Shown: positions 1-64,000 of the stretch, one piece after another
Position numbering within the stretch: the stretch's first letter is position 1
Layout: each line of letters begins with the position of its first letter
DNA from: Psammoneis japonica
Lineage: Eukaryota
Reading direction: 5' to 3'
Assembly (NCBI GenBank): GCA_008632985.1
Contig: QPGO01000066.1
Coordinates: 265,771-329,770 of the forward strand
DNA length: 64,000 bases
Notes under the pieces: generated by a model
The model's database searches: none
What the model was told of the DNA's origin: nothing
Seen by the model: the letters and a program-made list of their open reading frames with translations, nothing else
Translations under genes and position numbers: made by a program

Positions 1-394
1 GTGAGAGACAAGGAAGACACAGACGTCGTGGAAGACTGTCTGAAGCCGGCTGCAAGGATGGAAACAATGCTGCTGCTCCCGACACTTTTGGCAGTTCAGA
101 AGCACCGCCTCACAGTGATTCAGAACCTGCAACAGGTGATCATGGCAGAACCATGGGCTCCGGTGAGAAGTTGGTCCACGCTGATCTGTCGGATGATTTT
201 GCAAATGTGAGCTCCAACAGTCCAGCAGCAACTGTCGGAATCAGGAAATCCTTGAAAACACAACCGAAACGTGGATGTCATGTTGGGCATTTGGGGGAGT
301 TTCTTTAGCAGCAATGGGTGTTGACACAAGATTCTAAGACACCAATTTGATGGTTTGCAGAGAGCATGATCGGATGATTGGGGTTGGGAAATCC

Positions 395-535
395 GACGCG
401 TTCCAGGTCTAGGTGGGACCTCGCACTGCTGAACTGTGACATCGACAGTTTTTTGAATCACGTCGTATGTCGCGCACGTAGATTTCTACGTGATTTTTTC
501 GACATTTTGTGTCATTTTACGGTGCACTTGTTGAG
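395..535 (-). repeat. 141-bp inverted duplicate of the right end of the adjacent MITE (784-924)
   Basis: 395-535 is the reverse complement of 784-924 with one mismatch (C503 versus T, i.e. A816). Confidence 0.9.
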
Positions 536-924
536 ACGCGTTCCAGCCCTGGGTGGGACTCCGTGTGACATTGGGCCCGTAGAATTCTACGTGCGAGCTC
601 CGTAGTACGAGAATTTAATTGGTGGACATGTTTGTCTTCAACATCAAATAAACTGCCAAGTTTGTGGTACAATTATGCCTCTTGCCACTCGACGTTTTTG
701 CAAATGCGCCTGCCCTACGCGATTCTTAAGACATTATAGAATCGCGCTGTAACAAAAAATGTCAAAAGTTGTTGGACGGATCGCTCAACAAGTGCACCGT
801 AAAATGACACAAAATATCGAAAAAATCACGTAGAAATCTACGTGCGCGACATACGACGTGATTCAAAAAACTGTCGATGTCACAGTTCAGCAGTGCGAGG
901 TCCCACCTAGACCTGGAACGCGTC
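535..924. mobile_element. Young non-autonomous TIR element (MITE), GAC-terminal family, still TpA-containing
   Basis: TIRs GACGCGTTCCAGCCCTGGGTGGGAC (535) and GTCCCACCTAGACCTGGAACGCGTC (to 924). Termini are homologous to those of 4562-4957 and 17798-18179. Flanks TTGA/TGGA do not match, consistent with a rearranged junction. Confidence 0.8.
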
Positions 925-1545
925 TGGAGGCGTTTGTTGTGTCGCTGGGTTGGCAACAGCGACATGGAGACAAACAATTGCTGTCATAAAAACACCTTCT
1001 GCTCTCAATCCTTTTGATCAAACCTCGCCAACAGGAGCAGAACAAACAATTTCTTGGTGAGCATTGACAGCAGGACAGCTGCAATGACCAAACGAACGTT
1101 CATGAGATGCGCGACGTTGGCGCAACATGACAAAGAACATCAATGTTTTGCGACTTGCCCACGGTGCTGAAACCCTGGTTTTCTTCCATGCTGGCACCAT
1201 GCATCATCTGCCGGGATTGTGCGCTTCTTTTCGTTGGCTTTTTCTTCCATTTGGGTGGGCACGGAGGCGTTTGGGGCATCACTGCTGATTGGTGACGGCG
1301 ACATTGAGGTGCAATTGTTGTTGTCACAAAACACTTTCTGCTGGCGATCCTTTTCGCCAAATGTCAGCAACAGGAGTGGAACAAACAATCCATTGAAAAG
1401 GATCGCCAGCAGAACAGCTGCAACAAGGTTGGCACACAACAGACTGAAATGGGTTTCATCACGGCGATTGACACAAGAAGGGTTGCGCTCAACTCGAAAA
1501 AGTTGCTCAAGTGGATGGACGTACAGACTTGCGGGGGGTCTCCGT
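925..1545 (-). mobile_element. Truncated inverted copy of the TTAA-flanked element at 36217-37734
   Basis: The reverse complement aligns with about 36217-36801, including the terminus CGG(A/G)GACCCC..AAGTCTGTACG. The flank reads TTGA where the other copy has TTAA. Confidence 0.75.
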
Positions 1546-2394
1546 CAACTGGTTGCTGGGATTGACTGCAATCAACCTCAATGCAAACTCGACTGCAATG
1601 ACCTGATTGTCGGGAAAGAGCCGAGGTCACAATCACAATCAAGGAAGCAAAGTTGTTGGGCACAGACGAATTTTAAGATCTTCCAAGTGCTGCTCTGCTG
1701 ATCTTTGCCCCATCATTTTCCTTGGCAGTTGGCAGGAATGTCGACCCCAGTTCGGGAGTTGAAAGCAGCGCAACTTTGAGCCAACAGGTGCAGCGCAACA
1801 TTTTGTTGGCAACATCATTTGGTTTTTTGACAAGGCGGTGCAGCGGCACACAAGGCACCGCTCCGCCAGCATCATTTGAGGTTGTGTGTGTGCTGTTTGA
1901 GAAGGCAAGGAGCCATTGCAAAAGACCACTGCCAGAAAGAATCATTGGCTTGTTCACAGGATGAGAATTTTGTTTGCAGTTGTGGGCATTGTCATCTTCA
2001 TGAAGAAGCAGCTGTTGGAGATGGCATCCTCGGTGTGCACCCAGAGCTCAGCTTGAGACACTTTCCACTGTGACATCCCAAATGCTTTGATTTTCCCAGA
2101 GGTGAAACATGATTTGTGTGCCGGCACTTGTTGATGTCAATGAAAGACAATGTGTCAACCTGCGTTGGTCGTCACACACCAGCAAGAATCTTTTTCAGAC
2201 AAATGAGCAAAACAAAAGATCAGGAACACTCTGTGCAGATCCATGCAGCGCAAAAGTTGCTGATGCACTCCAGCTCTGGGTGGGACCTCGCACTGCTGGG
2301 ACACACAGCATTTTGTCGCCAATTGCGACGTTCCCTTGAATGAGTTGGACGATTTGTCATGAAAAAAGCCCTTTGAGACAAATTGCAATGTGCA

Positions 2395-2830
2395 GCCACT
2401 GACAAGAGTTGATGCATCATGGCAACGTGTTGCAGCCTTTAAATGTCACAAAGGGTGTGACAAAAATGACCTTTTGTCTGCATGCATGCTGCATTGTGAA
2501 TTCACAGCAGAGTGGTTCGTCGCAACCATTGGGCAGGAGGCCAGGGGTTCGAAACCCTGAGTGGGAGTTGTCTGCAGCAACGTTGATCACTGTCGAATGC
2601 ATGAAACTCTGTGCAGTTCTGTGTGTTCCTTCATGCGTGCCCACACTGTTCCGCCAAAACCATGCAGTGTCAGTGCATGTCAGCAAAGAGCCGCATGGAC
2701 GCGTGACACATGGGGAGGAGTGCAACACACTGCCACTGACAAGAGTTGATGCATCACGGCGACGTGTCACAGCCTTTAAATGTCACAAAGGGCGTGACAA
2801 AAATGACCTTTTGTCTGCATGCATGCTGCA
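2395..2830 (+). repeat. Pair of 99-bp direct repeats (2395-2493, 2732-2830)
   Basis: Both read GCCACTGACAAGAGTTGATGCATCA...GCATGCATGCTGCA. They differ at TG/CA and CG/TG sites. Confidence 0.85.
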
Positions 2831-2974
2831 AAATTTCAATCGTTGGCAATGAACAAGACAAAATCATCGCTCAATTGGTGGCGGCGTGTCCCATGCACAA
2901 ACGTTGTGTCAACTGCAGTGCCACATGATGAACTTAACTTTCAGCAAAGACTGCACTTTCTGATTGATGTTTTG

Positions 2975-3467
2975 TGGCGATTTTGCACGACAAATTTTGT
3001 CGGACATGACAAATTTTGTCAGACGTGCGACAAATTTTGTCAGACGCACGACAAATTTTGTCGCATCCGACAAACCCCGACAACATGCGACAAATGCTGA
3101 CAAACGCCGACAAGAGCCGACAAATGCTGACAAATGCCGACAGATGGACGTTTGTGACATGCCGACAACGCTCCCCAACATTCAGAAGTGCCCAGTTGCA
3201 TGGACGTGCTGTCTCCACCAGATTCGCCTGCCGTTCGCAAGAGAGCTGCCCACTGACAAAAGGTGCAGCACAGCAACACACACTGGCACATTCCGTTCCA
3301 CCACGCAGAAGCATGTGATGTTGTCCCGGTGCGGTGTGCGGCGTGCGGGGGGGCGTGGTTGTTTCGTTCGTGAGTGGTTGTGTTGTGACGTGTCACGTCG
3401 AGTCATGTCATGTGCCGACAAATTTTGTCGGATGTCCGACAAATTTTGTCGTGTGAATTTTCGTCGA
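2975..3467. mobile_element. MITE-like element with palindromic subterminal repeats
   Basis: GACAAATTTTGTC occurs four times at the left end (about 21-bp spacing) and twice at the right end, followed on the left by about 10-bp GACAAAYGCY repeats. Ends are inverted-similar; TSD unresolved. Confidence 0.65.
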
Positions 3468-3658
3468 TGACATCGATCGCCAAGTTCTGTCAATTGCCCC
3501 ACTCATTGAAACGACATCGCCAAAGTGCAGGTTGTTGGTTGTAAATGACATTGATCATTTTGTCGCTTGGTTGAACAATGTTTCTGTCCCGTTTTTTGCC
3601 AACCCAGACATTTTGTTGCAATTCACATCTTTTTGCAACAAATCATCAACTCGTTCAA

Positions 3659-4187
3659 CACGGGATCCGCGGATGCACCAGGGGAATCTGTGAAATGCGG
3701 GATGAAAGGGGAAAGGGGCAAATGTGAATGGTGGAAAAGTGACATGCCATTGTTTTACCTTGAGGGACCCTTCAGTCAGCCAAACTCGCTCATTGCCAAT
3801 TTGACCCTCGCAGGTCCGCCTTTTCGGGGTCATTGAATTGTGAGAGCAGATGCGGTCTCGAGAAATGATTTCATGTGTTTTGTTGGACCATTGACATTGT
3901 GCAAATCTGAAAATGACACACATGAAAAAAGTGAATTTTCAATTTTATATGACCTTCACAGCCACATGTGTTGTGTGACAATCAATCCTCAAGACGCGTC
4001 CCGTCTCACAACATTTTGACACCCCCCATGAGACGGACCTGTGATGATGGTCAGATGAGATGTGTGCATGTTCGGCTCACCAAAGGGACCCTCAAGGCAC
4101 AATGACAGCCCCTCACTTTCCCACCATTCCCATTTGCCCCTTTCCCCTTTCATCCCGCAATTCCCGGGTGCACCCGTGGATCCCGCG
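3659..4187. mobile_element. TTAA-flanked non-autonomous element with long (>100 bp) TIRs, piggyBac-like
   Basis: Left end CACGGGATCCGCGGATGCACC...GGGATGAAAGGGGAAAGGGGCAAATG is matched in reverse complement at the right end. Flanks are TCAA (3655-3658) and TTAA (4188-4191). Confidence 0.75.
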
Positions 4188-4561
4188 TTAAGAAAATGTC
4201 GCCAAATGCAACAAAATGCCGTGCGTCCCTGAGCTGTGACACAATCATTTTTTGTCATCCGTTGCATGTTTCTCACGCACATTTCTCCATGTTCTGTCAT
4301 AAAAAATTGCTCCACACTGCCTGTTTTGCAAAGCCAAGGGCTTTCTGTTGTCTGCATTCATGACAACAAAAATGTGCTGGGTGTGTTCTTTGATGTCTGA
4401 AGAATGTGCCCGGGCATGCTGCAAAGAATGCACTTCAAGTGTGGAGGAGGAGACACGTTCGCAAAATTGCCTCTTTTTCTGTTGGCGATCATTCATGTGT
4501 CCATTGCTTGACAATTTTGCTGCGGAGCTCGCACGCAGAATTCTGCGGGCCAAATGTCACA

Positions 4562-4957
4562 GACGCGTTCCAGCTCTAGGTGGGACCTCGCACCACTGGA
4601 CTGTGACACAATTGTTTTTTGTCATCCGTCGCACGTTTTGCACGCACATTTCTACGTGTTCTGTTGCAAAATGTTGTTCCACACTGCCTCTTTTGCGAAG
4701 CCAAAGGCTTTCTGTTTTCTGCGTTTGTGACAATAAAAATGCGCCGGGTGTGTTCTTTGATGTCTAAAGAATGTGCCCGGGCAAACTGCAAATGACGCAC
4801 TTCAAATTTGGAGGAGGAGATGCGTTCGTAAAATTGCCTCTGTTTCTGTCAGCGATCATTCACATTTTCATTGCTTGGCAATTTTACCACGGAGCTCGCA
4901 CATGGAATTCTGTGTGCCCAATGTCACAAAAAGTCCCACCTGGGATTGGAGCCCGTC
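4562..4957 (-). mobile_element. GAC-terminal MITE inserted into a related element
   Basis: GACGCGTTCCAG...TGGAGCCCGTC with TSD CACA (4558-4561, 4958-4961). The body is similar to the host segment at about 4230-4560. Confidence 0.85.
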
Positions 4958-7900
4958 CACAAAAAGTCCCACCTGGAACTGGAGCCCGTCTGCTGCTGTC
5001 ACAGCAGGTCTGCACAATCCCTTTGTTGGGCTTTCTTGCTCATGGGAAGTTTTGTTGGTTTGTTGAGTGACAAAACACATTGCTCAAAGAGGAAGGATGC
5101 AACAAGTCATTCTTGGTCAAAACAACTTTTAACTCAGACATCACGACAGGAATTTGTTTGAGAAAGGGCAGAGCAGTTGCTTGACAAAGAAGATTCTGCA
5201 ACAGGTTGCTCTCACGTCAAAATGACTTTAAGCTCAGACATCACAACAAGCATTCACTTTTAAAGGGCAACATTGTCCCAAGTTCGTGGAGCTGCATTGG
5301 CCCCACAAAGCTTTCATGGGACAACTGATGCAAGAGATTTTTGCTCGGGAGATTGGGGCACTTTCTCCACAGCTCCCCCAAAACAACCAACATGATGCCA
5401 TTGCAACCAGTCAGCTCTCACTTTGTCCAATGGTTCAGTGTCGACAATTGGTTGTTCATTGGACAGTCACCAAAACTAATTTCACATCGGCACACCTCCA
5501 TCAGGGTTGCCACACATCGTTCTCCATTGCTCACACACCACATCTGCTGTCGACTCATCACATGCATGACATTGCTGTCCACAATGGGAACAACCTTAAA
5601 AACCATTTTCCAGAATTGCTCAGTCGTCAACATCAGAATCAACAGCACCCAAAGTGGTGTGATGCATTTGGCAATTTTGCAAATGCCCAAACACCCCAAT
5701 GACTCAAATGACCAAAGTGACATCAAATTGCAACCGTAAAAAAAGTTGAAAATCCCCCAAATGACAACCTGCCTGGAAAACAAGATCATGAAGGCATGCT
5801 TTTCTCTTCACCAAATGAGCCGCCATGAACCATTTGCAATGAACTGGGAGCATCATAAAAAACTTGCATTGCTTTTTTTTGCAATGGTTGAAAAACCCCA
5901 TTTTTCATTTGGGGTCAGGCACTCATGAACCTGCCATTCCGGTGCAGCCAAAATCAGTGAAACGGCTCAATTTCTTTGCCTGTTTGTCAGACTGCGCAAT
6001 TGCTGTGCAATTGTGCAATCAACCAATTGCTGCTCTGCAGAGATGCAATCAACAACTGATTGCAATCTGATTGCCGCAGAAAACTTTGCAACTGGTTGAC
6101 ACTCAAAAAATTTGTTTGACATTTGAACAAGGAGGCTGTTGCAGTGATTTGCTGTTGAGTGCAAAAAAAACTGAGATTTTTCAGCACCCGCACCAGATCA
6201 TGCATGCATGCATGCACATCATGCAGTGCAATCAAAGCACAACAAATTGACATCTCAAGAACGCAGTCTGCTGTCATCATGCACTCACCTGATGCTGATC
6301 ACACAACAAATGGCAAGCCCAACACAAGTGAGCTTGTGATGCAACATGGCCTCCTGAGCAATCTCAGCTGAGGCAAAACAAAAAAAGTGAGACCATCAGA
6401 GAGGTGGCCAAAAAAGGTGAGCTGGTCACAGGGCATTGTTTGGCACTTTGACCTGGTGAGCGCACTCTTGGATTTGTTGCGCCAGCCCATGCTCGCTTGT
6501 TTTCATTTGACCTTTTTTCATTTGCACTTGACATTTTTGTTTGGCCTGCATGTGGTCATTGCCCCACCATGGCCAAAATGTGTGTTTTGTTTTTTCACAT
6601 TCCAACCCAAACGCAACAATGGTCACAACAGTCCGGCACCATTTCACTCAAATCTGTGAAGTTGCACTCAATTGTCATCACAGACATTTTCATCCAGCAT
6701 TTTTTCAAAAATGTCAATGAAAATGTTTTTGATTCTCAGGGGTGCAATTTTGAATCTGTGCCACTTTTTTCAAGTCAAGAGAAAACACCAAAGGGGGGGA
6801 GGGGCAGCTTCTTGCAATGGCGTGCAACAAAGCAGCATGGACACAGCAAGTGCAGGCAAACATGTGACACAAAAAACAATGAGCAAACATTGCAACTGTG
6901 GTGCAGAGACAGAGCAGTCTGAGCAAGCAGATGGTCAATGGCCAAAAGGCTGGCAAAGACACATCATCAAGGTGAGAGATTGTGTCAAAAGAGAAGTTTG
7001 TCTGAGCATTGCCCTCACACTTGGTGCAAAACAATTGGACAAAACAGGCACGCTGCACAAAAACAAGTTTTGCCGCAAGTTTCATTGGGGAATTGACATT
7101 GAGCAAGATGCATGGCTGACACCAGTGGTGCAACAAGAAAAGGAACAACTCTCAGCTCTGACAGACATTTCAAAAATGAGCTTGAGAGCATTGCCAACAA
7201 GGGGCTCATGGAAAAGGAGACAATGCAAAGAAGAGAAGGTGTGCAAGGTGACTCAAGTGCATTGCACCCCATCACAAAGAAGAAAAGGTGTGCAACGTGA
7301 CTCAAGCACATTGTGCCAAGCAAGCAACTCGAGCCCAGCAAAAGAAGGCATGAAAGATGATGCAGGATGCCAAGGAAGAGCAAGGGATGGTCACCAAGAG
7401 CTGACTTGGCTGATGGGAAGATTGGTGTGGAACACTTTCAGCCAGCCACAGAAAGCAAAGACCGCTTCACAAACTGGGATCTGGTCATCTGCCAGCGGGA
7501 GGGCCCTTGATGACATTTCCCTGGTGTGCTCATGCCTTGTTGAGGTGTGCAGGGTTTGCAGCATCAACAAGCTGTGGGGGCAGCACAGCTCTGGCTTTTT
7601 CTTCATTGGGCACTCAAGAAAAAGTGGGCACAAGCCATGCAGTGCTTCTTTTTTGGCGGCAATCCTCTCCCTCCTTTTGTTTAGATTGAGGTGCAGTGCT
7701 GTTCTTGGGGGGGGGGGGGGGCATTTGTTGCTTTTTTTGTCTGCAGCTGGTCAGCTCCTCTTGCACAATCCTTCTGCAGTGATGACCCGGTCAGGACTCC
7801 CCAAAGCGATGCTTGCCTGTGGGCTCTTGTTCTTGCACTTTTGGTCAATGACCCAAGCATTGTCGTTGCATCTCTGTGAAAACTTGCACTGCCAAGAGGG

Positions 7901-9333
7901 GCCTTGTCAAGCTTTTTTCAAGAATGAGATGAAGCTGTTGTGGGGAAAGAACACAATCACGCAAGGAGCTCAGCTTTGTGTCAAGAACAAATTGCCTGCA
8001 CAAGAGAGCAAACTGCAAAGAAGAACTGTCTTTCTTGCTGCTCATTTTTCAATTTGGCATTGCATGATCTGCCTGTCCCATCTGACCTCACTGGCACCTT
8101 TTTTGCTCTTGTTTTCATCTCTGGAGCACTGGCTTGATTTTTGGTGGTTGTTCAAGAGGGGGGTTGGATCTCACAACTGGTGCCTTGCCCCACACAAAGT
8201 TTGCAGCTGTGTTTCTCTGGACACGAACCAAGATTGCATGCCCATTCCACCACCAGTGCTGCAACACCAGGAGGCTGGGTTTCCACCTTCTCATCAAACA
8301 CTGGCCCAGCCTGTTCTTTGAGATCCCAGCCACACCAGCACCACGCATGGAGCTCACAAGAAGGGCACCCCACTTCTCGACACATCTGGAGCAACACATG
8401 TCTCCCACTGCTGCTGCTGGCCATTGCTTGCAGAGGCAAGCATTCTCTGGGGACTGTTTTTAACACATGTTTTTTTTCAATGTCTTGGCCACTTTGTTGC
8501 TGGCATGGATCCCAACTCAGCACATTTGTTGTTGCTCTGCTGCCACCTCATTTTGCTGGCATCAAGGATGATGATGGCAACTTTCTTGTTGAAGGCCACA
8601 GCAAGCCACAGCATTGTGCTTTGGATCCACAGGGACAATGTGGGGTTCCCAGTCTATTTTGTCATTCCTTCTCATCATGATGTTGGATCACTGGTGTGCA
8701 CATGGTGCTGATTGTGTTCAATCCCAGTGTGTGCTGCCCACGACACATGACCACACACCATCCTTTCAACTCATTGACTCTGGTGTTTTGACTGCCAGGC
8801 TGGATCTTCCTCCAACTGCAACCGCACCTCATGGTGTCACCAAAGGGAAGCACCCAACAATGCTTTGCCACCCATGGTCATGTGTCTCCATGCTGCACGT
8901 GCAACCAGCACAAGAAGCTTCTTCTTCTTCTTCTTGAAGAGGCCTGCCACACACAGCTGTTGTCAAGGACTGCAGCCAAAACACTGAGAAAAGTGAATGA
9001 AATGGTTGATGTCATCATCAAATCCATGGTCCATTTGGCTGTCAAAAGCAATGATGTGTGGAGTGGCCAGACAAGCAACAGTGGACATGCTCGCTGTTTT
9101 CTGTGCATTTCTTCTGCTGCCTGCTGGGCTGGCTCCCCCCTCCTGGCTCTGCCTTGAGTTGGCGGTGGTGTGGTCTGGTGACAATGTGGCCTCCTCCACA
9201 CTCTCATGCTTGCATCCATCTCAGCGTCGTCATCAATTTTCCATCATCATTCTGTTGTTGGTCAAAGGCATTCGGGCTGTAGACTGCATGCAAGCAACAT
9301 TTTTTGTTGTCCAGTTTTTTGTCACACACCAGC

Positions 9334-9911
9334 ATTCAAAAAATTTGAGCCAGTTTCCGCTTGCCACCAGCTGAGCGAGAAGCACGCATGCCGTGGTGCT
9401 GATGCATGTAGAGCGTTGAGTTTCGAATGCTTGGGACAGTTCTTTTCTTTTGTTCTGCACCCCACTGCACCGCCAATGGCCATGGCGTTGATCCCTGTCA
9501 TTCATTGGCAGCCCCTCTTCCAACACATCTGTTGCTTCCACCCAACTTTCCCGCCACCATCCAACATGTCCACCTCTGATCCTTCTTGTGATCATCTCAC
9601 AGCGGAGTTAGCTGCTGCTTGCCACTTGCTCCACTTCCCAAATTTCTTCCATTGAATTGAAAAAAAAACCGTTCGATCGGGCCACAAATTCGGCTTGTGG
9701 CAGCTCTTCCAGAAAGTTGTTGCAAGCCTGTCTTCGCAGTTTAGTCTCTGCATTGTCCATTGTCTGTAGAGCATTCATGGTGCTTTGCTGTCGCTCTGAT
9801 TGTGCAACTGTGCTCCTGTGAGAAGTGGTGGTCTGCTGTCAGTTGCGACACTGCTCTCTAGCTAGAAGATGCCTCACGACTCACTCCTTCCGTGTGTGTG
9901 ATGTGTTGCTG
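9334..9911 (+). pseudogene. Decayed, internally deleted duplicate of locus about 18592-21328 (5' of HA gene joined to 5' of HNH-like gene)
   Basis: 9334-9618 aligns to about 18592-18890. 9619-9907 aligns to about 21034-21328. Confidence 0.9.
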
Positions 9912-9912
9912 C

Positions 9913-12900
9913 TTGTGGCAGCACAGGGGGAGGGACAGATGCATCCACCTCCCACCGCACGCAGCCTTGAACGAACCTGAATGCCAGTGGCATTCTTTGC
10001 AACTCGTCACCGCCTGTCGAGGCCGCAGCAGTGGTTGTAACTTTTTGAAGAAGGGAGCGACACACACCAACCTTTCTCCCTTCATGGCTGCTGTCCCTCC
10101 TGTGGCAGCCGGTGGAGCACCTCCGGCTGACGTGTTCCAGTCCCAGGTGACGCACAAAACGACAATCGGATTTCGAACACAACTCATGTGTGTTTTGCTG
10201 TGTGAAGCATTTTAACAAAAATGCTCAGACGGATTGACTTTTGTGGGCTTCTGGAGCATGCACATTTAAACAGTTTTTTTGAGGGGAATTCAAATCCTCA
10301 TGGGATGTGTGTCACAAACTTCCTCAGCAGACTCAATGCTGATTGCACGTCAGCAGATTTACACTGAGATTTTCTTGCAGGTGGAAAACCCACCAAGTGG
10401 CATCGTAGAAAGACACGCTCAGGTGACATCCAAATGACGGCAACATTTTCGCCGAAAATCATCCGTTTTGTCACGAGTCTTTCAACGCAATGAAAAACAC
10501 AGATGGCACAATGACAATGACATTGCAACACTCACACGAGTCTTGTCAGTGTTGCAAAACATTCACATTTGTGTGAATCTACACTTTTGGTGGTGAAAGT
10601 TTGATCGCAAGTTGGGGACCGCGCAAAAATCGCGCAAATGTCGTTTTTGTGCACGATTTGGTTCACGTGCGGCTGGAACACGTCGGCTCCCCCAAAAACA
10701 TGCCACGACAAGTGGACAAGTCAAGGAGATCACTTGGGTGGGGAGCATGCGAATTTAATCCGTCGGTGCGACACCACCATCGCTGCTCCCGAGCCGGCCA
10801 CCACGCCACTCGAGCACATCATCGACTCGAGCGACGTGGCACCCAAGGCCTTTTTGGCGCTGGTGTGGCAAGGCACAGGTTGTCGCATCACCTGCATCCA
10901 CCGGCCCTCTGTGTGCATCAGAGACCCGGTGGAGACCTTGCCATGGGATGGACGCATGTTTTGTTTTCACGGAGATGTCCTGCCGGGTAATTTTGTTGCC
11001 ATTCACAAGATGCCCAACACTTCGTTCGACATTGTGGGGCCTCAAATGGTGCCTGCTGTGGCCAACATGGCCGCCCTCGAAGGCACCTTGGTGGATGACA
11101 ACGACTTGACACCTCCGCAGACCGATGGCGCCCCGGACACTGACACAATCTACGTCCGCCGTCTCGCACAAGTGCCCCACGCCTGCCTGCATCCAGCGCT
11201 GACCCGGGATCTCACCCCACTGCAAGCCTGGTGGGAACCAGCAGGAGCAATCCAAAATGACGGTCGCGCAGGGGACTTGAGTCCTCTCATCGACTGGTTG
11301 CGCGCGGCCCTCACCACCAACACTGCGGTGAATCCAGATCCAGTCCATTGTCCAGGTGACCGCACCACCGCCTTGCCGCCACTTGCGGTGGAAGCCAGAT
11401 TGCAAGAGCATCGTTGGCATGCATTGTTGCAAGACCTGCCCGCCTTGGATTCAACAGCCGTGGACAACACCGACCGCATGCCAGCCTTCGCTGACATGGT
11501 CCGAGCCGATGCAGTGTGCACGGAAGCAACATGCTCTGCAGCCACAGCCGCAGCCGCAGTGCCTAAAACTCTGGTGGAAGCCTTCCCACAGACCACACCC
11601 GTGTGGCTCTTGCTGTTGAGCGCACCAGACGATGCAGCCTTGCCCACGCTGCTCCACGCTTGGGCCAATCTCGTGTTGCACCTGCAGTTTCGAAGGAGCT
11701 GCACGAGATGGCATTGCAAGGGAAGGTTGCACCTCACGTGCACCAAGTGAACAACCCAACCGCCGGTGTGTCACCTTTCACCTGTGGCTTCTTCCTTGCT
11801 GGACAAGGTTCTGCCGTGCAAGTCTGGGCCGAACGCTGCGACCTTGCGTTGGCAGGCAACCTGACACCTGCTGTTGCAGAACAAGAGGAATTCCGCACCA
11901 AGGGTGCACAGCTGCCGACATCCACTTGCCATTGTGGAAGCATGCTCCAAGCCACCAGCTTGGTCTTGGATGTCATCCAAGGCTCAGACCACCCCCATGC
12001 TGTGGCTTTCCGGCAGTTTTGCTTGGAAGACTGGCGGGACATGGTCGACTTGCTCGAGCAATCCAGAGCCCTGCTGGCAGAAGGAAACGTCCTTCCCCGC
12101 ATTTGCCGCGAGGTGCAGATGCTCGTGGGGGTCTGCCTTTGCAGGCTCATGCAAGGCGGGGTGCCCCGGGTGCCCGACTGCACCGCAGTGGCGCACAAGG
12201 TGCCACATGGGCAATTCTCCCTGCTGGCACAGTTGCCCCATCATTTGCTTGGCCAGCCAGACAGGGCGATCAATCCCCAGATGAGCTCAACCAGCGCCCC
12301 CAACAGTGGGACCACCTCTGCACCAGCTGCTGCCGCTGGGCGTCGCGACCCCGGTGCGGCCGTCACACTCAAACAGCACCAACGCTCGAACTCCCCTGTG
12401 TGCCGTGCGCCTCGGCAGGCGTTGGGGTCATGTCGCCAGCCGCGCCATCACCAAAATGCTCCCAAGTGTTGGCCGCCGCCTTGCCACATCTGGGATTCCT
12501 GCCCAAGGACGTCACTGCACGCAGCCTCCGAGCCGGTGGTGCCGTGGCACTTTTGTGCACCAAAGTAGACACCGACATCATCCGTCTTGTCGGATCTCAA
12601 CGAAAATCCTGAACCACGGCAACTTCACGTTACTCCCGGGTTCCGACATCCCCCCCGTTGCACAAAATGTCATCAATCAAGCCCAACCCCTTGTCACTTG
12701 TCGGCACTCCAAGAGTGTCAGATCGGAGGCGGTCTCTGTTGCTGGTGAGCCAAAAGAGGGCAAGAAACCCCAGCAAAGCGCTGACACCACCAACTGCCGC
12801 CTCCCAACTGCAGTGGGACGCACCCCCCAGCTGCGTTGGTGGCAAACAGCCATTGTGGCAGCACAGGGGGAAGGACAGACACACCCACCTCCCACCGCAC

Positions 12901-13146
12901 GCAGCCTTGAACGAACCTGAATGCCGGTGGCATTCTTTGCAACTCGTCGCCGCCTGTCAAGGCCGCAGCAGCAGTTGCAACTTTTTGACCCTCCACTCCC
13001 ACCCAGTGCCACCTCATCGGACGCGGTCTCTGTTGCTGGTGAGCCAAAAGAGGGCAAGAAACCCCAGCAAAGTGCTGACACCACCAACTGCTGCCTCCCA
13101 ACTACAGTGGGACGCACCCCCCAGCAGCGTTGGTGGCGAACAGCCA
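9913..13146 (+). mobile_element. Ngaro-type (DIRS order) tyrosine-recombinase retrotransposon, internally deleted
   Basis: Split direct repeats A1 9913-10048, B1 12722-12852, A2 12853-12988, B2 13016-13146. YR C-terminal motif LGFLPKDVTARSLRAGGAVALLCTKVDTDIIRLVG lies at about 12490-12595. A frameshifted gag-like ORF1 remnant lies at about 10740-12360. No RT/RNaseH was recognised. Confidence 0.85.
10129..10684 (+). mobile_element. GAC-terminal MITE (556-bp subfamily) inserted in the Ngaro element
   Basis: GACGTGTTCCAG...CTGGAACACGTC with TSD GGCT (10125-10128, 10685-10688). An inverted homolog is at 41264-41821 and a partial one at about 16330-16550. Confidence 0.9.
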
Positions 13147-13339
13147 CGGCAAGATGATGCAGTGTCGTCATTGACGGCCAGACCGAATTTGTGTTTTTGA
13201 ACCATTTTTTGAATTTCTCCTCATTGGAATTTGGAGCCTGCCCCAGAAGTGGCTGATGTCACCACTTTGCAGCAAAATTTTCAGGGATTCCATTGTGCAT
13301 GCTTTTTCCTCGGCTTGATTTGTCTGATTGTCTGTTTGC

Positions 13340-15005
13340 TGTTGCCACGGCAAAGCCAATGTTGTTCAAGGAGAGCACTGGAGAGGCAAAGTCACTGTTG
13401 TCAGTTGTTTCGGTTGGGCACCACCTCAGGATGGCACCAACACAGGCTGGTTGTTGGGCCCTCCTGTTGCACATCATTGTGCACTGTGCACCAGGAGTGT
13501 GGGTCAGCTTGTTGTCAGAGTTGCCAGGCAGAAGCGCAACAGCACTTAAAACACAGAATTTTGTTCTTTCTTGCCTGAGCACCAGTTTCAACAGTGCAAA
13601 TCATTGACCACTCGGTGGTCTGGTCAGGCAAAAGTTTCATTTGTCCCCTCCGTCCTGTCTGTCCTGTCTGTGTCCCCTGAAGACATGCAGACGGCCCTCT
13701 GAAGACTGCATGAGTGCAGCGTGATGTGACAATGCATGTGCACGCCGATCGATCAAGCACCAAGTCAGAGTTGTCCTTTTGCCACGTTTGAGGTGCAAAG
13801 TTTGGGACAACGTTCGTGGTGCAGTGACATGTGCACCTGGCAGTGGTTTGCCCCATCCCAGCCACCAACAATTCCAGACCTGCAGGTGCACTCCCCACAC
13901 ACCCAAACACGGACACAACAGCCAATCACACACATCACTGGGGTTCCAAATTCCCCTTTCCCTGCTCAAATTCCATGTGGCACGCAGCTGCACCATCTCA
14001 TTGTCCACCTGTCTGCTTCTTCCCGGGAATTGTGCAGCCAAGCAAACAGGGAGGCACCTTCCCTCCAGGCTCATCATTGTCATGAATTGGATGAGCTTCA
14101 TTTTCTTTTTTGGTGAGCACTTGCAACCAATTGACCTGCCTGTCATGTTGTTGAAACTTGTCTCTATTCTTCAGATCAGTGATGCACACTGTCATGAAAG
14201 CACAGCTGGCATGTTGGGCTTCTTTGCTGCTCTTTCCATTGCTTTTTGCCTTTTCTCTCTGTGGAATGATTTGGAGGATCATTTTGCACCTTAAAAAACT
14301 CTGGTTGCAGAGTTCTGCCATCGTCTTCATTCACAAACCAGCCAAAACAATGTGGCTTGTCTTCTCCTGCATTGCAAGAGTCTTCAGGACAAAACTTGCA
14401 TGGCGCTTGGACCAACTTGATGGCATGATGTGCTCCAATTGAACAACACCTGATTGGTCCATTGCATCATTGTAAAATTGTTTCTCTGTGAAACAGGCTT
14501 CCTGACAATCTTGTTCCTGCATGGAAGGCTTCTTCTTCTGAGGCCTGCTGAGTGAACCTCCCACATCCATCTTGCCCATCATTGTCTGCAGCAATGCAAT
14601 GTTTCTCTCCTCTCCATCTTTGGCCTGATCATGACACCTCTTTGCCACTGTCATGCATTGCAGCTTGTTCCAGGAAATGTTTGGCAAAGGACAAAGCCCA
14701 ACTTGTGGATTCTGTTGACAAGCACCTCAGTCATTCTGCCCATTGTCTTTGCAATTGGCTGGCCATGGTCAAGCCAATGTTCAAATCAAGCATCAAAGAA
14801 GCCAAATGCCTGGCTGTTTGTGGCACCAGATCCATCGCAAGCTGCTTCGGCTCGGCATCACCCATGGGTGATGCCAGCTCTGGCCAACTGTTGTTTGCTC
14901 CTGCTGCATGATTGGTGCGCTGGGGGTGTGGGTCAGCTTGTTGCTGGAGTTGCAGGGTGGAAGCACAGCAGCACTTAAAACACAGATTTTTGGTTTTGTC
15001 ATGCA
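13340..15005. repeat. Two decayed paralogous segments (about 13340-13575 and 14760-15005)
   Basis: Shared blocks AAGCCAATGTT and GTGTGGGTCAGCTTGTTG...CAGCACTTAAAACACAGA. Origin not recognised. Confidence 0.6.
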
Positions 15006-16329
15006 TTGCAGCTGCCTGGCACATTGTCAAACTTGACACTCATGTGAAGTTCTGGAACAACTTTGTGCCATTCTGCAACATGCAAAAAAAAGACCAAATC
15101 AAAAAGTTCTTCCTTCTCCACCTCTGCCAAAGAAGAAGACAAAGAGTGATCATGCTGAGCAGCCTGCATGAACCTCTTGTGGATGTTGAAAGCCATGGGG
15201 GTTTGCAACCACAAGTGCTGTCACCATGTGCTTCACACACATGAGGCGACCAATCTCTCAAGACAACATTCCACAGCAGCAAAGTGCCCAGAAGGCTGTT
15301 CATTTGACTCACTTCGGGCCCATGTGTGACTTCCCTTGACCAGCATTTGTTGTCACACTGGGCACAACACATGTCAAAAGTGAAACCATTCTTCTTGGTT
15401 TCACGCAGATCAACAAAGACATCAACATCCACAGAGTCATCGCGCTCCTCTAAATCACCATTGGAGTCAATCCGCTCAGATTCACAACACTTTTGACTGA
15501 GACATTTTTTGGTTCTCTTGGTGCCATCCATTCCAGAGACAAGACTGGGATCAACTCAATGATGTGCATCAAACTCATGTTCTTTTGAGTGAGATGCTTC
15601 CACCCTCCACCATCTCTTCTTCTTGACATTTTGGACAGGTGGGATTTCTCCATCCTTCTTTTTCTGTCCTTCTTGCCACAACAACAAATCTTTGCCAACA
15701 ACAAATTCAATGCAGTGATTTTGCTCAAACTGTGGATGATGGTTTGTGCCACATTGGCTGGCATTGAAAAAGCCAGATCCTGTGAACTCTCCCAAACAAA
15801 CTTCTAGATTTGAGCAAAGCACTTCATTGGCATGACTGGGGGAGAACAACTCAAGTTGTGAATGGGAAACATCAACAGGAAAGGATTGGCACATGTTGTC
15901 CTTTCCTGTTCAAAAGGTGTGATTGCCTGACAAAGCCTTGAGAGATTGCTTGAAAAGAGGGCCATTGTGAAGCACAGGAAATGGGGGAATCGCCATGCTT
16001 GGGTTGACACACAACTCAATGTCTTGAGCACAAAGGTGCTTCATTTGTCGTTCTGCATCAGATGCTTCCAACCCAAGTGTTCCAACACTTTTGAAAGGCC
16101 CAAATCAGCCTCTGCTCTGTCCACAACATCAGGCCTCACATTGCCTTTTTACAACAGGGAACCAAACCCCTTTGGCAGTGAAGCATTGTGCCCCACTTTT
16201 TGTGATGCACTGGCAGAACACCTGCAGGATGACATTTTGCAAGCAAGTGCTTTGTGTTGACGTGCAAACACATTCAAAGTGCGCAAATCTTCACCAACAC
16301 TTTTTGCAAAAATGGCCCACACTGTGATG

Positions 16330-16550
16330 TGGCGTGACTCATTTGTCACAATGAAAAACATTGATGGCACAAAAACAACAACATTGCAGTGCTGATGCAC
16401 AAGTCCAGTTGGCATTGCAAAACATCAATGTTTGGATGAATCTGTGCTTTTGGTGGCAAAAGCTCAGTTGCAACAAGTCAGAGACTGTGCAAAAATCATG
16501 CAAGTGCCATTTTTGTGTGCAGTTTGGTTCACACATGGCTGGAGCATGTC
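16330..16550 (+). mobile_element. Partial decayed copy of the 556-bp GAC-terminal MITE (right end)
   Basis: Aligns to about 10480-10684 and ends GGCTGGAGCATGTC. Confidence 0.7.
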
Positions 16551-17227
16551 AACAGCTGGTGCCCTGCCACATTTTCCATTGGCAAATCTCATCACAAGTT
16601 TCTGAAATGTAAAATCTCCTCCACAGGGGCTCTGAACTCTTTGCTGCCATTTTGCTCTGAACTGCCTCATTGTCTCCTCTTGTCTCAGACAACAATGCTG
16701 CAGCTTCGTTGCTTTCAAGTGGCTAAAGTTTTGCTCCACTGCCTTGCCAATTTGCAACAAGTGTGAGAGCTGTGACACGGCCCCTGCATGCATGACCATC
16801 AAAAGCCCCACGCCCATTTTTTGCCAAAAATTGACTTCTTCTGACAGCAGCCCCAGCGTTTGTTTGTGCTCACATTTGCACATGCAGTTTGCAGCAATGA
16901 CACAAATGTGCCACTGTTCATTCATCAGCAGCACACAGAAAATCCAAACCCCCCAAAATGCAGCCCATCACGGGGGACTTTTTCACCCTTGACATGTCCT
17001 GCCCCCGCACCCCACCACTGCATCATCTTGAGGGGTTGAGCCTCAACTCAAGGGTTTTGTGTTTGCGTTGTGCCATCTCATGGGTTCTCATGCGAGCTCT
17101 GCAGCTCATGCTCTGGTCAATGACACTTTTGTCTTCAACATGGGACAAACAACAAAGTTTGTGGTGCCCATGTCCCTGTTCCCACTCAAGGTTTTGGACT
17201 TTCTGCCTGCCCTGCACCACTCTTGGG

Positions 17228-17425
17228 ACATTTAAGAATGGCACAGAAGAAAAAAAATGTTGAAAGTTGTTGAATGGATCGCCCAACAATTGTGCCATAA
17301 AATGATGCAAAATGTCACCAAAGTCACGTGGAAATGTGTGTGTGCGACATGCAACATGATTCAAAAAACTGCAAATGTCACAGTTCAGCAGTGCAAGATC
17401 CCACCCAGACCTGGAACACCACGTC
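17228..17425 (+). mobile_element. Aged copy of the right half of the MITE at 535-924
   Basis: Aligns to about 725-924. Over 755-924, 5 of 6 TpA are replaced by TG/CA. Confidence 0.8.
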
Positions 17426-17797
17426 GTCAAGGGAAGTCACTTGTTGACTTGCTCCAATTCTGACACTGATCGACGTCACACCATGATGCAATCTCAGAAT
17501 GTGAGACCCTCTTCTTGTGAAAAGGATGATGTCATGAGATCACAATGTCAAAATTTCTCACCTGGCTGGTCTGCATCACATGCATGTCACATGCAAATTT
17601 TTTTGGGTGGTTGTGCTGTCGAGCACTGCATTCATGCGGACTGAGGCCAGGCCGTTCTCCGAAAAATCTGACGTTGCGCAACTCAACTCGCAACATGAAA
17701 ATGCAGTGACTCAAATGCCACACTGTTTCACTGTTCTTCATGCCACACTGTTTTGTTGCTGCTGCTGCCAATTTTCTTGCTGTCGGTTGCCGCAGCC

Positions 17798-18179
17798 GAC
17801 GGGTTCCAGTCCCAGGTGGGACTCCGTGTGACATTGGGCCCGCAGAATTCTGCGTGCGAGCTCCGCAGCAAATTTGTGCTGCAATGAAAATGTGAATGAT
17901 CACCAACAGAAAAAGAGGCAATTTTGCAAATGCATCTCCTCCTCCATGCTTGGAGTGCATCATTGACAGTTTGCCCGGGTGCATTCTTCAGACATTGAAG
18001 AATGTGCCAAGTGCATTTTCATTCTCACAAATGTTGAAAACAGAAAGCCCCTTTGGCTTTGCAAAACAGGGAGCATGAAACAATTTTGGAGAATGCAACA
18101 TGCAGAAATGTGCGTGCATGACACACAACACATGTCACAGTGCAGCAGCACGAGGTCCCACCCAGAGCTGGAGTGCGTC
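17798..18179 (+). mobile_element. GAC-terminal MITE (about 380-bp subfamily)
   Basis: GACGGGTTCCAG...CTGGAGTGCGTC with TSD AGCC (17794-17797, 18180-18183). Confidence 0.85.
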
Positions 18180-18820
18180 AGCCGTCCCTCACTCAACTCT
18201 CATTCTTCCATCATCTTTGGTTTCTTCCGGAGTCACCCCCCCCTGTCTGCAATTCCTGGTCACTGCAAGGAATGCAGCGCACCACCCCACAGCACCCGTT
18301 GCTTTTTGCGCTGCACATGTGACCCTCTCTGCGTGTGAATCATGCCTTTGATGCCTGCTTCTTTAAGACACCTGCACATGGCTGGTCCGCCCCACAGGCT
18401 TCTTTGGCCTCTGCTCCAATTGTCTCCCAGAGTAGATTCATTGTGTAAATCACGCCTTCGATGCCTGCTTCAAGACCTGCACGCAGCTGATCCGTCCCAC
18501 AGGCTTCTTTGGCCTCTAGGTCTACTGCAATTGTCTTGCGCTACATCATTTTGTCGTGTCTATATAGTCTAGGCGTACAGCACAGGCGTCTATTCAAATT
18601 TTGAGTTAGTTTCCGTTCGCCACCAGCCGAGCGAGAAATACATACGTACGCCGTACGTAGAGCGTTGAGTTTCGAACGCTTGGGAGTTCTTTTCCATACA
18701 CTCTATTCTGCACTCTCTGCACCGCCACGGCCCCATGGCGTTGATCCCTGTCATTCATTAGCAGCCCCTCTTCCATCACATCTATTATACTTCCAATCGA
18801 TTTTCCTGCCAACATCCCAT

Positions 18821-19723
18821 ATGTCCACCTCTGATCCTTCTTGTGATCATCTTATGCATGATCCTTCGCCAGCAGAGTTCGCTGCTGCTGCTGCGATGGC
18901 TGATGAGGAAGCAACGGATCGTTTAGCAGCACCAGCTGCTTCTGCGGCTGCTGCTGCCACTCCTACAGAAACACCCGCCGCCTCGTCGTCGTCTCCCAAT
19001 AAGCGCAAGAAGAAGAAATACAACAAGTATCCTCCAGTTACGTTTAACGACATGTTTTTCGAATTGATGGTATTCAGGTCTCAAACGGGTCATACGCGGG
19101 TTCCTTCTTCCCACACCCAACTCCATCGTTGGGTGACGCAAATTCGAAACCAGCGCAAGAATAATATCGTCTTGACCGAAAGACAACTGCAGGTTCTGAA
19201 TTCAATTGATTTCGTATGGGACGTGCCTCGACACGATCGACAAGAAAAGTGGAAGGAACACTACGAACAGTTGGTGGCCTATAACGCTCAACACGGACAC
19301 GTCAATGTGCCCCAGGCGACGCCGCTGGGCAAGTGGGTCAAGACACAACGCGAGAATTATCAACGACACCAAAAGGGATCGGTACGCAAAACAGGAAAAC
19401 CCTTTATTTCGCAAGAGCGTATTGAACTGCTGGAGCGTCTCAACTTTCAGTGGGCCATCAATCCACCCGTCGTCGGGTGGGAAGCACGCTTTGAGGCCTT
19501 GCAACAATACAGAGCCATTCACGGGAATGCCAATGTACCGCAGGGATACAAACCGGATGTTGCATTGGGGCGGTGGTGTATGAAGCAACGATCGCAGTAC
19601 AGCTTGCGTCGTCGTGGGTTGAAGAATCAGCTTACAGAGGATCGGATTATGCGGTTGGAGAATTTGGGATTCTTGTGGTCGGTCAACAAGAAGAACAAGG
19701 AAAACGAACAAACACAAGCGTAA
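18821..19723 (+). CDS. Helicase-associated (HA) domain repeat protein
   Basis: Three repeats of W/F..xxxL..Y...HGH.NVP...LG.WV..QR..Y...L...RI..LE.LGF.W after an Ala-rich low-complexity N-terminus. The ATG at 18821 is chosen as the likely start. Confidence 0.9.
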   Translation: MSTSDPSCDHLMHDPSPAEFAAAAAMADEEATDRLAAPAASAAAAATPTETPAASSSSPNKRKKKKYNKYPPVTFNDMFFELMVFRSQTGHTRVPSSHTQLHRWVTQIRNQRKNNIVLTERQLQVLNSIDFVWDVPRHDRQEKWKEHYEQLVAYNAQHGHVNVPQATPLGKWVKTQRENYQRHQKGSVRKTGKPFISQERIELLERLNFQWAINPPVVGWEARFEALQQYRAIHGNANVPQGYKPDVALGRWCMKQRSQYSLRRRGLKNQLTEDRIMRLENLGFLWSVNKKNKENEQTQA

Positions 19724-19982
19724 CTCATGATGGATGTTTCTACGGTAAGGGGTTCTAATTCATAGGCAATGCCGCAGTATTATTCAGTATTAGGGGTAGA
19801 GAGTAGGGGTTCTAATTGATTATAGAAGATAAGGCAGACATCGTTGGTTAGATCCATCCTTGCTTATCTAACGACGTTATCGACGTAAGAAATTGGTCGA
19901 ACAATGTGTATTGTGCAAAAGGCCGTCGTCTTTTTGTACCGACAAAAACCAAACTTGATCGTCGTCAATGTTTGCCACAATC

Positions 19983-21194
19983 TCACATCACAGATTGTAC
20001 CGGTCGCAAAAGCGATGATAGGTCCAAGTTTTGCGCACGTTGAGGCCGCTGACTATCATCCTCATCGTCATCATCCTGTGTTGAGTTAATTGGCTCGTCT
20101 TCATCGCTCAAACCATGTTCTGGGCAAGCAGGCATTACTTGCGCGCCGACGATGGAAGAGAAGCTGATGGCTGCCTTGACTGCCATGTTGAAAGGATCCG
20201 GCATGCTATTCTCTCTAGACGCTCTGGCACGGGCAACTTTGACTTTGTCCCACTCTAGATCGCTTTTCACCTTTGGAATTTGGATCGATGCTTCATTGCT
20301 TTCTAAGCCTTCCCTCTTGAGTTTCCACCATTTCTTCAAATCCGTCATCGGCACTGCATGAAAATCCAACTGTTCGGGTGTGAAAGACTCCCCAACAGAA
20401 TGATTTCGTACAGAACACGCTATCCCTTTGTAGAAAACCCGCAAGAGCTCGGTGGCCTTCTCAACGTCGTCTTGAGTGCATGTTGAAGGGGAGGCTTTGA
20501 GTATTTTTTCGCTACAGCTTTGTCCACTACCACCCCCAATGGTGATCGCCATGACGTCGTACTGGTCTGTTCCATTCCAATCCAATACATCGTCAATTTC
20601 ATAGATAGGAATTAAGACGAGTACAGGCTGGCGGTCATAGTAATCTCCTTGCCGCTCCAGATACAATTTGTTGAGTTTATGATGCTTCAATCCGGTTCCT
20701 GGTGAACGTTTTGAATTCCTAGTTTTCTTCACACCGTTCAACAGCTTTAGTCGTTCCTCGGGGGAATTAGCTTGTATCCCTGTGGCGGCTTGGGCAAGAT
20801 AGCCATAGGACTTGTGGTACACAGGTGCATTCGAAAAAAGATGAGCCTTTTCGGCTGTATCGTTCTGGAACATATCAAAGCGTGCTGGGCTTTGTTGGAC
20901 TGTGTTGGTCAAACTTGAACTTTCAGATTGACTCATGAGATACGACAAGCTTACCGACGTGATCTGGGCATATAAACCATTGCCCTGCACTTCCGTTCGG
21001 CAAATGGCACGGAAAAAGCTGTCGTCGTCAGTGATTGCCACTTGCTCCACTTCCCAAATTTCTTGCATTGAATTGAAAAAAAAACCGTTCGATCGGGCCA
21101 CAAATTCGGCTTGTGGCAGCTCCTCCAGAAAGTTGTTGCGAGCCTGTCTTCGTCGTTTAGTCTCTGCATTGTCCGTTGTCTGTAGAGCGTTCAT
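19983..21194 (-). CDS. Hypothetical 403-aa protein with HNH-like motifs
   Basis: Intact ORF with normal Tyr content. AEKAHL...NKLYL...YYD resembles the AHI...N.L.L...FD pattern of HNH_2/Crinkler-type nucleases (tentative). Confidence 0.7.
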   Translation of the reverse strand: MNALQTTDNAETKRRRQARNNFLEELPQAEFVARSNGFFFNSMQEIWEVEQVAITDDDSFFRAICRTEVQGNGLYAQITSVSLSYLMSQSESSSLTNTVQQSPARFDMFQNDTAEKAHLFSNAPVYHKSYGYLAQAATGIQANSPEERLKLLNGVKKTRNSKRSPGTGLKHHKLNKLYLERQGDYYDRQPVLVLIPIYEIDDVLDWNGTDQYDVMAITIGGGSGQSCSEKILKASPSTCTQDDVEKATELLRVFYKGIACSVRNHSVGESFTPEQLDFHAVPMTDLKKWWKLKREGLESNEASIQIPKVKSDLEWDKVKVARARASRENSMPDPFNMAVKAAISFSSIVGAQVMPACPEHGLSDEDEPINSTQDDDDEDDSQRPQRAQNLDLSSLLRPVQSVM

Positions 21195-21328
21195 GGTGCT
21201 TCACTGTCGCTCTGATTGTGTAATTGTGCTCCAACGAGAAGTGGTGGTCTGCTGTCTGTTGCGACGCTACCGTACTATAGAGAGTAGAAGATACTCACGA
21301 CTCCCTTCCGTACCGTATGTGATGTGTT

Positions 21329-22311
21329 TAGGCCCTGGCCCAATGCGCACTCCCACACCCCAAAATGCGCACCTTTTTTTGGCACTTTGCGCAGTACGTA
21401 CAATTCTACGTGTCCCTGGTACTGGACGACGGCAAGACACACGACAATCCAATTGACAAAGGAGGCATCAAAAAGCACAGAGTTCAACCGCCCTGCATTC
21501 ATCGCAAATTTCAAAGAGGAGCTGAAGGTGTACAAGGAGAAGACTGACAAAATAGAAGATGGCCATTGGACTGCTCTTGAAGGATCAGATGAGTGTGACA
21601 CCATGCTTGCATTGAAAAAGCAGGAAGAAGCTGGGAGGAGCGTGATCCAACGAACCTTGAAGGACACATGGACCGACCGGCTTGGAAAGAAGATGATGCA
21701 GAGGTTGCAAGGAGGGTTTAGGAATGGTGACATGTTCACCATGTGATGCATTTAGCCATGTCTGAAGCTGCACGTCTGGTGGTCCTCATGCAACTTTCCA
21801 GTGCTCCCGTCGAGCCAGTTTTTTCTCAGCTCAAGTGCATTGTTGAGACAGCTCAGCAAAACACGTTGCATGATGCCATTTTGTTGCATCTCTTTTCTCG
21901 TTTGCACAAGGGACATGATGTCAATCAAGACTGTCAGCGGCACTGCAAGAAAAGCCCAGAGTCGAGAGAGCTCTTTCTCTCAGCGCTCGAGTGCACTTGC
22001 ACGGTGCAATTTGCTTTGTTGTGACATCGTTTTTTCTCCTTGGCACAAGAAGGGATGTGATTTGGTGGCAACACAGTGTAGCAGCAACGTGATTAACATG
22101 ATGTAGCAGCAATGTGATGTGCCAGCAATGTGATGCAGTGGCAATGTAAAATGTGCGCAATCGAGAAGTGGCTTGACCGGTGATGAAGCACGGTTGCACT
22201 GAACCTGGCACTGCACCACGTGCATTCTACGCAGTGCGCACTCTGCGCAAATTGTGCATTCTGCTCACAGAAAATCCCCAGTTTGCGCAGTGCACATTGG
22301 GCCTGAGCCCA
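21329..22311 (+). mobile_element. Defective hAT transposon
   Basis: Imperfect 23-bp TIRs (TAGGCCCTGGCCCAATGCGCACT versus TGGGCTCAGGCCCAATGTGCACT, 19/23). Perfect 8-bp TSD GATGTGTT (21321-21328, 22312-22319). The remnant ARLVVLMQLSSAPVEPVFSQLK matches the hAT C-terminal dimerisation motif SSA..ER.FS. Confidence 0.92.
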
Positions 22312-22879
22312 GATGTGTTGCTGTCCCCACTCCCAGCACGAACCATGCTGTGGTTTGCCGCGCGAAATCACGAATGCGCGCGATTCCTGCCCCGGACCAT
22401 CAAGTGGTTTGCGGCAAGCCAAAAACGAACCGACAGACGATGGGCAAAAGTGTAAAAGACAATGAGACATCTACAATGACATTGCATCAGTCGACACAGC
22501 AACGTCTGTTTGACAATCTGTGTGCTTTGTTTTGGTGGTTTACTGTGCTCTTAAACGTCTCCGTACTTTCACTGTCTTGTTCATCGTGAGCATCATTTTT
22601 CTGATTCAATTTTGCATTCGACCCTCAGGCGCAAATTACACGCATGTTTCTAAGAGAGTCTGCTGGGTTTCTTCCTCAATTGAGGCAGCAAAATTGTCCT
22701 CAATTGAGGTGGGCAAAATGCGCCCGCAGACAGAAAACAACACACTGCTTTAGCAAACAACACGAGAGACAACAATGTTCTGTTGCGCAAAAACCAACCA
22801 GAGTGCTCGACTGAGAGTGCATCAGACACAAGAGGAAGCAGAGTCAGCAAGTGACAGAGGGCAGTCAACACATCAATTG

Positions 22880-23200
22880 CCTGCTCTCTTGACCATGAAA
22901 ATGTCTGCTCCTCTCACACTCCCAAACTCAGAAAAATGCCAAATCCTGTCCACTCGACACACCAACTGTGCTCTTCCAGCTCAGCGTCAGGCTGAGGGCT
23001 TCCCGATCCACTGTCCACTTCATGTCAGAACAGCCACCACTGTCACCAAGCTGTGCATGACATTCAAAGTTTGTTGGCGTGGCAATTCCCTTTCCCATTC
23101 TGACATGCGAGGCAGCAACAATTGCCAACAAAGATGACTTCATTGTTGGCATGGAAGAGAGGATGAGATGAGCGAGACTCCCATGCTTTTGTGGCATCAA
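22880..23200 (-). pseudogene. Decayed copy of the 5' end of the DOMON/monooxygenase gene (35636-35947)
   Basis: Colinear alignment by eye. All 6 TpA of the source segment are gone. Confidence 0.92.
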
Positions 23201-23888
23201 GAATTTTGTTGGCCACCTGTTGCGTTGCACAATGCTGCGGCAGAGTTGCACTCAGGGACCTTGCAACAGCCTTCTTGATGCTCTTGTTTTCTTTTGAATG
23301 TCCGTCAGTTGGCGAATTGCTGAGCAATTCAATGATGTTGCGGGGACAAATGATGAGCAATGTTTGTTGGAAGAAGCACAATGGACAGTGGACAATGCCG
23401 GTGCCAGTGGGCCTTTTGTGCACATGGAGTGGAGCAACACTGCACAGAGGTTCACACAAGAATTTGGTGAGCATGTTTGTCTGTGGAAGAAAATTCCTTG
23501 GATGTGAGAAAAACTGCAGGAAATGGGAGTCAGTCATTTCCCCCCACAGCGTTGCACTGTGAACGCTCTTTCTCTTGCATCTCCAGTTGCATCTTGTGGA
23601 GTTGAGCATCAGAAGTGCTGACATTGTGTCAGAAGAACTGCAGCCACTGGCAACAAAGAAGTGCAACAATGGCACATTTCCAAAGGGTGATCCACTGTGG
23701 CAGTGCCCCTCCCTCAAGCAGAGATTTGCCGCTCAACACAGAGGAGGAGATGCGGCAGAGGCCATTGGGCAATTGTGATGGAGCCTGAACAACTTTTGTT
23801 TTCCTGCATTGTGCAATGACTTGCAAAGCACCACCACTCATTGTGCCACACACAAGTGCAAACAAGCATTTTGTTGCTCCACCTTCCT

Positions 23889-24069
23889 GGGCAACCACAG
23901 CCGGCACCCTGGAGCTGGGTGCCAGTGGTTGCGCAGCTGCATGTCAGGTTGTGGGTGGGATCAAGCTGAGTGCAAAAATTTGGGTGACCACAGCTGGCAT
24001 GCTGGAGCTGGGTGTCAGTGGTTGCGTGGTTGCATGTCAGGTTGTCTGCGGGGCAAAGCTGAGTGCAAA
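23889..24069. repeat. 93-bp tandem duplication
   Basis: ACCACAGC..CTGGAGCTGGGTG..AAGCTGAGTGCAAA starts at 23894 and 23987. Confidence 0.8.
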
Positions 24070-26802
24070 CATGGAAAAACAATGGTGTGTTTTCTTGTCA
24101 GTTGTGGTTGACTCTTGCACAAATTGTCAAATCTAAAAGCACAAGCACTGAGCAGGGGGCAACTCTCTTTTTTGTTGCACTGCAAGACTGCCAGCACTTG
24201 AAGCAGCCATCCTTCATGACCTTTTGCAGCTCTTCACAGCTGGAAAAGGGAGCCAGGAGTCATTGGCAAAATCACCTCTGAAATTTTCAAGGCTTCATTT
24301 GGAGATCATGATGACACTGCCAACAATGCCAACTCAGCTCTTTGGGAGTGAGCGCAGCAGAGATCATTGGCAAAAGAGCTCATCAATGTTGCTTCTGTGC
24401 AAAGCTTGGCCAAGCTCTTGTTGCCCTTGATGCTCTTGGCATTGTCAGACCAAAAAGAGGACAAAGTCATTCCCATCAAACCCTGCAATCTGCAGCAGTC
24501 TGACTTTGTTGGCATTTTCTAAGACTGCAAACAGCGCCAGCAGGGTGGCAATCTGCACTTCTGTGATGGGTTGGATGTGAGCTGATGCAGCGCACATTCT
24601 CTCCACTGTGGGCAGCACACTTTGATTTTGAAAAGCACATGGTTGAAACAGCAGCAAGCTTGTGCAGCTCACATGGTGGACAGCCCTGCTGGTGCAACCC
24701 AAGCAACAAGTGCCGCCATCAACAAAATGGCTGTTGCAGCAAATCATCAAGTTGCTCCAAACACAAGCCACTCAATGCTTCAAAAGGCTGAAATTTTTTT
24801 GAAAGTTGTTAACCTCAAAAAAGGTTGAAGCTGGCTGTGCTTTGTTTTTGGAAATTGCTGTGGAGTTGCACTTGTGAAAGAGGCACAAAGAACTGTCAGA
24901 TCAAAGTTTTGCCCATTTGTTGCAACTGTTTGTGTGTCATCCACAGCCTTTTGACTTGCCTCACTGGTGCCCCAATGTCTCAGATGTTTTCCAGCACCAT
25001 GCAACGTGCAAATGAGCACTTTGGTCAGCTTGTGTGTTGGCTGCATGCCAAGTGCATTTGTCTCAATTTTTGCTGTCAAAAACTCAAAATGTCTCATCTG
25101 CACTCCAAGGCAAACACTCTTTCAAAAAAAGCAGATTCTCAACAGTGCAACAAATGCTGTCCTCAACACAACAATGAAGATGACAGTGTGCAGGTGCAAT
25201 GGCTGACTTCCACCACATGTGGGGGCAAAAAACGTGAGCTGTGTCTCTTTTGTTCAGAGCTTGTGTGGGACAGCTTCAGCAAGCTTGAAGCCAAATGTTT
25301 TGCACCCACTTCTTGTGCCATTGTGACCTCACTCCAAAGTCATTCAAAGAAAAAATGAGGATGTCATTGCACCCTCCATGTCCAAATTGGTTGCTCCACA
25401 TGGCCGCTTCTGCACCTTGCATGTCCACTTTGGTGACACATGACCAACTTTCTGTGGTGCACAAAGATGTGCAAAATCCTGCAAGCAAATGAAAAAGGTC
25501 AGTTTTGGCATGAGAGGTGCTGCTGCAACTTGCTGTTTGCTTCACCACATGTGCTGTGCCCAATCTGCATCATTGTCTGGGGCCACTTCCACAATTGCAA
25601 AGCCAAAAAAAGTGGTCAAAATGTCACCACAGGCTGTGGCAAGGTGTGCCAAAAGCACAACATGTCACTCCATGAAGAGCTTGGTGTGTTGAGTCATTTT
25701 CACCTTTCTTGCCACATGATCCTTTTTGTCCCTGGTTTGAAAGTTCTTTTTGTGCAAGGCAAAGAACTCACTTCTTTTAGATTTGTGAGTTTGCAAGCCC
25801 CCCCTGAAAATGATGGCATGTTTGAGCAGCTTGAAGCTCAATCAGAAGCTGCAAACTCACAAGGACAAACACAAATTTGATCTCCAAATCAACTGCCCTT
25901 GTGTCAGGGTGCTTTTAATGCAACAAAAGCAGGGGGTCAAAAGCAGCAAATTGCTTGAGCACACTCTCCAGTTGTTTGCACCAGTGTGCAAAAATGTTCA
26001 CAAATGAAAGAGACTGCATTTTGGCTTTGCAAGTTTGTTCCCAAGCTGAAAACTGTGACAAAATCTGTGTTTGCATGCCAAACTGCAATTTTTTGCACAG
26101 CTCAGCTCACACACAGCTTGGGCATGTTGTCAGCTCTCTGTCATGATCCTGGCACTGCCGTGCTGCACAAAATTGTTCAACCTGCCTGCCAGAAGTTTTT
26201 TGGGCTTTTCCAAGCTCAAACCAGCTGAAGCTGTTGTTCTTGAATGCTGGGCTGAGATGGAGGTGGTCAACTGGCTCAACATTCCAGGTGAGCTCCAAGC
26301 TGCAGTGCATCAGTTTTTTGCCATCTGCATGGCTCTGGAGGTGCTTGAAGGCCTTCTTTGTCATGGAGCATTTGATTGCACCAGGAAGGGGGCTTCAGAG
26401 ACTGCTGCTCAGCACTGGGTTCAACAACAGCTGTTGGATGGTGCAGAGCATTTTGCCAAATCCAGGGGGGCATCGGTTCATTTTTTTGCTGCCATCTGGC
26501 TTGCTTCTGAGAGAGTCTGTGAGGCGACAACTTTGGGGGTGATTGCAAGCGTGCTTGCAAAAATGGTTGATGCAAGGACTCACAATGGACAGTGAGTTGG
26601 TGAGTTGGGGCCCTGGCTCCCTGACTGAAAGAGGTGGGGGGCTGTCTCGGTCCTTTCTCTTCTCTCTCAATTTTCTTGAGGATTTCACGTTCGTGAGGAC
26701 CAGGATCTTGATCGACAGCTCTGTTGCTGTTGACACCAATTGCTTCAGACGATCGATGTCACCCAATTGTTTGCTTCATTTTCATGGTGTGCACGCTTTG
26801 AC

Positions 26803-27075
26803 GTTGCAAGAATACAGAGCCATTCACGGGAATGCCAATGTGCCTCAGGAATACAACGCGGATGTTGCATTGGGGCGGTGGCGTATGAAGCAACGATCTC
26901 AGCACAGCTGGCGTCGTCGTGGTCAACTTACAGAGGATCGGAGAACCTGGGATTTTTTTGGTAGGTCGGTCAACAAGAATAACAAGGAAAACGAACAAGC
27001 GCAAGTGTAACTCATGATGGATATTTCTAATCTCTGCGGCGCGGGGTTCGAATTTTAATAGGTAATGCAGTAGTA
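26803..27075 (+). pseudogene. Fragment of HA-domain gene 3' end and 3' UTR (copy of about 19499-19790)
   Basis: LQEYRAIHGNANVPQEY..DVALGRW matches the last HA repeat. It has small deletions and a frameshift, and shares TAACTCATGATGGAT after the stop. Confidence 0.9.
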
Positions 27076-27137
27076 TTCAGAATTATGGATGGAGACAACG
27101 CATGTGCCGTAACATGTATATATAGAATGAACAGTTG

Positions 27138-29471
27138 TTACCGCATACCAGCACTTGCCGACGGCTCATCCGGAGCATGTTGAATCACAACGCCTCGCAT
27201 TTGCCAAAAAGCCATCTCACCGGTATGAGGGAACGTGTTGTTATTGCGCTTGATGCTCATTAGAGTCGTATTGGCAGACAAGAATTGGGGTGGCGGTAAT
27301 CCGTCCTCGTTGCCCCACAAGCACGGCGGAATGGCCAGAAAGCCCCGTTCCTTGTATATTTCATAGTCGCTGTCTCCAACAATTGGTTCCGAATGACAAA
27401 GCAATTGTCCAGTGTCGGCATTGTACAATTCCATAGACAGACACGATGGTGCGTGGCAGTGTGGTCCGGCATAAATCAACTCAATACCAGCCGCACTGCG
27501 ACTATTCGAGCCGGTACACCATCCTCCACCATCGTTTTGAATGGGACAGTCTTGCATCATGTCGCGAACATGCCATTTGGCTGTAAGGGTATGGACGCAT
27601 TGGTCTGTAGGAATATCTTGAGTACACTGCGGAATGTCATACTCGCCCGCAAAGGTTTCGGTTTCCCAAAAGAAGCGTACCAAATTCAGGTGTGACGCTT
27701 TGGACGTGTCCGATGCTTGGTATTCTTGATAGTAAAATCGAAACTTGAATCGGAGCTCCAGATATTGATCCGGCCAGGGTATGTCTTGTTCCTTATCCAG
27801 TAGAGATTTGCCGTCACGACAACAGGCAAGACCACCCGCGTAGGTTTGGATTTGACAGGTGGGATTTTCTTGTGCAGCCACGTCCCCGCGGCACCGACCC
27901 TTGTTGGAAAAGACATTGCCACCGAGTGTTCCACCCAATACTCCAGCGGAACAGATGCGTGTGGGTTTATCGACAGACAGAAACGTCAATTGCGAGGGAG
28001 AATGTCCACAGTGTTGTTTAAACTCCATCCCGCAGCCTCGAGCCGCAATCATGGCAAGCGGAACGTTTGGGTCCATCTCAAAGCGACCTTTTTGGGCCCG
28101 ATTTGTAGTCGTTAGTATGACGGTGCGGTTCAAACCTCCATTTGTAAGCTTGTTGGATTGCACATGCATTGACGTTTCGACAAGACGCCCTGGTCCATGA
28201 AAGTCAAGCTTTCGTTCCGTCACCTTGTCACCTTGAACAACAATCGCATACGGACCGCCTTGGGGACATTCGTCCGTCACCAAGAGACTGTGCAAACACA
28301 TGGTATTGGTCCCAAACGCAACGCCAAACCACTTGTCGGCTGGACCAACCAAGGTAACGTTCATGTTGTACTCGTCATCGTCACTGTGGCTGGAAAGCAC
28401 AGCAGTCACATTGACTTGAGCTCCACTGTAGGCAATCCAAGAATCTGCCAACTCTTCCTCCTCTTGACGTGCCTCCACATTTTCGTCTTCAGAAGTCCAC
28501 TTGACATCTACACTACCGTCCGAATGCTGTGTAACTGTACAGAATGACGAGTCGGATGATGCGGAATGGCTTTCTTCATCATGATTGCGAAAGTAAGAGG
28601 CCGATAAGGCTCGCTGTGCACCGGCAAAGCACTCTGTAGCATTCTCCACCGGACCAATACAATCATCGTGACTGCCGTCCGTGTTGTTTAGAATATACGT
28701 AGTCGACCACTTTTTTTCGAGTGTATCACTACAAGGGCACTCCAACAAACCACTAAATCCTGCCAGTTGTGGCGGGATACGACTTGCCCTGGGGAGTGGT
28801 GCACCGTCCGGCGTAAATTTGGAAGTGTTGGAGTTTCGATTCCAAGTGTCAATGCTCATGGGGTTGAATTGAAAATGAGTCGGAGACTCCAACAACTGTG
28901 CGTATCCTTTGGGATAGCCATGGTAGGAGAGTCGGAATTCGCCCCCGTTGCCTTCCGAAAACACAGTCATGCGAGGCATGCTTTTCGCGTCTTGTAGAAT
29001 AGGTGAGGATGACGACGTTGTTGTCAAGTAGCTTCCATGGTGACCAGCATTACGATGGATGTTCTTATTCTCAACAAGCTTCGTCTTGTTGCTAAAGAGA
29101 TATGCGATATAATGATGATTATAAGACCACGTGATTGGAACGCTTGTTTCCCGATGATTTCTCGCATCCACTCGAACTTGATCCACTTCGTAACCCGTGA
29201 TTGCCATGACTTTGTCTTGAAAGCGAGTTACAACGTCATTAGGAATTGGAACAGGCTCATGCATTCTCCAGTGGACTTGGGAATAGAGAGTTCTAATGGG
29301 CTTGGAATACACCTCAAAGTACTCGTCCGTGTAGACAGTACTGTATTCGTCGTCTCGCGCATTTGCAAGTTTGTAAGGCTCCGAAATCATATTCTTGTGA
29401 GGAGCAGCAGCTGCCAGCGCTGTTGGTAACGATGACAGCGCAAATGAAATAAGCAACGTCGTCAACATCAT
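27138..29471 (-). CDS. Secreted SURNod19-like / copper-monooxygenase-like protein with DOMON-like segment
   Basis: Signal peptide MMLTTLLISFALSSLPTALA; YNHHY; DOMON-like VTLVGPADKWFGVAFG; C-terminal HCHAP..LYNADTGQLLC.S.P..G...HTGEM. Intronless ORF. Confidence 0.75.
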   Translation of the reverse strand: MMLTTLLISFALSSLPTALAAAAPHKNMISEPYKLANARDDEYSTVYTDEYFEVYSKPIRTLYSQVHWRMHEPVPIPNDVVTRFQDKVMAITGYEVDQVRVDARNHRETSVPITWSYNHHYIAYLFSNKTKLVENKNIHRNAGHHGSYLTTTSSSSPILQDAKSMPRMTVFSEGNGGEFRLSYHGYPKGYAQLLESPTHFQFNPMSIDTWNRNSNTSKFTPDGAPLPRASRIPPQLAGFSGLLECPCSDTLEKKWSTTYILNNTDGSHDDCIGPVENATECFAGAQRALSASYFRNHDEESHSASSDSSFCTVTQHSDGSVDVKWTSEDENVEARQEEEELADSWIAYSGAQVNVTAVLSSHSDDDEYNMNVTLVGPADKWFGVAFGTNTMCLHSLLVTDECPQGGPYAIVVQGDKVTERKLDFHGPGRLVETSMHVQSNKLTNGGLNRTVILTTTNRAQKGRFEMDPNVPLAMIAARGCGMEFKQHCGHSPSQLTFLSVDKPTRICSAGVLGGTLGGNVFSNKGRCRGDVAAQENPTCQIQTYAGGLACCRDGKSLLDKEQDIPWPDQYLELRFKFRFYYQEYQASDTSKASHLNLVRFFWETETFAGEYDIPQCTQDIPTDQCVHTLTAKWHVRDMMQDCPIQNDGGGWCTGSNSRSAAGIELIYAGPHCHAPSCLSMELYNADTGQLLCHSEPIVGDSDYEIYKERGFLAIPPCLWGNEDGLPPPQFLSANTTLMSIKRNNNTFPHTGEMAFWQMRGVVIQHAPDEPSASAGMR

Positions 29472-30644
29472 GGTAAAATGGTAGGAATAAAAGTGTGGAG
29501 AGACAAGAACAAAAAGATGTGATTTGAAGGCTCGTGTCAGTTGACCATGTTTGCAGCAAAAAATGAGCAGACAAGAATCTTGTGTAGAATTTGTACTGAA
29601 AGAGTCTGTCAATCGTCAGTGCGCTTGGGTGTTCATGGCCACATTCGGTGAGCCGCTGAACTGAGCCGACGCCTGCTTGTTCACAACGCACTGATGGGCA
29701 GGCTTCTTTTCAGCCAGCAGCAGATGATCACATGATGGATGTCATTTCACAAGTGCCATTGCACAACAATTGGTGTCATTTGTGCACTAATGCTGATTGC
29801 AGCAGGAAAACTGCTGAGCCACCACACTCTCCCCTCTGTGTCAATTCTCGAGGAGCTGCCCTGCCCCCGCACTTTTGCACGTTTTTGTGCCCAGTGCAGC
29901 ACACGCAACCACATCTCAGCTCCACTGTGACAACATTTCAGGAGCCACCCTCAAACCCTTTTCCAACACCCCTGCTCTAAAAAAAGTGCTGCTGGTGGGG
30001 CCATTGCTCCACCCCGTTGTCACGCAACACACCAAGTGCAGCAGCCAACATCATGACGTCATTTGTGAGCTTTCACACTGCTGTCCTCATGTGCTCCATC
30101 GTGCCCCCCCCCCCCCCCCAGGTGTTGTCATGGACACCAACACTGTCAACTCCATCACCAACAATGCAAAAACACCTGTTGCTGTCAATGATGACACTGG
30201 CGCAACAGGCAACATGGTTGCTGTGGCCATTGACTGGAAAAAATGCCTGCTGCAGGTGTCATCACAAACTCCAGGGCTGTTCATGACATTGGCAATGAAA
30301 CAATGCTTGTTCCTCCTTTTGATGCCAGTGCCCCTGATGCAACAGGCAGCAAGCCATTTCTGTGGCTGTCAACTTGAAAATGTGCAGCCAAAACAAAGTG
30401 CCATGGTCTCACACTCCTTTTCTCATGATCCATCCTCCTGCAGGCAGCCCTGCCATGAAAGTTTGCAGGCACTAATTGGCAAGTTGTGCCCAACCCCTTG
30501 TGCCACTTGGGCCATCCACTGAGCAGTGCTCTGGCTGAGTTGTGAAACTTTTGGCAGCACACCAGCCCAAGCAATTGTCTGTGTGCTGTGCTTCAGCAGA
30601 GATCTGGTTTGAAGAGACATTGGCTCCTTTTCCAAGTGCCAAGT

Positions 30645-30888
30645 GAATGCACTCCAAATGCAGGTGGAAATCCATGTGACACCAGGCCTGTGGAATTCCA
30701 TGTGCAAGCTCTGCAGCAAAATTTGTAAAACAACAAGACTTGGGCTTCACAAAACAGGGAGTGTTTTGAACAACTCTGCAGGAGAGGAGCACACACAGAA
30801 ATGCACATGAGAAACATGCAACAGATGACAAAAAGCTGTTGTGTCACACATCAGTGCTGCAAGCTCCCACCCATGGCTGGAATGCATC
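30645..30888 (+). mobile_element. Highly decayed GAC-family MITE remnant
   Basis: Contains GCCTGTGGAATTCCATGTGCAAGCTCTGCAGCA (homolog of 575-607) and ends CCCACCCATGGCTGGAATGCATC. Confidence 0.6.
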
Positions 30889-33129
30889 CATGAACAAACA
30901 GCAGCAGGTCAACAGGTCAAATCCAGACCTTTCCAGTGCATGCTCAGTGCATTTTGGGGCACCTGTGCAGAAACAGGCGGCATGTTTGTGCACCACCACA
31001 TGAAACATCCATCCACTGAGCAAGCAGCAACGCAAATTGACTGGGGCAAAATCTTCACAATTGCGCTGATGTGCTGTGAGGTCATCAGTGCAGTCACATC
31101 AAACCAATTCAAGCCAAAACAGCAAGTGCAACGTGATGGTGAACAAACAAAAAATCCCAGCTGACAACTGCTTTTGCCACACTTTCAACTCCACATGTCA
31201 AAACAGGTGACATTTGCCCCATTGGCGCAACAAGTTCATGTTCCCACACACACAACCTCTGTGTTGTTCATTTCAAAGATTCAGAAGCATTGCCCCTGCA
31301 ATGGCTTGTTTGTTTCACAGCCATTTGCATGTTCAAGGCTTTGAACACTTTCCTTTGGTTGCCTTTCTTGAAGAGGAGGAAGATTGCTTGCAACAACCAG
31401 CACCAATTTTTTGCCATGTGCAAGAGGCACTGGAGGCAGATGATTGTGTCATTGACTTGGTGAGAAAAAGGTGCTGCCTCCCAGTCAGACACACAAAGCA
31501 GAATGTTGCACAGCTTGACACTGTCAAGCATTTTGCACTGTCCAGCTGGGTTGCCCTGCAGCCATGCAAATGTGATCATTTCCCATGGGAATTGTTCAAC
31601 ATGTGCCTCAGATGTCCAGACTGGACTGTGGCTTCATGCTCATCAACAGAGCAGACACACTGGACACAAAAATTGCCGCTGCTGCTGCTGCCAGTGAGCA
31701 TTGTTCCCATTCTCATCCCTTGCCCCACTTTGTGCTGCCAGCTCCCCTCACCCCATTTTCCATGAGCCAGTTGCTGTTGCAAAGGATCTCATGTTCCACT
31801 TCCATTGCATCTGCTTTTGCCAGGCCAAACTTGACTCTAGCTGGATTCTTGTGCTTCTCTTTTGTTTGCAGCACCTTCAAAATGACGTGTGTGTTGTCAG
31901 GGTCTTGGCAGCAGAGCACAAGGTGGCTTGTTTGACATCCAGGCCAGCAACAACTTGCCACTCCAATTGCTTTGTTTTCAACTTGTCTGCTTCTTGATGA
32001 GAGACAGGAAAAACTGTGTGGGCTTTGTTCTTGCTGCAACAGTTGCTGAAATTCCTGCCATGGCAGGGTTTCAATTGTCTTGCGAAAGTCACAGCTCATC
32101 TGGCAGACCTTTGCAACATCCTGCTTTGTCTTGTCATTGTGCGGGAAAACCATGGGACCAAGCACATCAGCCAAGAGCTTGGCATTGCAATCCAGGGCTG
32201 TCTCCTCTGCTCTTGTGGTTGTTTGCAATTGCAGTTGTTGTTGCCAGTGACCATGCCCTCTGCTTCCCAAGGCCCCCTTTTCCTTTTTTTTCATGTGGGC
32301 AACAACATCAAGAGCACCTTGGCTTGCCTCAGGGCTGTTGTTGCTCAGATCTTTGCATGCAATGTGGCTGGTTGAGCACATGATGGCAGATGGGTGCAAC
32401 ATTGCTCAAAGCCTGCAGCTTGTCTGCCAGAGGACAAAATGTCCACAACTTGTCTCCTGAGCAAACTCTTAAGAGTTTGCACAGAGAAGGCAGTGCATGG
32501 GCTGTCTGCCAACCTCTCAAACTTCAAGCTTCTTTCTCTCTCAGCCAGTGCTTTGTCAATGTCCTGCTCAATGTCTTGGAAATCTGAGCTGCAATCAAGG
32601 TTGTTGTGTGCAACATTTTCCCAGACAAAGTCATTGTTGAGTCAAGGAGTCTGCTTCTTTCCAATGGCAGCAGAAGGCCAGAGGACTGCTGGAATGCCCA
32701 TGGCCATCAAAGCTGCACCTCCAAGAACACCAGCCCAGGCTTTGAATTGCGCACGGGTGTTTTCACATTTTTGTGGAACACCACAGCAATGCTTTCAACA
32801 GATTTGGACATCTGAGGAGGCGGCATGCTCACAGGAAACTGACTCCAAAGCCCAACTGCAGTTGGCGCCATGTGACCGCAGTGTGAACTGCCAAATGTGG
32901 TTGATCATCCACACTGAGCTGTTGCAATGCTGCGCCACACCTTGCTCTGCTTCCAACAAACGGGATCCACCCACCTCCGAGAGATTCTTGACCGGCAGCA
33001 CCGTGGAGCGCAGCCGGCCATCGAGTCGACGAACGCGCATGAGAACTCACCCTTGCATCAATAAAAAAATTACACGCATTGTTGTGCGTTACGTTACAAA
33101 ATTATCATCTACAAAATCATCGCCAATGT

Positions 33130-35904
33130 CTACACAGGAGCAGTGTCATGTTCACCAGAAGAGAGGCAAAAAAAATTCTCGGGTTTCTTGTCTCCATCAA
33201 TGTCACTGGTCGTTGAATCGGTTTGGGCCTCAGATGAAGGCACTTGATCAGAAGAGCAGCAAAAAGAAGGCTCGGGTTTCTTGTCTCCGTCAGTATCACT
33301 GCTGGTTGAATCGGTTCGGGTCTGAAATGAAGGCTCTTGATCAGAATGATGCGAGTGCTTCCCGTCACCTTCAGCCCCATATGCCTTTGGAACATGTGTA
33401 GCCATGCGTGACAACGCCTTGTACGCAAACAAGTTGGACAGCAAGATCACAAGAAGTAGTGCTGAAACCAAAATGCTCACAGATAGGGGATTGGTTGTAT
33501 CGGGTTCTTCCCACCAGTCGGTGAAGGACTTTTCGCGAAGCTTCCAGGCGGGATCGTTGATGCTCGAATTCTGAACAAGAAGGACAATCATCAGAGCCAC
33601 CACCGCAAGTCGAGATGCCACAAAGAGCACACTCGCCGTTTTGCAAATAAGAGGCCACCGCTTCGGGTGAGTTTCGCGGAACCCAATGTTGCGTAGCAAC
33701 AGAACAACATAGAGAGGCTGTTCCGTAAGCGCCAGCAACAAGAGTACAAGGCCGTACTTTAGAGCGAGATTTGAGTAGGTGTGATTCTTGATGACGTAAA
33801 GAACAATCACAGTCACGCTTGTCATGAGGTGATGAAGGATCAGTGAGAAGCGGAGACGAATCCGATAAAAGAGTTCCAGAAGGTACAGGATGGCCTGCGT
33901 TGCAATCAAGCCTCTTTCGAGAGTGTACGTTTCTGGATCAACGACATCAAATGTCTCCTCTCTCGGGAATACCTTTACCAGGCCAATAATGGCGATTGGA
34001 AAAGCCACAAGGCTAAAGAGTATTTGACCAATGTACACGATTGAGTTTCGCTTGATACGGGTATCGCGATTGTCAATGCGTAACTTGGTTGCAACTCTCC
34101 TCCAGGACAAAAACCTAGTCACGAGGAATGCTCCAATTATGATCAGTTGAGCCGTTATGGCAGCATCTGAGTAGTCCATATAGTCCAGCTTGAGCTCATG
34201 CTGGAATGCAATCTTGCAAGTATTCTTTCGGTGACTCTTTAGTGACTGAAAGGATCTTCGTTCGGGGTTTGGAGGGTAGTCGTAGTCCGTGTAATTTAAA
34301 TACCGGGCCAACACCCCATCCTTGTTACCCACTCGACTGTTCAAGAAAGGTTCCCCTTCTTCTACCATTACCCCAAGGGTCCAGCCATAAGTCGGAGCTT
34401 CGGGAGTCCAAGCTACTGCGAACAAGCACATTTCGTCGCTCGTTCGGAAGCCTCCGACAACATCAGCATCAGGGAGTGGTTGATAGACGCAGGTGATAAT
34501 GAGTGCATCTCCCGGTAAGATTGTCCATCGTTTCCAGCTAGGAGTTTGCCTGTCAAAGTCGTACGACATGGTGTTGTAGACATCCATGATGTGTACACCG
34601 TCTCGTACAAGTTCCACGCGACCACGAACACCTCGCTCATGCATGTGCAAAACACTTGCAAAAGCCTGGGCGCCGCTGACTGGCAGATGATCACGTGTTA
34701 CTTCAGCAGATATTTGAAATTGAAGCGAGAGCTCTCGTTGCTCAGGATCCGCGGGAATCTGAATGGAGCTTTGTAGTGCTTCATGAGCCACGATCTGAGC
34801 TGGTGAGGTTCTTGACTTGATTGCGGGAGGTTCAGTCCACACTCGAAAGCCAGATTGATCGTTGACGATGGAGCGCCCAAAGGGGTTCTCATAGTGCACC
34901 AACAGCACATAAGAGCCACTCTTCATCGGAATGTGGAGACCCGAAGGAGCCTGTACTAGGCCAGTACCACGCGCGTATTCCAATGCCACTTTGCACGCTG
35001 GCATCTGGCTGTAGCAGTCCCATGTCTCACCAACTTCTTGAGGGACCAGTTTCGGATCTTCACAGTAGAAAAGACCCATGTGGTGCATGACAGGGTTGTC
35101 ACCCCCGTTCGTAGTGGATCGTCCTTCATCCCAGACAGCCTCAAAAGCTACAGTCTGAATGTCTAGTGGTGTTTCAATTGATCGACACACGTAACTTGTC
35201 TTCACGGTTGGATCAAGGGTGACGTTGCTCATTTGAATGTCAATCGGGAACGGAGTAGTCGAGCTCTCTACATTTCCTATAGCTGTGACGCCATGGGCCA
35301 AAGTAACGGAGGAGTTTGACTCTTTGGAAACTTCAAAGTCTTGTTCAAAAAGGGCTTCTTCGTCTACAAGGAAATTCACGACACCCGACGATCGATTTGG
35401 ACCATGGTAGGAAATGTCACCATCAACAAGACTCCCGGAGGCACAGATCACATACTGCTTGTGGGGCTCAATCTTGAGATCTTCTCTGTCACAGGTGTCA
35501 AGGTCTCTTCGAATAACAACGTACATTCTACCCTCTTCGTCATAGTTTGCAGAGAGGAGTTCAACGTTTTGCAAGAGATCCATTTCTGGCTTGCGAACGG
35601 CCTTTGATACCCGATCTTCGGAAACAAAGGAAGATCCTGTTCTCTTGACTATGGAAATGTCTGCTCCTTTCATGCTCCCAAATTCAGAAATGCCAAATCC
35701 TGTCCATTCGGCGCCAATTGAGCTCTTCCAGCTCAGCGTCAGGCTGAGGGCTTCGCGATCCACTGTCCACTTCACGTCGGAACAGCCACTACTGTCACCA
35801 ATCTGTACGTGACGTTCAAAGTTTGTCGGTACGGCGATTCCCTTTCCCATTCCGAAAGACGAGGCAGCAACAAGTGACAACAAAGATAACTTCATTATTG
35901 ACAT
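33130..35904 (-). CDS. DBH/MOXD1-like copper type II ascorbate-dependent monooxygenase (DOMON + two catalytic domains) with C-terminal multi-TM domain
   Basis: Signal peptide; DOMON WTGFGISEFGSMKGADI; copper ligands MHHM, VHYENP, LHMH, DEMC; several TM helices including LILHHLMT; 31-aa C-terminal repeat. Confidence 0.9.
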   Translation of the reverse strand: MSIMKLSLLSLVAASSFGMGKGIAVPTNFERHVQIGDSSGCSDVKWTVDREALSLTLSWKSSIGAEWTGFGISEFGSMKGADISIVKRTGSSFVSEDRVSKAVRKPEMDLLQNVELLSANYDEEGRMYVVIRRDLDTCDREDLKIEPHKQYVICASGSLVDGDISYHGPNRSSGVVNFLVDEEALFEQDFEVSKESNSSVTLAHGVTAIGNVESSTTPFPIDIQMSNVTLDPTVKTSYVCRSIETPLDIQTVAFEAVWDEGRSTTNGGDNPVMHHMGLFYCEDPKLVPQEVGETWDCYSQMPACKVALEYARGTGLVQAPSGLHIPMKSGSYVLLVHYENPFGRSIVNDQSGFRVWTEPPAIKSRTSPAQIVAHEALQSSIQIPADPEQRELSLQFQISAEVTRDHLPVSGAQAFASVLHMHERGVRGRVELVRDGVHIMDVYNTMSYDFDRQTPSWKRWTILPGDALIITCVYQPLPDADVVGGFRTSDEMCLFAVAWTPEAPTYGWTLGVMVEEGEPFLNSRVGNKDGVLARYLNYTDYDYPPNPERRSFQSLKSHRKNTCKIAFQHELKLDYMDYSDAAITAQLIIIGAFLVTRFLSWRRVATKLRIDNRDTRIKRNSIVYIGQILFSLVAFPIAIIGLVKVFPREETFDVVDPETYTLERGLIATQAILYLLELFYRIRLRFSLILHHLMTSVTVIVLYVIKNHTYSNLALKYGLVLLLLALTEQPLYVVLLLRNIGFRETHPKRWPLICKTASVLFVASRLAVVALMIVLLVQNSSINDPAWKLREKSFTDWWEEPDTTNPLSVSILVSALLLVILLSNLFAYKALSRMATHVPKAYGAEGDGKHSHHSDQEPSFQTRTDSTSSDTDGDKKPEPSFCCSSDQVPSSEAQTDSTTSDIDGDKKPENFFCLSSGEHDTAPV

Positions 35905-36216
35905 GGATGAGAGGGATGAGCGTCACTCCCTTGCTTTTTGCCAAGAGTCAACAAAAAGTGATCGTCCGCCCATGTGCATGCCGATACTCAGAGCAGGTCC
36001 TTCAATGAGAATTTCGTACCGGGTATGGCCACCTTTTTCGTCGTACTACAGGCGTGTAGCATTGCACAAGAGGACCTTGTATAACGGCCTTCTTGATGTT
36101 CGGTTTTGTCGACACAACAAATTACCGTATCTGCACAGCCAACTAACAGAGGTTCGCGCGAAAGGTCGGTGAGCGTGTTTGTCTGTGTTAAAAAATTCGG
36201 GTGTGTCTTCGCTTAA

Positions 36217-37734
36217 CGGGGACCCCTCGTAAGTCTGTACGACCATCCGATGGAGCATTTTTTGCGAGTGAAACGCAACCCTTCTGCTCGTGTTGTCACC
36301 AGGATAATTTCCGTTTCAGTCTGTTGCATGCCAACCTTGTTCTAGCTGTTCTGCTGGCTGTCCTTTTCAACAAATCATTTGTTCTACTCCTGTTGCCGAG
36401 GTTTGGTGAAAGGATCGCCAGGCAAAAGTTTTTTCTCGACAATGACAACTGTGGTTCTGAGTGTCGCCGTTGCCAAGCAACGATGCGCCAAACTCGTCCA
36501 AGCCCAGCCAAATGAAAGAAAAAGTTGACAAAAGGAAGCATGCGACCCTGGCACACATTGCATGGTGCTGGCATGGAAGAAAACAAGAATTTCAGTGTGC
36601 CAGGAGCAAGCCGCAAAATGTCAACATGTTCTTTGGTCATTGCAGCTGTCCTGTTGTCAATTCTTTCCTGCAAATCATTTGTTCTGATTCCATGGTTGAG
36701 GTTTGATCAAAAGGATTGTTGGCAGAAAGATTTTTGTGATGACAAGAATTGTTTGTCTCAAATGTTGCTGTTGCTCAGCAGGGGTGCAACAAACGCCTCC
36801 ACCAAGCGAGGACACCCAAATGATGGAAAGAACTGGAGAAAGGTTGGAAGCAAGAGACATGGAATGACCCTTGCCATCTCTTTGTTGACAGAGAAGTTTT
36901 GAGCACAAAAATGACCACAATCAGTGTCTTTTTGTGGGTTGGCAGTGTGGCAAACAAGTGCACATGCATTGTCAGAAGCGATGGAAACCAAAAACAATCC
37001 TTTGGGATGTTCACAATGCCTGCCCATCAGAGAATGGCAAGGGCAAGGATTGCTGCAAAAATGTTCAGAGCCAGGACAACTGTGCTGCAACCAAAAGCGC
37101 TGCTGTTTTTTGTTGGTGTGACAGAGCATTTGCCACAGCTCCAGAGGACAATCTGGGGGTTGTTGTTCTGCAACTGTTGGCTCCAGGTTTCTTCCAACAG
37201 CGATGTTCTGTAAAGCATTAAAATGATGTCTTAAAAGGTTGTTGCTGCTTGAGCAGCTCTTGTGTGGCAAAATGCCCAACATGCCCATCACACTGCGTTT
37301 TCTCAGACAGGCTGTTTCTGATCATCATCAAATGGAAACACTCCAGAAATCATCACATCCTTGGAAACAAACACTCTTTGACCACTGTGCTTCACAGCAG
37401 CTGTTCTGGATTTCTTCACCCAACTGAGCAACAGCACAGCAGCACTTTCCACATCCCTTGCAGCAGTTGTCTGTGCATGGGGCTGAAAACAATTTTTTTC
37501 TAATTGGTGGCACCTCAGAGGACAGATGAGATTCTGGATTCATTGAGTCCCAGAAAGCCACCATGCTGCAGTGCCTCATGTGTGAGGTGAGGATCCATCC
37601 ACACACCTTGCAAGCTAGCCAAAAATGCAGTGACAAGAAACGTTGCAGCCTCCACAATCTTCATGGTTGGTTTGGTGTTTTTGTGATGGAAAAAAAATGC
37701 ACATTTGTCATGGGGCAGACTTGGGGGGGTCCCG
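36217..37734 (+). mobile_element. TTAA-flanked non-autonomous TIR element (piggyBac-like; TA-TSD class not excluded)
   Basis: TTAA|CGGGGACCCCTCGTAAGTCTG ... CAGACTTGGGGGGGTCCCG|TTAA. A second partial copy is at 925-1545. Confidence 0.7.
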
Positions 37735-38336
37735 TTAAATGTCAGTGGGAATTTGCAAACACCCAATCTTTGAAATGTGCACGTGGGGTCACTGCACAAA
37801 AAATGTTTTCTTGCTCAGAATGGCCATCACCATGATTTGATGGATGCCATGTGGCTTGCATGCCATGAAAACATCTCAGACCTGAAAAATGAGATGTGTT
37901 GTTGCTTGTTCATGACATCGCCAAGGCAATGACATGTCATTTTTTGTGGGTCTGGAGTGTCATGGCATGCTGTCGCTCACGTTGGTTTGGCTGGCCAGGG
38001 TGGATGGAATCTTTTCTGGATCGTTTTTTTTTTGTCCACAGCAGAGTTGTGCACAAAGACAGTGCAAAGTGTGCAGATGAGTTTTTGTTGTGCCACTTGT
38101 TGTTTGCTTGCAAGTCATTCTGACTGCCACCATTTGGTGTTGTCTCAGGTGACCTGCAAAAGAAGATGGAGGGCAGCAAAGACCATCTGGAAGTGCAAGC
38201 ACCCCGCATCTCTCCCTTGGCATTGGTGGCATCTTTTGCGAAGCCAACTCAGAAGTTGTGAAGGTGGCTGAGCTCTGTGGGAAAATGGCAAAGCATTGCT
38301 GGAAAACCAAGCTCTCATCTTGCAGCAAGGGCTGAG

Positions 38337-38757
38337 ATGGGTGCACACAAAAAGGTCTTGTGTGTGCACCCATGCATCTGAAACTGTTGGATGAATTGCA
38401 AGGGCTGTGTTGAGCGCACGTGCGTGCAAACATGAAGTGGGGTCAGTCCTGCCCACTCGTGACTCAGTGCTTTCCTGCAGCGAAAATTGCGCAGAAAGCC
38501 GACGATGACAAAAACGGTCAGATGACTTCTGCCAACAACAACATTGACTGCATGTGATGCACATTCCATCATCTGACCATTTCTCTCATTGTTGGCTTCC
38601 TGCGCAATTTTCGCCGCAGGAAAGCACTGAGTCACGAGCAGGCGGGACTGACCCCACTTCATGTTTGCACACACGTGCGCTCAACACAGCCCTTGCAATT
38701 CATCCAACAGTTTCAGATGCATGGGTGCACACACAAGACCTTTTTGTGTGCACCCAT
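38337..38757. repeat. Foldback palindrome with arms of about 190 bp and a spacer of about 43 bp
   Basis: 38337-38525 is the near-perfect reverse complement of 38569-38757. Each outer end is itself a small hairpin ATGGGTGCACACA...TGTGTGCACCCAT. Confidence 0.9.
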
Positions 38758-39524
38758 GACAACACATTTGAAAATTGTCATGTTTTGACCATTGAAAATG
38801 GTGCCGCAAGTGTGGGCCGTGCGTTTCATGCAAAAAGGGTCATTTTTTTTTAGCATGAGCGCACCCAAGTGTCTGGAACAAGTTCTCTGTGAAGCACACA
38901 GCGGGCATTGTTGTTGTGCATGTCACATGGTTGCTGCAACTTGAGCTCAAATTTAAAGGCAACAGCATCCCAACCCATCTCACTTCCACTGACAAAATGG
39001 CACTGTCAAAGTGCTGGTGTGTGTGGTGGTGCTTGGCATCATTTGTTTGGCGGTGATGTGAGAATTTGCGTGCTGCTGTGTGACCTTTTGAAGTCACACA
39101 CAACACCCAAAATTTTGTTGGCTCACCACTTGTGCCAGGCACATCAGCACAGACTTTGTGTGCGTGCTGTGCATGCCAAAGGCAGCTTGCTTGTGCTTTG
39201 TTTTTGTGTGGCGACAAACACACGGCGTCACATGGTCGTGAACAAGCTGGAGAGGGGGTTGCAACAAGTTTGATGAACCATCTGCATGGCAGAGTGTGAT
39301 CAGCTGCTGGCAATTCTGAGGCAACATCATGACATGCAGCAACATCAGGTCAAACAATGCCAATGAAAGCAGATTGTACGGAGCGGACAATGTCATCATG
39401 ATGTCACACATTGGATCTTGGATCTTTGAAAAATCGCAAAAACACAAAAACATCTGAATCTGGAAAGATCCCGGAAAGCACACTGCATCTGCAATTCATT
39501 GCCTTTTGCTGTTTTTGGCATTGC

Positions 39525-39790
39525 AGCACAACAACAACAACAATGGATTGTCTCTGCTGTGCGGATGGTGGCATGGGTCCAACAACAGACTTGGAGTTTC
39601 TGAGCAGCCTCTGCAATCTTGGCTTGGGAGAGGCAAAGTTTCCTGCCAAAGCAAACTGACACACCTTGTGCACATTGCCAGGTGTCCATTTGCAGCTCCT
39701 CTGTGGCATGCATTGTGGAGTGCTGTGGACTGACAGATTCAATTGAGGTGAAAAAGTGCTTTCCTGCAAGTGAAGACAATGGGTGGTCCA
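39525..39790 (+). pseudogene. Decayed copy of the 5' end of the glutathionyl-hydroquinone reductase gene (46682-46927)
   Basis: MDCLCCADGGMGPTTDLEFLSSLCNLG..AKFPAKAN* aligns to the intact gene. CGA->TGA creates a stop, and 5/5 coding TpA are changed to TG/CA. Confidence 0.93.
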
Positions 39791-40060
39791 CAGCCAAGGA
39801 GATTGTGCAGCCATGTGACTTGGCATGTCAGCATTGAAGTCAACAAGTGCCAATTGAATGAAACATGTCTGGGAGCAACAATTGCGCAACATGCCAACTG
39901 GCAAAGTGAAAACAAACAAAAACATTTCAGCCCCAATGAGTGAACGTTGAATTAAATCAGGAGGGGGGCAACCAATGTTTGCGTGCATGGGCACGCCATG
40001 AGATGGTGAGGTTCAATGACCTGTGAGTCAAGGCCTTTTCTGTGGGTCTCTGATGTGAGA

Positions 40061-40359
40061 TGCACAAGTGACTCCAAAAAGCAAGGACACATCACAAAAC
40101 AAATCAAATGCATGACAACAGCCAACAATTGCCACACAGAAGTTTTTCCAGGTCCTTTTGTTGAGTGTTGGGTCAAGCTGTCATGCCCAACGTGAAAAAG
40201 CAGCTCCAGCATGCACAAGAACCAGCAACAAGTGTGAGTTGCACAAGTGACTCCCAAAAGCAAGGATGCGTTGCAAAACAAATCAAATGCACAACAATTG
40301 TCCACAATTGCAACATGTGAGTTTTCCAGGTCCTTTTGCTGAGCATCGGGTCAATCTGT
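40061..40359 (+). repeat. Direct repeat of about 120 bp at 180-bp spacing
   Basis: TGCACAAGTGACTCC.AAAAGCAAGGA...TTTTCCAGGTCCTTTTG at 40061 and 40241. Confidence 0.75.
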
Positions 40360-41263
40360 TGTGTGCAAACAGTGTGACGCGGCACCTGCAGCAGCATCCC
40401 CAAATGACCAGCAGCATGCTGGCAGCCTGGGTCACCCCTGTAATCCACAACTCAGTCCAAGTCACTCACAAAGTTCCAACACAGTGTCAAATCCAGCATT
40501 GCTGCCTTGCTTTGGAACACAAGACAAAATGGAGCAGTGTGAGTGAGACAACGGATTGCAACACCAAAAAACCACCAGAAGCATCTCACTGCACTGCAAA
40601 TTGCATGGCCACTGATCAACACACTAAATTTTCTCACCACAATGCCATGAGATGTGCACACCAGTCACAGGACAGGGATTGTCAGCAGTGTGGAGCCGGT
40701 TGTCTTTGAAATGAGCACTTCAGAGACAATCGGCATTTTCCCCATTGACGACTTTTGAATTTGTGCACTCATTGCAGCAAGCATGTCAGAAGCTGCAATG
40801 CGCCACGTGATCTGATGCCTGGCTGGCAGCAAACTCAGTGAGCAATGCAATTTCAAGTTGTTGCACAGTCTGTCCATTTTCAGTCAAAAAACTTGAAAAG
40901 AAAACCAGCCCTTCAGGAAGCGTTGACTGCTTGCCCTTCTTTGTGTTGGCAATCCCAATCTCACAGCAGCTTCGAACTCTTTTGAAAAACAGTTCCACGC
41001 ACCTGTTGCACAGGGAATTCATCATTTTTTTTTTAGAAAGTCTGCATGAACTCCAATGTTTTTCATGACAACCCTTCAGGTTTGCACAACTGATTGACAC
41101 TGAACAACCCACACTGCACCAAATTGCAAGAGACACTCTTCAAAATGGGGGCTGACTGACCAGCAACACACAGAACAAATGAATGGATCAACGACACCAA
41201 CCGACCAACTGACAGACTGACATGAAAAAGTCTGCAATCACCAACCACCGAGTGGTCAATGAA

Positions 41264-41821
41264 GACATGTTCCAGCCACACTTGACCCAAATTGTGCACA
41301 AAACAACATTTGCATGATTTTTGCGTGGTCTCTCACTTGCGAACAAGGTTTCACCACCAAAAGAACAGATTCATCCAAAATTGAATGTTTTGCAACACTG
41401 ACAAGACTTGTGTCAGTGTCGCAATGTCATTGTTTTTGTGCCATCCATGTTTTTCATTGCAGTGAACTGATTGCAACACTCAATGGATGATTTTTGGCAA
41501 AACTGTTGCCGTCATTTGAGTGTCAAATTAAACATTTTTTCTGCAAGACCTTCTTGCAGGCATTCTGCCTGCAACTGAAAATCTGCATCCAATGCACTGT
41601 CGTGCAACCAGCATTGAGTCTGCACAGACCGAGTTTGTGACACATGTCCCATGAGGATTTTAATGCCAATGAAAAAACTGTTTGCATGTGCATGCTCTAA
41701 AGTTCTGTGAAATCCCACCCACCCAAGCATTTTGCATTTGCGTGCCCCACACAGGAGAGACACACAATTTGTGTTCAAAATGGACTGTCATTTTGTGTGT
41801 CACCTGGGGCTGGAACATGTC
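41264..41821 (-). mobile_element. GAC-terminal MITE (inverted homolog of 10129-10684)
   Basis: GACATGTTCCAG...CTGGAACATGTC with TSD TGAA (41260-41263, 41822-41825). Confidence 0.88.
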
Positions 41822-41975
41822 TGAAAGATGTGTTTTAGTCCCAAAAGGTCAATGCCAGCATCCACTTTTGCACGGCCCTGAAAAAGGAAAAACGGCTAAA
41901 ATGCGACAGCATTTTTTGCGAATGTGTGCAATTTTTGGAAAAACCTTCAAATGGCTTGAGCGCGAATGCTGAATT

Positions 41976-42168
41976 CACCGTGCAAACAACACGACAATGG
42001 CCAAAATGCCGTTCATTCAACGCAATGGATGTGGGGGGGCCTCCAACTTTCTTCACAAGTTTGTTGCCCATGTCAAATGCAGCACACTGTGAAAAAAGTC
42101 AGGGGCTGTCCCACTGAGTTTTCGAGAACGAACGGCATTTCGGCCACTGTCGTGTTGTTTGCACAGTG
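41976..42168. mobile_element. Small MITE with TIRs of about 43 bp
   Basis: CACCGTGCAAACAACACGACAATGGCCAAAATGCCGTTCATTC is inverted-matched by GAACGAACGGCATTTCGGCCACTGTCGTGTTGTTTGCACAGTG. Confidence 0.75.
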
Positions 42169-43028
42169 AGCGCAGAACGCGTCGGTGTGTTTTTTCCATG
42201 ATTGCATCACAATGATGCAAACATTAGTCATTTTTGATGCTTTTTGCAAATGTGTGTCGAAAACACAAGGGATTTTCCACCCTCAACTTGGGGTCATCTG
42301 TGTGTTTGTCCTGGAATTGCAGTGGCACTCGAATGCGCACAAATGCGCTGTGTCAACAATGACCCGCTCACCGTTGTTGCCGCTTGTGTGGTGTGGCACT
42401 TTCATTGATGGGGTCATGTCATTCATTGTCCAACATGCCTCGTGATGAGTTGGTGGATTGCTGAGGTGGCATGTGCAGCGTTGCCGGTTGCCGTATAATT
42501 ATTCAACATGGGTTCTTCACACCCGAGGCTCATCAACCACTTATGCACCGCATACTCGGTCATGCACTTCCGCAAGAGATTCCATTATTTATAGTCTTTA
42601 TTAATACTTTTGAATACAAAAATTGTTCATATTATATTAGTGACCCCGATCGCGTGCGAAAACGAGAGATCAGACACCATGATCGAAGCGCGACTATGAC
42701 GGCAATCTCGACATAATTCGAAAACGTAGTGGTCCGGCCACAAACATTCGACTAATATGTGACCTTTGATACACAACGAACATAAAATAAATGAGAGGTG
42801 GCGTATACGGACCAGCGTTCGGTTTCTGATCTGTTCCAACTCGTCTCACAATTCGAGCATCTTCTCAACTCCTGGCGCCACTGGGCAGAGACGCAGAAAA
42901 TGTCTCGATTAACGCTCGAGGAAATTTCCTGAAAATGAGAACGCCTCCGAGAAGCCTTCAAGAAAACACAAATCACATCATACAACAAACAAACAGTACT
43001 GTTTTCTAAAATACCAAGAAGAAACCTC

Positions 43029-46000
43029 ATGAGTGCGGAACTGATGAGACGACAGTCATCAATTGACATGGGTAAGTCCAAGTTAAGGTTGCCCGTGCTG
43101 TTGTGTTGCTCAGTTTTCTCCTCTCACTGATCTCCTGTAGAAGTCGTCCCAATTGTCAATCACGATGAACTCAACTCCCAGATACAAGCCTTTTTGGAGG
43201 ATCAGCTGGAAGCCAAGGTGGAAGTCTACTGCAGAAGGATGGAGGAAGGCTTGCAACAGGAGATTGAAAAGGATTTTCGGGATAAAATTGAAAAGAACCT
43301 GCGAGAGGAGTTTGACGAGGACATTAGAGACAAGATCCAGAAGGAGCACGAAAACTTTAGAGAGAAAATTGGAAAGGCTTCTGAAGAGCTACGTGTCGAA
43401 ATGAAGACGGTGTACCAACGGATTGGAGCGCGCGAGGAGCAGAGAGACATTGATCTACGCTTCGACCTCGCTCAGACAGTAGAAGATGTTGTTGAGGGAG
43501 GAATCAGTCGTGTCAAAGCGCAAGTTGATCGCGACAGCCAGGAGAGTTTACTTCCAGAGGATACGTTTAGCTTCTATGCCACGACGAAGTATTGGAAACG
43601 TTGGTATCATCCAACCTCATCGTTTGCGTTGGCAAGTATCATTTTTGCTGTTCAATGCTTCACCTTGTCGTTGCTAGTGGTTGACGTGATTGATGTCAAT
43701 GGCAGCGTAAACCCTCTCGGTATTCCTGCTGGTGTCGATATCCAAGTTCGAATCAGCCAGCTCATCGCGCTCTTCATCACCGTCATTAGTCAGGAGGAAG
43801 TCACATTCTCTCTCAACGTGATTTACAATGGTTACGACAGTCATGCTCTGCAAGACGTGGGATGTCAGTCGTCGTCACGTCCCAAGTGGTTTCTATCTGC
43901 TATCCTTCGTCTTTTGGTTGGCCTACTTTGTCATGCAGTGACATTTATGCTGATCATGCGCTCGGCGACCGTACGGGATCTCTTGCTCAACTTCACGGCC
44001 GTTACGTTTATCTCGGGCGTGGACAACGTCGCATTTCTTCTTTCGAAGTGGGGTTACATTACATGCGGTAGAACTACGGTAGAGGCCAATATTATCGCAG
44101 ATGCCAAGCGAAGCGCTAAGGAACAGTGCAAGACCAGTGGGTACTTTTCGCGTAGTGCTTGCTTGCTTTTCATATCTCTTGTTATGCTCGCGTGCTGGCT
44201 ATGGATTTCAATGAAACAATCGACTGGGGCCTATCTTTCTAAGACTATTTATGTACAGTTTGGAGATGAATTTTCCCCGACTCTTGGGACTTTCAGCGGT
44301 ATCTACAAGCTAGATACCGAAGGGATTAAGCCAATCCTTGGAGGAAGAGTCCAGTATATCGAGAACCGTCCTGGCCGTTACGATGGTTCAGCTAGCTTTA
44401 GATACTGCAACGGAGGAGGCTTTTGGGCATTTACCTACGGCTCGAATGAAAATGAGACGCCCAATCCATGTGACTATAGAGCACGATCCACCAAAACATC
44501 CACGTTCGAAATTACGGAGACCGTACCTGACTCGTGGTTCTTCCGCGACGTTCATGCGTCAATTGACTTGCCGCTCCAGTATTTTGCAATGAGCCGTTTG
44601 TCGAATTATGCTGGCATGCCATGTAGCGACAATAGTGATTGTGGAGAAAATGAACTCCTTACCTGCGACAACACGACTTGCGTTTGCGTCGACGGTGGCT
44701 GCGACTTTAGCTGTCGATTCCAAAAGCCTTGCCCAACTGTTGAAATCAATCCTCTTTTCGATAGCTTTGACAGTACTCGTACTTGGGCTGCGAGATATGA
44801 TCTCTTGCGAAGTGGACAATCGGATACGATGGTCCAGGTGTACAGCCGACCCGTCTATATCGGTAGGAAATCCTCCGAAGGAACGTACGACATTCTTATA
44901 TACACTGGAAGGCGCTGGGTATTGACTGAAACGGGATACCTTGGAAATGTGAAAAGTCTTTTTGATGTTGCCAACTATCTCGATGGGGGGTTTCATGCGC
45001 ATTGGGTTGATTTCAAGGCCTCATTTATCAGTGAGCCAGTTGATTTTGACACTCCCACGGATGCCACTAGTCCGGCCGGCCTCAAATGGTTTCACGCCGG
45101 TAAGACGCTGACATCCGATCCAGATGGTGAGCTCGCTATGCAACCTCCTCTACTAACTCGTCCCAGTACTACAGTTCTGCTCTGTGCTACTTGTGACATT
45201 GACTCCAATCCATGCGCTTATGAGGGATACTGTTGGCCTGACGGCAACTGCACTTGTACTACAGGATCCTCAGGGATTCTGTGTCAAATCCCACCTGTTC
45301 AAAATGGTCATTGTGACGTCTACTTCAACTCGCCTGAGTTTGATTATGATGGTGGAGACTGTTGTCCCTTGACTTGTGAAAGTACCGATCAGCATATCTG
45401 CGATGTTGAGGAGATCTTCGGCTTGAGAAAAGTTGCTGGATATCCAAGCTGCCTTGATCCAGGACAGCTATGTGTTCCGTCTGACAAATCATGTTGGAAA
45501 TCCATGGACGAAGTTTCTTTTGGTGAAGGTTACGCAGCGCAAGCAGCTTGTTTCTCCATTGCTCTGTCGCGCGATGGCCGGGTGGCCGCTTCTTACCATC
45601 ACAGAGGGTTGAACGAGGTCCGCGTCTTCGATCAGGACGGGCGGCATTGGTTGCAGCGGGTGGCAACTTTAAGCCCTCCCAGCTCTATCGACCATTATGC
45701 GGAGTTTGATTGTGGCATGCAAGCCTCGTTGGTGTCTCTATCCAGCAAAGGTGAATATATTGCAATCGGCTGGCCTTCTTTCGACAATGGCACAGGCGGG
45801 ATGGATGATGGTCTCGTGCAGGTTCTTGAGTGGGAACTACCCAACAGGTGGCTTGAGCATGGTTCAATCATAAGGGTCAACGCATCCATAATGTCAGTTT
45901 CGTTGTCAGCTGACGGCGATACTCTTACGGTCGGAGGACGAATCGATGGACCCAACATGAGGGGTGTGGTCCAGTTGCTCGTTTACGAACTCTACCCCGA

Positions 46001-46346
46001 GCAGACGAACTGGACGCTAGTCGGAAACGAGACTATTGATATGGGCGGAGATCTCACTGCCTTAGCATTCTCGGTGTCAGATGATTGCAAGACTCTAGCG
46101 GTTGGATTAGGCGCCACTGCTGCTGGCTGCTTCTCTTTTCACTTGCGCACTTGCCAAAGAGAAACAGCACAGCATGCTGCTCATCAGCAATTTTGGCAGG
46201 AAAGGCTTGGTGGCAAAAACAGAACATTGGCTGTTGCTGTGCAAGTTGTGAAAATCTGGAGTCTGGGCAGCAGCACAGCTGCAGGAAGGGGGGCCTTTGT
46301 TCTCACCTGTTTTTGGGTTCTTTTCTCTCACGTCTCTTGCCATTGA
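43029..46346 (+). CDS. Multi-pass membrane protein: coiled coil, about 5 TM, EGF-like, LNR/Notch-like and FG-GAP/beta-propeller-like repeats; 3' end apparently replaced
   Basis: Exon 1 43029-43071 and a GT-AG intron 43072-43140 join in frame to the 1050-aa ORF. EGF-like CAYEGYCWPDGNCTCTTGSSGILCQ; LNR-like NGHCDVYFNSPEFDYDGGDCC; repeats SIALSRDG, VSLSSKG, SVSLSADG. Confidence 0.8.
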
Positions 46347-46681
46347 CACACTTGTCACAGTAAAATGTGGATGTCATGCATTGACATTTTTGGCAGGAAA
46401 CGGTTTGGTGGCAAGATCAAACATCGGTTGTTGCCGCATCATGGTTGGTTTGTTGTTTCCTTCTCTTTTGTCGCAGCAGCATGAATGTCGTAAAACGTCT
46501 GGCCGTCGTACGTGCGAATTGAACGTATGGCGTTTTCTCCTCTCCTCCTCCTTTTCCTCTTCTTTTTTTTTCATAAAATCGGAGCTACCTACGTGACCGG
46601 ACATATGCCGCAACGATTGCCTTCCTTTTATTGTTGATTGACGCAAACGTACGAGTAACAGTGTGTGATAATAACAACAAT

Positions 46682-47716
46682 ATGGATTGTCTCTGCTGTG
46701 CGGATGGTGGCGTGGGTCCAACCACGGACTCGGAGTTTCTGGGTAGCCTCTGCAATCTTGGTGGAGGAGAAGCAAAGTTTCCGGCGGAAGCGAACCGATA
46801 CACCTTGTACGTGATTGCCGGGTGTCCGTTTGCAGCTCGTCCATGGCTTGTGTTGGAGTACTATGGACTGACGGATTCGATTGAAGTGAAAAAGTGCTTT
46901 CCTGCGAGTGAAGATGATGGGTGGTTCTTCAAGGCGAGCAGTCCCGGCGAAGTGGCGTTGGAAAAGCTCTTTCCAGAGGCTCAAGTCGATGAGTGTCCTC
47001 TTGGATATCACCATCTCTCACAGCTTTATCATCAAGCCAATCCTGATTTTTCGGGTGCCATTTCTGTTCCACTCTTGTGGGACAATTCCAAAAACAAGGC
47101 CGTGAGCAACTCCTCGTTGGGATTGAGTGAAATGATTGAAACTCAAATGACGAGTTTGCGCACACGCAACAAGTCCGAGGCAAGCCTGTATCCCTCGCGT
47201 ACACAAGAACCTGAATTGTACCAACAACACCAAGATCTCGTCAAAATGTTGCACACTCGAGTGACGACACCCGTGTACAAGATGAACGCCACCACTTGTG
47301 GCAAAACGCATGATGAAATGATTAATCAATATTATGAAACTCTTGATGAATTACAAGAGCGGTTGAAAAACAATGGTCCGTACTTGATGGGAGAAACGAT
47401 TCGTTTTGCGGATTTTATCCTCTTTATCAGTCTCGTACGGCTTGATCTTGCCTATCAGTGGCGTTTTGGGCTAGGACGAAAGTCGGTACGAGAAAACTAT
47501 CCAGGCCTACTCGACTATCAGCATCGTATTCAGTCCATACCCGGGGTTGCCTCGACCATTTTACCACGAGATATAATGGCGCTCTACTTTTTGACTCGAA
47601 AGTTTGTTCATCGAACCTTGCCACAAATTCCACTATCCTGGCAGGAGGCTTACCATGTTCACGACGAGAGGGCGCGGAGAGTGACAAGTAATAACGACTT
47701 TAACGTTATCCGTTGA
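46682..47716 (+). CDS. Glutathionyl-hydroquinone reductase (YqjG/ECM4-like GST)
   Basis: FPAEANRYTLYVIAGCPFAAR, LSQLY..ANPDFSG.ISVPLLWD, YLMGETIRFADFILFISLVRLD. Confidence 0.9.
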   Translation: MDCLCCADGGVGPTTDSEFLGSLCNLGGGEAKFPAEANRYTLYVIAGCPFAARPWLVLEYYGLTDSIEVKKCFPASEDDGWFFKASSPGEVALEKLFPEAQVDECPLGYHHLSQLYHQANPDFSGAISVPLLWDNSKNKAVSNSSLGLSEMIETQMTSLRTRNKSEASLYPSRTQEPELYQQHQDLVKMLHTRVTTPVYKMNATTCGKTHDEMINQYYETLDELQERLKNNGPYLMGETIRFADFILFISLVRLDLAYQWRFGLGRKSVRENYPGLLDYQHRIQSIPGVASTILPRDIMALYFLTRKFVHRTLPQIPLSWQEAYHVHDERARRVTSNNDFNVIR

Positions 47717-47780
47717 TTTAGAATAGTGTGTGGTTCCGAATACTTTGTTTCATGATGTTGTAACAAATACGCGTGCTCGA

Positions 47781-47999
47781 GTATATATTCAATGCAGTCA
47801 AATAATTGCTTTGGAATCCTTACAGGCTGTGCAAATCATGTCTGTGGTGCTTTGGTATACATTCAGCGCAGTCAAATAATTGCTTTGGAATCCTTATAGG
47901 TTGTGCAAATCATGTCTGTGGTGCTTTGGTATACATTGAGCGCAGTCAAAATAGTTGGGATGCTTATAGGTTGTGCAAATCATGTCTGTGGTGCTTTGG
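47781..47999 (+). repeat. Tandem repeat of about 74 bp, 3 copies
   Basis: GCAGTCAAA at 47794, 47868 and 47942; each unit contains TGTGCAAATCATGTCTGTGGTGCTTTGG. Confidence 0.9.
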
Positions 48000-48336
48000 C
48001 GGTTTGTTGACTAGATCCCCTCCTACAGTAGGGTGTTTCCATAACAAACAATCATTACCAGTTCCGTTGCTCCAAGGCTGTCAAAAGCATCTAGTTTTCC
48101 AACTCTTCTGGACAATTCTTCTCATCGTGTCGGTTCTATCAACCGAAAAAGGACAAACCGGTATCTAGGATAGAGACAATTCGAAACATACCGCATTGTA
48201 TTACTTTTACACGGCATCTGTATCCATTGTAATTACATCCCATTCTACATTCTACTACTTCTCAAAGCATATATGCGTGGCTTCCTTGACTTGATTCCGT
48301 TCTCCTTCACTATCTACACACCTAGCAACAACACAA

Positions 48337-48810
48337 TTATGGGTCGCTTCCTTCTCTCAAGAGCCACTGGGTCGGGTCCGGCAACGGCTTGTACCCAAAT
48401 GGTTTGTAGAATTCGTGTGCATCATTTGTTCCAAGTACTTGTCGTTTAATGGATCTTGTCGATGGGTGATTGACCAATGTGTCCACAAGAGCCGTTCCAA
48501 GTCCTTGTCCCGTGTGTTTTGGATCGACATAAACGTCACAGAGCCATCCAAACGTGACCAAGTCGGTCACCATGCGACCAAATCCCACCATTTTTTTGAA
48601 TTCGGTGCCACTGTCATGTTTCTCGTAAATGCCGCAGACCAATGCAGAATTTGCAAAGGATTGATCCACAGCTTTTCGAGAACGACCAAGAGCCCAATAG
48701 GCATGATTGGATAAGGATGAATGAACAAAATCCATGTCGAGACGGGCTCGATCGGTCGAAATCAGGTACTTGTTATTTCCAACTTTTCGTTCCGTGACGG
48801 AAGCCATCAT
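48337..48810 (-). CDS. GNAT-family N-acetyltransferase
   Basis: ISTDRARLD..YWA; VGFGRMVTD...WLCDVYVDP.H.GQGLG (acetyl-CoA motif A); DAHEFY..FGY. Confidence 0.92.
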   Translation of the reverse strand: MMASVTERKVGNNKYLISTDRARLDMDFVHSSLSNHAYWALGRSRKAVDQSFANSALVCGIYEKHDSGTEFKKMVGFGRMVTDLVTFGWLCDVYVDPKHTGQGLGTALVDTLVNHPSTRSIKRQVLGTNDAHEFYKPFGYKPLPDPTQWLLREGSDP

Positions 48811-49241
48811 TGTGATTGATGAGAGTCAAATGTATTGTGAGCACAGCTCATCATTTATGTTTTGAATTGACCGTGGGCTTCTCGGTTGTTCCTTCTCACA
48901 TGGCGGAGTGACGATGATGTTGAGACGTGCAATCTTTTTTGCGGACCAAAAAAAGTGATCGCTCAAGAATAAATTTTGGTTCTTCGTGGATATATAAATA
49001 AATAAGAAAATGACATTTTCAATTAAAATGTTCTATATATATGACGTATAAATAAATAAAAGTCGACTCCCTCCAACCTTCACCCCTCACCCCACTTTTT
49101 TCGCTAAAAGGCAAACACAAAAAACTCAAGAGAAAAAGACGATAGGATTGCGTTGCGCCCCAGCAATACTCATCTTTGGTGCCACCCTCGTCAGAGGTAG
49201 AAAGCCTTGATATAGACAGAGTTCATTCGATTTGAAGTAGT

Positions 49242-50218
49242 ATGGCGTTTGGTCTTTGGTAAGTCGAAATTGCAACACGATTTTGTGATGGAAAGATCCA
49301 AAATACCCACTCACATCATATCTCTCTAATATTACATTTTCAGTTCGTATCCACACGGATGGTTTGCTACAACGGGACTCATTGTATTATGCATGGGAGC
49401 CGTGGCCATGACGGCGTATGCCGTCGCGAGTTGTCACTTTGTCGTGGTAGAATTCACTTCTGTCAGAGGAACGTTTGAAGAGTATTTTGACGGAGTACGC
49501 ACCGCGGGTGATGTAGAACAACACAAGGTCGAAGCTGGCTTGTTTACATGGTTGAAACCAAAAAAAATCAGGACAATTGGAGTAATGGTGAATGCATTGG
49601 ATACTCGGAACGAATGCGTGATTCGCGCTGTCGGATGGACTCTTTGAAGCGTCGCGATTTTTTGGCATTGTGGTGGTTTTGTTTGGTGTCGTCGTGTTGG
49701 TGTGGTCCTTTGTTTTGGCGTGTTTGCCCATGCGAAAATGGCAATTATACTTGTATCGTGGACTGCTACTGCTGTTGGTCATTTTGACGTGTCTTGAATT
49801 TCTAATCAAGAAATCGGCACTGTGTACCGAGTTTCAACAAGACACGTCGTGCTCCTTGGCAAACGGTGGTCTCGTCAATGTCGCCGGAGCAGTCTTGTGG
49901 TTTGCGACATTTTTGCTTGCCACATTTTGTATCAATGTAGAAGAACAAAAGAAGATGAAATTGAAAAAAGAAATGGACGAAGCGAGACGACGACGCCGTC
50001 GTAGACGAGAACGACGACAAGAGAGGGAGGAGCAAGACCGTAGTGTGCCTGCAAATGACGTGGAGGTAGCCATGGTGTCGTCCTCGAAACAACGCCCATC
50101 TACACCCGAAACCACCAAAAATGATGATGACGACGACGAGATTGCTGATGAACAAGCCATTGAAGTGAACATCGGAAGCTTTTTAGATCGGGTTGAATCC
50201 ATTGTGGAGGAAGAGTAG
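49242..50218 (+). CDS. Four-TM (claudin/amastin-like topology) membrane protein with two apparent frameshifts
   Basis: Exon 1 49242-49258 and intron 49259-49343 give MAFGLCSYPHGWFATTGLIVLCMGAVAMTAYAVASCHF. The frame slips at the A-run near 49560 and near 49625. Charged C-terminal tail. Confidence 0.7.
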
Positions 50219-50279
50219 TATTTTACGGCTACATGCCACGGATGCTCTGATGCTTGTATGGCAAGTGGAGTGAGCCTAT

Positions 50280-50980
50280 TGAAAGCTCATATTGCCAATC
50301 CAATTCAAAATGTTCTGTACAAAGCGCACTCTTGTCTATATGGCCGTCAATGATGTGGAGTACGATTTTCTAAATGCTTACGCACAAGTATGTTTTACTA
50401 ACAATCACGACATGAAACCGAGCTTTTTGACAACCGACTATTGAGAAACAGTAAACGGCGCTTTTGTTGGGCATATCCAAACACTGAGTATATCCTTTAC
50501 TACCTCCGACTCTATTATTGGAAAAGCCCAATCAACTCACGAGAGACTGCACGGGTATTGGTAAAGCCGAATCAACTCATCCGAGACTATGCACTGGGCG
50601 TCAAGTCACCCAAATCGGTGTAATGTACGGCTGTTTTATAAAAGCTCATATAGTACCAACCGAAGGAGCAATTTCCTGTACAAAGCGCAACAAACACACA
50701 TTTGAAGTATATAGATGTTGAGCAGATGGTATGAGTCTCGTTTCTAATGGCCGTCAAAACGATGTGGAGTAGTATGACTATATCTAAATGACTTACGTAT
50801 GTTTAGCTCTAGACATTCAACCGAGCTTCTTGACAAACGCCTCGAGAGAAACAGTAAACCGCGCTTTTTTTTGGTTTGCTCTGCCTCAGGAAACGACTCT
50901 ATATTACCATATTTTTTATTGATAAAGTCGAATCAATTCATCCGAAACGGCACTGGGTGTCAAGACCCCCAAATCGGTAA
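50280..50980. repeat. Diverged tandem duplication of about 350 bp covering the eIF2B-alpha 3' end and UTR
   Basis: About 50280-50620 versus 50638-50980 share AAAGCTCATAT, CTGTACAAAGCGCA, ATGGCCGTCAA, GAGAAACAGTAAAC and GCACTGGG.GTCAAG..CCCAAATCGGT. Confidence 0.75.
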
Positions 50981-51994
50981 AGAGCAACGTGATGAATTTT
51001 GCCGGAGTGTAATCACAGGGTGGACTCGTCACATTGACCTTGTCGGGTAGCTTGACCAAGCCAGGAATGACACTTGTACTTGAATCATCGGTAGCAACTG
51101 CTTTTTCTTCCTCTTTGCTGTCCTTGGCACGTTGCCAAGAAACCGTATCCACAAAATCCAAATGAACACGATCCATGGATGGCAAATCCGATTGATTCAA
51201 TGGATACATTCGTGCAAACTTGTACGATTCCGCCGCGACATAGACGGGTTTTCCACACGCTTGAGCACACGTGGCCAAGGCATAGGTACCCATTTTATTG
51301 ACGATTCCTCCATTTTCCACAACACCCTCGGCACCGACCAAAACCAAATCAATGGATTCCATAATGTATCCCATGGCCGAATCCAAACGACGCGTGTCGG
51401 TATTCCCGCCTTGCAGTACAATTCGGCCGCCTTGGCACCGGAGGCATCGGGACGGCCTTCCAACAAGACAACATCAAAATGTTTGGTTTCGGCTGCTCTT
51501 AATAATAGGGAAGCCACAACACGACTTGCTCCATGTGTCAATACCGTTTGTCCTTGTTGAATAAAGCCCTGTCCCACCTTGGCAATGGAATCCCGTGCCG
51601 ATAAACTAAGAGTGGCAAAGTGTTGTCCCCGTTCCAATACGAGATGTTTACACGCATCGAAATTGGGTGTTTCCAAAAAAGTTCGTGTAATGTACTTTAA
51701 AAACAATTCACAACCACTTGCCAATGCAATATGAGACCTTCCTCCCAACAATGTTCCTTGTGTGGCAAATTCAATCAAGGTGGCACTGCCTTGCTTTAAT
51801 TCATCTGTAGTCCCATCATGGTGTTGGCTTGTGAATGAGAAACAATATCGAGCAAAGCCTTGATTGCAGCAACCGGTAATGCAACAGCCGAACGTCATCA
51901 AGAGGTTTCTTGGGACCCAAATAACGACGAAAGTCTTGAATGACAGACGGATATGAATCGTCGTCGTTGTTGTTGTTGTTGTGTTGGAGCTCAT
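50916..51994 (-). CDS. EIF2B1: Translation initiation factor eIF2B alpha subunit (4 apparent 1-bp frameshifts)
   Basis: [107 protein letters not shown]. Confidence 0.92.
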
Positions 51995-52777
51995 GGCTGT
52001 TGATGCTGCTGTTGATTGTGTGATTGTGTGTCTCGAACAAAAAAAAAAGTGAGACGAGATTACTGTCCGTCCATCTATCCGTCTGTCTCGACGTACAGAC
52101 TGCGCTGAAATTCACTGGAGGCTGAAAAAATACGTCAGCGCATCCCAATTTGGCGCGGTTTTGGAGCTGTAGCGAAGTACCAATTCCTCTGTAGAATTTT
52201 TTGTACAGAAACAGTGATAGTGAAATTCTTTCAGTTTTGGTGATACTCGTGGCTCTAAATTATGGCGCGCGAAGTAAAGGGCGTGGCCGTCTTTCTAAAA
52301 ATATAGCAAAATCCAAGATTCCAAACATGTATGGAGAAGTTCACAGATTCTTACGGCGATGCAGGAATGATCGAATTCATTCTTACAACAATGAATCTTC
52401 GGAATTTATATCCATTTCTACATTCACTCTAATATCATAATTGATGGCAAGGAGAAGAACATGCCGCGCCTCATCGCAGACGGCGGAGTAACAATACGCG
52501 ACGTTGAATTTGTACTGTTGTTTGCGTTGTTACTGCGTACGACAACAGCAGCAACACGATCGATCGACTCTCGGCACCTTTGTTGTGACAAGAATCGTTC
52601 CGTTGACTCATTCACAAGTCTAAAAAGGAATCAAGGGAGTGAGTGCTATTCTTACAAGAAGAAGCAGAGATTCAAGAAAAAAAAAGTCGCTAGAGTAGTC
52701 GCGCTATAAAAAATCGCAAACAGGTGTGTTGAGAGCGAGATTTTCACCGTGTTTGTATTGCATCAAGAACAACAACC

Positions 52778-55700
52778 ATGTCTTCCACGAAAAAGAAATT
52801 GCTTGAATCATCTTCCGCAGCTGAGAAACAACAAGCGGCAGAGACCATGACCAAGTTGATGATTCATAATAACAACAACAAGACGAAAAAGACTCCTCTT
52901 CCTCTACCACTCCCGACTGTCACGGTAGACGAAGCCACCATGCAAGACCGTGCTGCTATTGCACGTGCTTATGCTCTTTCCAATGACAAATCCAAGTTAC
53001 CACCATCACTTGCAAGAAAAAAGGTTGCAGCAGCAGCTACCAAAAAAGCATCAACTACAACAACAACACCATCATCAAAATACTTTGCTACAACGCCTCT
53101 GACACGTCCTACACCACCGGGTACAAAGCAACAGCAACAACAATTACTATTACAACAACAACCCAAACGAAAAAAGCCAGAACAACAACAACAACAACAA
53201 CCATCGGTACGACGAAAGATTCCTCCAATCGTTCATGAAGATGATGATGATTATGCACGTTTTGTCAAGAGTCTCGATATGGATCTCTTATCACTACCAC
53301 CGTTTTTACCCGAAGATGATATTGAGGATTATGAATATCAAATACCCCAAGACGAAGATGAAGATGCTTCGGAGGATGAAGAAGATGAAATGCAATTGTT
53401 AACCATGGATATGGATTTCAGTGCATGTGATTCACACTTGACAGCAACGTCGTCTCCACTGAAACAAAATAACAAGCCTATATGTGACTTGGCGGAATTG
53501 TCTCCCCTCGACTTGTCGCTGCAAGACGCCACGACGGGATCTGATCCATGGTCTTTGCATCTCGAAGCTGAATTGGGTGGATTGCTCGAAGAAGATTTGG
53601 AAGCTGCCTTGCACGTCTTGGGCAACACTACGACTACTCCACCGTCACCGTCTCTGGAAAACAGCAATAGCTCTACATCGACTCCGATGCGTGGTAAATC
53701 ACGTTCCACCGTCACCACAACACAACGGCAGCGTCTTGGCAAATTGTTGGAACATCACTATCAATTATTGGTACAACAATGTCTCTTGTCGATTCGTGCG
53801 GCACACGCCCAGAAGCAATCCAAAAAACCCGACAATTTTGGTGCCGAAACCCAAGAAGATTTGGCGGAAATTTTGGATGGTGCCGTGGGCATGTTGCAAG
53901 ATTTAAATCAGGTGAGTACTTGTGTGTGTGTATAATGACTGGTGTAGTTTGAACAATATGACTCACTCTTACCCCATCTACTCTCTCTCTATTCATTTAC
54001 AGAACCGCAAGGACGCAATTCGTAATTCCATTCAACTCGAACCACCCAAAAAACCAACGGGTGGGAAACGTTCCTTGTTGCCCATGTTGGATCAATCGGG
54101 ACGACGATTGACCCGATCCGCCTTTACGAAAACGTTGGATTCGTCGGCACGTGGAATCACAACCTCGTTTGATGTCAAGGGCTTGTCCATGCTTCAAGAA
54201 ACCTTTGACACCATTGACAAGAGCATACAACAGGGAAGCAGTACCAATAGTCTTTTGGAACAAAATCCACGACAAGCCTGTCAAATGCTATTGCGACAAG
54301 CCGGAGCGCATTCCGAAGAAAGCATGTTGCCGGAAGCACGTGATTTGTCGTTGCACTTTTCGCATCCCAAGGAAGTCTTTGGAAATGACTTTTTGCCTCC
54401 ACTCACCAAGGAACAAGAAGTGCAGCTTCGAAAGAATCGGAATGTCTTTACGGCGGGAGAAGATAATTTGGTCTTACGGGGAGTGGTGAGTAGACATGTC
54501 GTCATGAGAGTTTTTTTGTGATGAGAGGTGTCTTGATGTTTTCGTTTCTGACTTGTACTCTTGCGCTTTCTTAGAATCTTTACGGAGAAAAGCAATGGCT
54601 CTTGATTTCGGATCGCTACCTACCGGATCGCTCCGTCAATATTATTGCTCAACGGTACTCCAAGCTCTGTCTGTTGGTGTATCAGGCGCAGGGCATTTCG
54701 ATCGATGAGCAAGGCAACCTACCCACTCCGCCCAAAAACAAAAACTCCAGCAACCTGGACGAGGTGGCACTGTCCAAACTGAAAAAGGTGGAACCTCCGG
54801 CTATTCTCAATGTACATCGATGGAGTTTAGAAGAAGACCTGACTCTGCTCAAGGCCGTTCCACTGCTGGGTAACATGTGGGCGGAGCTGAGTCTGCGATT
54901 CATACCGCACCGAGATCGTGGGCATTTGCGAAAGCGATATCAGGTATTGGAACGACGCGTCAAGGCGACGCATCAGCGTTCCAAGAGAGGAGACGGCACG
55001 GCCAGTCCCAAACGGCCATCACTGACACAACCACGACCGCCGAGGAAGAAACCGAAACTGACAAGCAATGCATCACTTCCAGTGACGACTCGTCATGCTG
55101 GAATGCCGCCCCAATACATGCCACACGCTTCCTCCGTGCCGCCGCCGGCTTCGGCCGGTGGTGTCAACAAGAACCGAATGACCAATGGTGTGATGCATCC
55201 CGGTGCACCGTCGGCGCGGAAACCCGGTTTTCAACTTGCGGCACGAAGCCGTCCGGGACAACAGCTGCCCAAAGCGGATGCTGCTCCCAAGTTTGCGGGA
55301 TTATCCAAATCAAACGGGGAGCGCAAGACGTCATCCTCCAAACCGCCGTCTGGTGGCGGTCCTGCCACACCCGAGGTCAAGGCGTCTCTCCTGCAGCCTC
55401 GAGTCCAGAACTTGATGTAGCGGACACCGAATCATCGACTCGACACGATACACGAAGTGGTTTTGAAAAACTCTTGGAGGAAGGAACAAACGACTGGTCA
55501 CAAATGCCGCGATTCAAGAAAATGCTAGAGAACGATACGGAAAGCATGGTTGCAAGTGCCATCGTCCGAAATCTGTCGCAAGCGGGCGACAGAATAGAGA
55601 ATAGAAGTGATGACGTGGAGAGGCTACCGCAGATTGAGGTGGATTCGACAACCTCGAGCGGATTCTCCATGTTGAATACAGAGGGGGAAACGACGAGCCC

Positions 55701-56397
55701 AGCAAAGTCGGAAGGAGGCACGAGTAGGAGCATTTGGGCGAGTGTGTTTGAGAAAACCAAACCTCGCCAGTCAGACGGCAATGAGGATAAGAATGGGACA
55801 GACCACGCACTTCCTCTCCCGGTCCCATCCACGCCATCCAGAGCCTCTGGCTTTGCTGTTCCCACAACTCCAATTGGTCTCTCGCCTGGGATAAAATCTG
55901 GCTTTTTGTCTCCCGCCGGGTTCCGAAGCGGGTTTACGCCCACGGGGAGAATGGGCTTTACTCCGACGGGTACGTCAAAGATTGGTCTTACTCCAACAGG
56001 CAATTCCATGATGTGGAACGGTGGTGCCGGTGCCGCGAGCTCGGATGGGTATGAGCTCTGCAACTTTGAAATTTCGGATCGAAGTCGACAAGCGCTTGAC
56101 GACGATGGTCCCAAAAATGGCGGTATGAATTTTCCCTTGACGCCGTCCACGGCGGGTTTGTTTGCGGAAGGAAACAATAGCTTGATGGCAAATGACTTTG
56201 AGGCAATATCTGCTCTGAATTCGTTGAGCAACTCGCCGGCTCGCTCGTTGCTGAAGAGACCAAATCCTGACACTAGTAGCTTTACGTCGTCTACTGCAGA
56301 AAAGAAGGGTGGGGAAAAGATTAGCTTCTTTGCCAAGGCTATTGGTGGTGTCCACGACAAGGAGTCAAACAAGAAGAAAAAGAGGCGGGTCTCATAA
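52778..56397 (+). CDS. Myb/SANT-domain protein, GON4L/YY1AP1/DUO3-like
   Basis: Exons 52778-53911, 54003-54485 and 54575 onward (GT-AG introns, in frame). QRQRLGKLLEHHYQLLVQQ; FTAGEDNLVLRGVNLYGEKQWLLISDRYLPDRS; WSLEEDLTLLKAV. A frame switch (or unrecognised intron) near 55370 is needed to reach the stop at 56397; otherwise it ends at 55420. Confidence 0.8.
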
Positions 56398-56568
56398 TTT
56401 GATCTCTCAATCGGTGAACGCAATTTCAAGAAATAAGCATATTATAGTACGATAAGTGGGGTTCTAACGTGTAGATATTAGAAATTAAAATGCATGCCAA
56501 TGTCCCATCTTGAATGTGCCGCTTTATTGCTTACTTCCCCCCCAAGCATACGGACTCGCACAATACTA

Positions 56569-58764
56569 TTACCCTTTCCATGCCATCCCAATCATCATTC
56601 GGTGGAGGTCAGCTTCTGTGGCACCGGAATCTCGGAGAAGTCGGGCAATCGCGGAGGCGCTCCGTTTCACCAGAGCATATTGTTTGTCGCTCAAATCACC
56701 GGGTAGCTCCACTTCGCACTCGAGTCTGGTAACGACGCCTTTCCTACCAAAGAGACCTTTCCGTTTCACTTCCACTACAGTTCTACCATACGTGACGGTG
56801 CCATGCTGCGAAATCTTTCTCAGGTTCGTTTCTATGTGATCTTTTCTCCGAATCACGGCCTCGTTCCAACCTTTATCGTCGTCCATGAAAACGCCGGAGA
56901 AGGTCACCCCCGTAACGGATACACCATCAGCACCGGCTGCAGAACTTTCTGTGTCGTCGGCTCTGTTGCCTGGACCTTCCAAAGTTGAGTGCTCTTTGGC
57001 AAAGCGGACGGACTCGGCGGGCAGAATCCGAGGCCCCCCAAGCATTGTTTCAATATATCGCAAGAGGTGTTCCCGGAGATTTAAATAGGGCATTGAGGGC
57101 AGTCCCAAGGACTCCAGTGCTTTTGGCCAGAGAGTCTCCAGCAGATGGTCGGCAGCCATATTCGTCTGCTGCCAACCTTTATCGTCGTCCATGAAAACGC
57201 CGGAGAAGGTCACCCCCGTAACGGATACACCATCAGCACCGGCTGCAGAACTTTCTGTGTCGTCGGCTCTGTTGCCTGGACCTTCCAAAGTTGAGTGCTC
57301 TTTGGCAAAGCGGACGGACTCGGCGGGCAGAATCCGAGGCCCCCCAAGCATTGTTTCAATATATCGCAAGAGGTGTTCCCGGAGATTTAAATAGGGCATT
57401 GAGGGCAGTCCCAAGGACTCCAGTGCTTTTGGCCAGAGAGTCTCCAGCAGATGGTCGGCAGCCATATTCGTCTGCTGCGGAATCCAGACAAGGTTTTTAA
57501 CGGCGGGGTGATAACCATCAAGATTGGTCAAAAGCCAAGGAGCCAGCAACACACAAAGCCCTTTTTGTTGCCGTCGACGATGCATGAACGTATTCAACGC
57601 CTTCACGCAGAACTCTCGCTGCCGAAATGAGGGAGAAAGAATCACCAAGGCGTGCGTGCATCGATAGGCTGGATGGACCAAGGCCTCGACCTCTGACTGT
57701 CCCCAAATGATGCCACTTCCATCGTCCAGAAAGGCGTCAACCTTGGCAATCTGTGTCAAGAACCAATGGGTGGGACGGGCGATATCATCCTTGGCGGCGT
57801 CTTGACCCGTATAACAAATAGAAACGTACGGCGTGCTGTTCATGGGCCACACCTTTTCGGGGCTCTCACATTCGGGAAAGGGCAATTTCCCAACATATCG
57901 TTCGTCTCCAGAGGACGATAGCAAGAGTGTATCCGTGCCATCGACTGCAGAAGCCTCGGAGTTCATCGGTGCCGATGATGGCAGAGGCGCCCTCATGGCA
58001 GGGGAAACTTTTGGCAAGGAGCGCCAACAGTTACTAACCCCTTTTTGCCAATCCCTATAAGCGACCCCACCCTCCAGCAATCCAGCACGGGCCAACGGCG
58101 ACATAAGGTACAACAACTCGACTCCGTCCGTGTCCAAAAGGGCAACAGCGGGACTCTCCTCTTTGCCATCGGGGACAATGCCATTTCGCACACCTTGAAC
58201 CGCAAAACAAGGCGTAAGATGTGTCAGTATCAATGTGTCGGTAAGAGGCAATCCGCCGTCGCTGGAAAGGAGCATGTCAAATAATTGTCCCAGCAAAGCA
58301 TCCGGTGCGTCCAAGATCATGCAAATGCATTTCTTCCAGATCGCTCCAATGAGAATTTCCTCCAGCTGTGAATCTGTTGCTCCGGCAGCCTTCAAATGGC
58401 TCGCAATGGCACGGGCAGAAGCCTTCACTATCTCATGGTTCCCTTCGCTTAAATCGTTGGGTAGTGAAGTGGTACATTCGAGTTTGATGATCACACTTCC
58501 AAACCAACCTCGGATCTTTGGCCTGCCGTACGTCACAGAGCCAAACTTTTTTATCTTTCTGAGATTTTCTTCAATGTAGGACTTTTGACTCATGACATTA
58601 CTTGCCCAATCAATGTTTCCCTCCATGTTGGCATTCGAAAATGCCACCGCCACGACGGTATGCCCCGACTCGGAATAAGCCTGAGCCGACGAAAACAGAG
58701 TATCATCCTCTGCACGGTCCGACCCTTCGAGGAGGGTGTCGTCAGCCCTTCCAGAGTCCCCCAT
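56569..58764 (-). CDS. TIR-like domain protein flanked by two copies of an unrecognised domain of about 110 aa
   Basis: YVSICYTGQD...AFLDD...G......CTHALVILSPSF.QREFCVKALNTF follows the TIR/TIR_2 pattern. N- and C-terminal domains share IE.NLRKI..G.VTYGR...LEC...LP.DLS......VK.SA.AIA..L...GAT...L....IG..WK. Confidence 0.75.
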   Translation of the reverse strand: MGDSGRADDTLLEGSDRAEDDTLFSSAQAYSESGHTVVAVAFSNANMEGNIDWASNVMSQKSYIEENLRKIKKFGSVTYGRPKIRGWFGSVIIKLECTTSLPNDLSEGNHEIVKASARAIASHLKAAGATDSQLEEILIGAIWKKCICMILDAPDALLGQLFDMLLSSDGGLPLTDTLILTHLTPCFAVQGVRNGIVPDGKEESPAVALLDTDGVELLYLMSPLARAGLLEGGVAYRDWQKGVSNCWRSLPKVSPAMRAPLPSSAPMNSEASAVDGTDTLLLSSSGDERYVGKLPFPECESPEKVWPMNSTPYVSICYTGQDAAKDDIARPTHWFLTQIAKVDAFLDDGSGIIWGQSEVEALVHPAYRCTHALVILSPSFRQREFCVKALNTFMHRRRQQKGLCVLLAPWLLTNLDGYHPAVKNLVWIPQQTNMAADHLLETLWPKALESLGLPSMPYLNLREHLLRYIETMLGGPRILPAESVRFAKEHSTLEGPGNRADDTESSAAGADGVSVTGVTFSGVFMDDDKGWQQTNMAADHLLETLWPKALESLGLPSMPYLNLREHLLRYIETMLGGPRILPAESVRFAKEHSTLEGPGNRADDTESSAAGADGVSVTGVTFSGVFMDDDKGWNEAVIRRKDHIETNLRKISQHGTVTYGRTVVEVKRKGLFGRKGVVTRLECEVELPGDLSDKQYALVKRSASAIARLLRDSGATEADLHRMMIGMAWKG
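56866..57478. repeat. Perfect in-frame 306-bp tandem duplication
   Basis: Units start at 56866 and 57172. The ORF track shows identical peptides 306 bp apart. Confidence 0.95.
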
Positions 58765-59503
58765 GATATGTTGACTACTTGTTCTCCGTGTCACGTTCCG
58801 TCAAACTAGTACAGGATACAGAGAAAGAGAGCTTCGAAGAGAGGAGCGGACGATAGCACGCCCCGAATTGTGTGCTTGAGTGACGAGAGAAGCGAGACTT
58901 GGGGTTTTCCTGTGAAATATTATTCACGGTGAGATGTCCACGTTCCGTCGCTGCTCGACGAAACGTTAATGGAGATGTTATTCAAACCATGCCTACCCAA
59001 GAGGACACTAAAATTTGATCCCTGGTAGTACAACTCTGTATGCACGAGAAAATATGCAGCACTAGTAAGAAAGACAATTTGGTCTGTCGAAGAGCAGGGC
59101 CCATGCAAGTACATACCCTTAGTTTTTCACTAATAAGCGTTTTCTGAAGATACATTCATGGACGGCTTACTGTTCATTGCATCTCTCACATTCCTTCGCT
59201 AGTTTGAAGACGTCAGAGGTGCTACTTTGGGTAGGAGCACAATGCTATTAGCTATAACTAGAGGTGAACGAGTAAGTAGAGCTAAAGAGCCGCAGCCAAT
59301 CGGGTCACAATCGGCATATGCCCGTCTAAAGGGTCAAGTTCGTGCCCGGTAACGTTCAATGCTGCGCATCGGATACAGCATGTTGTAGTAATATGTAGAG
59401 AACTATGGATTCTCACCAGGAGCATGCCAATTGCTTGTCAACGGTGAGATTTGCGAACTCCGAAACAACGCTTTTCTCTCGGCCATCATTTCATGCAAAC
59501 AGC

Positions 59504-60241
59504 TCAAACCAAAACCGCTCTCACAAGGTTAGCAAATATAGTCCACACTCCAAACGAGACGACGCATCCCAGCACTGAAACAGCAAACGTCCTTTGATTG
59601 CTCCACAAATGCCGACGATTCATGTGCTCTAGATATTTTCTAACCACGGGAGCTAGGCCAATTGTCAGAGACACATGGCTCAACAATACTTTCCATTTCA
59701 AAAGAACATTGATTCGACGTCTAAACAACATGGTAAATGCCGCACCAAGGGCTTGTCGAACCGTAACTTGTGGTTCCTGAACAACTCGGACAGCCATAAA
59801 CAACGTATCCAGCAAAACATAAGACAAAGCAAGTGAGCATAGAGTACTCTTGTATGGAGAAAGACCTCCGGCTGACGATGGTACCGGCTGCTTCTTTGTC
59901 GGATCCGTTTTATCTTGGACACGTAATGATCCGCTTGTCCACAAGTTGGGCATCAACAACCAATCGTCCTGGGGTCGTTCTGTTTTCGCGAAGCGAGGTC
60001 CGAATGCACCAAAATCCATCTTGGCCCGATCCTCCGCTTCCTTTTGTTTGATTTCTTTATAGTCTTTCTCGGTAAGACCTTGTGGAACATACGGGCCGGG
60101 GCCTGGTAGGAAGTCACCTTTGCTTATAGGCTCTTGTTGTGGCTTTGGCTCTTTTCTCCATCGAGCACGAGCACCAGAGATTGAAAAGGACTGTGCCAGA
60201 TCCACTGTTATCAATAGCAAAATCAAACATTTCGAGCTCAT
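59504..60241 (-). CDS. Hypothetical membrane protein, probably plastid-targeted
   Basis: Signal peptide ending LAQS-FSI (ASAFAP-like), motif YVPQGLTEKDY..IK.KE and C-terminal hydrophobic helices. The start could be further upstream (up to 60313). Confidence 0.7.
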   Translation of the reverse strand: MSSKCLILLLITVDLAQSFSISGARARWRKEPKPQQEPISKGDFLPGPGPYVPQGLTEKDYKEIKQKEAEDRAKMDFGAFGPRFAKTERPQDDWLLMPNLWTSGSLRVQDKTDPTKKQPVPSSAGGLSPYKSTLCSLALSYVLLDTLFMAVRVVQEPQVTVRQALGAAFTMLFRRRINVLLKWKVLLSHVSLTIGLAPVVRKYLEHMNRRHLWSNQRTFAVSVLGCVVSFGVWTIFANLVRAVLV

Positions 60242-60630
60242 TCTCAAACGATACGCCATACTGCGTATTCTCTTTTGTTGTGAAGTTGTGTGTGTCGAGC
60301 CGATCAGCATCATTCGGTGCTCGTCAGCTGCGCTTCTTTGCTTTTTGCTGTCGTGTTGATCGAGAAAATGTGAGCACGCATCCGTGACACGGCCACCCTA
60401 AGCTAAAATTCTCAACGGGGGCAGTATTTGATGACTCAAAGGAAGAAATCATGACGTTTGATACGAAGCATTTTGGGTAGAAAATTTCACGTATGCAATG
60501 ACGTGGCCGTCTCAGGATCGTCATCCCGCCCTGGTTGAACATCACACAATCCGATGACAACCGCAAAAAAACGCAAAGACACCATTCACATTTTTTTCTT
60601 TGAAACTGTCGCAGAGCAGTACAACCAATC

Positions 60631-62285
60631 ATGGTCTTGAGCAGCTACTTAAACAGTTCACTGCGTAGAGCTTCTTCCTCTTCCAGTAGTGCCACGAAAT
60701 GCGTGCGCTTCCTATCATCTTCTGCTGGACGAGGTCACAAGAAACCTTCGTCGTTTGCTACAAAGTGCGCCTCTCTCTATCGTCCAAGTGCCGGTGCCGA
60801 TCAAGGACTCGCACCACCCGTCTACTTTGGAACCACGTTTACGTTAAACGATGCAGCCCACGGTGCGAGACTTCACGAGAAACGAGAAGGCCCTTATACG
60901 GATCAAGACGGCTTTGTTTATTCGCGCTGGGGTAACCCGACGAATGAGGCTTGCAGTCGCCAAATTGCAGCCCTGGAGGGGATTGACGACAATTCAGGAG
61001 GAGGAACGTTGCTCTTTTCCTCTGGAATGTCGGCCATTACTTCCTCTCTCATGTCGGTACTGAGGGAAGGAGATCATGCTGTATTCCCCTATACTGTTTA
61101 TGGCGGCACTCACGAATTCCTAAAGGAATTTGCCGTTCATTGGGGAGTCGAAATTGACTTTGTGGACGCAGCCGGACCCTACGGACCAGCTGCCTACAAG
61201 GCTGCCTTTCGCGATAACACCCGTGTGGTGTACACGGAAACGCCAGCGAATCCGACTTGTCGCCTCACGGATCTTGCCGGGGTTTCCGCTGTCGTGGATG
61301 AAGCATTCGGAACGGCCAGCACGGACGACACGGGTCGTGATTCCACCAAACGCCACCGCCCCTGGATCATGTGCGACGGTACATTTGCTACCCCCTACCA
61401 CCAACGCCCCTTGGATATTCCCGGTGTGGATGTGTCTATTCATTCCGCTACGAAGTATCTATCGGGCCATTCCGACGTGTTGGCGGGTGCCGTATCGTCC
61501 AACTCGGAAGCCTTTATGCACGGGCTTTCCAAAGTCAAAAAGCTTATCACGGCGCCTCTTAATCCAATGGACTCATTTCTCTTGACGCGTGGAATTCGTA
61601 CTCTGGATGTAAGGATGCAGAGGCACGGTGAAAACGCGATCCGAGTTGCAAGGTAAGAACATTACAACAAGAATGTAAACACGTCCACCGATCCTCCATC
61701 AATCCTAACAATACTTGACTTTCTCTGCCTGTCTCCTTTCGAAGATTGCTAGAGAGCCATCCTGCTGTAGCAGAGTGTTACTACCCAGGCCTAGAATCAC
61801 ACCCGGATCGTGATATTGCTGACGCTGCCTTTCGATCGGGACGTGAAGATGACGATGCTGAAGATGCCCTTACAACGCAAACATATGGTGGAATGATTGC
61901 CTTTATTGTACACGGAGAGGGAGATGAAGCTCTAAGACGTGCTCGAAGTAAGAAGTTGCCTTGCTGGTGATCATCATGTCTCTTGAGACGCATCTAGTTA
62001 CTCAAACGTTTTTCTCATTTTTGTTTCTCAGATGTATGCGAGCGACTCCGTGTGGTTAACTTGGCCGTTTCATTGGGCTCAGTGGAGTCGCTATGTGAGC
62101 ATCCTGCGTCAATGACTCATGCAATGGTCCCAAGGGAAGATCGGCTAGCTGGAGGTCTACATGATGGGCTCATTCGTATTAGTGTAGGTCTTGAACGAGC
62201 CCAGGATCTCGTGGAAGATCTTCAAAACGCTCTCGACCTGTGTGACGAGGACGACATGGACACTGATGAACGTCTACAGGCTTGA
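60631..62285 (+). CDS. PLP-dependent Cys/Met metabolism enzyme (methionine gamma-lyase / cystathionine gamma-lyase family), likely mitochondrial
   Basis: YSRWGNPT, FSSGMSAI, YGGT, ETPANPT, HSATKYLSGHSDV, AVSLGSVESL.EHPASMTH. Exons 60631-61652, 61745-61947 and 62032-62285. Ser/Arg-rich transit peptide. Confidence 0.93.
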
Positions 62286-63399
62286 TACTTTGCATATATT
62301 CAAGGTAAATCCATAGATAGCTTTCCTAAAGTACACGTACAATAATTATTTTGATAGGCTAGTTCATAGAGCACCTGCGCGGTAACAGGGCTGACTCTAG
62401 AACTGAAGAAAGGCAGCGCCTTTGTGAATCCTACGATTCTCCTGGAGGGACTTAGCACTGCTGAAAGGGATCTACTCCAATCGGTGTAGCCACTGGGTAG
62501 AGCAATGGCTCCCAGCAACTGACACCTGCAACATTAGCAGCCCCATTCGCCTGAAACACAAGACCACTGCGGCATCCCTTGGAGGCACACAAGTGGGCTG
62601 CTGCGGACCGGCAGGGGTCTGAGGAAGTGTGACAGATGGAGTTGCAGTGTCCATGCCTTGCCGTTAGCTCGGCCATTGGCACATCCCCGCACCACCAGTC
62701 AAATGGGAAGCACGCAACATCAACCTCAGGCACAGATTTGGGGAACCACCCGCGACAAGTGACAACAAGATGTGTAGTTTGAGCCATGTTTCTGCATGCA
62801 ATGCTGGTGTGTCTTGGATGTGCAGCATTGATCCATAGCTCCGCCACAGTCGGTGTGCGGCGCCTGGAACATCGGATTGAGCGAAGATCGTGGCACCAGG
62901 TGGAAGGCTGTTGTGGCCGCACACGAGCATGCAATGGTTTCTTGAACCAGCTGCTGGGGGATGCCAAATGCCAACTTCCTCTGTCCCTCTGGCAGCATTT
63001 CGGAGCACGCTCCATGCATTGCAGTGAGACAGTCCGCACCCGTGGCGGCAGAGAGGGAGTTGCAACCGTTGTCGTGGTGCCACAGTCCGTTGAAACTCAC
63101 GAGTCTTCTCATGATCAAGGATGTTGAACGGATCTCGTTGACTGCAGAATTCCCAACCATGCACGCAGCGCATCTGCTGTTTTTGGTCGAGCCTGCGCCA
63201 AGGTGCTTGCTCAGGCACACAACCTCTTGCATCCATTTCTTCTCGTCAATGCCAGTTGCCTTCTCGATTCTCTCCAAGGCAGCTTCAACTGCACTGCAGC
63301 GATTCGAAGTGATGTGGCACTTCCACCTGCATCTGAGAATGTTGAGGCCTTTTGAAAGCCATCCGCCGACTCCTCTCCATGCCGACATGAAGAGGCCCT

Positions 63400-63994
63400 C
63401 GATTGCCTTGATTGAATGCACTGCAACTGAAGAGGCAAATCCCAAGCCGGGGGCGGGAATGCACACGCCACCATTGCCTGTCGAGGGTGTTCCAAGGATC
63501 TCACAGCGGCAGAATGTTAAGCTGAAGCATGCAATGGCAGCAGATCCAGCTGCTTGGGCAAATTTATCGTGTGCGACGGCGTCAATGGCCGCTGGCATGT
63601 CACGGATGACTGCATGGTCGCAATCGCATGAAAACTTGCCCTTGGATTTGCAGCAGAGGTCACGCATCATGCAAACCCTGTCAACGGCGTTGTCAGGTTC
63701 TGGTTTGTTTAACTCGTCCCCACCATGCCCCAGGCCACACCATTTGCCACACGTGATGAGATCCCCAATCCCGTCGACCCCACCTGCAGGTGGCACCTTG
63801 AAATGGGTTTGTTTGGCAGGGCATGCACTGCTGTCCGGGCCGCCTGAAGCATCTCCAACCGCCACAGCTGCGGCATGCCTGGCCTCACACTGCTCGGGTG
63901 AGAGAGGAAGCACTGCAACCGGTTCGTCCATGGCGTTCGCAGAAATGGCTGGTTCGTCCACGGCGTTTGCAGAACCCTCCGGCAAACCTCTCAA
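63400..63994 (-). pseudogene. TpA-erased secretory phospholipase A2-like gene remnant
   Basis: CGKWCGLGHGG...PDNAVDRVCMMRDLCC...CDCD corresponds to the sPLA2 pattern YGKWCG.GY.G...D..D.CC..HD.CY with Tyr->Cys/His. 30-bp tandem repeat near 63920-63975. The 5' end probably lies beyond the window. Confidence 0.75.
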
Positions 63995-64000
63995 ATGGCG

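Follow-up and report, generated by a model that had tools for sequence, protein, structure and literature searches.

About half of the window (the whole stretch of 64,000 nucleotides analysed here) has lost almost all of its TpA dinucleotides, and this depletion of DNA compartments in the diatom is real. It very probably reflects an in-place mutational process that turns TpA into TpG or CpA in nuclear compartments and spares genes and their flanks. The phenomenon is already known, having been reported once, in the unrelated alga Bigelowiella natans (Mettrop et al., 2026 bioRxiv preprint, 10.64898/2026.01.13.699255, cited here from its available text), so the first-pass annotation of this DNA, which knew of no published description, does not hold on that point. 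All the evidence comes by inference from one 64-kb window of one assembly, and comparison of its compartments and copies demonstrates a mutational signature and the direction in which it runs, together with the context rule it obeys, the compartments that bound it and the fact that it acts in place.

TpA falls to an observed/expected ratio (o/e) of 0.13 or below in 30 of 64 one-kb intervals and lies at 0.20 or above in the other 34, while the entire window has an o/e of 0.31 for TpA, 1.51 for TG and 1.50 for CA. With block limits placed at 1-250, 1001-18250, 21751-26750, 30001-33000, 36501-42250 and 63001-64000, TA-poor DNA amounts to about 32 kb; the compartments seen in the first-pass annotation are thus real, and the extent of more than half of the window that it gave them comes down to about half. 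In these blocks 73 TpA are present where about 1,038 would be expected, and TpA density goes from 37.9 per kb in normal DNA to 2.5 per kb in TA-poor DNA. The compartments are as follows.

1001..18250: largest TA-poor block, TpA o/e 0.00-0.13 per kb; contains palindromic elements besides repeat families, and also dead pieces of the 18596-21328 genes
5857..7681: longest TpA-free stretch, 1,825 bp, 0 TpA
21751..26750: TA-poor block with a dead DOMON fragment
30001..33000: TA-poor block whose 3 kb contain 4 TpA; CpG o/e 0.10-0.17
36501..42250: TA-poor block holding a dead GST fragment and, at 38337-38757, a palindromic repeat
63001..64000: beginning of the next TA-poor block, which extends past the window; 3 TpA per kb, GC 56%, CpG o/e 0.72
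251..1000: TA-normal, CpG-normal island within TA-free DNA, 27 TpA, 48 CpG
18251..21750: TA-normal island carrying an HA (helicase-associated) domain gene (ORF 18605-19723, plus strand) and a convergent ORF (19983-21200, minus strand)
26751..30000: TA-normal island with an 825-aa ORF (27138-29615, minus strand)
42251..63000: long gene-rich TA-normal compartment, TpA o/e 0.35-0.86 per kb, with GST, IF-2B, Myb, TIR and Cys/Met-metabolism PLP enzyme genes

The 1.8-kb stretch that had been judged TpA-free by eye is entirely so, where about 72 TpA would be expected at the o/e of the normal compartments (Poisson P 3.5e-32). Blocks at a TpA o/e of 0.13 or below adjoin islands at 0.4-0.86, with boundaries falling within about 0.1-1 kb; the transition at 21751-22750 is graded, and 22752-26812 is almost TpA-free. 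GC content is equal between the compartments (0.43-0.52 in most intervals). A coding effect is excluded, since the TpA o/e of normal compartments is similar inside long ORFs (0.53) and outside them (0.61). CpG is depleted in most TA-poor intervals (o/e 0.06-0.4), including the greater part of the largest block, where it is strongly decayed in most places and near normal at 1001-5000 and 10001-13000. These two stretches and 63001-64000 are TA-free DNA that keeps a CpG o/e of 0.6-1.0, and 3001-4000 combines a TpA o/e of 0.06 with a CpG o/e of 1.00. The silencing first claimed for this DNA is suggested by CpG decay, the one indicator used, and such stretches run against it. The description of the targets as transposons is supported in part, by the presence of repeat families and a MITE-like element; a search of 125 ORFs (≥100 aa) and 15 longer ORFs from TA-poor DNA gave no Pfam domain, and a search for relatives of three long TA-poor ORFs found none.

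Several sequences are present in both kinds of DNA and can be compared.

33130..35922, minus strand: intact DOMON and copper type II monooxygenase gene, normal TpA, reference of its pair
22880..23190, plus strand: dead 5'-end copy of the DOMON/copper monooxygenase gene
46682..47716, plus strand: intact Xi-class GST (glutathionyl-hydroquinone reductase-like) gene, normal TpA
39530..39787, plus strand: dead 5'-end copy of the Xi-class GST gene
395-924: MITE-like element with 141-nt terminal inverted repeats, 99% complementary
17122..17417, plus strand: TA-poor copy of the MITE-like repeat 625-919
9340..9907, plus strand: partly mutated copy of the gene-pair ends 18596-18852 and 21032-21328, inner 2.2 kb absent

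The dead DOMON copy has lost 6 of 6 TpA (2 to CA, 3 to TG, 1 to CG), exactly as first counted. The GST pair, earlier given as 5/5, has 7 of 7 TpA changed over a slightly longer alignment (3 CA, 3 TG, 1 AA), and the MITE-like pair, earlier 5/6, has 13 of 14 changed over a longer one. The copy at 9340..9907 keeps 5 of 17 TpA in the alignment; it links the 5' ends of a convergent pair of genes and is therefore a DNA-level duplication and not a retrocopy. Gene copies carry 6, 7, 11 and 13 TpA against 0, 0, 4 and 1 in their TA-poor partners, whereas a control pair of two normal copies keeps its count (17 versus 15). Indels and other substitutions accompany the TpA changes in the pairs. The MITE-like element at 395-924 is presumably a recent, yet-unmutated insertion, since it is normal in TpA and CpG and has near-perfect terminal inverted repeats amid TA-free DNA. 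The region around its TA-poor copy, 17001-18334, is very highly repeated in a sequencing run designated X1.

Across five independent pairs, 44 TpA yielded 19 TG, 12 CA and 7 other products, with 6 kept, and TG and CA are both present within single copies; the strand symmetry proposed at first is borne out by the presence of both. The same pairs contain 78 CpG, 42 of which became TG or CA while 26 were kept, so that per-site TpA loss is, by arithmetic from these counts, about twice CpG decay in the same DNA. In the aligned pairs, A:T>G:C changes affect 34 of 88 bases at TpA and 36 of 615 elsewhere (Fisher p 1.5e-15), which upholds the claim of TpA specificity, as A>G is not equal in all contexts. 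Changes at TpA bases are transitions (A>G or T>C) in 34 of 39 cases and transversions in 5; an A that follows another A shows no excess (6 A>G of 102, in the range seen after C or G). The bulk balance per kb is -35.4 for TA, -32.4 for CG, +32.8 for TG and +39.3 for CA, i.e., a loss of 67.8 TA+CG that balances a gain of 72.1 TG+CA. As for direction, the GST gene reads NRYTLY where the dead copy reads N*HTLC. The R-Y-x-L-Y motif is common to solved fungal and plant homologues, and both tyrosines are present in all three of the solved homologues shown, with His and Cys in the TA-poor copy. Polarisation by this outgroup shows TA as the ancestral state of the two Tyr codons, so that TG/CA is not ancestral there and the change runs from TA to TG/CA, as first claimed.

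Survival of TpA depends on the flanking bases: TTAA is spared at a ratio of 0.80 and RTAY is erased at 0.008, with CTAA at 0.18, CTAG 0.115, GTAA 0.09, ATAA 0.04, CTAC 0.03, GTAC 0.019, ATAG 0.016, ATAT 0.011 and ATAC 0. The RTAY, mixed and YTAR classes differ in survival (chi-square p 6e-26), and of the 25 TTAA survivors at least 23 are independent sites. Sparing of TTAA together with erasure of RTAY is newly described here. Adjacent double differences are of the TG-versus-CA kind in 49 of 132 cases between TA-poor copies and in 1 of 17 between normal copies; TA-poor copies thus mutated independently and in place, which is likewise described here for the first time. Estimated in bulk, the base after the mutated A is C in 30.9, T in 8.3, G in 2.3 and A in -1.8 events per kb, figures that compartment composition may confound, and a pyrimidine at this position is only weakly favoured in polarised events (30/44 versus 21/44; choices 17 versus 8). 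The 5' T of the TadA/ADAT substrate context T-A-(C/Y) is present. The pairs contain 12 strand runs where 18.6 are expected (p 0.002, tested after the pattern was noticed), a signal contradicted by the bulk runs ratio of 1.011, against 0.973 in independent and 0.944 in patchy simulations.

Logan contigs assembled from run X1 agree with the window at 30842-35751 over 4,910 nt with 0 differences, crossing a boundary between TA-poor and normal DNA into the neighbouring gene at one depth, and at 22973-26840 over 3,871 nt with 6 differences and 3 gaps. TA-free DNA is not an assembly-consensus artefact. The k-mer contigs reproduce the TA-free DNA, but X1 is not an independent sample, because it is one sample from one study and may be the assembly's own source. 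There is a very slim chance that the pattern arises in sequencing or base-calling, with a modified heterochromatin base misread and the real DNA still TA. Nanopore data do carry systematic errors at modified bases, and all reads found are from this one sample, the sequencing platform of which is not on record. However, the two k-mer contigs, 3.9 kb long with 6 differences and 4.9 kb long with none, at a depth equal to that of the adjacent gene, would be impossible with noisy reads. Misreading by strand would be expected to mix TG and CA at each site and so shatter the contigs, whereas each site has a single definite outcome, paralogues differ, and indels and other substitutions lie alongside. 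It is hardly conceivable that no targeted mutator was involved and that counter-selection of TA, gene conversion biased towards GC or elements already TA-poor on arrival account for the compartments. TpA is mildly under-represented in most genomes, as it is in the genes of this one (o/e 0.53-0.61), but host gene fragments lose TpA solely inside TA-poor blocks, GC is equal in both compartments with A:T>G:C outside TpA at 36/615, and the TA-poor copies diverged independently after separation. An o/e of 0.00-0.06 over kilobases of non-coding DNA also far exceeds known selection on TA.

We propose the following mechanism. An A:T>G:C change that strikes the A, or else the T whose partner is an A on the opposite strand, would turn TpA into TpG or CpA. 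The targets would be gene-poor, repeat-rich and mostly CpG-decayed compartments, with genes and their flanks spared; RTAY is erased, mixed sites mostly so, YTAR survives in part and TTAA is essentially immune. As such a process would never make an in-frame stop, it would leave Tyr-free DNA open in all frames. The agent would be an enzyme recruited to silent chromatin, a state to which CpG decay points. A TadA/ADAT2-like adenine deaminase acting on DNA is the leading candidate, though one that falls somewhat short of probable; in the tRNA substrate of TadA/ADAT2 an invariant U precedes the edited A, and bacterial TadA also has C after it. The footprint is strand-symmetric, so the damaged base, A or T, is indistinguishable from sequence. 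It is therefore conceivable, if unlikely, that a TET/JBP-type dioxygenase marks the TpA thymine in silent DNA as 5-hydroxymethyl- or 5-formyl-uracil, and that the oxidised base mispairs with G or receives error-prone repair, giving T>C at TpA. TpA being palindromic, thymine damage would leave the same TG/CA footprint as adenine deamination, and 5fU does mispair with G. In dinoflagellates 5hmU is reported to be enriched over repeats, with a TA/TC preference in 1980s studies (PMC11071213), and another paper reportedly links 5hmU to TE silencing (PNAS 2024, PMC11572971), although base-resolution mapping in Breviolum minutum gave no sequence motif (PMC11071213). Furthermore, a limited literature search found no report of 5hmU in diatoms and, since 5hmU is copied as T by polymerases, mispairing would have to be frequent for conversion to become nearly complete. 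Error-prone repair, in which a Pol-eta-like polymerase drawn to heterochromatin that is methylated or damaged fills patches and inserts wrong bases opposite T within WA motifs, had been named as a candidate from the start; it fits poorly and is very improbable. The Pol eta hotspot in somatic hypermutation is indeed WA, with TA preferred, and TpA loss is found together with CpG decay, a process expected to give rise to T:G repair patches. Yet A after A is not elevated (6/102), and the 34/39 transitions with 5 transversions at TpA differ from the many transversions that Pol eta gives. TTAA, which is WA on both strands, is spared, and TA-free stretches occur where CpG has hardly decayed.

The proposed TpA process displays individual features of several known systems. 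Like RIP, the repeat-induced point mutation known from Neurospora and other fungi, it is a dinucleotide-specific transition hypermutation that would degrade repeats in place and leave compositionally distinct compartments. RIP, however, changes C to T, chiefly at CpA, generates TpA as well as stop codons and raises AT, whereas the diatom process would destroy TpA, make no in-frame stops and leave GC content unchanged. RIP also mutates both duplicates, while here the gene copy keeps its TpA (selection on genes could mask part of this) and the MITE-like element at 395-924, a multi-copy repeat, still has normal TA. Deamination of 5-methylcytosine acts in the same blocks and gives the same TG/CA products, but it cannot remove TpA, is slower (26/78 CpG kept versus 6/44 TpA), and TpA loss occurs where CpG is nearly intact (3001-4000). 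Compartment restriction and the distinction from both RIP and 5mC decay, as first claimed, therefore stand.

TadA and ADAT2-ADAT3 convert A to I, which is read as G, and their U-A(-C) substrate, as generally understood, fits T-A plus pyrimidine. A form of ADAT acting on DNA, amphioxus BjADAT2, is cited in the available text of the B. natans preprint (bioRxiv 10.64898/2026.01.13.699255). DNA-acting TadA forms include adenine base editors, whereas the ADAT enzymes with housekeeping roles leave genomic TpA in place. APOBEC3 (on retroelement cDNA) and ADAR (on repeat dsRNA) offer a further parallel, as deaminases that restrict mobile elements and prefer certain neighbouring bases; ADARs are, to our knowledge, metazoan. 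They work on single-stranded or RNA intermediates and leave one-strand footprints, whereas in the diatom TG and CA stand together in one copy, DNA-level host-gene duplicates are affected and mutation follows insertion. ADAR favours U before the edited A, as cited in the same preprint (bioRxiv 10.64898/2026.01.13.699255).

The closest relative is the TpA>TpG/CpA hypermutation of B. natans itself. Literature searches found no description of TpA erasure in diatoms, and diatoms go without mention in the available text of the preprint. That text describes hypermutation of integrated NCLDV and virophage DNA, seen directly in mutation-accumulation lines, with 231 single-nucleotide mutations in two hypermutable viral regions and all GC-biased ones at TpA (bioRxiv 10.64898/2026.01.13.699255). 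B. natans is a rhizarian chlorarachniophyte and the present host a stramenopile diatom; there the process targets integrated viruses, with a Rho TpA of 0.45 for the NCLDV region, and here repeats, a MITE family and dead host-gene fragments. Unlike in B. natans as described, erosion in the diatom reaches an o/e of 0.00-0.06 over about half of 64 kb, and its mutations are deduced from sequence where those of B. natans arose de novo. The preprint's available text contains no TTAA, flanking or trinucleotide context, uses 'strand' twice, solely for product by strand, and describes no link to CpG decay. Despite these differences, to judge from that text, TpA is the sole target in both algae, TpG and CpA arise by strand, almost only transitions occur, and the process is confined locally to putatively silent or foreign DNA beside normal genes. 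The long-term result in each is a set of TpA-poor, CpA+TpG-rich clusters, many of them unannotated, and the footprint in the diatom is the same as that in B. natans.

TpA depletion in the window is confirmed and lies far beyond chance. The observed/expected ratio (o/e) over the whole stretch is 0.31 for TpA, 1.51 for TG and 1.50 for CA, and the TpA ratio per 1-kb window is bimodal, with 30 of 64 at or below 0.13 (many at 0.00-0.04) and the remaining 34 at 0.20-0.86. The TA-poor blocks, listed below, contain 73 TpA, whereas the o/e of the normal compartments, the gene islands with ordinary TpA, predicts about 1,038; within 5857-7681 there is none at all against about 72 expected (P 3.5e-32).

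TA-poor blocks of the window (about 32 kb, half of its length)
1-250
1001-18250
21751-26750
30001-33000
36501-42250
63001-64000

TpA o/e in the normal compartments differs little between long ORFs (0.53) and the remaining sequence (0.61), which excludes an effect of coding versus non-coding sequence. Relative to normal DNA, the TA-poor blocks have per kb 35.4 fewer TA and 32.4 fewer CG, with 32.8 more TG and 39.3 more CA, giving a mass balance of 67.8 dinucleotides lost (TA + CG) against 72.1 gained (TG + CA).

Profile matches in the gene-rich parts comprise a helicase-associated (HA) domain protein, a DOMON plus copper type II monooxygenase, a glutathione S-transferase (GST), an IF-2B family protein, a Myb protein, a TIR-domain protein and a Cys/Met-metabolism PLP enzyme. 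The best matches of the PLP enzyme are diatom proteins at 66-77% identity (Cyclotella, Stephanocyclus, Thalassiosira, Fragilariopsis and Seminavis) and nothing nearer was found in the protein collection searched, so that this is nuclear DNA of a diatom to which that collection has nothing closely related. A metagenome scan with this conserved gene gave six loci of 1.3-2.1 kb each, too short for compartments. At 56866-57478 a 307-bp segment is duplicated in tandem without a mismatch (100% identity), inside a 743-aa ORF with a weak TIR-domain match.

The direction of change can be read from five independent window-internal pairs, each of which sets a copy from normal DNA against one from a TA-poor block.

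Fate of ancestral dinucleotides in the five pairs
TpA (n=44): 19 to TG, 12 to CA, 7 other, 6 kept
CpG (n=78): 42 to TG or CA (combined), 10 other, 26 kept

In a control pair with both copies in normal DNA, TpA is retained (17 versus 15). Solved Xi-class GST homologues serve as an outgroup that polarises the change: the intact gene reads NRYTLYV and all three of the homologues shown read GRYHLYV, while the TA-poor copy reads N*HTLC, through CGA>TGA, TAC>CAC and TAC>TGC. The first-pass annotation had proposed that TA changes to TG or CA, and the 31 of 44 sites with this fate, together with the GST outgroup, agree with it; its contrast with fungal RIP likewise stands, TA being lost and TG/CA gained. 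It had also taken the process to be specific for TpA, the alternative being A>G equally raised in all contexts, and here A:T>G:C changes affect 34/88 bases at TpA versus 36/615 elsewhere (p 1.5e-15).

A database look-up gave three sequencing runs, all from one sample of one study. Contigs built with an independent k-mer assembler from the first run (X1), possibly the assembly's own source sample, platform unrecorded, and so no independent sample, match the window over 30842-35751 (4,910 nt) with no difference, spanning a boundary between TA-poor and normal DNA without a change in depth; over 22973-26840 (3,871 nt) there are 6 differences and 3 gaps. These contigs, which match TA-free DNA, exclude a consensus or polishing artefact. 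A modified base misread as TG or CA is unlikely on grounds of logic, since a symmetrically modified TpA would read TG on one strand and CA on the other, yielding a mixture at each site and no long clean contigs; each TpA site instead has a single definite outcome, and outcomes vary between paralogues. The 11 differences between window and X1 in TA-poor DNA (5 TA<->TG/CA, 4 CpG-type, 2 other) are unpolarised and may be alleles or paralogues, and so do not demonstrate ongoing activity. Contigs of the second run are confined to gene parts and the third gave none, from which nothing follows on expression. The depths of single-copy X1 contigs over 17001-37000 form two groups (about 31 and about 53-63), which may represent haplotype-specific and shared sequence in a diploid.

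Survival of TpA depends on the flanking bases, the survivors being no random sample. For 72 surviving TpA in TA-poor DNA we recorded the neighbouring bases and expressed survival as a ratio relative to normal DNA.

Survival of TpA by flanking context
TTAA: 25 survivors in TA-poor DNA, 33 in normal DNA, ratio 0.80
CTAA 0.18, CTAG 0.115, GTAA 0.09, ATAA 0.04, CTAC 0.03
GTAC 0.019, ATAG 0.016, ATAT 0.011
ATAC/GTAT: 0 survivors in TA-poor DNA, 186 in normal DNA, ratio (ATAC) 0

By class, survival is 0.008 for RTAY, 0.045 for mixed contexts and 0.30 for YTAR (chi-square p 6e-26), and at least 23 of the 25 TTAA survivors have unrelated flanks. A bulk tetranucleotide balance by the base after the mutated A gives 30.9 events per kb for C, 8.3 for T, 2.3 for G and -1.8 for A, suggesting that the mutated A usually precedes C or T, although ancestral composition could confound this bulk estimate. 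The 44 polarised events of nine pairs show no more than a tendency in this direction, with a +1 pyrimidine in 30/44 on the mutated strand versus 21/44 on the other, and pyrimidine chosen over purine 17 times against 8 for the reverse. Strand-coordinated patches were hinted at by the order of TG and CA outcomes within pairs (12 runs versus 18.6 expected, p 0.002, in 31 events tested post hoc; p 0.01 over all 11 pairs), the CpG control giving 22 versus 22.1 (p 0.56). They find no support in bulk TA-poor DNA, where the order is not clustered (runs ratio 1.011); simulation on the window's own normal DNA gives 0.973 for independent and 0.944 for patchy strand choice.

Most TA-poor windows have lost CpG as well as TpA (CpG o/e 0.06-0.4), in keeping with what methylated diatom repeats should show. 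The loss of TpA is nonetheless the more complete (6/44 retained in pairs versus 26/78 for CpG) and occurs where CpG is near normal, as at 3001-4000 (TpA o/e 0.06, CpG o/e 1.00), 10001-13000 and 63001-64000, while no window has CpG decay without TpA loss. TpA loss must therefore either outpace 5mC decay or proceed independently of it. The segments 10500-13000 and 63001-64000 are GC-rich (56-61%) and TA-free, with CpG o/e 0.65-0.85 and several frames open on both strands, and no protein homologue was found; direct repeats of 136 nt (9913-10048 and 12853-12988, 93% identical) bracket the former, as in a small LTR-like unit.

The copy at 9340-9907 fuses two convergent genes by their 5' ends and lacks the inner 2.2 kb, which marks it as a DNA-level duplicate and excludes a retrocopy. 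It joins 18596-18852 directly to 21032-21328, and one X1 contig has a joint that omits 18852-21035, with about 20 other letters between, matching the window at about 9597-9617; the convergent pair, the HA-domain gene and its neighbour, was either inserted as a 2.2-kb unit or lost from the copy. Only the copy in a TA-poor block is mutated, the functional paralogue retaining its TpA. Between TA-poor copies, 49/132 adjacent double differences set TG opposite CA, versus 1/17 between normal copies, an excess expected when each copy is hit independently at a shared ancestral TA (or CG), so that mutation postdates the separation of the copies. What has acted on this DNA, in place, is a TpA-specific, flank-dependent and compartment-restricted A:T>G:C process.

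Repetition alone is insufficient as its trigger, as indicated by one element that has kept its TpA.

MITE-like element
395-924: 141-nt terminal inverted repeats, 99% complementary; TA-normal and CpG-normal, within TA-free DNA

The deciding factors are therefore position and time, or episodic activity. TA-poor relatives of the element lie at 4560-4967 and 17122-18179, and summed X1 contig depth over 17001-18334 is about 17,700-64,800 versus 30-60 for genes, making the family very abundant. A second HA-domain gene fragment (26791-27095 versus 19484-19802, 78% identical) retains its TpA (15 versus 17) and starts roughly where a TA-poor block ends; the compartment limit near 26791 may also be a duplication boundary. 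Long palindromes in TA-poor DNA at 38337-38757, 3657-4189 and 41975-42169 (self-match 88%, 65% and 74%) may be hairpin-forming elements or remnants of foldback transposons.

Changes from TA to TG or CA create no in-frame stop and delete TAA and TAG, leaving TA-poor DNA open in all frames. Its ORFs contain 0-0.6% Tyr versus 2.2-3.8% in genes; in simulated TA-free DNA the longest ORF averages 205 aa with a maximum of 465 aa, against 553 aa observed, and ORF length here is no evidence of coding. Pfam returned no family for the 15 long ORFs or the 125 ORFs of at least 100 aa that were scanned (79 ORFs of 80-99 aa lay outside the scan), and there was no match for the 381-aa ORF in a word-index search, none for the 553-aa ORF with HMMER against 1.84 billion representatives, and no usable one for the 423-aa ORF in the ESM Atlas. 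The first-pass annotation had called the affected DNA transposons and dead gene copies; as to transposons, the repeat structure is present, but no Pfam domain or homologue was found in TA-poor DNA, so that it is repeat structure that supports the name. Gene finders and TE classifiers will misread such Tyr-free DNA with six open frames.

As the putative agent we rank first a TadA/ADAT-like DNA adenine deaminase. TadA and ADAT meet their tRNA substrates in the context U33-A34, plus C35 in bacteria. Thymine oxidation at TpA comes second: the footprint is alike for a damaged A or a damaged T, and repeats in dinoflagellates carry 5hmU, for which early work noted a TA/TC preference, although the same account describes 5hmU without a motif in Breviolum (PMC11071213). 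Repair of the Pol-eta type is a poor third, given that A>G follows A in only 6/102 cases (7/90 after C and 3/84 after G) and that 34 of 39 changes at TpA are transitions. An artefact, or selection or conversion, is unlikely as the cause.

Speculatively, diatoms and chlorarachniophytes may share a SAR-wide, RIP-like defence using adenine, in which a chromatin-recruited DNA deaminase derived from TadA/ADAT (R-T-A-Y, TTAA-blind) would erase TpA from silent DNA, here rewriting about half of the sequence; we consider this possible but rather doubtful. If so, elements would be disabled by Tyr>Cys/His and like changes, never by stop codons, and TTAA-dependent elements could escape. Since diatoms can be transformed and have tools for genetics and methylome analysis, the enzyme could be found in them, with RTAY erased and TTAA immune as a concrete biochemical fingerprint for tests of candidates. 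A natural adenine mutator of double-stranded DNA with a defined motif would also be of interest for base editing.

To our knowledge, the other systems of targeted hypermutation against selfish DNA are fungal RIP (C>T) and the APOBEC/ADAR systems of animals. The sole description of the TpA>TpG/CpA signature found in the literature is a 2026 preprint on the chlorarachniophyte Bigelowiella natans (bioRxiv 10.64898/2026.01.13.699255), which makes the first-pass statement that no published description was known outdated; no report of TpA loss was found for diatoms or any other stramenopile, most subscription journals lying outside the search. According to the preprint's text, 231/302 nuclear single-nucleotide mutations in mutation-accumulation lines fell in integrated NCLDV and virophage, nearly all A>G or T>C and the GC-biased ones all on TpA, at a rate raised about 1000-fold in some lines only; the genome holds 124 TpA-poor, CpA+TpG-rich clusters, and an ADAT2-like deaminase is proposed as agent. 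The words 'diatom', 'TTAA', 'flanking' and 'trinucleotide' do not occur in its main text, relative to which the flank rule, RTAY erased and TTAA immune, is new. The diatom shows the same TpA footprint in a far more advanced form, and its targets are ordinary repeats and pseudogenes, whereas those in B. natans, as the preprint's text has it, are integrated viruses. TpA hypermutation is hence not one alga's oddity and may be old in SAR or of repeated origin; the window is a diatom instance of a kind described once, only months ago, to which it adds the flank rule and action in place.

Follow-up and report, generated by a model that had tools for sequence, protein, structure and literature searches.

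The analyzed 64,000-nucleotide stretch of the diatom Psammoneis japonica (hereafter the window) raises the question of how about half of its DNA came to be nearly devoid of the dinucleotide TA, and whether TA was lost from this DNA before CpG. Segmentation by an HMM divided the window into six TA-free blocks, comprising 32,882 bp (~51%) with o/e values of 0.05 for TA, 0.40 for CG, and 1.78 for CA/TG, and into normal gene blocks of 31,118 bp, for which the same values amount to 0.56, 0.97, and 1.21. Within the TA-free blocks both possible replacement dinucleotides are raised about equally (CA o/e 1.77, TG o/e 1.79), and the G+C content of the window stays near 48-50% despite the loss of TA. The CG o/e falls to 0.06 in single 1-kb bins. 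Named proteins closest to those of the window come from diatoms. Block edges are sharp (≤200 bp), the number of TA per 200-bp bin changing from 0-1 to 6-16. The coordinates of the blocks and of all further features are collected in Table 1.

Table 1. Positions of the discussed features within the window.
Feature	Position	Strand	Description
Motif copy 1	575..607	+	4 TA and 4 CG; within the young TA-retaining element 395..924
Motif copy 2	4518..4550	-	TA sites read CA, TG, CA, CA; CG kept 4/4
Motif copy 3	4885..4917	-	TA: 3 converted, 1 kept; CG: 2 kept
Motif copy 4	17838..17870	+	Identical to copy 2; 0 TA, 4 CG
Motif copy 5	30686..30718	+	0 TA, 0 CG; surrounding block CG o/e ~0.1
Young MITE-like element, 530 bp	395..924		Inverted arms of 141 bp, 395-535 and 784-924
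MITE-like element	2986..3453		22-nt inverted termini, 95% complementary; 10-bp internal tandem units
Split-direct-repeat element	9913..13146	+	A1 9913-10048, B1 12722-12852, A2 12853-12988, B2 13016-13146
Two decayed gene fragments	9340..9907	+	Parents 18596-18852 and 21032-21328 (normal block); TA kept 1/11 and 4/9
Decayed fragment, 5' end of DOMON/copper monooxygenase gene	22880..23190	+	Parent 35636-35938; TA kept 0/6, CG 5/15
Decayed fragment, Xi-class GST gene	39530..39787	+	Parent 46670-46925; TA kept 0/7, CG 1/15
TA-free block	988..18363		59 TA in 17,376 bp (o/e 0.05); CG o/e 0.47; CA/TG 1.73
TA-free block	22652..26812		TA o/e 0.02; CG o/e 0.19
TA-free block	29595..33061		TA o/e 0.03; CG o/e 0.20
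TA-free block	36386..42493		TA o/e 0.04; CG o/e 0.35
TA-free block, running off the window end	62536..64000		TA o/e 0.09; CG o/e 0.66

Concerning the nature of this DNA, our repetitiveness measure covers positions 1-6000, where the summed contig depth reaches at least 169 in every 200-bp bin compared with ~57-68 for single-copy contigs; the TA-free DNA sampled there is therefore repetitive. A Pfam scan of 57 ORFs of at least 130 aa in the TA-free blocks left 56 without a match, so that most of the TA-free DNA is of unknown origin and not demonstrably transposon DNA; likewise, none of 61 ORFs scanned from these blocks contained a viral or transposase domain. As a consequence of the near absence of TAA and TAG stop codons, TA-free DNA contains long spurious ORFs, which have to be expected in the annotation of such genomes.

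A preliminary description of the locus had quoted five copies of one 33-nt motif and read them as evidence of an ancestral TA. All five were recovered letter for letter, with coordinates and strands as given there, and a degenerate pattern gave five matches versus 0.00 expected from 100 dinucleotide-preserving shuffles, i.e., none by chance. A degenerate 30-nt pattern had no further match in metagenome_contigs, viral_contigs, and genome_contigs. Copy 1 carries its TA at positions 580, 588, 603, and 606. In the alignment, both CA and TG occur at these four sites in the other copies, in agreement with the reported CA in one copy and TG in another, and CG is never found. The motif state of each copy mirrors the composition of its surroundings, and copies 2 and 4, the flanks of which are ~80% identical, have the CA-or-TG outcome at each site in common. 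It could be argued that the variable sites were originally CpG, with methyl-CpG deamination leading to CA and TG and with the TA of copy 1 being secondary, since CG also reaches either state by a single transition and CpG decay is present in the same blocks. We consider such an origin highly improbable. CG occupies the four TA sites in 0/5 copies, even though copies 2 and 4 keep 4/4 of their true CG, and deamination in CpG context alone cannot yield TA from CG.

The element hosting motif copy 1 combines terminal inverted repeats, small size, lack of coding capacity (no ORF of at least 110 aa), and high copy number, as expected of a MITE; its k-mer depth is ~1-2e5 and its summed contig depth 1.1-2.1e5, in comparison to ~60 for single-copy DNA. 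A test for a target-site duplication showed no direct repeat in its flanks. The arms are 99.3% identical, and their sole mismatch is CA (position 503) versus TA. Many contigs begin to match this element only at 535-540, suggesting that it is composed of two units related to each other. Of all 30 TA within positions 1-2500, 24 fall into this element, which is otherwise embedded in TA-free DNA. Because young insertions of this kind still carry TA, TA is the ancestral state and the first to be lost. At the second MITE-like element, the interval 2964-3467 has 0 TA and 41 CG.

The same composition, TA-poor and CG-rich, is seen in the split-direct-repeat element (10-13 kb: TA o/e 0.05-0.13, CG o/e 0.65-0.85), and the preliminary description was correct in this respect for both elements. 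Its naming of a "Ngaro ORF" held in part. Split direct repeats in the order A1...B1-A2...B2, by which Ngaro/PAT-type elements are defined in the relevant section of PMC4157794, are present, with B1 abutting A2 and identities of 92.6% for A1/A2 and 95.4% for B1/B2. Neither a reverse transcriptase nor a tyrosine recombinase was detected by Pfam in the long frames of 10.6-13.2 kb, no homologue of the ORF 10605-11747 was found among 8,000 scored candidates, and the internal region comprises only ~2.7 kb. The differences between the paired repeats lie mostly at YR dinucleotides, namely CA/TG at two, TA/CA at one, TA/TG at one, and CG/CA or CG/TG at six sites, with four differences at other bases. 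Shared states comprise ten CG/CG and no TA/TA. The TpA change thus acts in situ, as these repeats differ within one and the same element.

Independent evidence on the direction of change was obtained from host genes. Four fragments located in TA-free blocks can be paired with parent genes, all of which are unaffected. While other sites in these pairs have diverged at 65/905 positions, the fragments have kept 5/33 of the parental TA and 23/60 of the parental CG (p=0.03). Parental TA turned into TG in 15 cases, CA in nine, and CG in two, and remained TA in five, whereas a parental CA or TG never became TA. In the polarized pairs, A>G was found at 28/66 A within TpA versus 26/474 at other A (p ~1e-14), and C>T at 32/117 C within CpG versus 11/405 elsewhere (p ~1e-14); at CpA, C>T amounted to 5/164. 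Between fragments of equal background divergence, CG retention differs (8/15 vs. 1/15, p=0.014). In the GST fragment, which is broken by a stop codon and gaps, four Tyr codons were changed to His or Cys, and two of these four Tyr (RYxLYV) align with Tyr of the solved Xi-class GSTs 3ppu and 6gc9. Thus, parent genes carry TA also in outgroup-conserved Tyr codons, which is a further argument against a CpG ancestor.

The gene-to-fragment pairs also bear on the reverse scenario, in which the TA-free state would be the original one and a RIP-like C>T at CpA would have created the TA of copy 1 and of the genes. There is a precedent for such a reaction, fungal RIP turning CpA into TpA (PMC2621366). 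For the present locus we regard it as almost certainly wrong, since it is contradicted by the polarity of the pairs; moreover, the TA o/e of copy 1 and of the genes (0.5-0.6) is ordinary and not raised, and the intact genes use TA codons for conserved residues; it is the TA-free copies that are broken, as the stop codon and gaps of the GST fragment show.

Comparison with other genomic copies of the window sequence points in the same direction. Among 40 listed out of 682 differences, which do not include the motif sites 575-607, 14 are sites with CA or TG in the window and TA in other copies. At eight of these 14, TA is the depth-weighted majority, again at odds with an ancestral CpG, and the reverse configuration (TA in the window, CA or TG elsewhere) does not occur among the 40. 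Six related loci in relatives are each only 1.3-2.1 kb long, without usable flanks. Taken together, gene-fragment polarity, Tyr codons, the arm mismatch, and TA in other copies support the ancestral status of TA that had been proposed from the motif, and do so independently of the five motif copies.

All of these comparisons presuppose that the TA-free sequence is real. Modified bases of heterochromatin might have been misread during sequencing or assembly, so that TA was displayed as CA or TG. Systematic miscalls at modified motifs are a known feature of long-read data. We nevertheless give this explanation very little credence. K-mer contigs of run X1, with a single-copy depth of ~57-68, match the TA-free intervals 5299-5655 (357 nt) and 5628-6000 (373 nt) with 0 differences, which is not a fully independent check because X1 may be the source sample of the assembly. 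In addition, indels and ordinary substitutions are also present in TA-free copies, and the common outcome per site in the diverged motif copies 2 and 4 is what inherited mutations would produce.

Regarding the order of loss, the preliminary description had claimed that TA disappears faster than CpG, not as a by-product of CpG decay, and that the two form a two-stage clock of element age. The faster loss is borne out by retention in the gene fragments (5/33 vs. 23/60), by the shared states of the split repeats (0 vs. 10), and by an analysis of 500-bp bins. None of the 56 TA-retaining bins has lost CG, so that the order "TA first" holds, and 12/62 TA-free bins still have a CG o/e of at least 0.6. 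The two processes also run in opposite directions, A:T>G:C for TA and G:C>A:T for CpG, which separates the first from the second. Of the clock, the sequence of stages stands and a quantitative use does not: gene fragments give a TA:CG rate ratio of ~2, split repeats one of at least 6, and due to this dependence on the locus the clock is qualitative only. TA saturates quickly, resulting in a bimodal TA distribution. The states "TA present", "TA gone, CG present", and "both gone" can hence serve as an ordinal marker of insertion age.

The confinement of TA loss to blocks has to be distinguished from a genome-wide neutral bias against TA and CG, untargeted, in which purifying selection would keep TA in genes only. 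Normal islands indeed hug ORFs, e.g., the island 26813-29594 versus the ORF 27141-29615. However, spacers without long ORFs in the gene block of 42.5-62.5 kb have a TA o/e of 0.72 (297 TA in 5,062 bp), higher than the 0.54 of the long ORFs, and gene islands adjoining TA-free blocks (0.50-0.60) equal the large gene block (0.58). The young element 395-924, although non-coding, keeps its 24 TA amid TA-free DNA. An untargeted bias is consequently very unlikely.

Based on these data, we are confident that a region-targeted process converting TpA to TpG or CpA acts in the repeat-rich blocks, probably through an adenine deaminase, and that a slower decay of CpG accompanies it. In repeat- and transposon-rich nuclear blocks, TpA of either strand gives way in situ to TpG or CpA (A:T>G:C), to the point where hardly any TA is left (o/e 0.02-0.09). 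The CpG of these blocks decays more slowly, at locus-dependent rates, to TpG and CpA, presumably by ordinary deamination of 5-methylcytosine. In the end state, CA and TG are nearly the sole remaining YR dinucleotides, and neighboring genes and short spacers are untouched. Judging from the sequence, an enzyme most likely carries out the TpA step by deaminating adenine (A>I, with I read as G). This nucleic-acid deaminase would require a 5' T, favor C or T on the 3' side, and disfavor A or G there. Silenced repeat chromatin would be its target, rather than sequence duplication as such being the trigger.

The sequence context of the change was evaluated on surviving TA and on aligned events. Relative to normal frequency, TA survives at 0.21 in TAA, 0.10 in TAG, 0.04 in TAC, and 0.02 in TAT, and TGC is raised 1.96-fold. 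The converted A is followed by C in 45/94 events; such event counts from pairwise alignments are non-independent because the copies share ancestry. A G at +2 was found in 23/85 events, with non-independent pairs and a single repeated hairpin dominating this count, and a candidate T[A]CG preference (23 vs. 5) was not taken as established, its excess being driven largely by one such hairpin. As a separate observation, TG and CA outcomes tend to run along the strand, with 13 switches versus 18.2 expected (P ~0.02), a hint only in view of the non-independent pairs. The resulting signature (5' T, preferred 3' C or T, protective 3' A) can be used for testing candidate deaminases.

A targeted TpA process could alternatively start from thymine, TET/JBP-type oxidation to 5-hydroxymethyl- or 5-formyl-uracil being followed by mispairing with G or by mis-repair and thereby giving T>C. 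Modified thymines mispair with G, and dinoflagellate DNA contains hydroxymethyluracil preferentially at TpA. Sequence alone cannot separate A>G from T>C on the opposite strand, in line with the matching CA (1.77) and TG (1.79) values. Two points favor the adenine side without being decisive, i.e., the resemblance of the context (5' T, 3' C/T) to the U-A-C core of TadA, as given in parts of PMC11472039, and the ADAT2-like candidate named by the Bigelowiella natans authors in sections of their preprint. Overall, a thymine route appears unlikely.

With adenine deamination as the preferred reading, the locus can be compared with known systems. Its second component corresponds to methyl-CpG decay of transposons, C>T being concentrated at CpG and CG o/e dropping to 0.19-0.20 in whole blocks; such decay explains only this slower component and cannot remove TA. 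The requirement or preference of TadA/ADAT and ADAR for a 5' U in A>I conversion may be paralleled by the T[A] context found here, in which +1 is preferably C, and bacterial TadA edits within a core U-A-C-G in the substrates described in parts of PMC11472039. In contrast, the natural substrate of these enzymes is RNA, whereas at the present locus both strands of the genomic DNA carry fixed changes. ADAR, furthermore, prefers a 3' G, which is disfavored here.

Fungal RIP resembles the present process in being a hypermutation by transitions at a specific dinucleotide, in disabling repeats, and in producing compositional islands with sharp borders next to normal genes. It differs in its direction, C>T at CpA raising TpA and AT there, compared with destruction of TpA at a G+C content near 48-50% here. 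RIP moreover hits both copies of a duplication, whereas the parent genes of the four fragments were spared. Assignment to the RIP class was rejected, as TpA is removed and not created and C>T at CpA is rare (5/164).

The closest counterpart is found in integrated viral regions of Bigelowiella natans (Mettrop et al., bioRxiv 10.64898/2026.01.13.699255), where mutation-accumulation lines showed almost exclusively A>G/T>C changes at TpA, with a rate of ~6e-7 per site per generation. The footprint described there, TpA depletion with CpA+TpG enrichment in clustered 1-kb windows, and the confinement to regions within an otherwise normal genome recur in our data, in which A>G/T>C at TpA, discrete regions, and TpA depletion with CpA/TpG enrichment coincide. 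Our literature search retrieved TpA-targeted hypermutation only for B. natans (2026 preprint) and no report for diatoms. The two cases differ in the host, a rhizarian there and a diatom (stramenopile) here, and, as far as the relevant sections of the preprint go, in the targets, which are viral there and MITE-like, split-repeat, and unclassified repeats as well as host-gene fragments here. They also differ in extent, with a Rho of 0.45 for the NCLDV region and 124 clusters genome-wide in those sections versus 51% of the window at an o/e of 0.05. CpG decay accompanies the process here, while "CpG" has 0 occurrences in the portion of 10.64898/2026.01.13.699255 at hand; de novo mutation was recorded there according to the same portion, and the process is known here from its saturated footprint alone.

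Since the TpA process acts here on transposon-like repeats and host-gene fragments, our data suggest that it is neither rare nor virus-specific. A TA o/e near zero with doubled CA/TG offers a simple means of recognizing silenced DNA by composition in genomes of this kind. We tentatively propose, as a possibility somewhat short of an even chance, that diatoms possess a TpA-directed deaminase defense of the B. natans type, which would work constitutively against transposons that are silenced, MITEs, and captured gene fragments up to the erasure of TA and, together with methyl-CpG decay, would leave repeats with CA/TG as their only YR dinucleotides. If true, adenine-targeted "editing to death" would be an ancient and widespread genome defense of the SAR supergroup and a reverse mirror of fungal RIP, with a TadA/ADAT-like enzyme as its effector.

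Across the window, observed/expected (o/e) dinucleotide frequencies were 0.31 for TA, 0.67 for CG, 1.50 for CA and 1.51 for TG. Binning followed by two-state segmentation divided the sequence into a TA-free compartment and a normal, i.e., gene-bearing and TA-retaining, compartment of about equal G+C content (see table), with the TA count per 200-bp bin leaping from 0–1 to 6–16 at the block edges. TA-free blocks begin tens to a few hundred bases from the 5' ends of two minus-strand ORFs, whose promoter-side DNA is therefore hypermutated repeat DNA.

Compartments and sequence features of the window
Feature	Coordinates	Properties
TA-free compartment		32,882 bp; o/e TA 0.05 (96 TA), CG 0.40, CA/TG 1.78, GC dinucleotide 1.26
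Normal compartment		31,118 bp; o/e TA 0.56, CG 0.97, CA/TG 1.21, GC dinucleotide 0.99
TA-free blocks	1-305, 988-18363, 22652-26812, 29595-33061, 36386-42493, 62536-64000	two-state segmentation
ORFs near TA-free block starts (29595-29615 and 36386)	27141-29615, 33133-35922	minus strand
Motif copy 1	575-607	plus strand
Motif copy 2	4518-4550	minus strand
Motif copy 3	4885-4917	minus strand
Motif copy 4	17838-17870	plus strand
Motif copy 5	30686-30718	plus strand
MITE-like element	2986-3453	22-nt inverted termini, palindromic CGACAAATTTTGTCG modules, six 10-bp tandem units
Split direct repeats, Ngaro/PAT type	A1 9913-10048, B1 12722-12852, A2 12853-12988, B2 13016-13146	

The preliminary description had started from five copies of a 33-nt motif, and a degenerate pattern indeed matched exactly five times, on the strands and at the positions given there, none being expected from shuffles. 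Copy 1 carries four TA (580, 588, 603 and 606), copies 2 and 4 share one sequence with four CG and no TA, copy 3 retains one TA and two CG, and copy 5 is devoid of both. In the alignment, the positions at which copy 1 has its four TA appear in the other copies as CA as well as TG, as had been noticed, and never as CG. Upstream, CCTAGG is a fifth site of this kind, with TG in copy 1, CA in copies 3–5 and TA in copy 2 and the element's outer arm. The state of each copy is that of its surrounding block, copy 1 lying in a TA-retaining island, copies 2–4 in CG-keeping TA-free blocks, and the block around copy 5 having a CG o/e of about 0.1; the five copies are a sample of the window-wide mosaic. 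All four outcomes are identical in copies 2 and 4 despite flanks of only about 80% identity, as expected for inherited mutations.

Regarding sequence artefacts, k-mer contigs of the sequencing run X1 match the TA-free stretches 5299–5655 and 5628–6000 without differences at single-copy depth, a good but not independent check, as X1 may be the assembly's source sample. Matching of X1 contigs to 1–6000 at ≥80% identity yielded 7,763 pieces with a summed depth of at least 169 in every 200-bp bin (single-copy contigs about 57–68) and of 1.1–2.1e5 at 401–1000; this sampled TA-free part is therefore repetitive.

Genes in the normal blocks encode a protein with three helicase-associated (HA) domains, a DOMON/copper monooxygenase, a Xi-class GST, a TIR-domain protein, IF-2B and a Cys/Met-metabolism PLP enzyme. 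The best named relatives of the latter are all from diatoms (Cyclotella 72%, Stephanocyclus 73%, Seminavis 74%; further ones from Thalassiosira, Fragilariopsis, Odontella and others), with non-diatom matches at ≤61% and no match >77%, which points to a diatom-like organism distinct from Bigelowiella. A Pfam scan of ORFs ≥130 aa in the TA-free blocks left 56 of 57 without a match. These long ORFs, nearly all without Tyr, exist because the stop codons TAA and TAG are nearly absent, leaving all six frames open over long stretches (e.g., a Tyr-free 553-aa ORF at 6660–8318), and such DNA would mislead gene finders. The three HA domains lie in the ORF at 18605–19720 and another one at 26543–27007, at the edge of a TA-free block; 19484–19802 and 26791–27095 are paralogous segments with 78% identity. 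The TIR-domain ORF (56572–58800, minus strand) contains a perfect (100%) 307-bp tandem duplication (56866–57172 and 57172–57478), which arose very recently or else was introduced by the assembly.

Several lines of evidence together show TA to be the old state, as the preliminary description had claimed. Genes of the window have left four fragments in the TA-free blocks, and for each the intact parent gene was taken as ancestral-like. Within these four pairs, parental TA is now TG (15), CA (9), TA (5) or CG (2), and parental CA/TG never became TA. A>G changes affected 28/66 sites at TpA vs 26/474 elsewhere, and C>T changes 32/117 sites at CpG vs 11/405 elsewhere (p about 1e-14 each). Outside these contexts, A>G was somewhat raised over C>T (p=0.04) with a peak at ApA (12/152), and CG replaced parental TA at 3 of 33 fragment sites, which suggests a weaker off-context activity able to make new CpG. 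In the GST fragment, which contains a stop codon and a gap, four Tyr codons now encode His or Cys; two of these Tyr (RYxLYV) align to Tyr of the solved Xi-class GSTs 3ppu and 6gc9, thus, TA is ancestral there by outgroup. At 9340–9907, copies of 18596–18852 and 21032–21328, 2.2 kb apart at the parent locus, stand side by side; they appear to be a segmental duplicate that decayed and lost its gene bodies.

Transposon-type elements gave the same picture. The young MITE-like element at 395–924, with 141-bp inverted arms of 99.3% identity, carries 24 of the 30 TA of 1–2500 despite its TA-free surroundings, and its sole arm mismatch is CA vs TA. Among the 40 displayed differences to other genomic copies (682 in total), 14 have TA opposite a CA/TG of the window, four of them within this element (621, 627, 630 and 634), and none shows the reverse; at 8 of the 14, weighting by depth makes TA the majority state. 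Match ends of many such contigs cluster at 535–540 and 4561; by the break at 535–540 the element looks composite, its inner unit starting at about 536 and being surrounded by a palindromic outer unit whose termini are related. Split direct repeats are expected to be identical at insertion, and those at 9913–13146 differ by CA/TG (2), TA/CA (1), TA/TG (1) and CG/CA or CG/TG (6) with only four other differences, sharing CG/CG at 10 sites and TA/TA at none. A control tandem repeat in a normal block had 3 differences of this pyrimidine–purine type vs 13 others. The interior of the split-repeat element spans only about 2.7 kb (G+C 0.55–0.61) and no reverse transcriptase or tyrosine recombinase was detected inside; it may be non-autonomous or heavily mutated. 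The MITE-like element at 2986–3453 has zero TA at a CG o/e of 1.19 (bin 3001–3500). Taken together, the polarity data show that TA changes in situ after insertion, on both strands.

In respect to order, 62 of the 128 500-bp bins had a TA o/e <0.15, with a CG o/e of <0.3 in 31, 0.3–0.6 in 19 and ≥0.6 in 12, compared with 0, 1 and 55 bins among the 56 with TA o/e ≥0.3. TA is thus the first to be lost, and CG loss comes later within one and the same compartment. A stricter count in the four fragments (TA kept at 5/33 sites vs CG at 23/60, p=0.03; other sites differing at 65/905) likewise bears out the proposed loss of TA before CpG. From the minus log of the fraction kept, the TA:CG rate ratio was about 2 for the gene fragments and ≥6 for the split repeats (2 of 8 identifiable TA copies kept, per-copy CG loss 0.19), and three fragments of equal background divergence (about 0.08) kept CG at 8/15, 5/15 and 1/15 sites (extremes p=0.014). 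Consequently, the suggested two-stage clock for transposon age holds as an ordering and not as a calibrated clock.

A genome-wide neutral bias masked by selection in genes is ruled out, since spacers without long ORFs in the gene-dense block had a higher TA o/e (0.72) than long ORFs (0.54). The process has spared the genes that gave rise to the fragments, in contrast to fungal RIP, which hits duplicated sequences; this favours targeting that would act by locus or chromatin, not by homology. TA survival relative to normal blocks (strand-symmetrised) was 0.21 for TAA, 0.10 for TAG, 0.04 for TAC and 0.02 for TAT, and TGC was up 1.96-fold in TA-free blocks. The base 3' of the edited A was C in 45, T in 21, G in 17 and A in 11 of 94 TA-to-CA/TG events, which stem from 43 pairwise alignments and are not independent. 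T[A]CG made up 23 of 85 edited-strand contexts vs 5 for the unedited strand; the TCTACG hairpin within the motif dominates these counts. The TpA step would be made by a deaminase, and the context resembles the U-A-C-G core within which bacterial TadA edits, according to PMC11472039; this resemblance may serve as a lead and is no demonstration.

The closest comparison is a mutation-accumulation experiment with Bigelowiella natans reported in a 2026 preprint (bioRxiv 10.64898/2026.01.13.699255), the available text of which describes 230 of 231 mutations in two integrated viral regions as A>G or T>C changes, which all fall on TpA and arise at about 6e-7 per site per generation, describes 124 genomic clusters depleted in TpA and enriched in CpA+TpG, proposes an ADAT2-like deaminase, and has no mention of CpG or MITEs. 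Signature, regional confinement and footprint are common to both systems. The window differs in its diatom-like lineage, in saturation across half of its length, in the coupling of TpA loss to CpG decay and in its targets, namely MITE-like elements, a split-repeat element, unclassified repeats and host-gene fragments, among which no viral domain was found. No report of TpA-targeted hypermutation in diatoms was found in the literature searched. The initial observation is confirmed and its overall reading supported, with the clock being qualitative only, and we infer a deaminase mechanism and chromatin targeting. Fungal RIP is a functional analogue working in the opposite direction (CpA>TpA), and the process in the window is best filed under the TpA-targeted hypermutation of this recent description, here found in a second lineage of eukaryotes and on targets of transposon type.

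Follow-up and report, generated by a model that had tools for sequence, protein, structure and literature searches.

Surviving TpA steps in erased repeat DNA of the diatom Psammoneis japonica follow a graded flank rule

In the genome of Psammoneis japonica, the TA step of repeated DNA has nearly always been changed to TG or CA. The question raised by the locus described here, a stretch of 64,000 nucleotides of contig QPGO01000066.1 (the window), is why a few TA steps survive and which agent their flanks point to. Erased and unerased compartments of the window were defined by a two-state segmentation. The first erased tract (910..18426), also apparent in a dinucleotide table, contains 61 TA in 17.5 kb (3.5/kb) and is elevated in TG and CA. 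Within it, the interval 2430..17425 retains 57 TA (3.8/kb), compared with about 40/kb in unerased segments. Four further erased tracts were delimited at 21555..26806 (3.8 TA/kb), 29596..33059 (1.7 TA/kb), 36240..42490 (3.5 TA/kb) and 62537..64000 (4.1 TA/kb, with CG remaining high). The gene island at 18427..21554, which includes a gene with an HA domain (18821-19723), is unerased and served as control DNA. With 1.7-4.1 TA/kb in erased tracts against 35-41/kb in gene islands, the loss is locally confined. Long ORFs in the erased tracts (6711-8321, 10638-11750 and 11708-12568) gave no match in Pfam and are probably a by-product of the loss of TAA and TAG stops.

It had been claimed in an earlier note on this DNA that the survivors are concentrated in TAA, TTA and TTAA. 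All 15 sites listed there are TA in the given context, two of them displaced by one position (T at 2935 and 14976), and the concentration itself was clearly recovered. TAA or TTA contexts account for 41 of the 57 survivors, compared with 428 of 1182 unerased TA. The share of TTAA is 16/57 against 34/1177 in unerased DNA (Fisher p 8e-11), and 32/115 when all erased tracts of the window are taken (p 2e-18). The 16 TTAA have their T at 2440, 2777, 2935, 4189, 5130, 5229, 5261 and 5597 in the first half, and at 8461, 10213, 10267, 10756, 13547, 14292, 14976 and 17233 in the second half. A first-order Markov model of the tract predicted only 6.0 of them (p 2e-4), showing that survival depends on the flanking bases. 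The six hexamer types singled out in the note are present but make up only 17 of the 57 survivors. A sharper contrast was obtained with YTAR and RTAY, which count 28 and 1 among the survivors and 149 and 401 in unerased DNA (n=1177), and neither ATAC nor GTAT occurs among the 115 TA of all erased tracts.

The survivors could in principle be new TA, target-site duplications or sequencing errors instead of slow old sites. Heavily hit transposon copies do carry 13 private new TA, 11 of them in TAA or TTA contexts, but old sites hold 424 of the 437 TA in these copies, and the copy-derived rates given below predict how common TTAA is with no need for a further origin of TA. Short-read contigs from run X1, which may be the sample that the window derives from, differed from erased single-copy stretches at 0-1 positions along 0.7-1.8 kb, so the loss of TA is not a base-calling artefact. 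Such an origin of the survivors is therefore very improbable.

Pairs of copies within the window illustrate the process. A young MITE copy of family F1 (535..924, + strand, 390 bp, with terminal inverted repeats) still has 19 of about 30 TA. Most copies of this family show a 4-bp target duplication, and 240 matches to its end motif were found in the source genome assembly. In the aged MITE-related copy (17122..17417, + strand), aligned with 625-919, one of 14 TA survives, namely the TAAAA at 17298, while 10 became TG or CA and 3 are misaligned or otherwise changed. The earlier note had recognised this sole survivor, but it counted six sites where there are 14 (5 over the inverted arm). On the + strand, 9340..9597 is an erased copy of 18596-18852 (TA 1 vs 13, the source being still TA-rich) and 9616..9907 a partly erased copy of 21032-21328 (TA 4 vs 11, the survivors all of TAG type). 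The second erased tract holds a copy of gene DNA 35636-35938 at 22880-23190 (TA 0 vs 6), and the fourth a copy of 46670-46925 at 39530-39787 (TA 0 vs 7). In these four pairs it is always the in-tract copy that is erased and the source that is TA-rich. RIP of ascomycetes likewise produces dinucleotide-specific transitions confined to repeats, but its polarity is opposite, with TpA made from CpA and not consumed, and both copies are hit instead of one. Young copies display a graded mutation load. The dose showed no relation to the erasure state of the flanks (rho -0.02 for F1, -0.05 for F5), a comparison of little weight, as 5 of 113 copies have both flanks unerased; in these five, 4-18% was lost.

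TTAA fits protection by a 3' A as well as protection by a 5' T, and survivors alone thus cannot reveal which strand is read. Rates were estimated per strand from transposon copies, using 220 ancestral TA sites in 229 copies (6287 cells) and a site bootstrap. Only copies of at least 83% identity and 150 bp were kept, so that the oldest are lost, and family F3 (2 copies) was excluded. As copies share descent, cells are not independent and only site-level tests are safe. A looser rule for ancestral sites, which admitted 284 of them, was discarded because the two strands of the palindromic TTAA came out unequal (46 vs 217), which is impossible.

At VTAA/TTAB sites, the adenine of the TAA strand was the more mutated one in 14 cases and that of the other strand in 64, with 8 ties (p 9e-9) and the same direction in 8/8 element pieces. 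This agrees with the earlier proposal that the target adenine mutates less readily when an A follows it on the 3' side. Over all sites, the strand with a pyrimidine at +1 was ahead at 95 and the purine strand at 14 (p 6e-16; 67 vs 11 without F5-F7), while at CTAA/TTAG sites both strands were about equal (6 vs 8). The relative rates at +1 were T 4.1, C 3.2, G 1.6 (1.1-2.3) and A 1, the interval for G including 1 in a smaller set (169 sites, without F2a and most of F2b). At +2, values of 2.1 for C and 1.7 for T were obtained. The 5' side acts as a brake, with 0.56 for T at -2, 0.38 for T at -3 and 0.23 for CpG at -3/-2. Families without relation to each other share the last effect (0.14 for F1/F5, 0.30 for the rest), and it is robust to a CpG-density covariate, whereas C at -3 outside CpG is neutral (0.89, 0.56-1.35). 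CpG at -6/-5 and +4/+5 lowers the rate as well (~0.5). In family F2a, for which the ancestor is a single copy, the rate fit gave no +1 effect (C 1.33, G 0.44, T 0.92); sign counts agree with the rule.

The flank rule is thus graded and nearer T-A-Y-Y than T-A-B. The T-A-B motif suggested earlier is right in that A is worst at +1, but G exceeds it only slightly and the fastest contexts are T-A-Y(Y). TTAA owes its survival to the A at +1 and the T at -2 that flank each of its two adenines. It is about six-fold slower than ATAT per strand, yet 91 of 490 TTAA cells are mutated, so that its protection on both strands amounts to slowness and not immunity. With a single dose parameter, the model predicted out of sample a TTAA share of 25.6% in the window, where 27.6% was seen, and predicted and observed survivors correlated over 10 tetramer classes with a rho of 0.99. 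The same rank order held for 1282 survivors in a further 359 kb of erased DNA.

Such a gradient could reflect the physics of DNA instead of an enzyme pocket, if stiff, well-stacked A- or T-tract surroundings (YTTAAR) are reached less often. A-tracts resist opening, and every penalised base (T at -2 and -3, A at +1 and +2) lengthens a T- or A-tract. Among survivors, TTTAAA is enriched 7.4-fold and YTTAAR 7.2-fold, RTTAAY just 1.3-fold. On the other hand, single sites show a strand asymmetry (CTAC/GTAG, 31 sites vs 2), and the CpG term is no A-tract feature. Moreover, T is strictly required at -1 (TA 16-fold over AA) and the mutations are confined to repeats, both of which still call for a targeted agent. 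As a full account, DNA physics is hence unlikely, although DNA-shape effects could supply part of a rule that is likely enzymatic, as the earlier note had it.

The mutation spectrum is clean. TA changed to TG in 2183 of 11828 cases (0.185), compared with 0.0115 for AA>AG, 0.0149 for CA>CG and 0.0094 for GA>GG. The reverse change, TG>TA, occurred at 0.0113; TA is consumed, not created. Transversions at TA (43 vs 2183 transitions) do not exceed those in other contexts. Neighbouring hits in transposon copies showed no same-strand excess over the null at any distance, and no strand skew per copy was detected (p 0.63). Neighbouring sites were both hit slightly more often than expected (279 vs 271, sd 4.4, p 0.035), which could be due to shared descent. 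No preference for hairpin loops was found in DNA folds of 61 nt (factor for unpaired probability 1.18, 0.85-1.63).

These figures bear on whether an error-prone Y-family polymerase similar to Pol eta refills patches of repeats and places G opposite T. The source genome has five Y-family loci, including a Rev1-like (BRCT) and a Pol eta-like one, and the WA hotspot of somatic hypermutation, as described in the text available, includes TA (PMC6423074). Both systems share A>G at TA, but Pol eta also predicts AA>AG, as the earlier note had pointed out, and here this change stays at the level of CA>CG and GA>GG. The background level of AA>AG, the lack of a rise in transversions and the lack of strand coordination argue against Pol eta. 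A polymerase that has diverged to act strictly at TpA would fit, but this origin appears quite improbable.

The survivors are best read as the slow tail of a graded A:T>G:C mutator acting on repeats, in which the lesion would be the deamination of adenine by a host enzyme of TadA/ADAT type; a probability of roughly 0.55 is given to this reading. The likeliest putative cause is a distributive DNA adenine deaminase. The mutator, which would work on repeat DNA after insertion, produces clean transitions, singly and on either strand, and one hit removes the target on both strands. A zinc-dependent TadA/ADAT-type deaminase of the host may convert adenine to hypoxanthine, working distributively within silent chromatin on DNA that is duplex or opens briefly, and replication would then fix G. 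More speculatively, T and methylated C at -3 might slow the rate through one cause, the 5-methyl group, but the slowing by CpG at -6/-5 and +4/+5 is not explained by a single methyl contact at -3. Candidate loci are present in the source genome, several with a TadA/ADAT fold and two with an editase domain.

Mutations cannot separate a damaged A from a damaged paired T, and a lesion on the thymine of the other strand (R-R-T*-A), for example its enzymatic oxidation to a base pairing with G, would formally account for all data equally well. T>C changes arise from oxidised thymines, 5-formyluracil among them. One locus (L202) combines a deaminase domain with a 2OG oxygenase, the latter having a thymine dioxygenase among its structural matches, but the domains of L202 resemble enzymes of free-base salvage (guanine deaminase, thymine dioxygenase). 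A search for Tet_JBP in the source genome gave no match, which weighs little as the control was also silent. Thymine damage is considered rather improbable.

If adenine is deaminated, the enzyme should share the preferences measured here. Of the motifs compared, the nearest, although a partial match, is that of the engineered TadA8.20, which on RNA prefers UA 5- to 10-fold with UAU most favoured, and edits UAG and UAA well too; TadA7.10 tolerates C at -1, and the natural TadA site is U-A-C (PMC12027372). The strong need for U/T at -1 is common to both, while effects of T at -3 and of CpG are not reported for TadA8.20 in the available text of that study. In amphioxus, BjADAT2/3 is a natural ADAT that deaminates DNA adenine, with a preference for 5'GAA and for hairpin loops, and it can edit C in TCG as well (PMC10354150). 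The diatom pattern differs, with GA at background, A worst at +1 and no gain in loops. Fungal Tad2-Tad3 editing of mRNA prefers U at -1 and a purine at +1, the latter position being poor in C and U in Fusarium (PMC9600606), and ADAR on RNA prefers U at -1 and G or A at +1, with UAG as hot spot of ADAR2 (PMC10661471). Both share the -1 base, but their reported +1 rule is the reverse of the order seen here. The strand bias expected of ADAR on DNA:RNA hybrids has no counterpart in the per-copy data.

The closest parallel is found in Bigelowiella natans, where integrated DNA of NCLDV and virophages has been described as hypermutated at TpA (Mettrop et al., bioRxiv 10.64898/2026.01.13.699255). According to this preprint, the process is ongoing, with a rate raised ~1000-fold in mutation-accumulation lines, and adenosine deamination is proposed; its main text gives no flank rule and no mention of diatoms. 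As far as the preprint describes, both cases consist of TpA>TpG/CpA transitions only, which are local, affect silent or foreign DNA and fall on both strands. They differ in lineage and in target; here it is DNA transposons, MITEs and gene fragments that are hit, and ~90% of TA is lost. A literature search, with most subscription journals outside its scope, returned neither a diatom report nor a flank rule, and within it the preprint on this unrelated alga is the only report of targeted A:T>G:C genomic mutation.

Neighbouring bases thus set the speed of the mutator, fastest with T or C after A and slowest in TTAA, and provide a fingerprint usable to identify the mutating enzyme. Any candidate must reproduce T-A-Y-Y, the penalty of T at -3 and that of a 5' CpG; the rate table already counts against Pol eta, against ADAR and against a BjADAT2-like specificity. 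DNA adenine deaminases for base editors had to be engineered, and a natural one, if true, would be of interest to their design. It is tentatively possible that diatoms recruit a natural host DNA adenine deaminase, with T-A-Y-Y specificity and sensing of a 5-methyl group at -3, to silent repeat chromatin, and that the same activity acts on the viral inserts of B. natans, which would make it a shared A>G defence of SAR algae.

Along the window, gene islands with 35-41 TA/kb alternate with tracts of 1.7-4.1 TA/kb that are enriched in TG and CA. The window covers positions 265771-329770 of contig C67. The source is called diatom-like on slender grounds, an HA-domain gene and a nearest Atlas cluster made up mostly of Bacillariophyta (score 0.79, a lead only). 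The erased sequence was recovered in short-read contigs, which may share their sample with the window. The surviving TA sites listed in an earlier note were found in the sequence. TTAA accounted for 16 of the 57 TA in the interval 2430-17425 and for 32/115 in all erased tracts. TTAA is scarce in the gene islands too (34/1177 TA in the unerased segments of the window; 5.2% in a wider unerased set), so that its apparent enrichment is inflated. The excess stood against a within-tract Markov expectation (p = 2e-4), in agreement with the note's view that TA survival depends on the flanks. YTAR outnumbered RTAY by 28 to 1 in 2430-17425, YTAR being the minority outside (149 vs 401), and the survivors of all erased tracts included ATAC/GTAT at 0/115, ATAT at 1/115 and ATAG/CTAT at 3/115.

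Long ORFs of the erased tract (6711-8321, 10638-11750 and 11708-12568) gave no Pfam match and are probably a by-product of the loss of TAA and TAG stops. At a tract border, the end of an HA-domain gene has a partial copy (26791-27095 and 19484-19802), and TA is kept in both (15 vs 17). A 307-bp tandem duplication (56866-57478), 100% identical and with TA intact, lies inside a gene with a sub-cut-off TIR_2 match; it is a recent event or an assembly artefact.

Each TA step presents one target adenine per strand, two in all. Survivors alone are insufficient, because TTAA is equally compatible with protection by a 3' A and by a 5' T. Non-coding repeat copies were therefore collected from the 91-Mb eukaryotic assembly, and the mutated strand was read from the product (TG, shown strand; CA, opposite strand). 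The copies comprised a 390-bp MITE (F1; n = 87), a 4.5-kb element with inverted ends (pieces F2a-c), two further MITEs (F4, F5) and two small unclassified pieces (F6, F7). F1 (window 535-924, the only training copy from the window; L001-L100) has GAC...GTC ends and, in most copies, a 4-bp target duplication; its end motif matched 240 times in the assembly, and its copies range from 30 TA down to 2, a natural dose series. A TA was considered ancestral if 60% or more of the least-mutated copies carried it. This left 220 sites, which over 229 copies amounted to 6287 site-copy cells. Rates were fitted with a competing-risk model that gave each copy a single dose, and sites were bootstrapped; since copies share descent, site-level statistics alone were trusted.

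At VTAA/TTAB sites the partner adenine was the more mutated at 64 and the TAA-strand adenine at 14, with 8 ties (p = 9e-9). Where the +1 base was a pyrimidine on one strand and a purine on the other, the pyrimidine strand was ahead at 95 sites and the purine strand at 14, and the sign of the strand preference was the same in 8/8 pieces. The base at +1 weighed more than any other term (likelihood gain 236, vs 60 for -2), with rates relative to A of 4.07 for T (2.75-6.41), 3.22 for C (2.25-4.53) and 1.59 for G (1.12-2.27); in F2a taken alone this effect was absent from the rate fit. At +2, the rates relative to A were 2.13 (C), 1.72 (T) and 1.23 (G). Strand counts and rate model thus bear out the proposed direction, namely that an A 3' of the target adenine disfavours mutation. 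The proposed motif T-A-B held for the slow A at +1 and failed for G, which is nearly as poor; the hot class is T-A-Y-Y. A 5' T contributes to the slowing besides the 3' A: relative to A, T at -2 had a rate of 0.56 (0.36-0.86; C 0.80, G 0.83) and T at -3 of 0.38 (0.25-0.54). TTAA, thought to be protected on both strands, is slow without being immune (91/490 cells mutated). DNA shape may alternatively set this flank rule.

A CpG at -3/-2 lowered the rate by a factor of 0.23 (0.15-0.42; 0.14 in F1/F5, 0.30 in the remaining families), also with local CpG density as covariate, and accounts for the CGTAAA survivors named in the note. At CGTA strand-sites, the 5'-CpG strand took 74 of 338 hits (0.22; at most 0.35 in 7/7 pieces having such sites), vs same-strand shares of 0.37-0.49 at AGTA, GGTA and TGTA. 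CpG at +1/+2, -6/-5 and +4/+5 also reduced the rate. Because T at -3 slows and C outside CpG is neutral there, the data suggest that a putative 5-methyl group at -3 hinders the mutator. Weak signals came from decayed CG: the 5'-CpG strand share rose after decay to CA (9/24 vs 15/94, p = 0.04) and was still low after decay to TG (2/23). Methylation at CpG is plausible, since CG decay was detected among the repeat copies, the assembly holds 27 C5-methyltransferase matches (L217-L224), some with internal stops, and CG methylation of diatom transposons depends on DNMT5 according to the available part of PMC9998398.

A model of 12 parameters, lacking the CpG term, was used with one dose parameter to predict the survivors, unerased DNA standing in for the ancestral composition. 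Predicted and seen shares in the window were 25.6 vs 27.6% for TTAA, 26.3 vs 24.1% for CTAA/TTAG and 0.2 vs 0.9% for ATAT (rho 0.99 over classes). The predicted rank order also held for 1282 survivors found in another 359 kb of erased DNA that was masked for the training families. Heavily hit copies held 424 old TA sites and 13 private new ones. An extra source of TTAA is not needed to account for the survivors.

TA>TG occurred at 0.185 per opportunity, CA>CG at 0.0149, GA>GG at 0.0094 and CG>CA at 0.079. An unusual polymerase may be the mutator, and five Y-family polymerase loci are present in the assembly; the WA motif of Pol eta (PMC6423074, in part), a comparison raised in the note, does not fit an AA>AG value of 0.0115 vs 0.185. 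TA transversions (43/11828) were not above other contexts. Neighbouring hits within copies showed no same-strand excess vs permutations, copies had no strand skew, and hits were at most slightly clustered. F1 copies with 56% of TA lost had lost 8% of CG; TA loss outpaces CG loss. Four pairs within the window consist of a source copy that retained TA and an in-tract copy that had lost most or all of it. Such a pattern describes lesions that are single, independent, cleanly coding and confined to domains, and it differs from polymerase patches, RIP and the processive deamination of single strands.

As candidates for the enzyme, nine dCMP_cyt_deam matches were found in the assembly. L200 is a TadA-like gene, nearer to bacterial TadA than to ADAT2 and probably organellar; L205 appears to be ADAT3-like, and L203 and L206 are two further, unclassified candidates. 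There are also two separate adenosine-deaminase (editase) loci, L207 and L209, where one ADAT1 gene would be expected; their scanned ORFs lacked a dsRNA-binding domain. The lesion may instead lie on thymine rather than adenine. L202, also among the nine deaminase matches, encodes a deaminase-oxygenase fusion in a single ORF (313-1785, minus strand), with a guanine-deaminase-like and a 2OG-Fe(II) oxygenase domain, the latter with thymine dioxygenase among its top structure matches.

As far as the accessible portions of these reports go, BjADAT2 prefers GAA and hairpins (PMC10354150), Fusarium editing favours purines at +1 (PMC9600606), ADAR favours G or A there (PMC10661471), and TadA8.20 on RNA requires U at -1, with UAU best and UAG and UAA also edited (PMC12027372). 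A preprint on Bigelowiella natans (bioRxiv 10.64898/2026.01.13.699255) describes transitions at TpA only and proposes ADAT2; the accessible part of its main text states no flanking bases and makes no mention of diatoms. The TpA-erasing phenomenon has been described once before, and the feature seen here is a variant. The best reading, held at slightly better than even odds (about 0.55), is a putative enzyme activity that deaminates adenine distributively and favours T-A-Y-Y.

Follow-up and report, generated by a model that had tools for sequence, protein, structure and literature searches.

The end of a transposable element that touches an island of TA-rich DNA retains its TA dinucleotides over approximately 100-500 bp and the opposite end loses them, in a sequence of Psammoneis japonica in which nearly all TA steps of transposon-rich DNA have been changed to TG or CA. 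From this positional behavior we infer that TA loss is targeted through chromatin.

Gene Islands and Erased Domains

The window, namely the whole stretch of 64,000 nucleotides analyzed here, was segmented with a two-state HMM on TA (table 1). Between 18433 and 46480, gene islands have 38.9 TA/kb (514 TA in 13,214 bases) whereas erased DNA has 3.0 TA/kb (45 TA in 14,834 bases), in full agreement with an earlier, sequence-only reading that had described intact genes as islands in erased DNA. Individual islands have 34-41 TA/kb and the erased DNA around them 1.7-3.8 TA/kb. TA stands in erased DNA at 0.08 of the island level, with TA/(TA+TG) = 0.03, CA/TG raised 1.49-fold and CG at 24.6 per kb versus 56.0 in islands.

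Table 1. Islands, erased domains, genes and repeats discussed in the text (positions in the window)
Feature	Position	Strand	Remarks
Fused copy, HA 5′ + neighbor-gene 5′ ends	9340-9907	+	in erased DNA; joint 18852>21035
Two tandem ~95-bp copies	18333-18536	+	straddle edge at 18433
Island 1	18433-21553		41 TA/kb; HA-domain gene, unknown gene, first 225 bp of hAT-like element
HA-domain gene	18821-19723	+	island 1
Unknown gene	19983-21197	-	island 1
Non-autonomous hAT-like element	21329-22312	+	8-bp TSD on both sides
Erased domain	21554-26812		3.8 TA/kb, 17 CG/kb; HMM
Erased DOMON gene 5′ copy	22867-23190	-	TA: 0 kept, 5 to TG/CA; CG: 9/14 to TG/CA
HA 3′ gene-end copy, shielded	26791-27095	+	adjoins stop of gene 27138; left junction = edge
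Island 2	26813-29594		gene 27138-29471 (-), weak SURNod19 match below cut-off
Repeat-family end	29573-29720	+	TA kept in first 25 bp only (29585, 29594)
Erased domain	29595-33061		1.7 TA/kb; HMM
Island 3	33062-36385		DOMON/Cu2-monooxygenase gene 33130-35904 (-); first 170 bp of TTAA element
TTAA-flanked (piggyBac-like) non-autonomous element	36213-37738	+	
Erased domain	36386-42493		3.1 TA/kb; holds erased GST 5′ copy and MITE
Erased GST gene 5′ copy	39530-39787		TA: 0 kept, 6 to TG/CA
MITE	41883-42286		in erased domain; 2/21 TA kept
Element with ~1-kb internal deletion at 42494	42322-42586	+	edge on deletion joint
Island 4	42494-62535		HMM
MITE fragment	42586-42814	+	upstream of gene 43029; 8/11 TA kept
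Gene	43029-46119	+	intact; intron 43072-43140 read by eye; truncated at 46120 by element piece
Right end of larger repeat	46120-46609	+	interrupts gene 43029

Edges of the Islands

The edges initially placed at 18540, 26800, 29640, 33050, 36290 and 42490 were correct to 10-110 bp, their refined positions being 18433, 26813, 29594, 33062, 36385 and 42494, respectively. The HMM places no edge at 46480, a further proposed boundary; a 370-bp patch with a single TA (46120-46489) has its inner end there. The distances from edge to nearest start or stop are 388, 359, 325, 123, 68 and 481 bp, and a seventh edge lies ~535 bp from gene 43029 when its start and intron are read by eye (745 bp with the ORF caller). 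The estimate that TA content switches 100-400 bp from coding ends is exceeded by two of the seven, the actual range being ~70-540 bp. All seven window edges fit anything from a step to a 200-bp ramp, and ramps of at least 300 bp reached the observed step-versus-300-bp-ramp score in at most 3% of 300 simulations each. The 'short gradients' previously reported were thus overstated, the window edges being steps of ~200 bp or less.

Three edges coincide with junctions, namely 26813, 42494 and 46120/46490. The left part of the element bearing the deletion at 42494 is erased, with TG/CA at 5-7 TA of intact copies, and its right part keeps TA. At 46120-46490 the edge is formed by a piece of an element whose erasure preceded its arrival; the body of this repeat (46120-46480) has at most 4 TA in all 20 copies. 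At 18433, 2 TA sites of the proximal tandem copy read TG in the distal one, and of its 4 CG sites 3 read TG/CA there; the nearest repeat, a MITE at 17798-18180, ends 250 bp further out. No junction was found at 33062, low-copy repeat matches extending only to 32764. Contigs from runs X1 and X2, which come from one sample that may be the source, were compared over 17600-37500. Single contigs span the edges at 18433 and 33062 without differences, and no clear TA-specific signal was seen among the variants of these contigs (40 of 84 variants).

The fitted CG edge lies outside the TA edge at all seven edges, by 90-880 bp, a displacement that slower CG decay alone would yield. In the TTAA element the TA edge falls between 36385 and 36499 and the CG edge between 36495 and 36549, and the two may coincide near 36500. 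An ORF was present at 64 of 82 edges, taken from selected loci; 49 of the 64, a biased sample, face gene 5′ ends, and the idea that the shield is wider at 5′ than at 3′ ends is unsupported by them (461 bp against 348 bp in the median, p 0.11).

Retention of TA within Single Elements

Copies of two transposon families were compared according to their flanks, at sites picked from TA in other copies and with the common ancestry of the copies to be borne in mind. Within 350 bp of the left end of the TTAA element, island-side copies keep 38/90 TA (6 copies) versus 22/260 for erased-side copies (19); the corresponding figures are 79/180 (9 copies) versus 24/324 (18) for its right end, and 29/45 (7 copies) versus 0/41 (7) for the left end of the hAT element. 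In copies of the two families with an island on one side only, the island-side end is the richer in TA in 11 of 12, whichever end it is (p 0.006). A logistic model with copy and site terms was matched by none of 500 label permutations for 33 copies; for 27 copies, after removal of references and copies with shared flanks, it was matched by 0/1000 permutations, and by 5/1000 without the terminal 40 bp. The proposed positional effect inside single elements is therefore supported for left and right ends alike, in a comparison that controls for site and element age. No such support comes from hAT right ends, represented by one island-side copy (1/13 kept) and by sister L177, which keeps 7/8 beside erased DNA; some island-adjacent TTAA ends also have little TA (L114 right, 2/18; L103 left, 2/15; L101 left, 3/15).

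Pooled by distance to the island, retention falls from 22/24 TA at 0-100 bp to 50/484 beyond 2 kb and, in parallel, from 78/91 to 276/1000 CG, a smooth slope in which different edge positions and inherited loss are mixed together. Because 'island' flanks are defined by their TA content and 8 of 29 contain no ORF of 150 codons, shielding by genes as such is only partly demonstrated. Moreover, erased flanks are mostly other repeats and island flanks mostly unique, so that gene proximity is confounded with the edge of a repeat block.

The window's own elements can be read in the same way. The element at 21329-22312, which has no Pfam match, is presumably of the hAT kind, a label given by convention from its TIR and 8-bp TSD; its left TIR starts with TAGG and its right one reads TGGG, exactly as first noted. 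At TA sites defined from its sister, it keeps 7/8 in the gene-side 260 bp and 5/17 in the far 260 bp (Fisher p 0.011), its middle having been erased beforehand in all copies. Compared with sister L096, the TTAA element keeps 5/5 TA in the first 200 bp and 0/15 in the next 800. Its left end had been considered partly erased: TA is indeed kept up to 36385, but the missing TAs are also missing in L096, and because these losses are common to both copies the left end combines a step with inherited loss, without a local gradient.

MITEs behave similarly. Copies keep 36/47 TA where both flanks are intact and 26/191 where neither is, at similar transversion distance (0.035 and 0.027); a second figure for high-copy MITEs between intact flanks is 49/52. 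Two copies of the MITE at 42586-42814 that lie in erased DNA keep 0/13 and 0/14. Three linked MITE copies in one island, 93-98% alike, have 15-20 TA each and differ at 3-6 TA sites; these differences, together with the TA avoidance of genes described below, suggest that shielding in islands may be incomplete.

Sequence context was considered as a cause of retention and rejected, since near islands TA survives even where its context is the most mutable, ATAC being kept 11/27 near islands versus 0/117 far from them. TTAA and CTAA/TTAG contexts are relatively spared in erased DNA.

Gene-Fragment Copies and Their Sources

Copies of gene fragments lying in erased DNA have TA changed to TG/CA and their source genes are unchanged. 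Four such copies show 21 TA>TG/CA changes and 0 in reverse, with A>G/T>C outside TA at 25/484 sites. The HA 3′ copy, which adjoins a gene, keeps 5 of 7 aligned TA (2 lost) and 9 of 10 CG (1 transition), as had been claimed. Youth does not account for this retention, for the HA 3′ copy has 4.4% transversions and the HA 5′, DOMON 5′ and GST 5′ copies, at 3.7-5.4%, keep 1/20 TA. In the fused copy, 8/9 TA of the HA part and 2/6 of the neighbor-gene part have become TG/CA; the gene-B 5′ copy (9616-9907) retains 4/6 TA despite its erased surroundings, an observation that counts against the position rule. In the source genes, duplicated parts have 37 TA in 1126 bp and the remainder 173 in 4964 bp, but these pieces are short, so that a length threshold for RIP-like mutation may apply.

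Relation to Known Systems

The openly accessible literature yielded one preprint on TpA hypermutation and nothing on its edges. According to the accessible part of this preprint, Bigelowiella natans undergoes region-confined TpA->TpG/CpA hypermutation on both strands, measured in mutation lines at two viral insertions of silent DNA in which TpA is partly depleted (rho 0.45); the mutator works at ~1000x the background rate, in some lines only, and its authors propose epigenetic guidance and an ADAT-type (ADAT2-like) deaminase, with extension to TEs (bioRxiv 10.64898/2026.01.13.699255). The one-way change of TpA to TpG/CpA on both strands, its regional nature, the targeting of foreign or mobile, presumably silent DNA and the sparing of host genes are common to both systems. 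The targets are viral in B. natans, whereas in the present sequence they comprise DNA transposons, MITEs and host-gene fragments; moreover, unlike in B. natans, TA loss is nearly complete over more than half of the window, is coupled to CpG decay and has edges inside elements that are set by the neighbor. We saw neither edges nor shielding on the gene side put to the test in that part of the preprint.

RIP of ascomycetes, as far as the source at hand describes it, resembles the present case in being a dinucleotide-specific hypermutation of repeats in sharp blocks with short border gradients; however, it consists of C>T at CpA and creates TA, whereas A>G here destroys TA, and it mutates both duplicates, whereas here mutation affects one copy alone, the one lying in an erased domain (PMC2973834). 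Diatom TEs, in the portion of the literature available to us, form islands that are CG-methylated by DNMT5 and carry H3K9/H3K27 marks, genes being mostly free of them (PMC9998398). The likeness is that TEs are marked and genes spared, and CpG loss here slopes like TA loss; deamination of 5mC would account for CG>TG/CA but not for TA>TG/CA, and methylation in our case is a prediction. C5-methyltransferase genes, taken without regard to family, are represented by 27 PF00145 hits, five of them full-length without stops.

As to how the recently reported TpA mutator chooses its targets, neighbor-dependent erasure with parallel CpG decay restricts the candidates to a positional mark. Bases 21553 and 36385-36500 are the predicted switch points of methylation and histone maps. 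The ages of TEs and gene fragments in such genomes depend on position.

Proposed Mechanism and Alternatives

A mutator of the B. natans kind, specific for TpA and changing A>G (T>C), probably acts here on a positional chromosome domain rather than on particular sequences. This domain would be silenced, CG-methylated transposon chromatin as known from model diatoms, which open chromatin at genes and their promoters may push back by one to three nucleosomes; the mutator would be restricted to the domain and could be either an adenine deaminase acting on DNA or error-prone repair set off by deamination of 5mC. A bolder version, which we offer tentatively and hold to be the less probable one, invokes a DNA editor guided by chromatin and independent of homology. 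It would rewrite TpA across the silenced genome up to the open chromatin around promoters, the TA edge would record in fossil form, to the base, where heterochromatin ended, and transposon ends inserted at promoters would escape destruction; if so, the rescue of such ends would favor the promoter-facing insertions observed.

We regard as unlikely that mutation is triggered by homology and leaks as in RIP, with pairing marking the repeats, the rim of a block being weaker and an end beside unique DNA being spared as the block edge. The repeat-rich nature of erased flanks and the unique nature of island flanks would fit, as would the erased gene fragments, short (250-320 bp) and placed among repeats where leakage is predicted, and the source consulted describes RIP leakage that grades off across several hundred bases (PMC2973834). 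Against it, the linked MITEs and two further copies 96% alike remain largely intact in islands, as do the high-copy MITEs between intact flanks, the genes from which pieces were duplicated are unmutated, and protection here extends into the repeat, whereas RIP leaks outward; in B. natans, as the preprint's accessible part has it, the viral region prone to hypermutation is single-copy (bioRxiv 10.64898/2026.01.13.699255).

Still less credible is a mutator active everywhere, with TA kept in islands by purifying selection on codons and promoter motifs or by better repair near transcribed DNA. Island genes do avoid TA moderately at synonymous sites (T-A 35% vs T-other 59%), edges often face gene 5′ ends in the biased sample given above, and a shield based on repair would be indistinguishable from absent targeting. 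Yet dead transposon ends keep most of their TA and CG in the first 100 bp, and TA persists in islands at synonymous positions (122 of 451 Val/Leu codons are NTA), at codon junctions (222 of 634 T-A), in introns (20 in 342 bp) and in non-coding DNA (195 in 3,393 bp), the intronic and intergenic density being 57-58/kb; codon selection is therefore no explanation, as originally argued. Transcription-coupled repair is opposed by the absence of strand bias near gene 5′ ends (75 TG, 86 CA).

Least probable is that edges are junctions only, formed by pre-erased elements with mobility-selected terminal TA inserted beside genes, the outcome by which the idea of shielding was to be judged: it holds at 46120-46490, at the deletion joint 42494 and for the TTAA left-end losses common to the sister, and 11/47 TA survive in the outermost 50 bp of termini distant from islands, but retention tracks the flank at either end within single insertions bounded by TSDs, so that junctions are largely refuted as the whole explanation and remain a contributing cause at three edges. 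Non-autonomous elements remain mobile after erasure, and deletions can place erased DNA next to a gene, which accounts for inherited junctions at some edges on top of the position rule. Even the terminal sites of the 46120-46609 repeat depend on the flank, with 46/61 TA kept beside islands versus 16/60 beside erased DNA.

Islands, Edges and Codons

The window contains compact eukaryotic genes (HA-domain, DOMON/Cu2-monooxygenase, GST, TIR, Cys/Met PLP and IF-2B), and TA density alternates along it between ~40/kb and ~3/kb. Within 18433-46480, TA-intact stretches around genes, hereafter called islands, hold 514 TA in 13,214 bases versus 45 TA in 14,834 bases of erased DNA, where CA/TG is 1.49-fold up and the drop in CG is smaller than that in TA (24.6/kb versus 56.0/kb in islands). 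These counts, together with edges that agree to within 10-110 bp with those proposed, confirm the alternation described in an earlier sequence-only reading. For six edges, the closest start or stop is 68-481 bp away; for the gene at 43029, whose start was read by eye, the distance is ~535 bp. In step and ramp fits to seven edges, with the identical fit run on simulations, widths of 0-200 bp fit the data and those of at least 300 bp are unlikely (at most 3% of 300 simulations per width, in the 300-bp comparison).

Selection on codons is insufficient to explain this pattern, as had been argued before. In nine of the ten island ORFs (5107 codons; one ORF with a frame error was excluded), TA persists at synonymous NTA (122/451) and at T/A codon junctions (222/634), as it does in four introns read by eye (20 TA in 342 bp, some within splice signals) and in non-coding island DNA (195 TA in 3,393 bp); TA/(TA+TG) is 0.03 in erased DNA. 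The share at T/A junctions, 35%, is below the 59% at T/other, reflecting either ordinary TpA avoidance or a slight leak.

Residual TA in erased DNA of the whole window, as a share of island density, is 0.82 for TTAA, 0.30 for CTAA/TTAG, 0.01 for ATAT and 0 for ATAC; in repeat families, TA is kept far from islands at 0/117 ATAC, 0/53 ATAT and 2/119 ATAG. In the stretch 62290-64000, the last edge of the window lies ~250 bp beyond the Cys/Met gene stop, and past this edge TA is gone while CG still stands at 52/kb, like in a young element.

Positional Dependence of TA Loss

The change of TA to TG/CA is one-way, position-dependent and coupled to CpG decay. Copies of two transposon families (34 TTAA and 18 hAT) were projected on a reference, the TA sites of each copy being taken from the other copies and a copy end being considered island-side if a TA-intact island lay ≤160 bp outside it; six TTAA copies, short or mis-flanked, were left out. 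Within 350 bp of the end, TA kept on island versus erased sides was 38/90 versus 22/260 (TTAA left), 79/180 versus 24/324 (TTAA right), 29/45 versus 0/41 (hAT left) and 1/13 versus 22/144 (hAT right), and retention was higher on the island side in 11 of 12 copies with a one-sided island. In a logistic model with a term per copy (age) and per site (terminal repeats, context), none of 500 label permutations matched the island-side effect among 33 copies with both ends classed. Several erased-flank copies have common flanks; once these, both references and a near-duplicate were excluded, the effect was reached by 0/1000 permutations on the remaining 27 copies, or by 5/1000 without the terminal 40 bp. 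Exceptions are the low TA beside islands at loci L114 (right), L101 (left), L103 (left) and L181 (right), and the far end of L177, which retains TA.

Pooled by rising distance from the island, TA kept goes from 22/24 (0-100 bp) through 44/78, 21/54 and 19/82 to 50/484 (>2 kb), and CG kept, in the same classes, from 78/91 through 90/123, 57/101 and 87/179 to 276/1000. Both losses follow one positional function, TA loss being ~1.4-2 times faster beyond 100 bp (log scale). Three shorter repeats agree with the flank effect wherever both flank types were sampled: TA kept in intact versus erased flanks is 36/47 versus 26/191 for the MITE at 41883, 49/52 (both flanks intact) versus 0/27 (copies L074 and L075) for that at 42586, and 46/61 versus 16/60 for the 46120 element, counted in the 16 of its 20 copies that were sufficiently complete. 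The sample of the MITE at 17798 contained no copy with both flanks intact.

Two TTAA-family copies (L099:3006-4500 and L113) are 96% alike and TA-rich, and the one with erased flanks is a young insertion with erasure still to come. Non-autonomous elements have multiplied after they had been erased (L077-L095, L100, L102, L104; 88-93% alike, with common losses), and therefore erasure does not block mobilisation while the ends are usable.

Gene Fragments and Inherited Edges

The four gene 5'-end copies that lie in erased DNA show 21 changes of TA to TG/CA, 5 TA kept and no reverse change, with other A>G/T>C changes at 25/484 sites; the source parts are undepleted (37 TA in 1126 bp versus 173 in 4964 in the rest of the duplicated genes). 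The HA 3' copy adjoining the stop of the gene at 27138 keeps 5/7 TA and 9/10 CG, in line with the retention near genes suggested earlier, and is not simply younger, because its transversion distance is 4.4% and those of the erased copies span 3.1-5.4%. The copy at 9616-9907 is a counter-example, retaining 4/6 TA in erased DNA. The fused stretch 9340-9907 is a deletion derivative joining 5' ends of two neighbouring genes (sources 18596-18852 and 21032-21328); the HA 3' part is found again at 26791-27095.

Gene-fragment copies, edges and element pieces in the window
Position	Feature	Observation
9340-9597	Gene 5'-end copy	
9616-9907	Gene 5'-end copy	
22867-23190	Gene 5'-end copy	
39530-39787	Gene 5'-end copy	
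18433	Edge	Within 95-bp tandem pair, distal copy more erased; nearest repeat 250 bp away; spanned by one contig
21553	Edge	Within hAT; TA-site reference a 92% sister copy
26813	Edge	Junction of HA fragment
29594	Edge	20 bp into a repeat end
33062	Edge	Junction looked for, none found; repeat matches stop at 32764; spanned by one contig
36385-36499	Edge	Within TTAA element; 5/5 TA kept, then 0/15
42494	Edge	On 1-kb internal deletion joint of a single element
46120-46490	Element piece	Body erased in 20/20 copies examined

Some edges thus coincide with junctions or already-erased elements, but not all of them do. The hAT element keeps TA on its gene side, as first noticed (7/8 versus 5/17 on the far side, p 0.011); TA is indeed missing from the TTAA left end described as partly erased, but this loss is inherited.

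The 3' end of the gene at 43029 is lost at 46120, with the erased element piece in its place, and its frame runs on to 46346 because erased DNA lacks TAA/TAG. Contigs of sequencing run X1 have a depth of ~31 over 29585-35751 versus 57-63 over 18150-26840, and allele differences are dense at 28813-29080, possibly reflecting a one-haplotype stretch or a diverged allele. A perfect 307-bp tandem duplication (56866-57478) within the TIR-domain ORF is either a recent event or an assembly artefact.

Mechanism and Precedents

The chief rival is a homology-triggered mutation of the RIP type that leaks into flanking DNA, because the erased flanks are mostly repeats; leakage is described for RIP in the accessible text of PMC2973834. 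Against it, three linked MITE copies that are 93-98% alike retain 15-20 TA each within an island; they differ at 3-6 TA sites. Of the earlier interpretation of positional targeting, the positional effect and the codon argument stand, while the chromatin domain is an extrapolation from model diatoms, whose TE chromatin, according to the part of PMC9998398 available, is CG-methylated and H3K9/H3K27-marked; such chromatin would be what decides position.

TA loss is strand-symmetric (75 TG versus 86 CA). Genes for C5-methyltransferases are present in the genome; many matches, some of them with stops, are grouped on few contigs (C10, C297, C301, C34) and may be element-borne. One candidate for the activity would be error-prone repair near 5mC lesions; polymerase-eta-type errors are A>G at TA. 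Another would be a DNA adenine deaminase, by analogy with that put forward for B. natans (bioRxiv 10.64898/2026.01.13.699255, as accessible), the TpA hypermutation of which the present mutator matches. In the accessible text of that preprint we found no test of edges or gene-side shielding, and a search of mostly open-access literature found no further papers. The present analysis adds a reciprocal test across two transposon families that controls for age and site, shows that CG loss has a parallel slope, estimates how wide the edges are, and divides them into positional and inherited ones.

In a sample biased to DNA-transposon loci, 49/64 island edges with an ORF face the gene 5' end and 15/64 the 3' end, an excess that may reflect promoter insertion preference; six hAT copies have their left end 0-130 bp away from the 5' end of an ORF.
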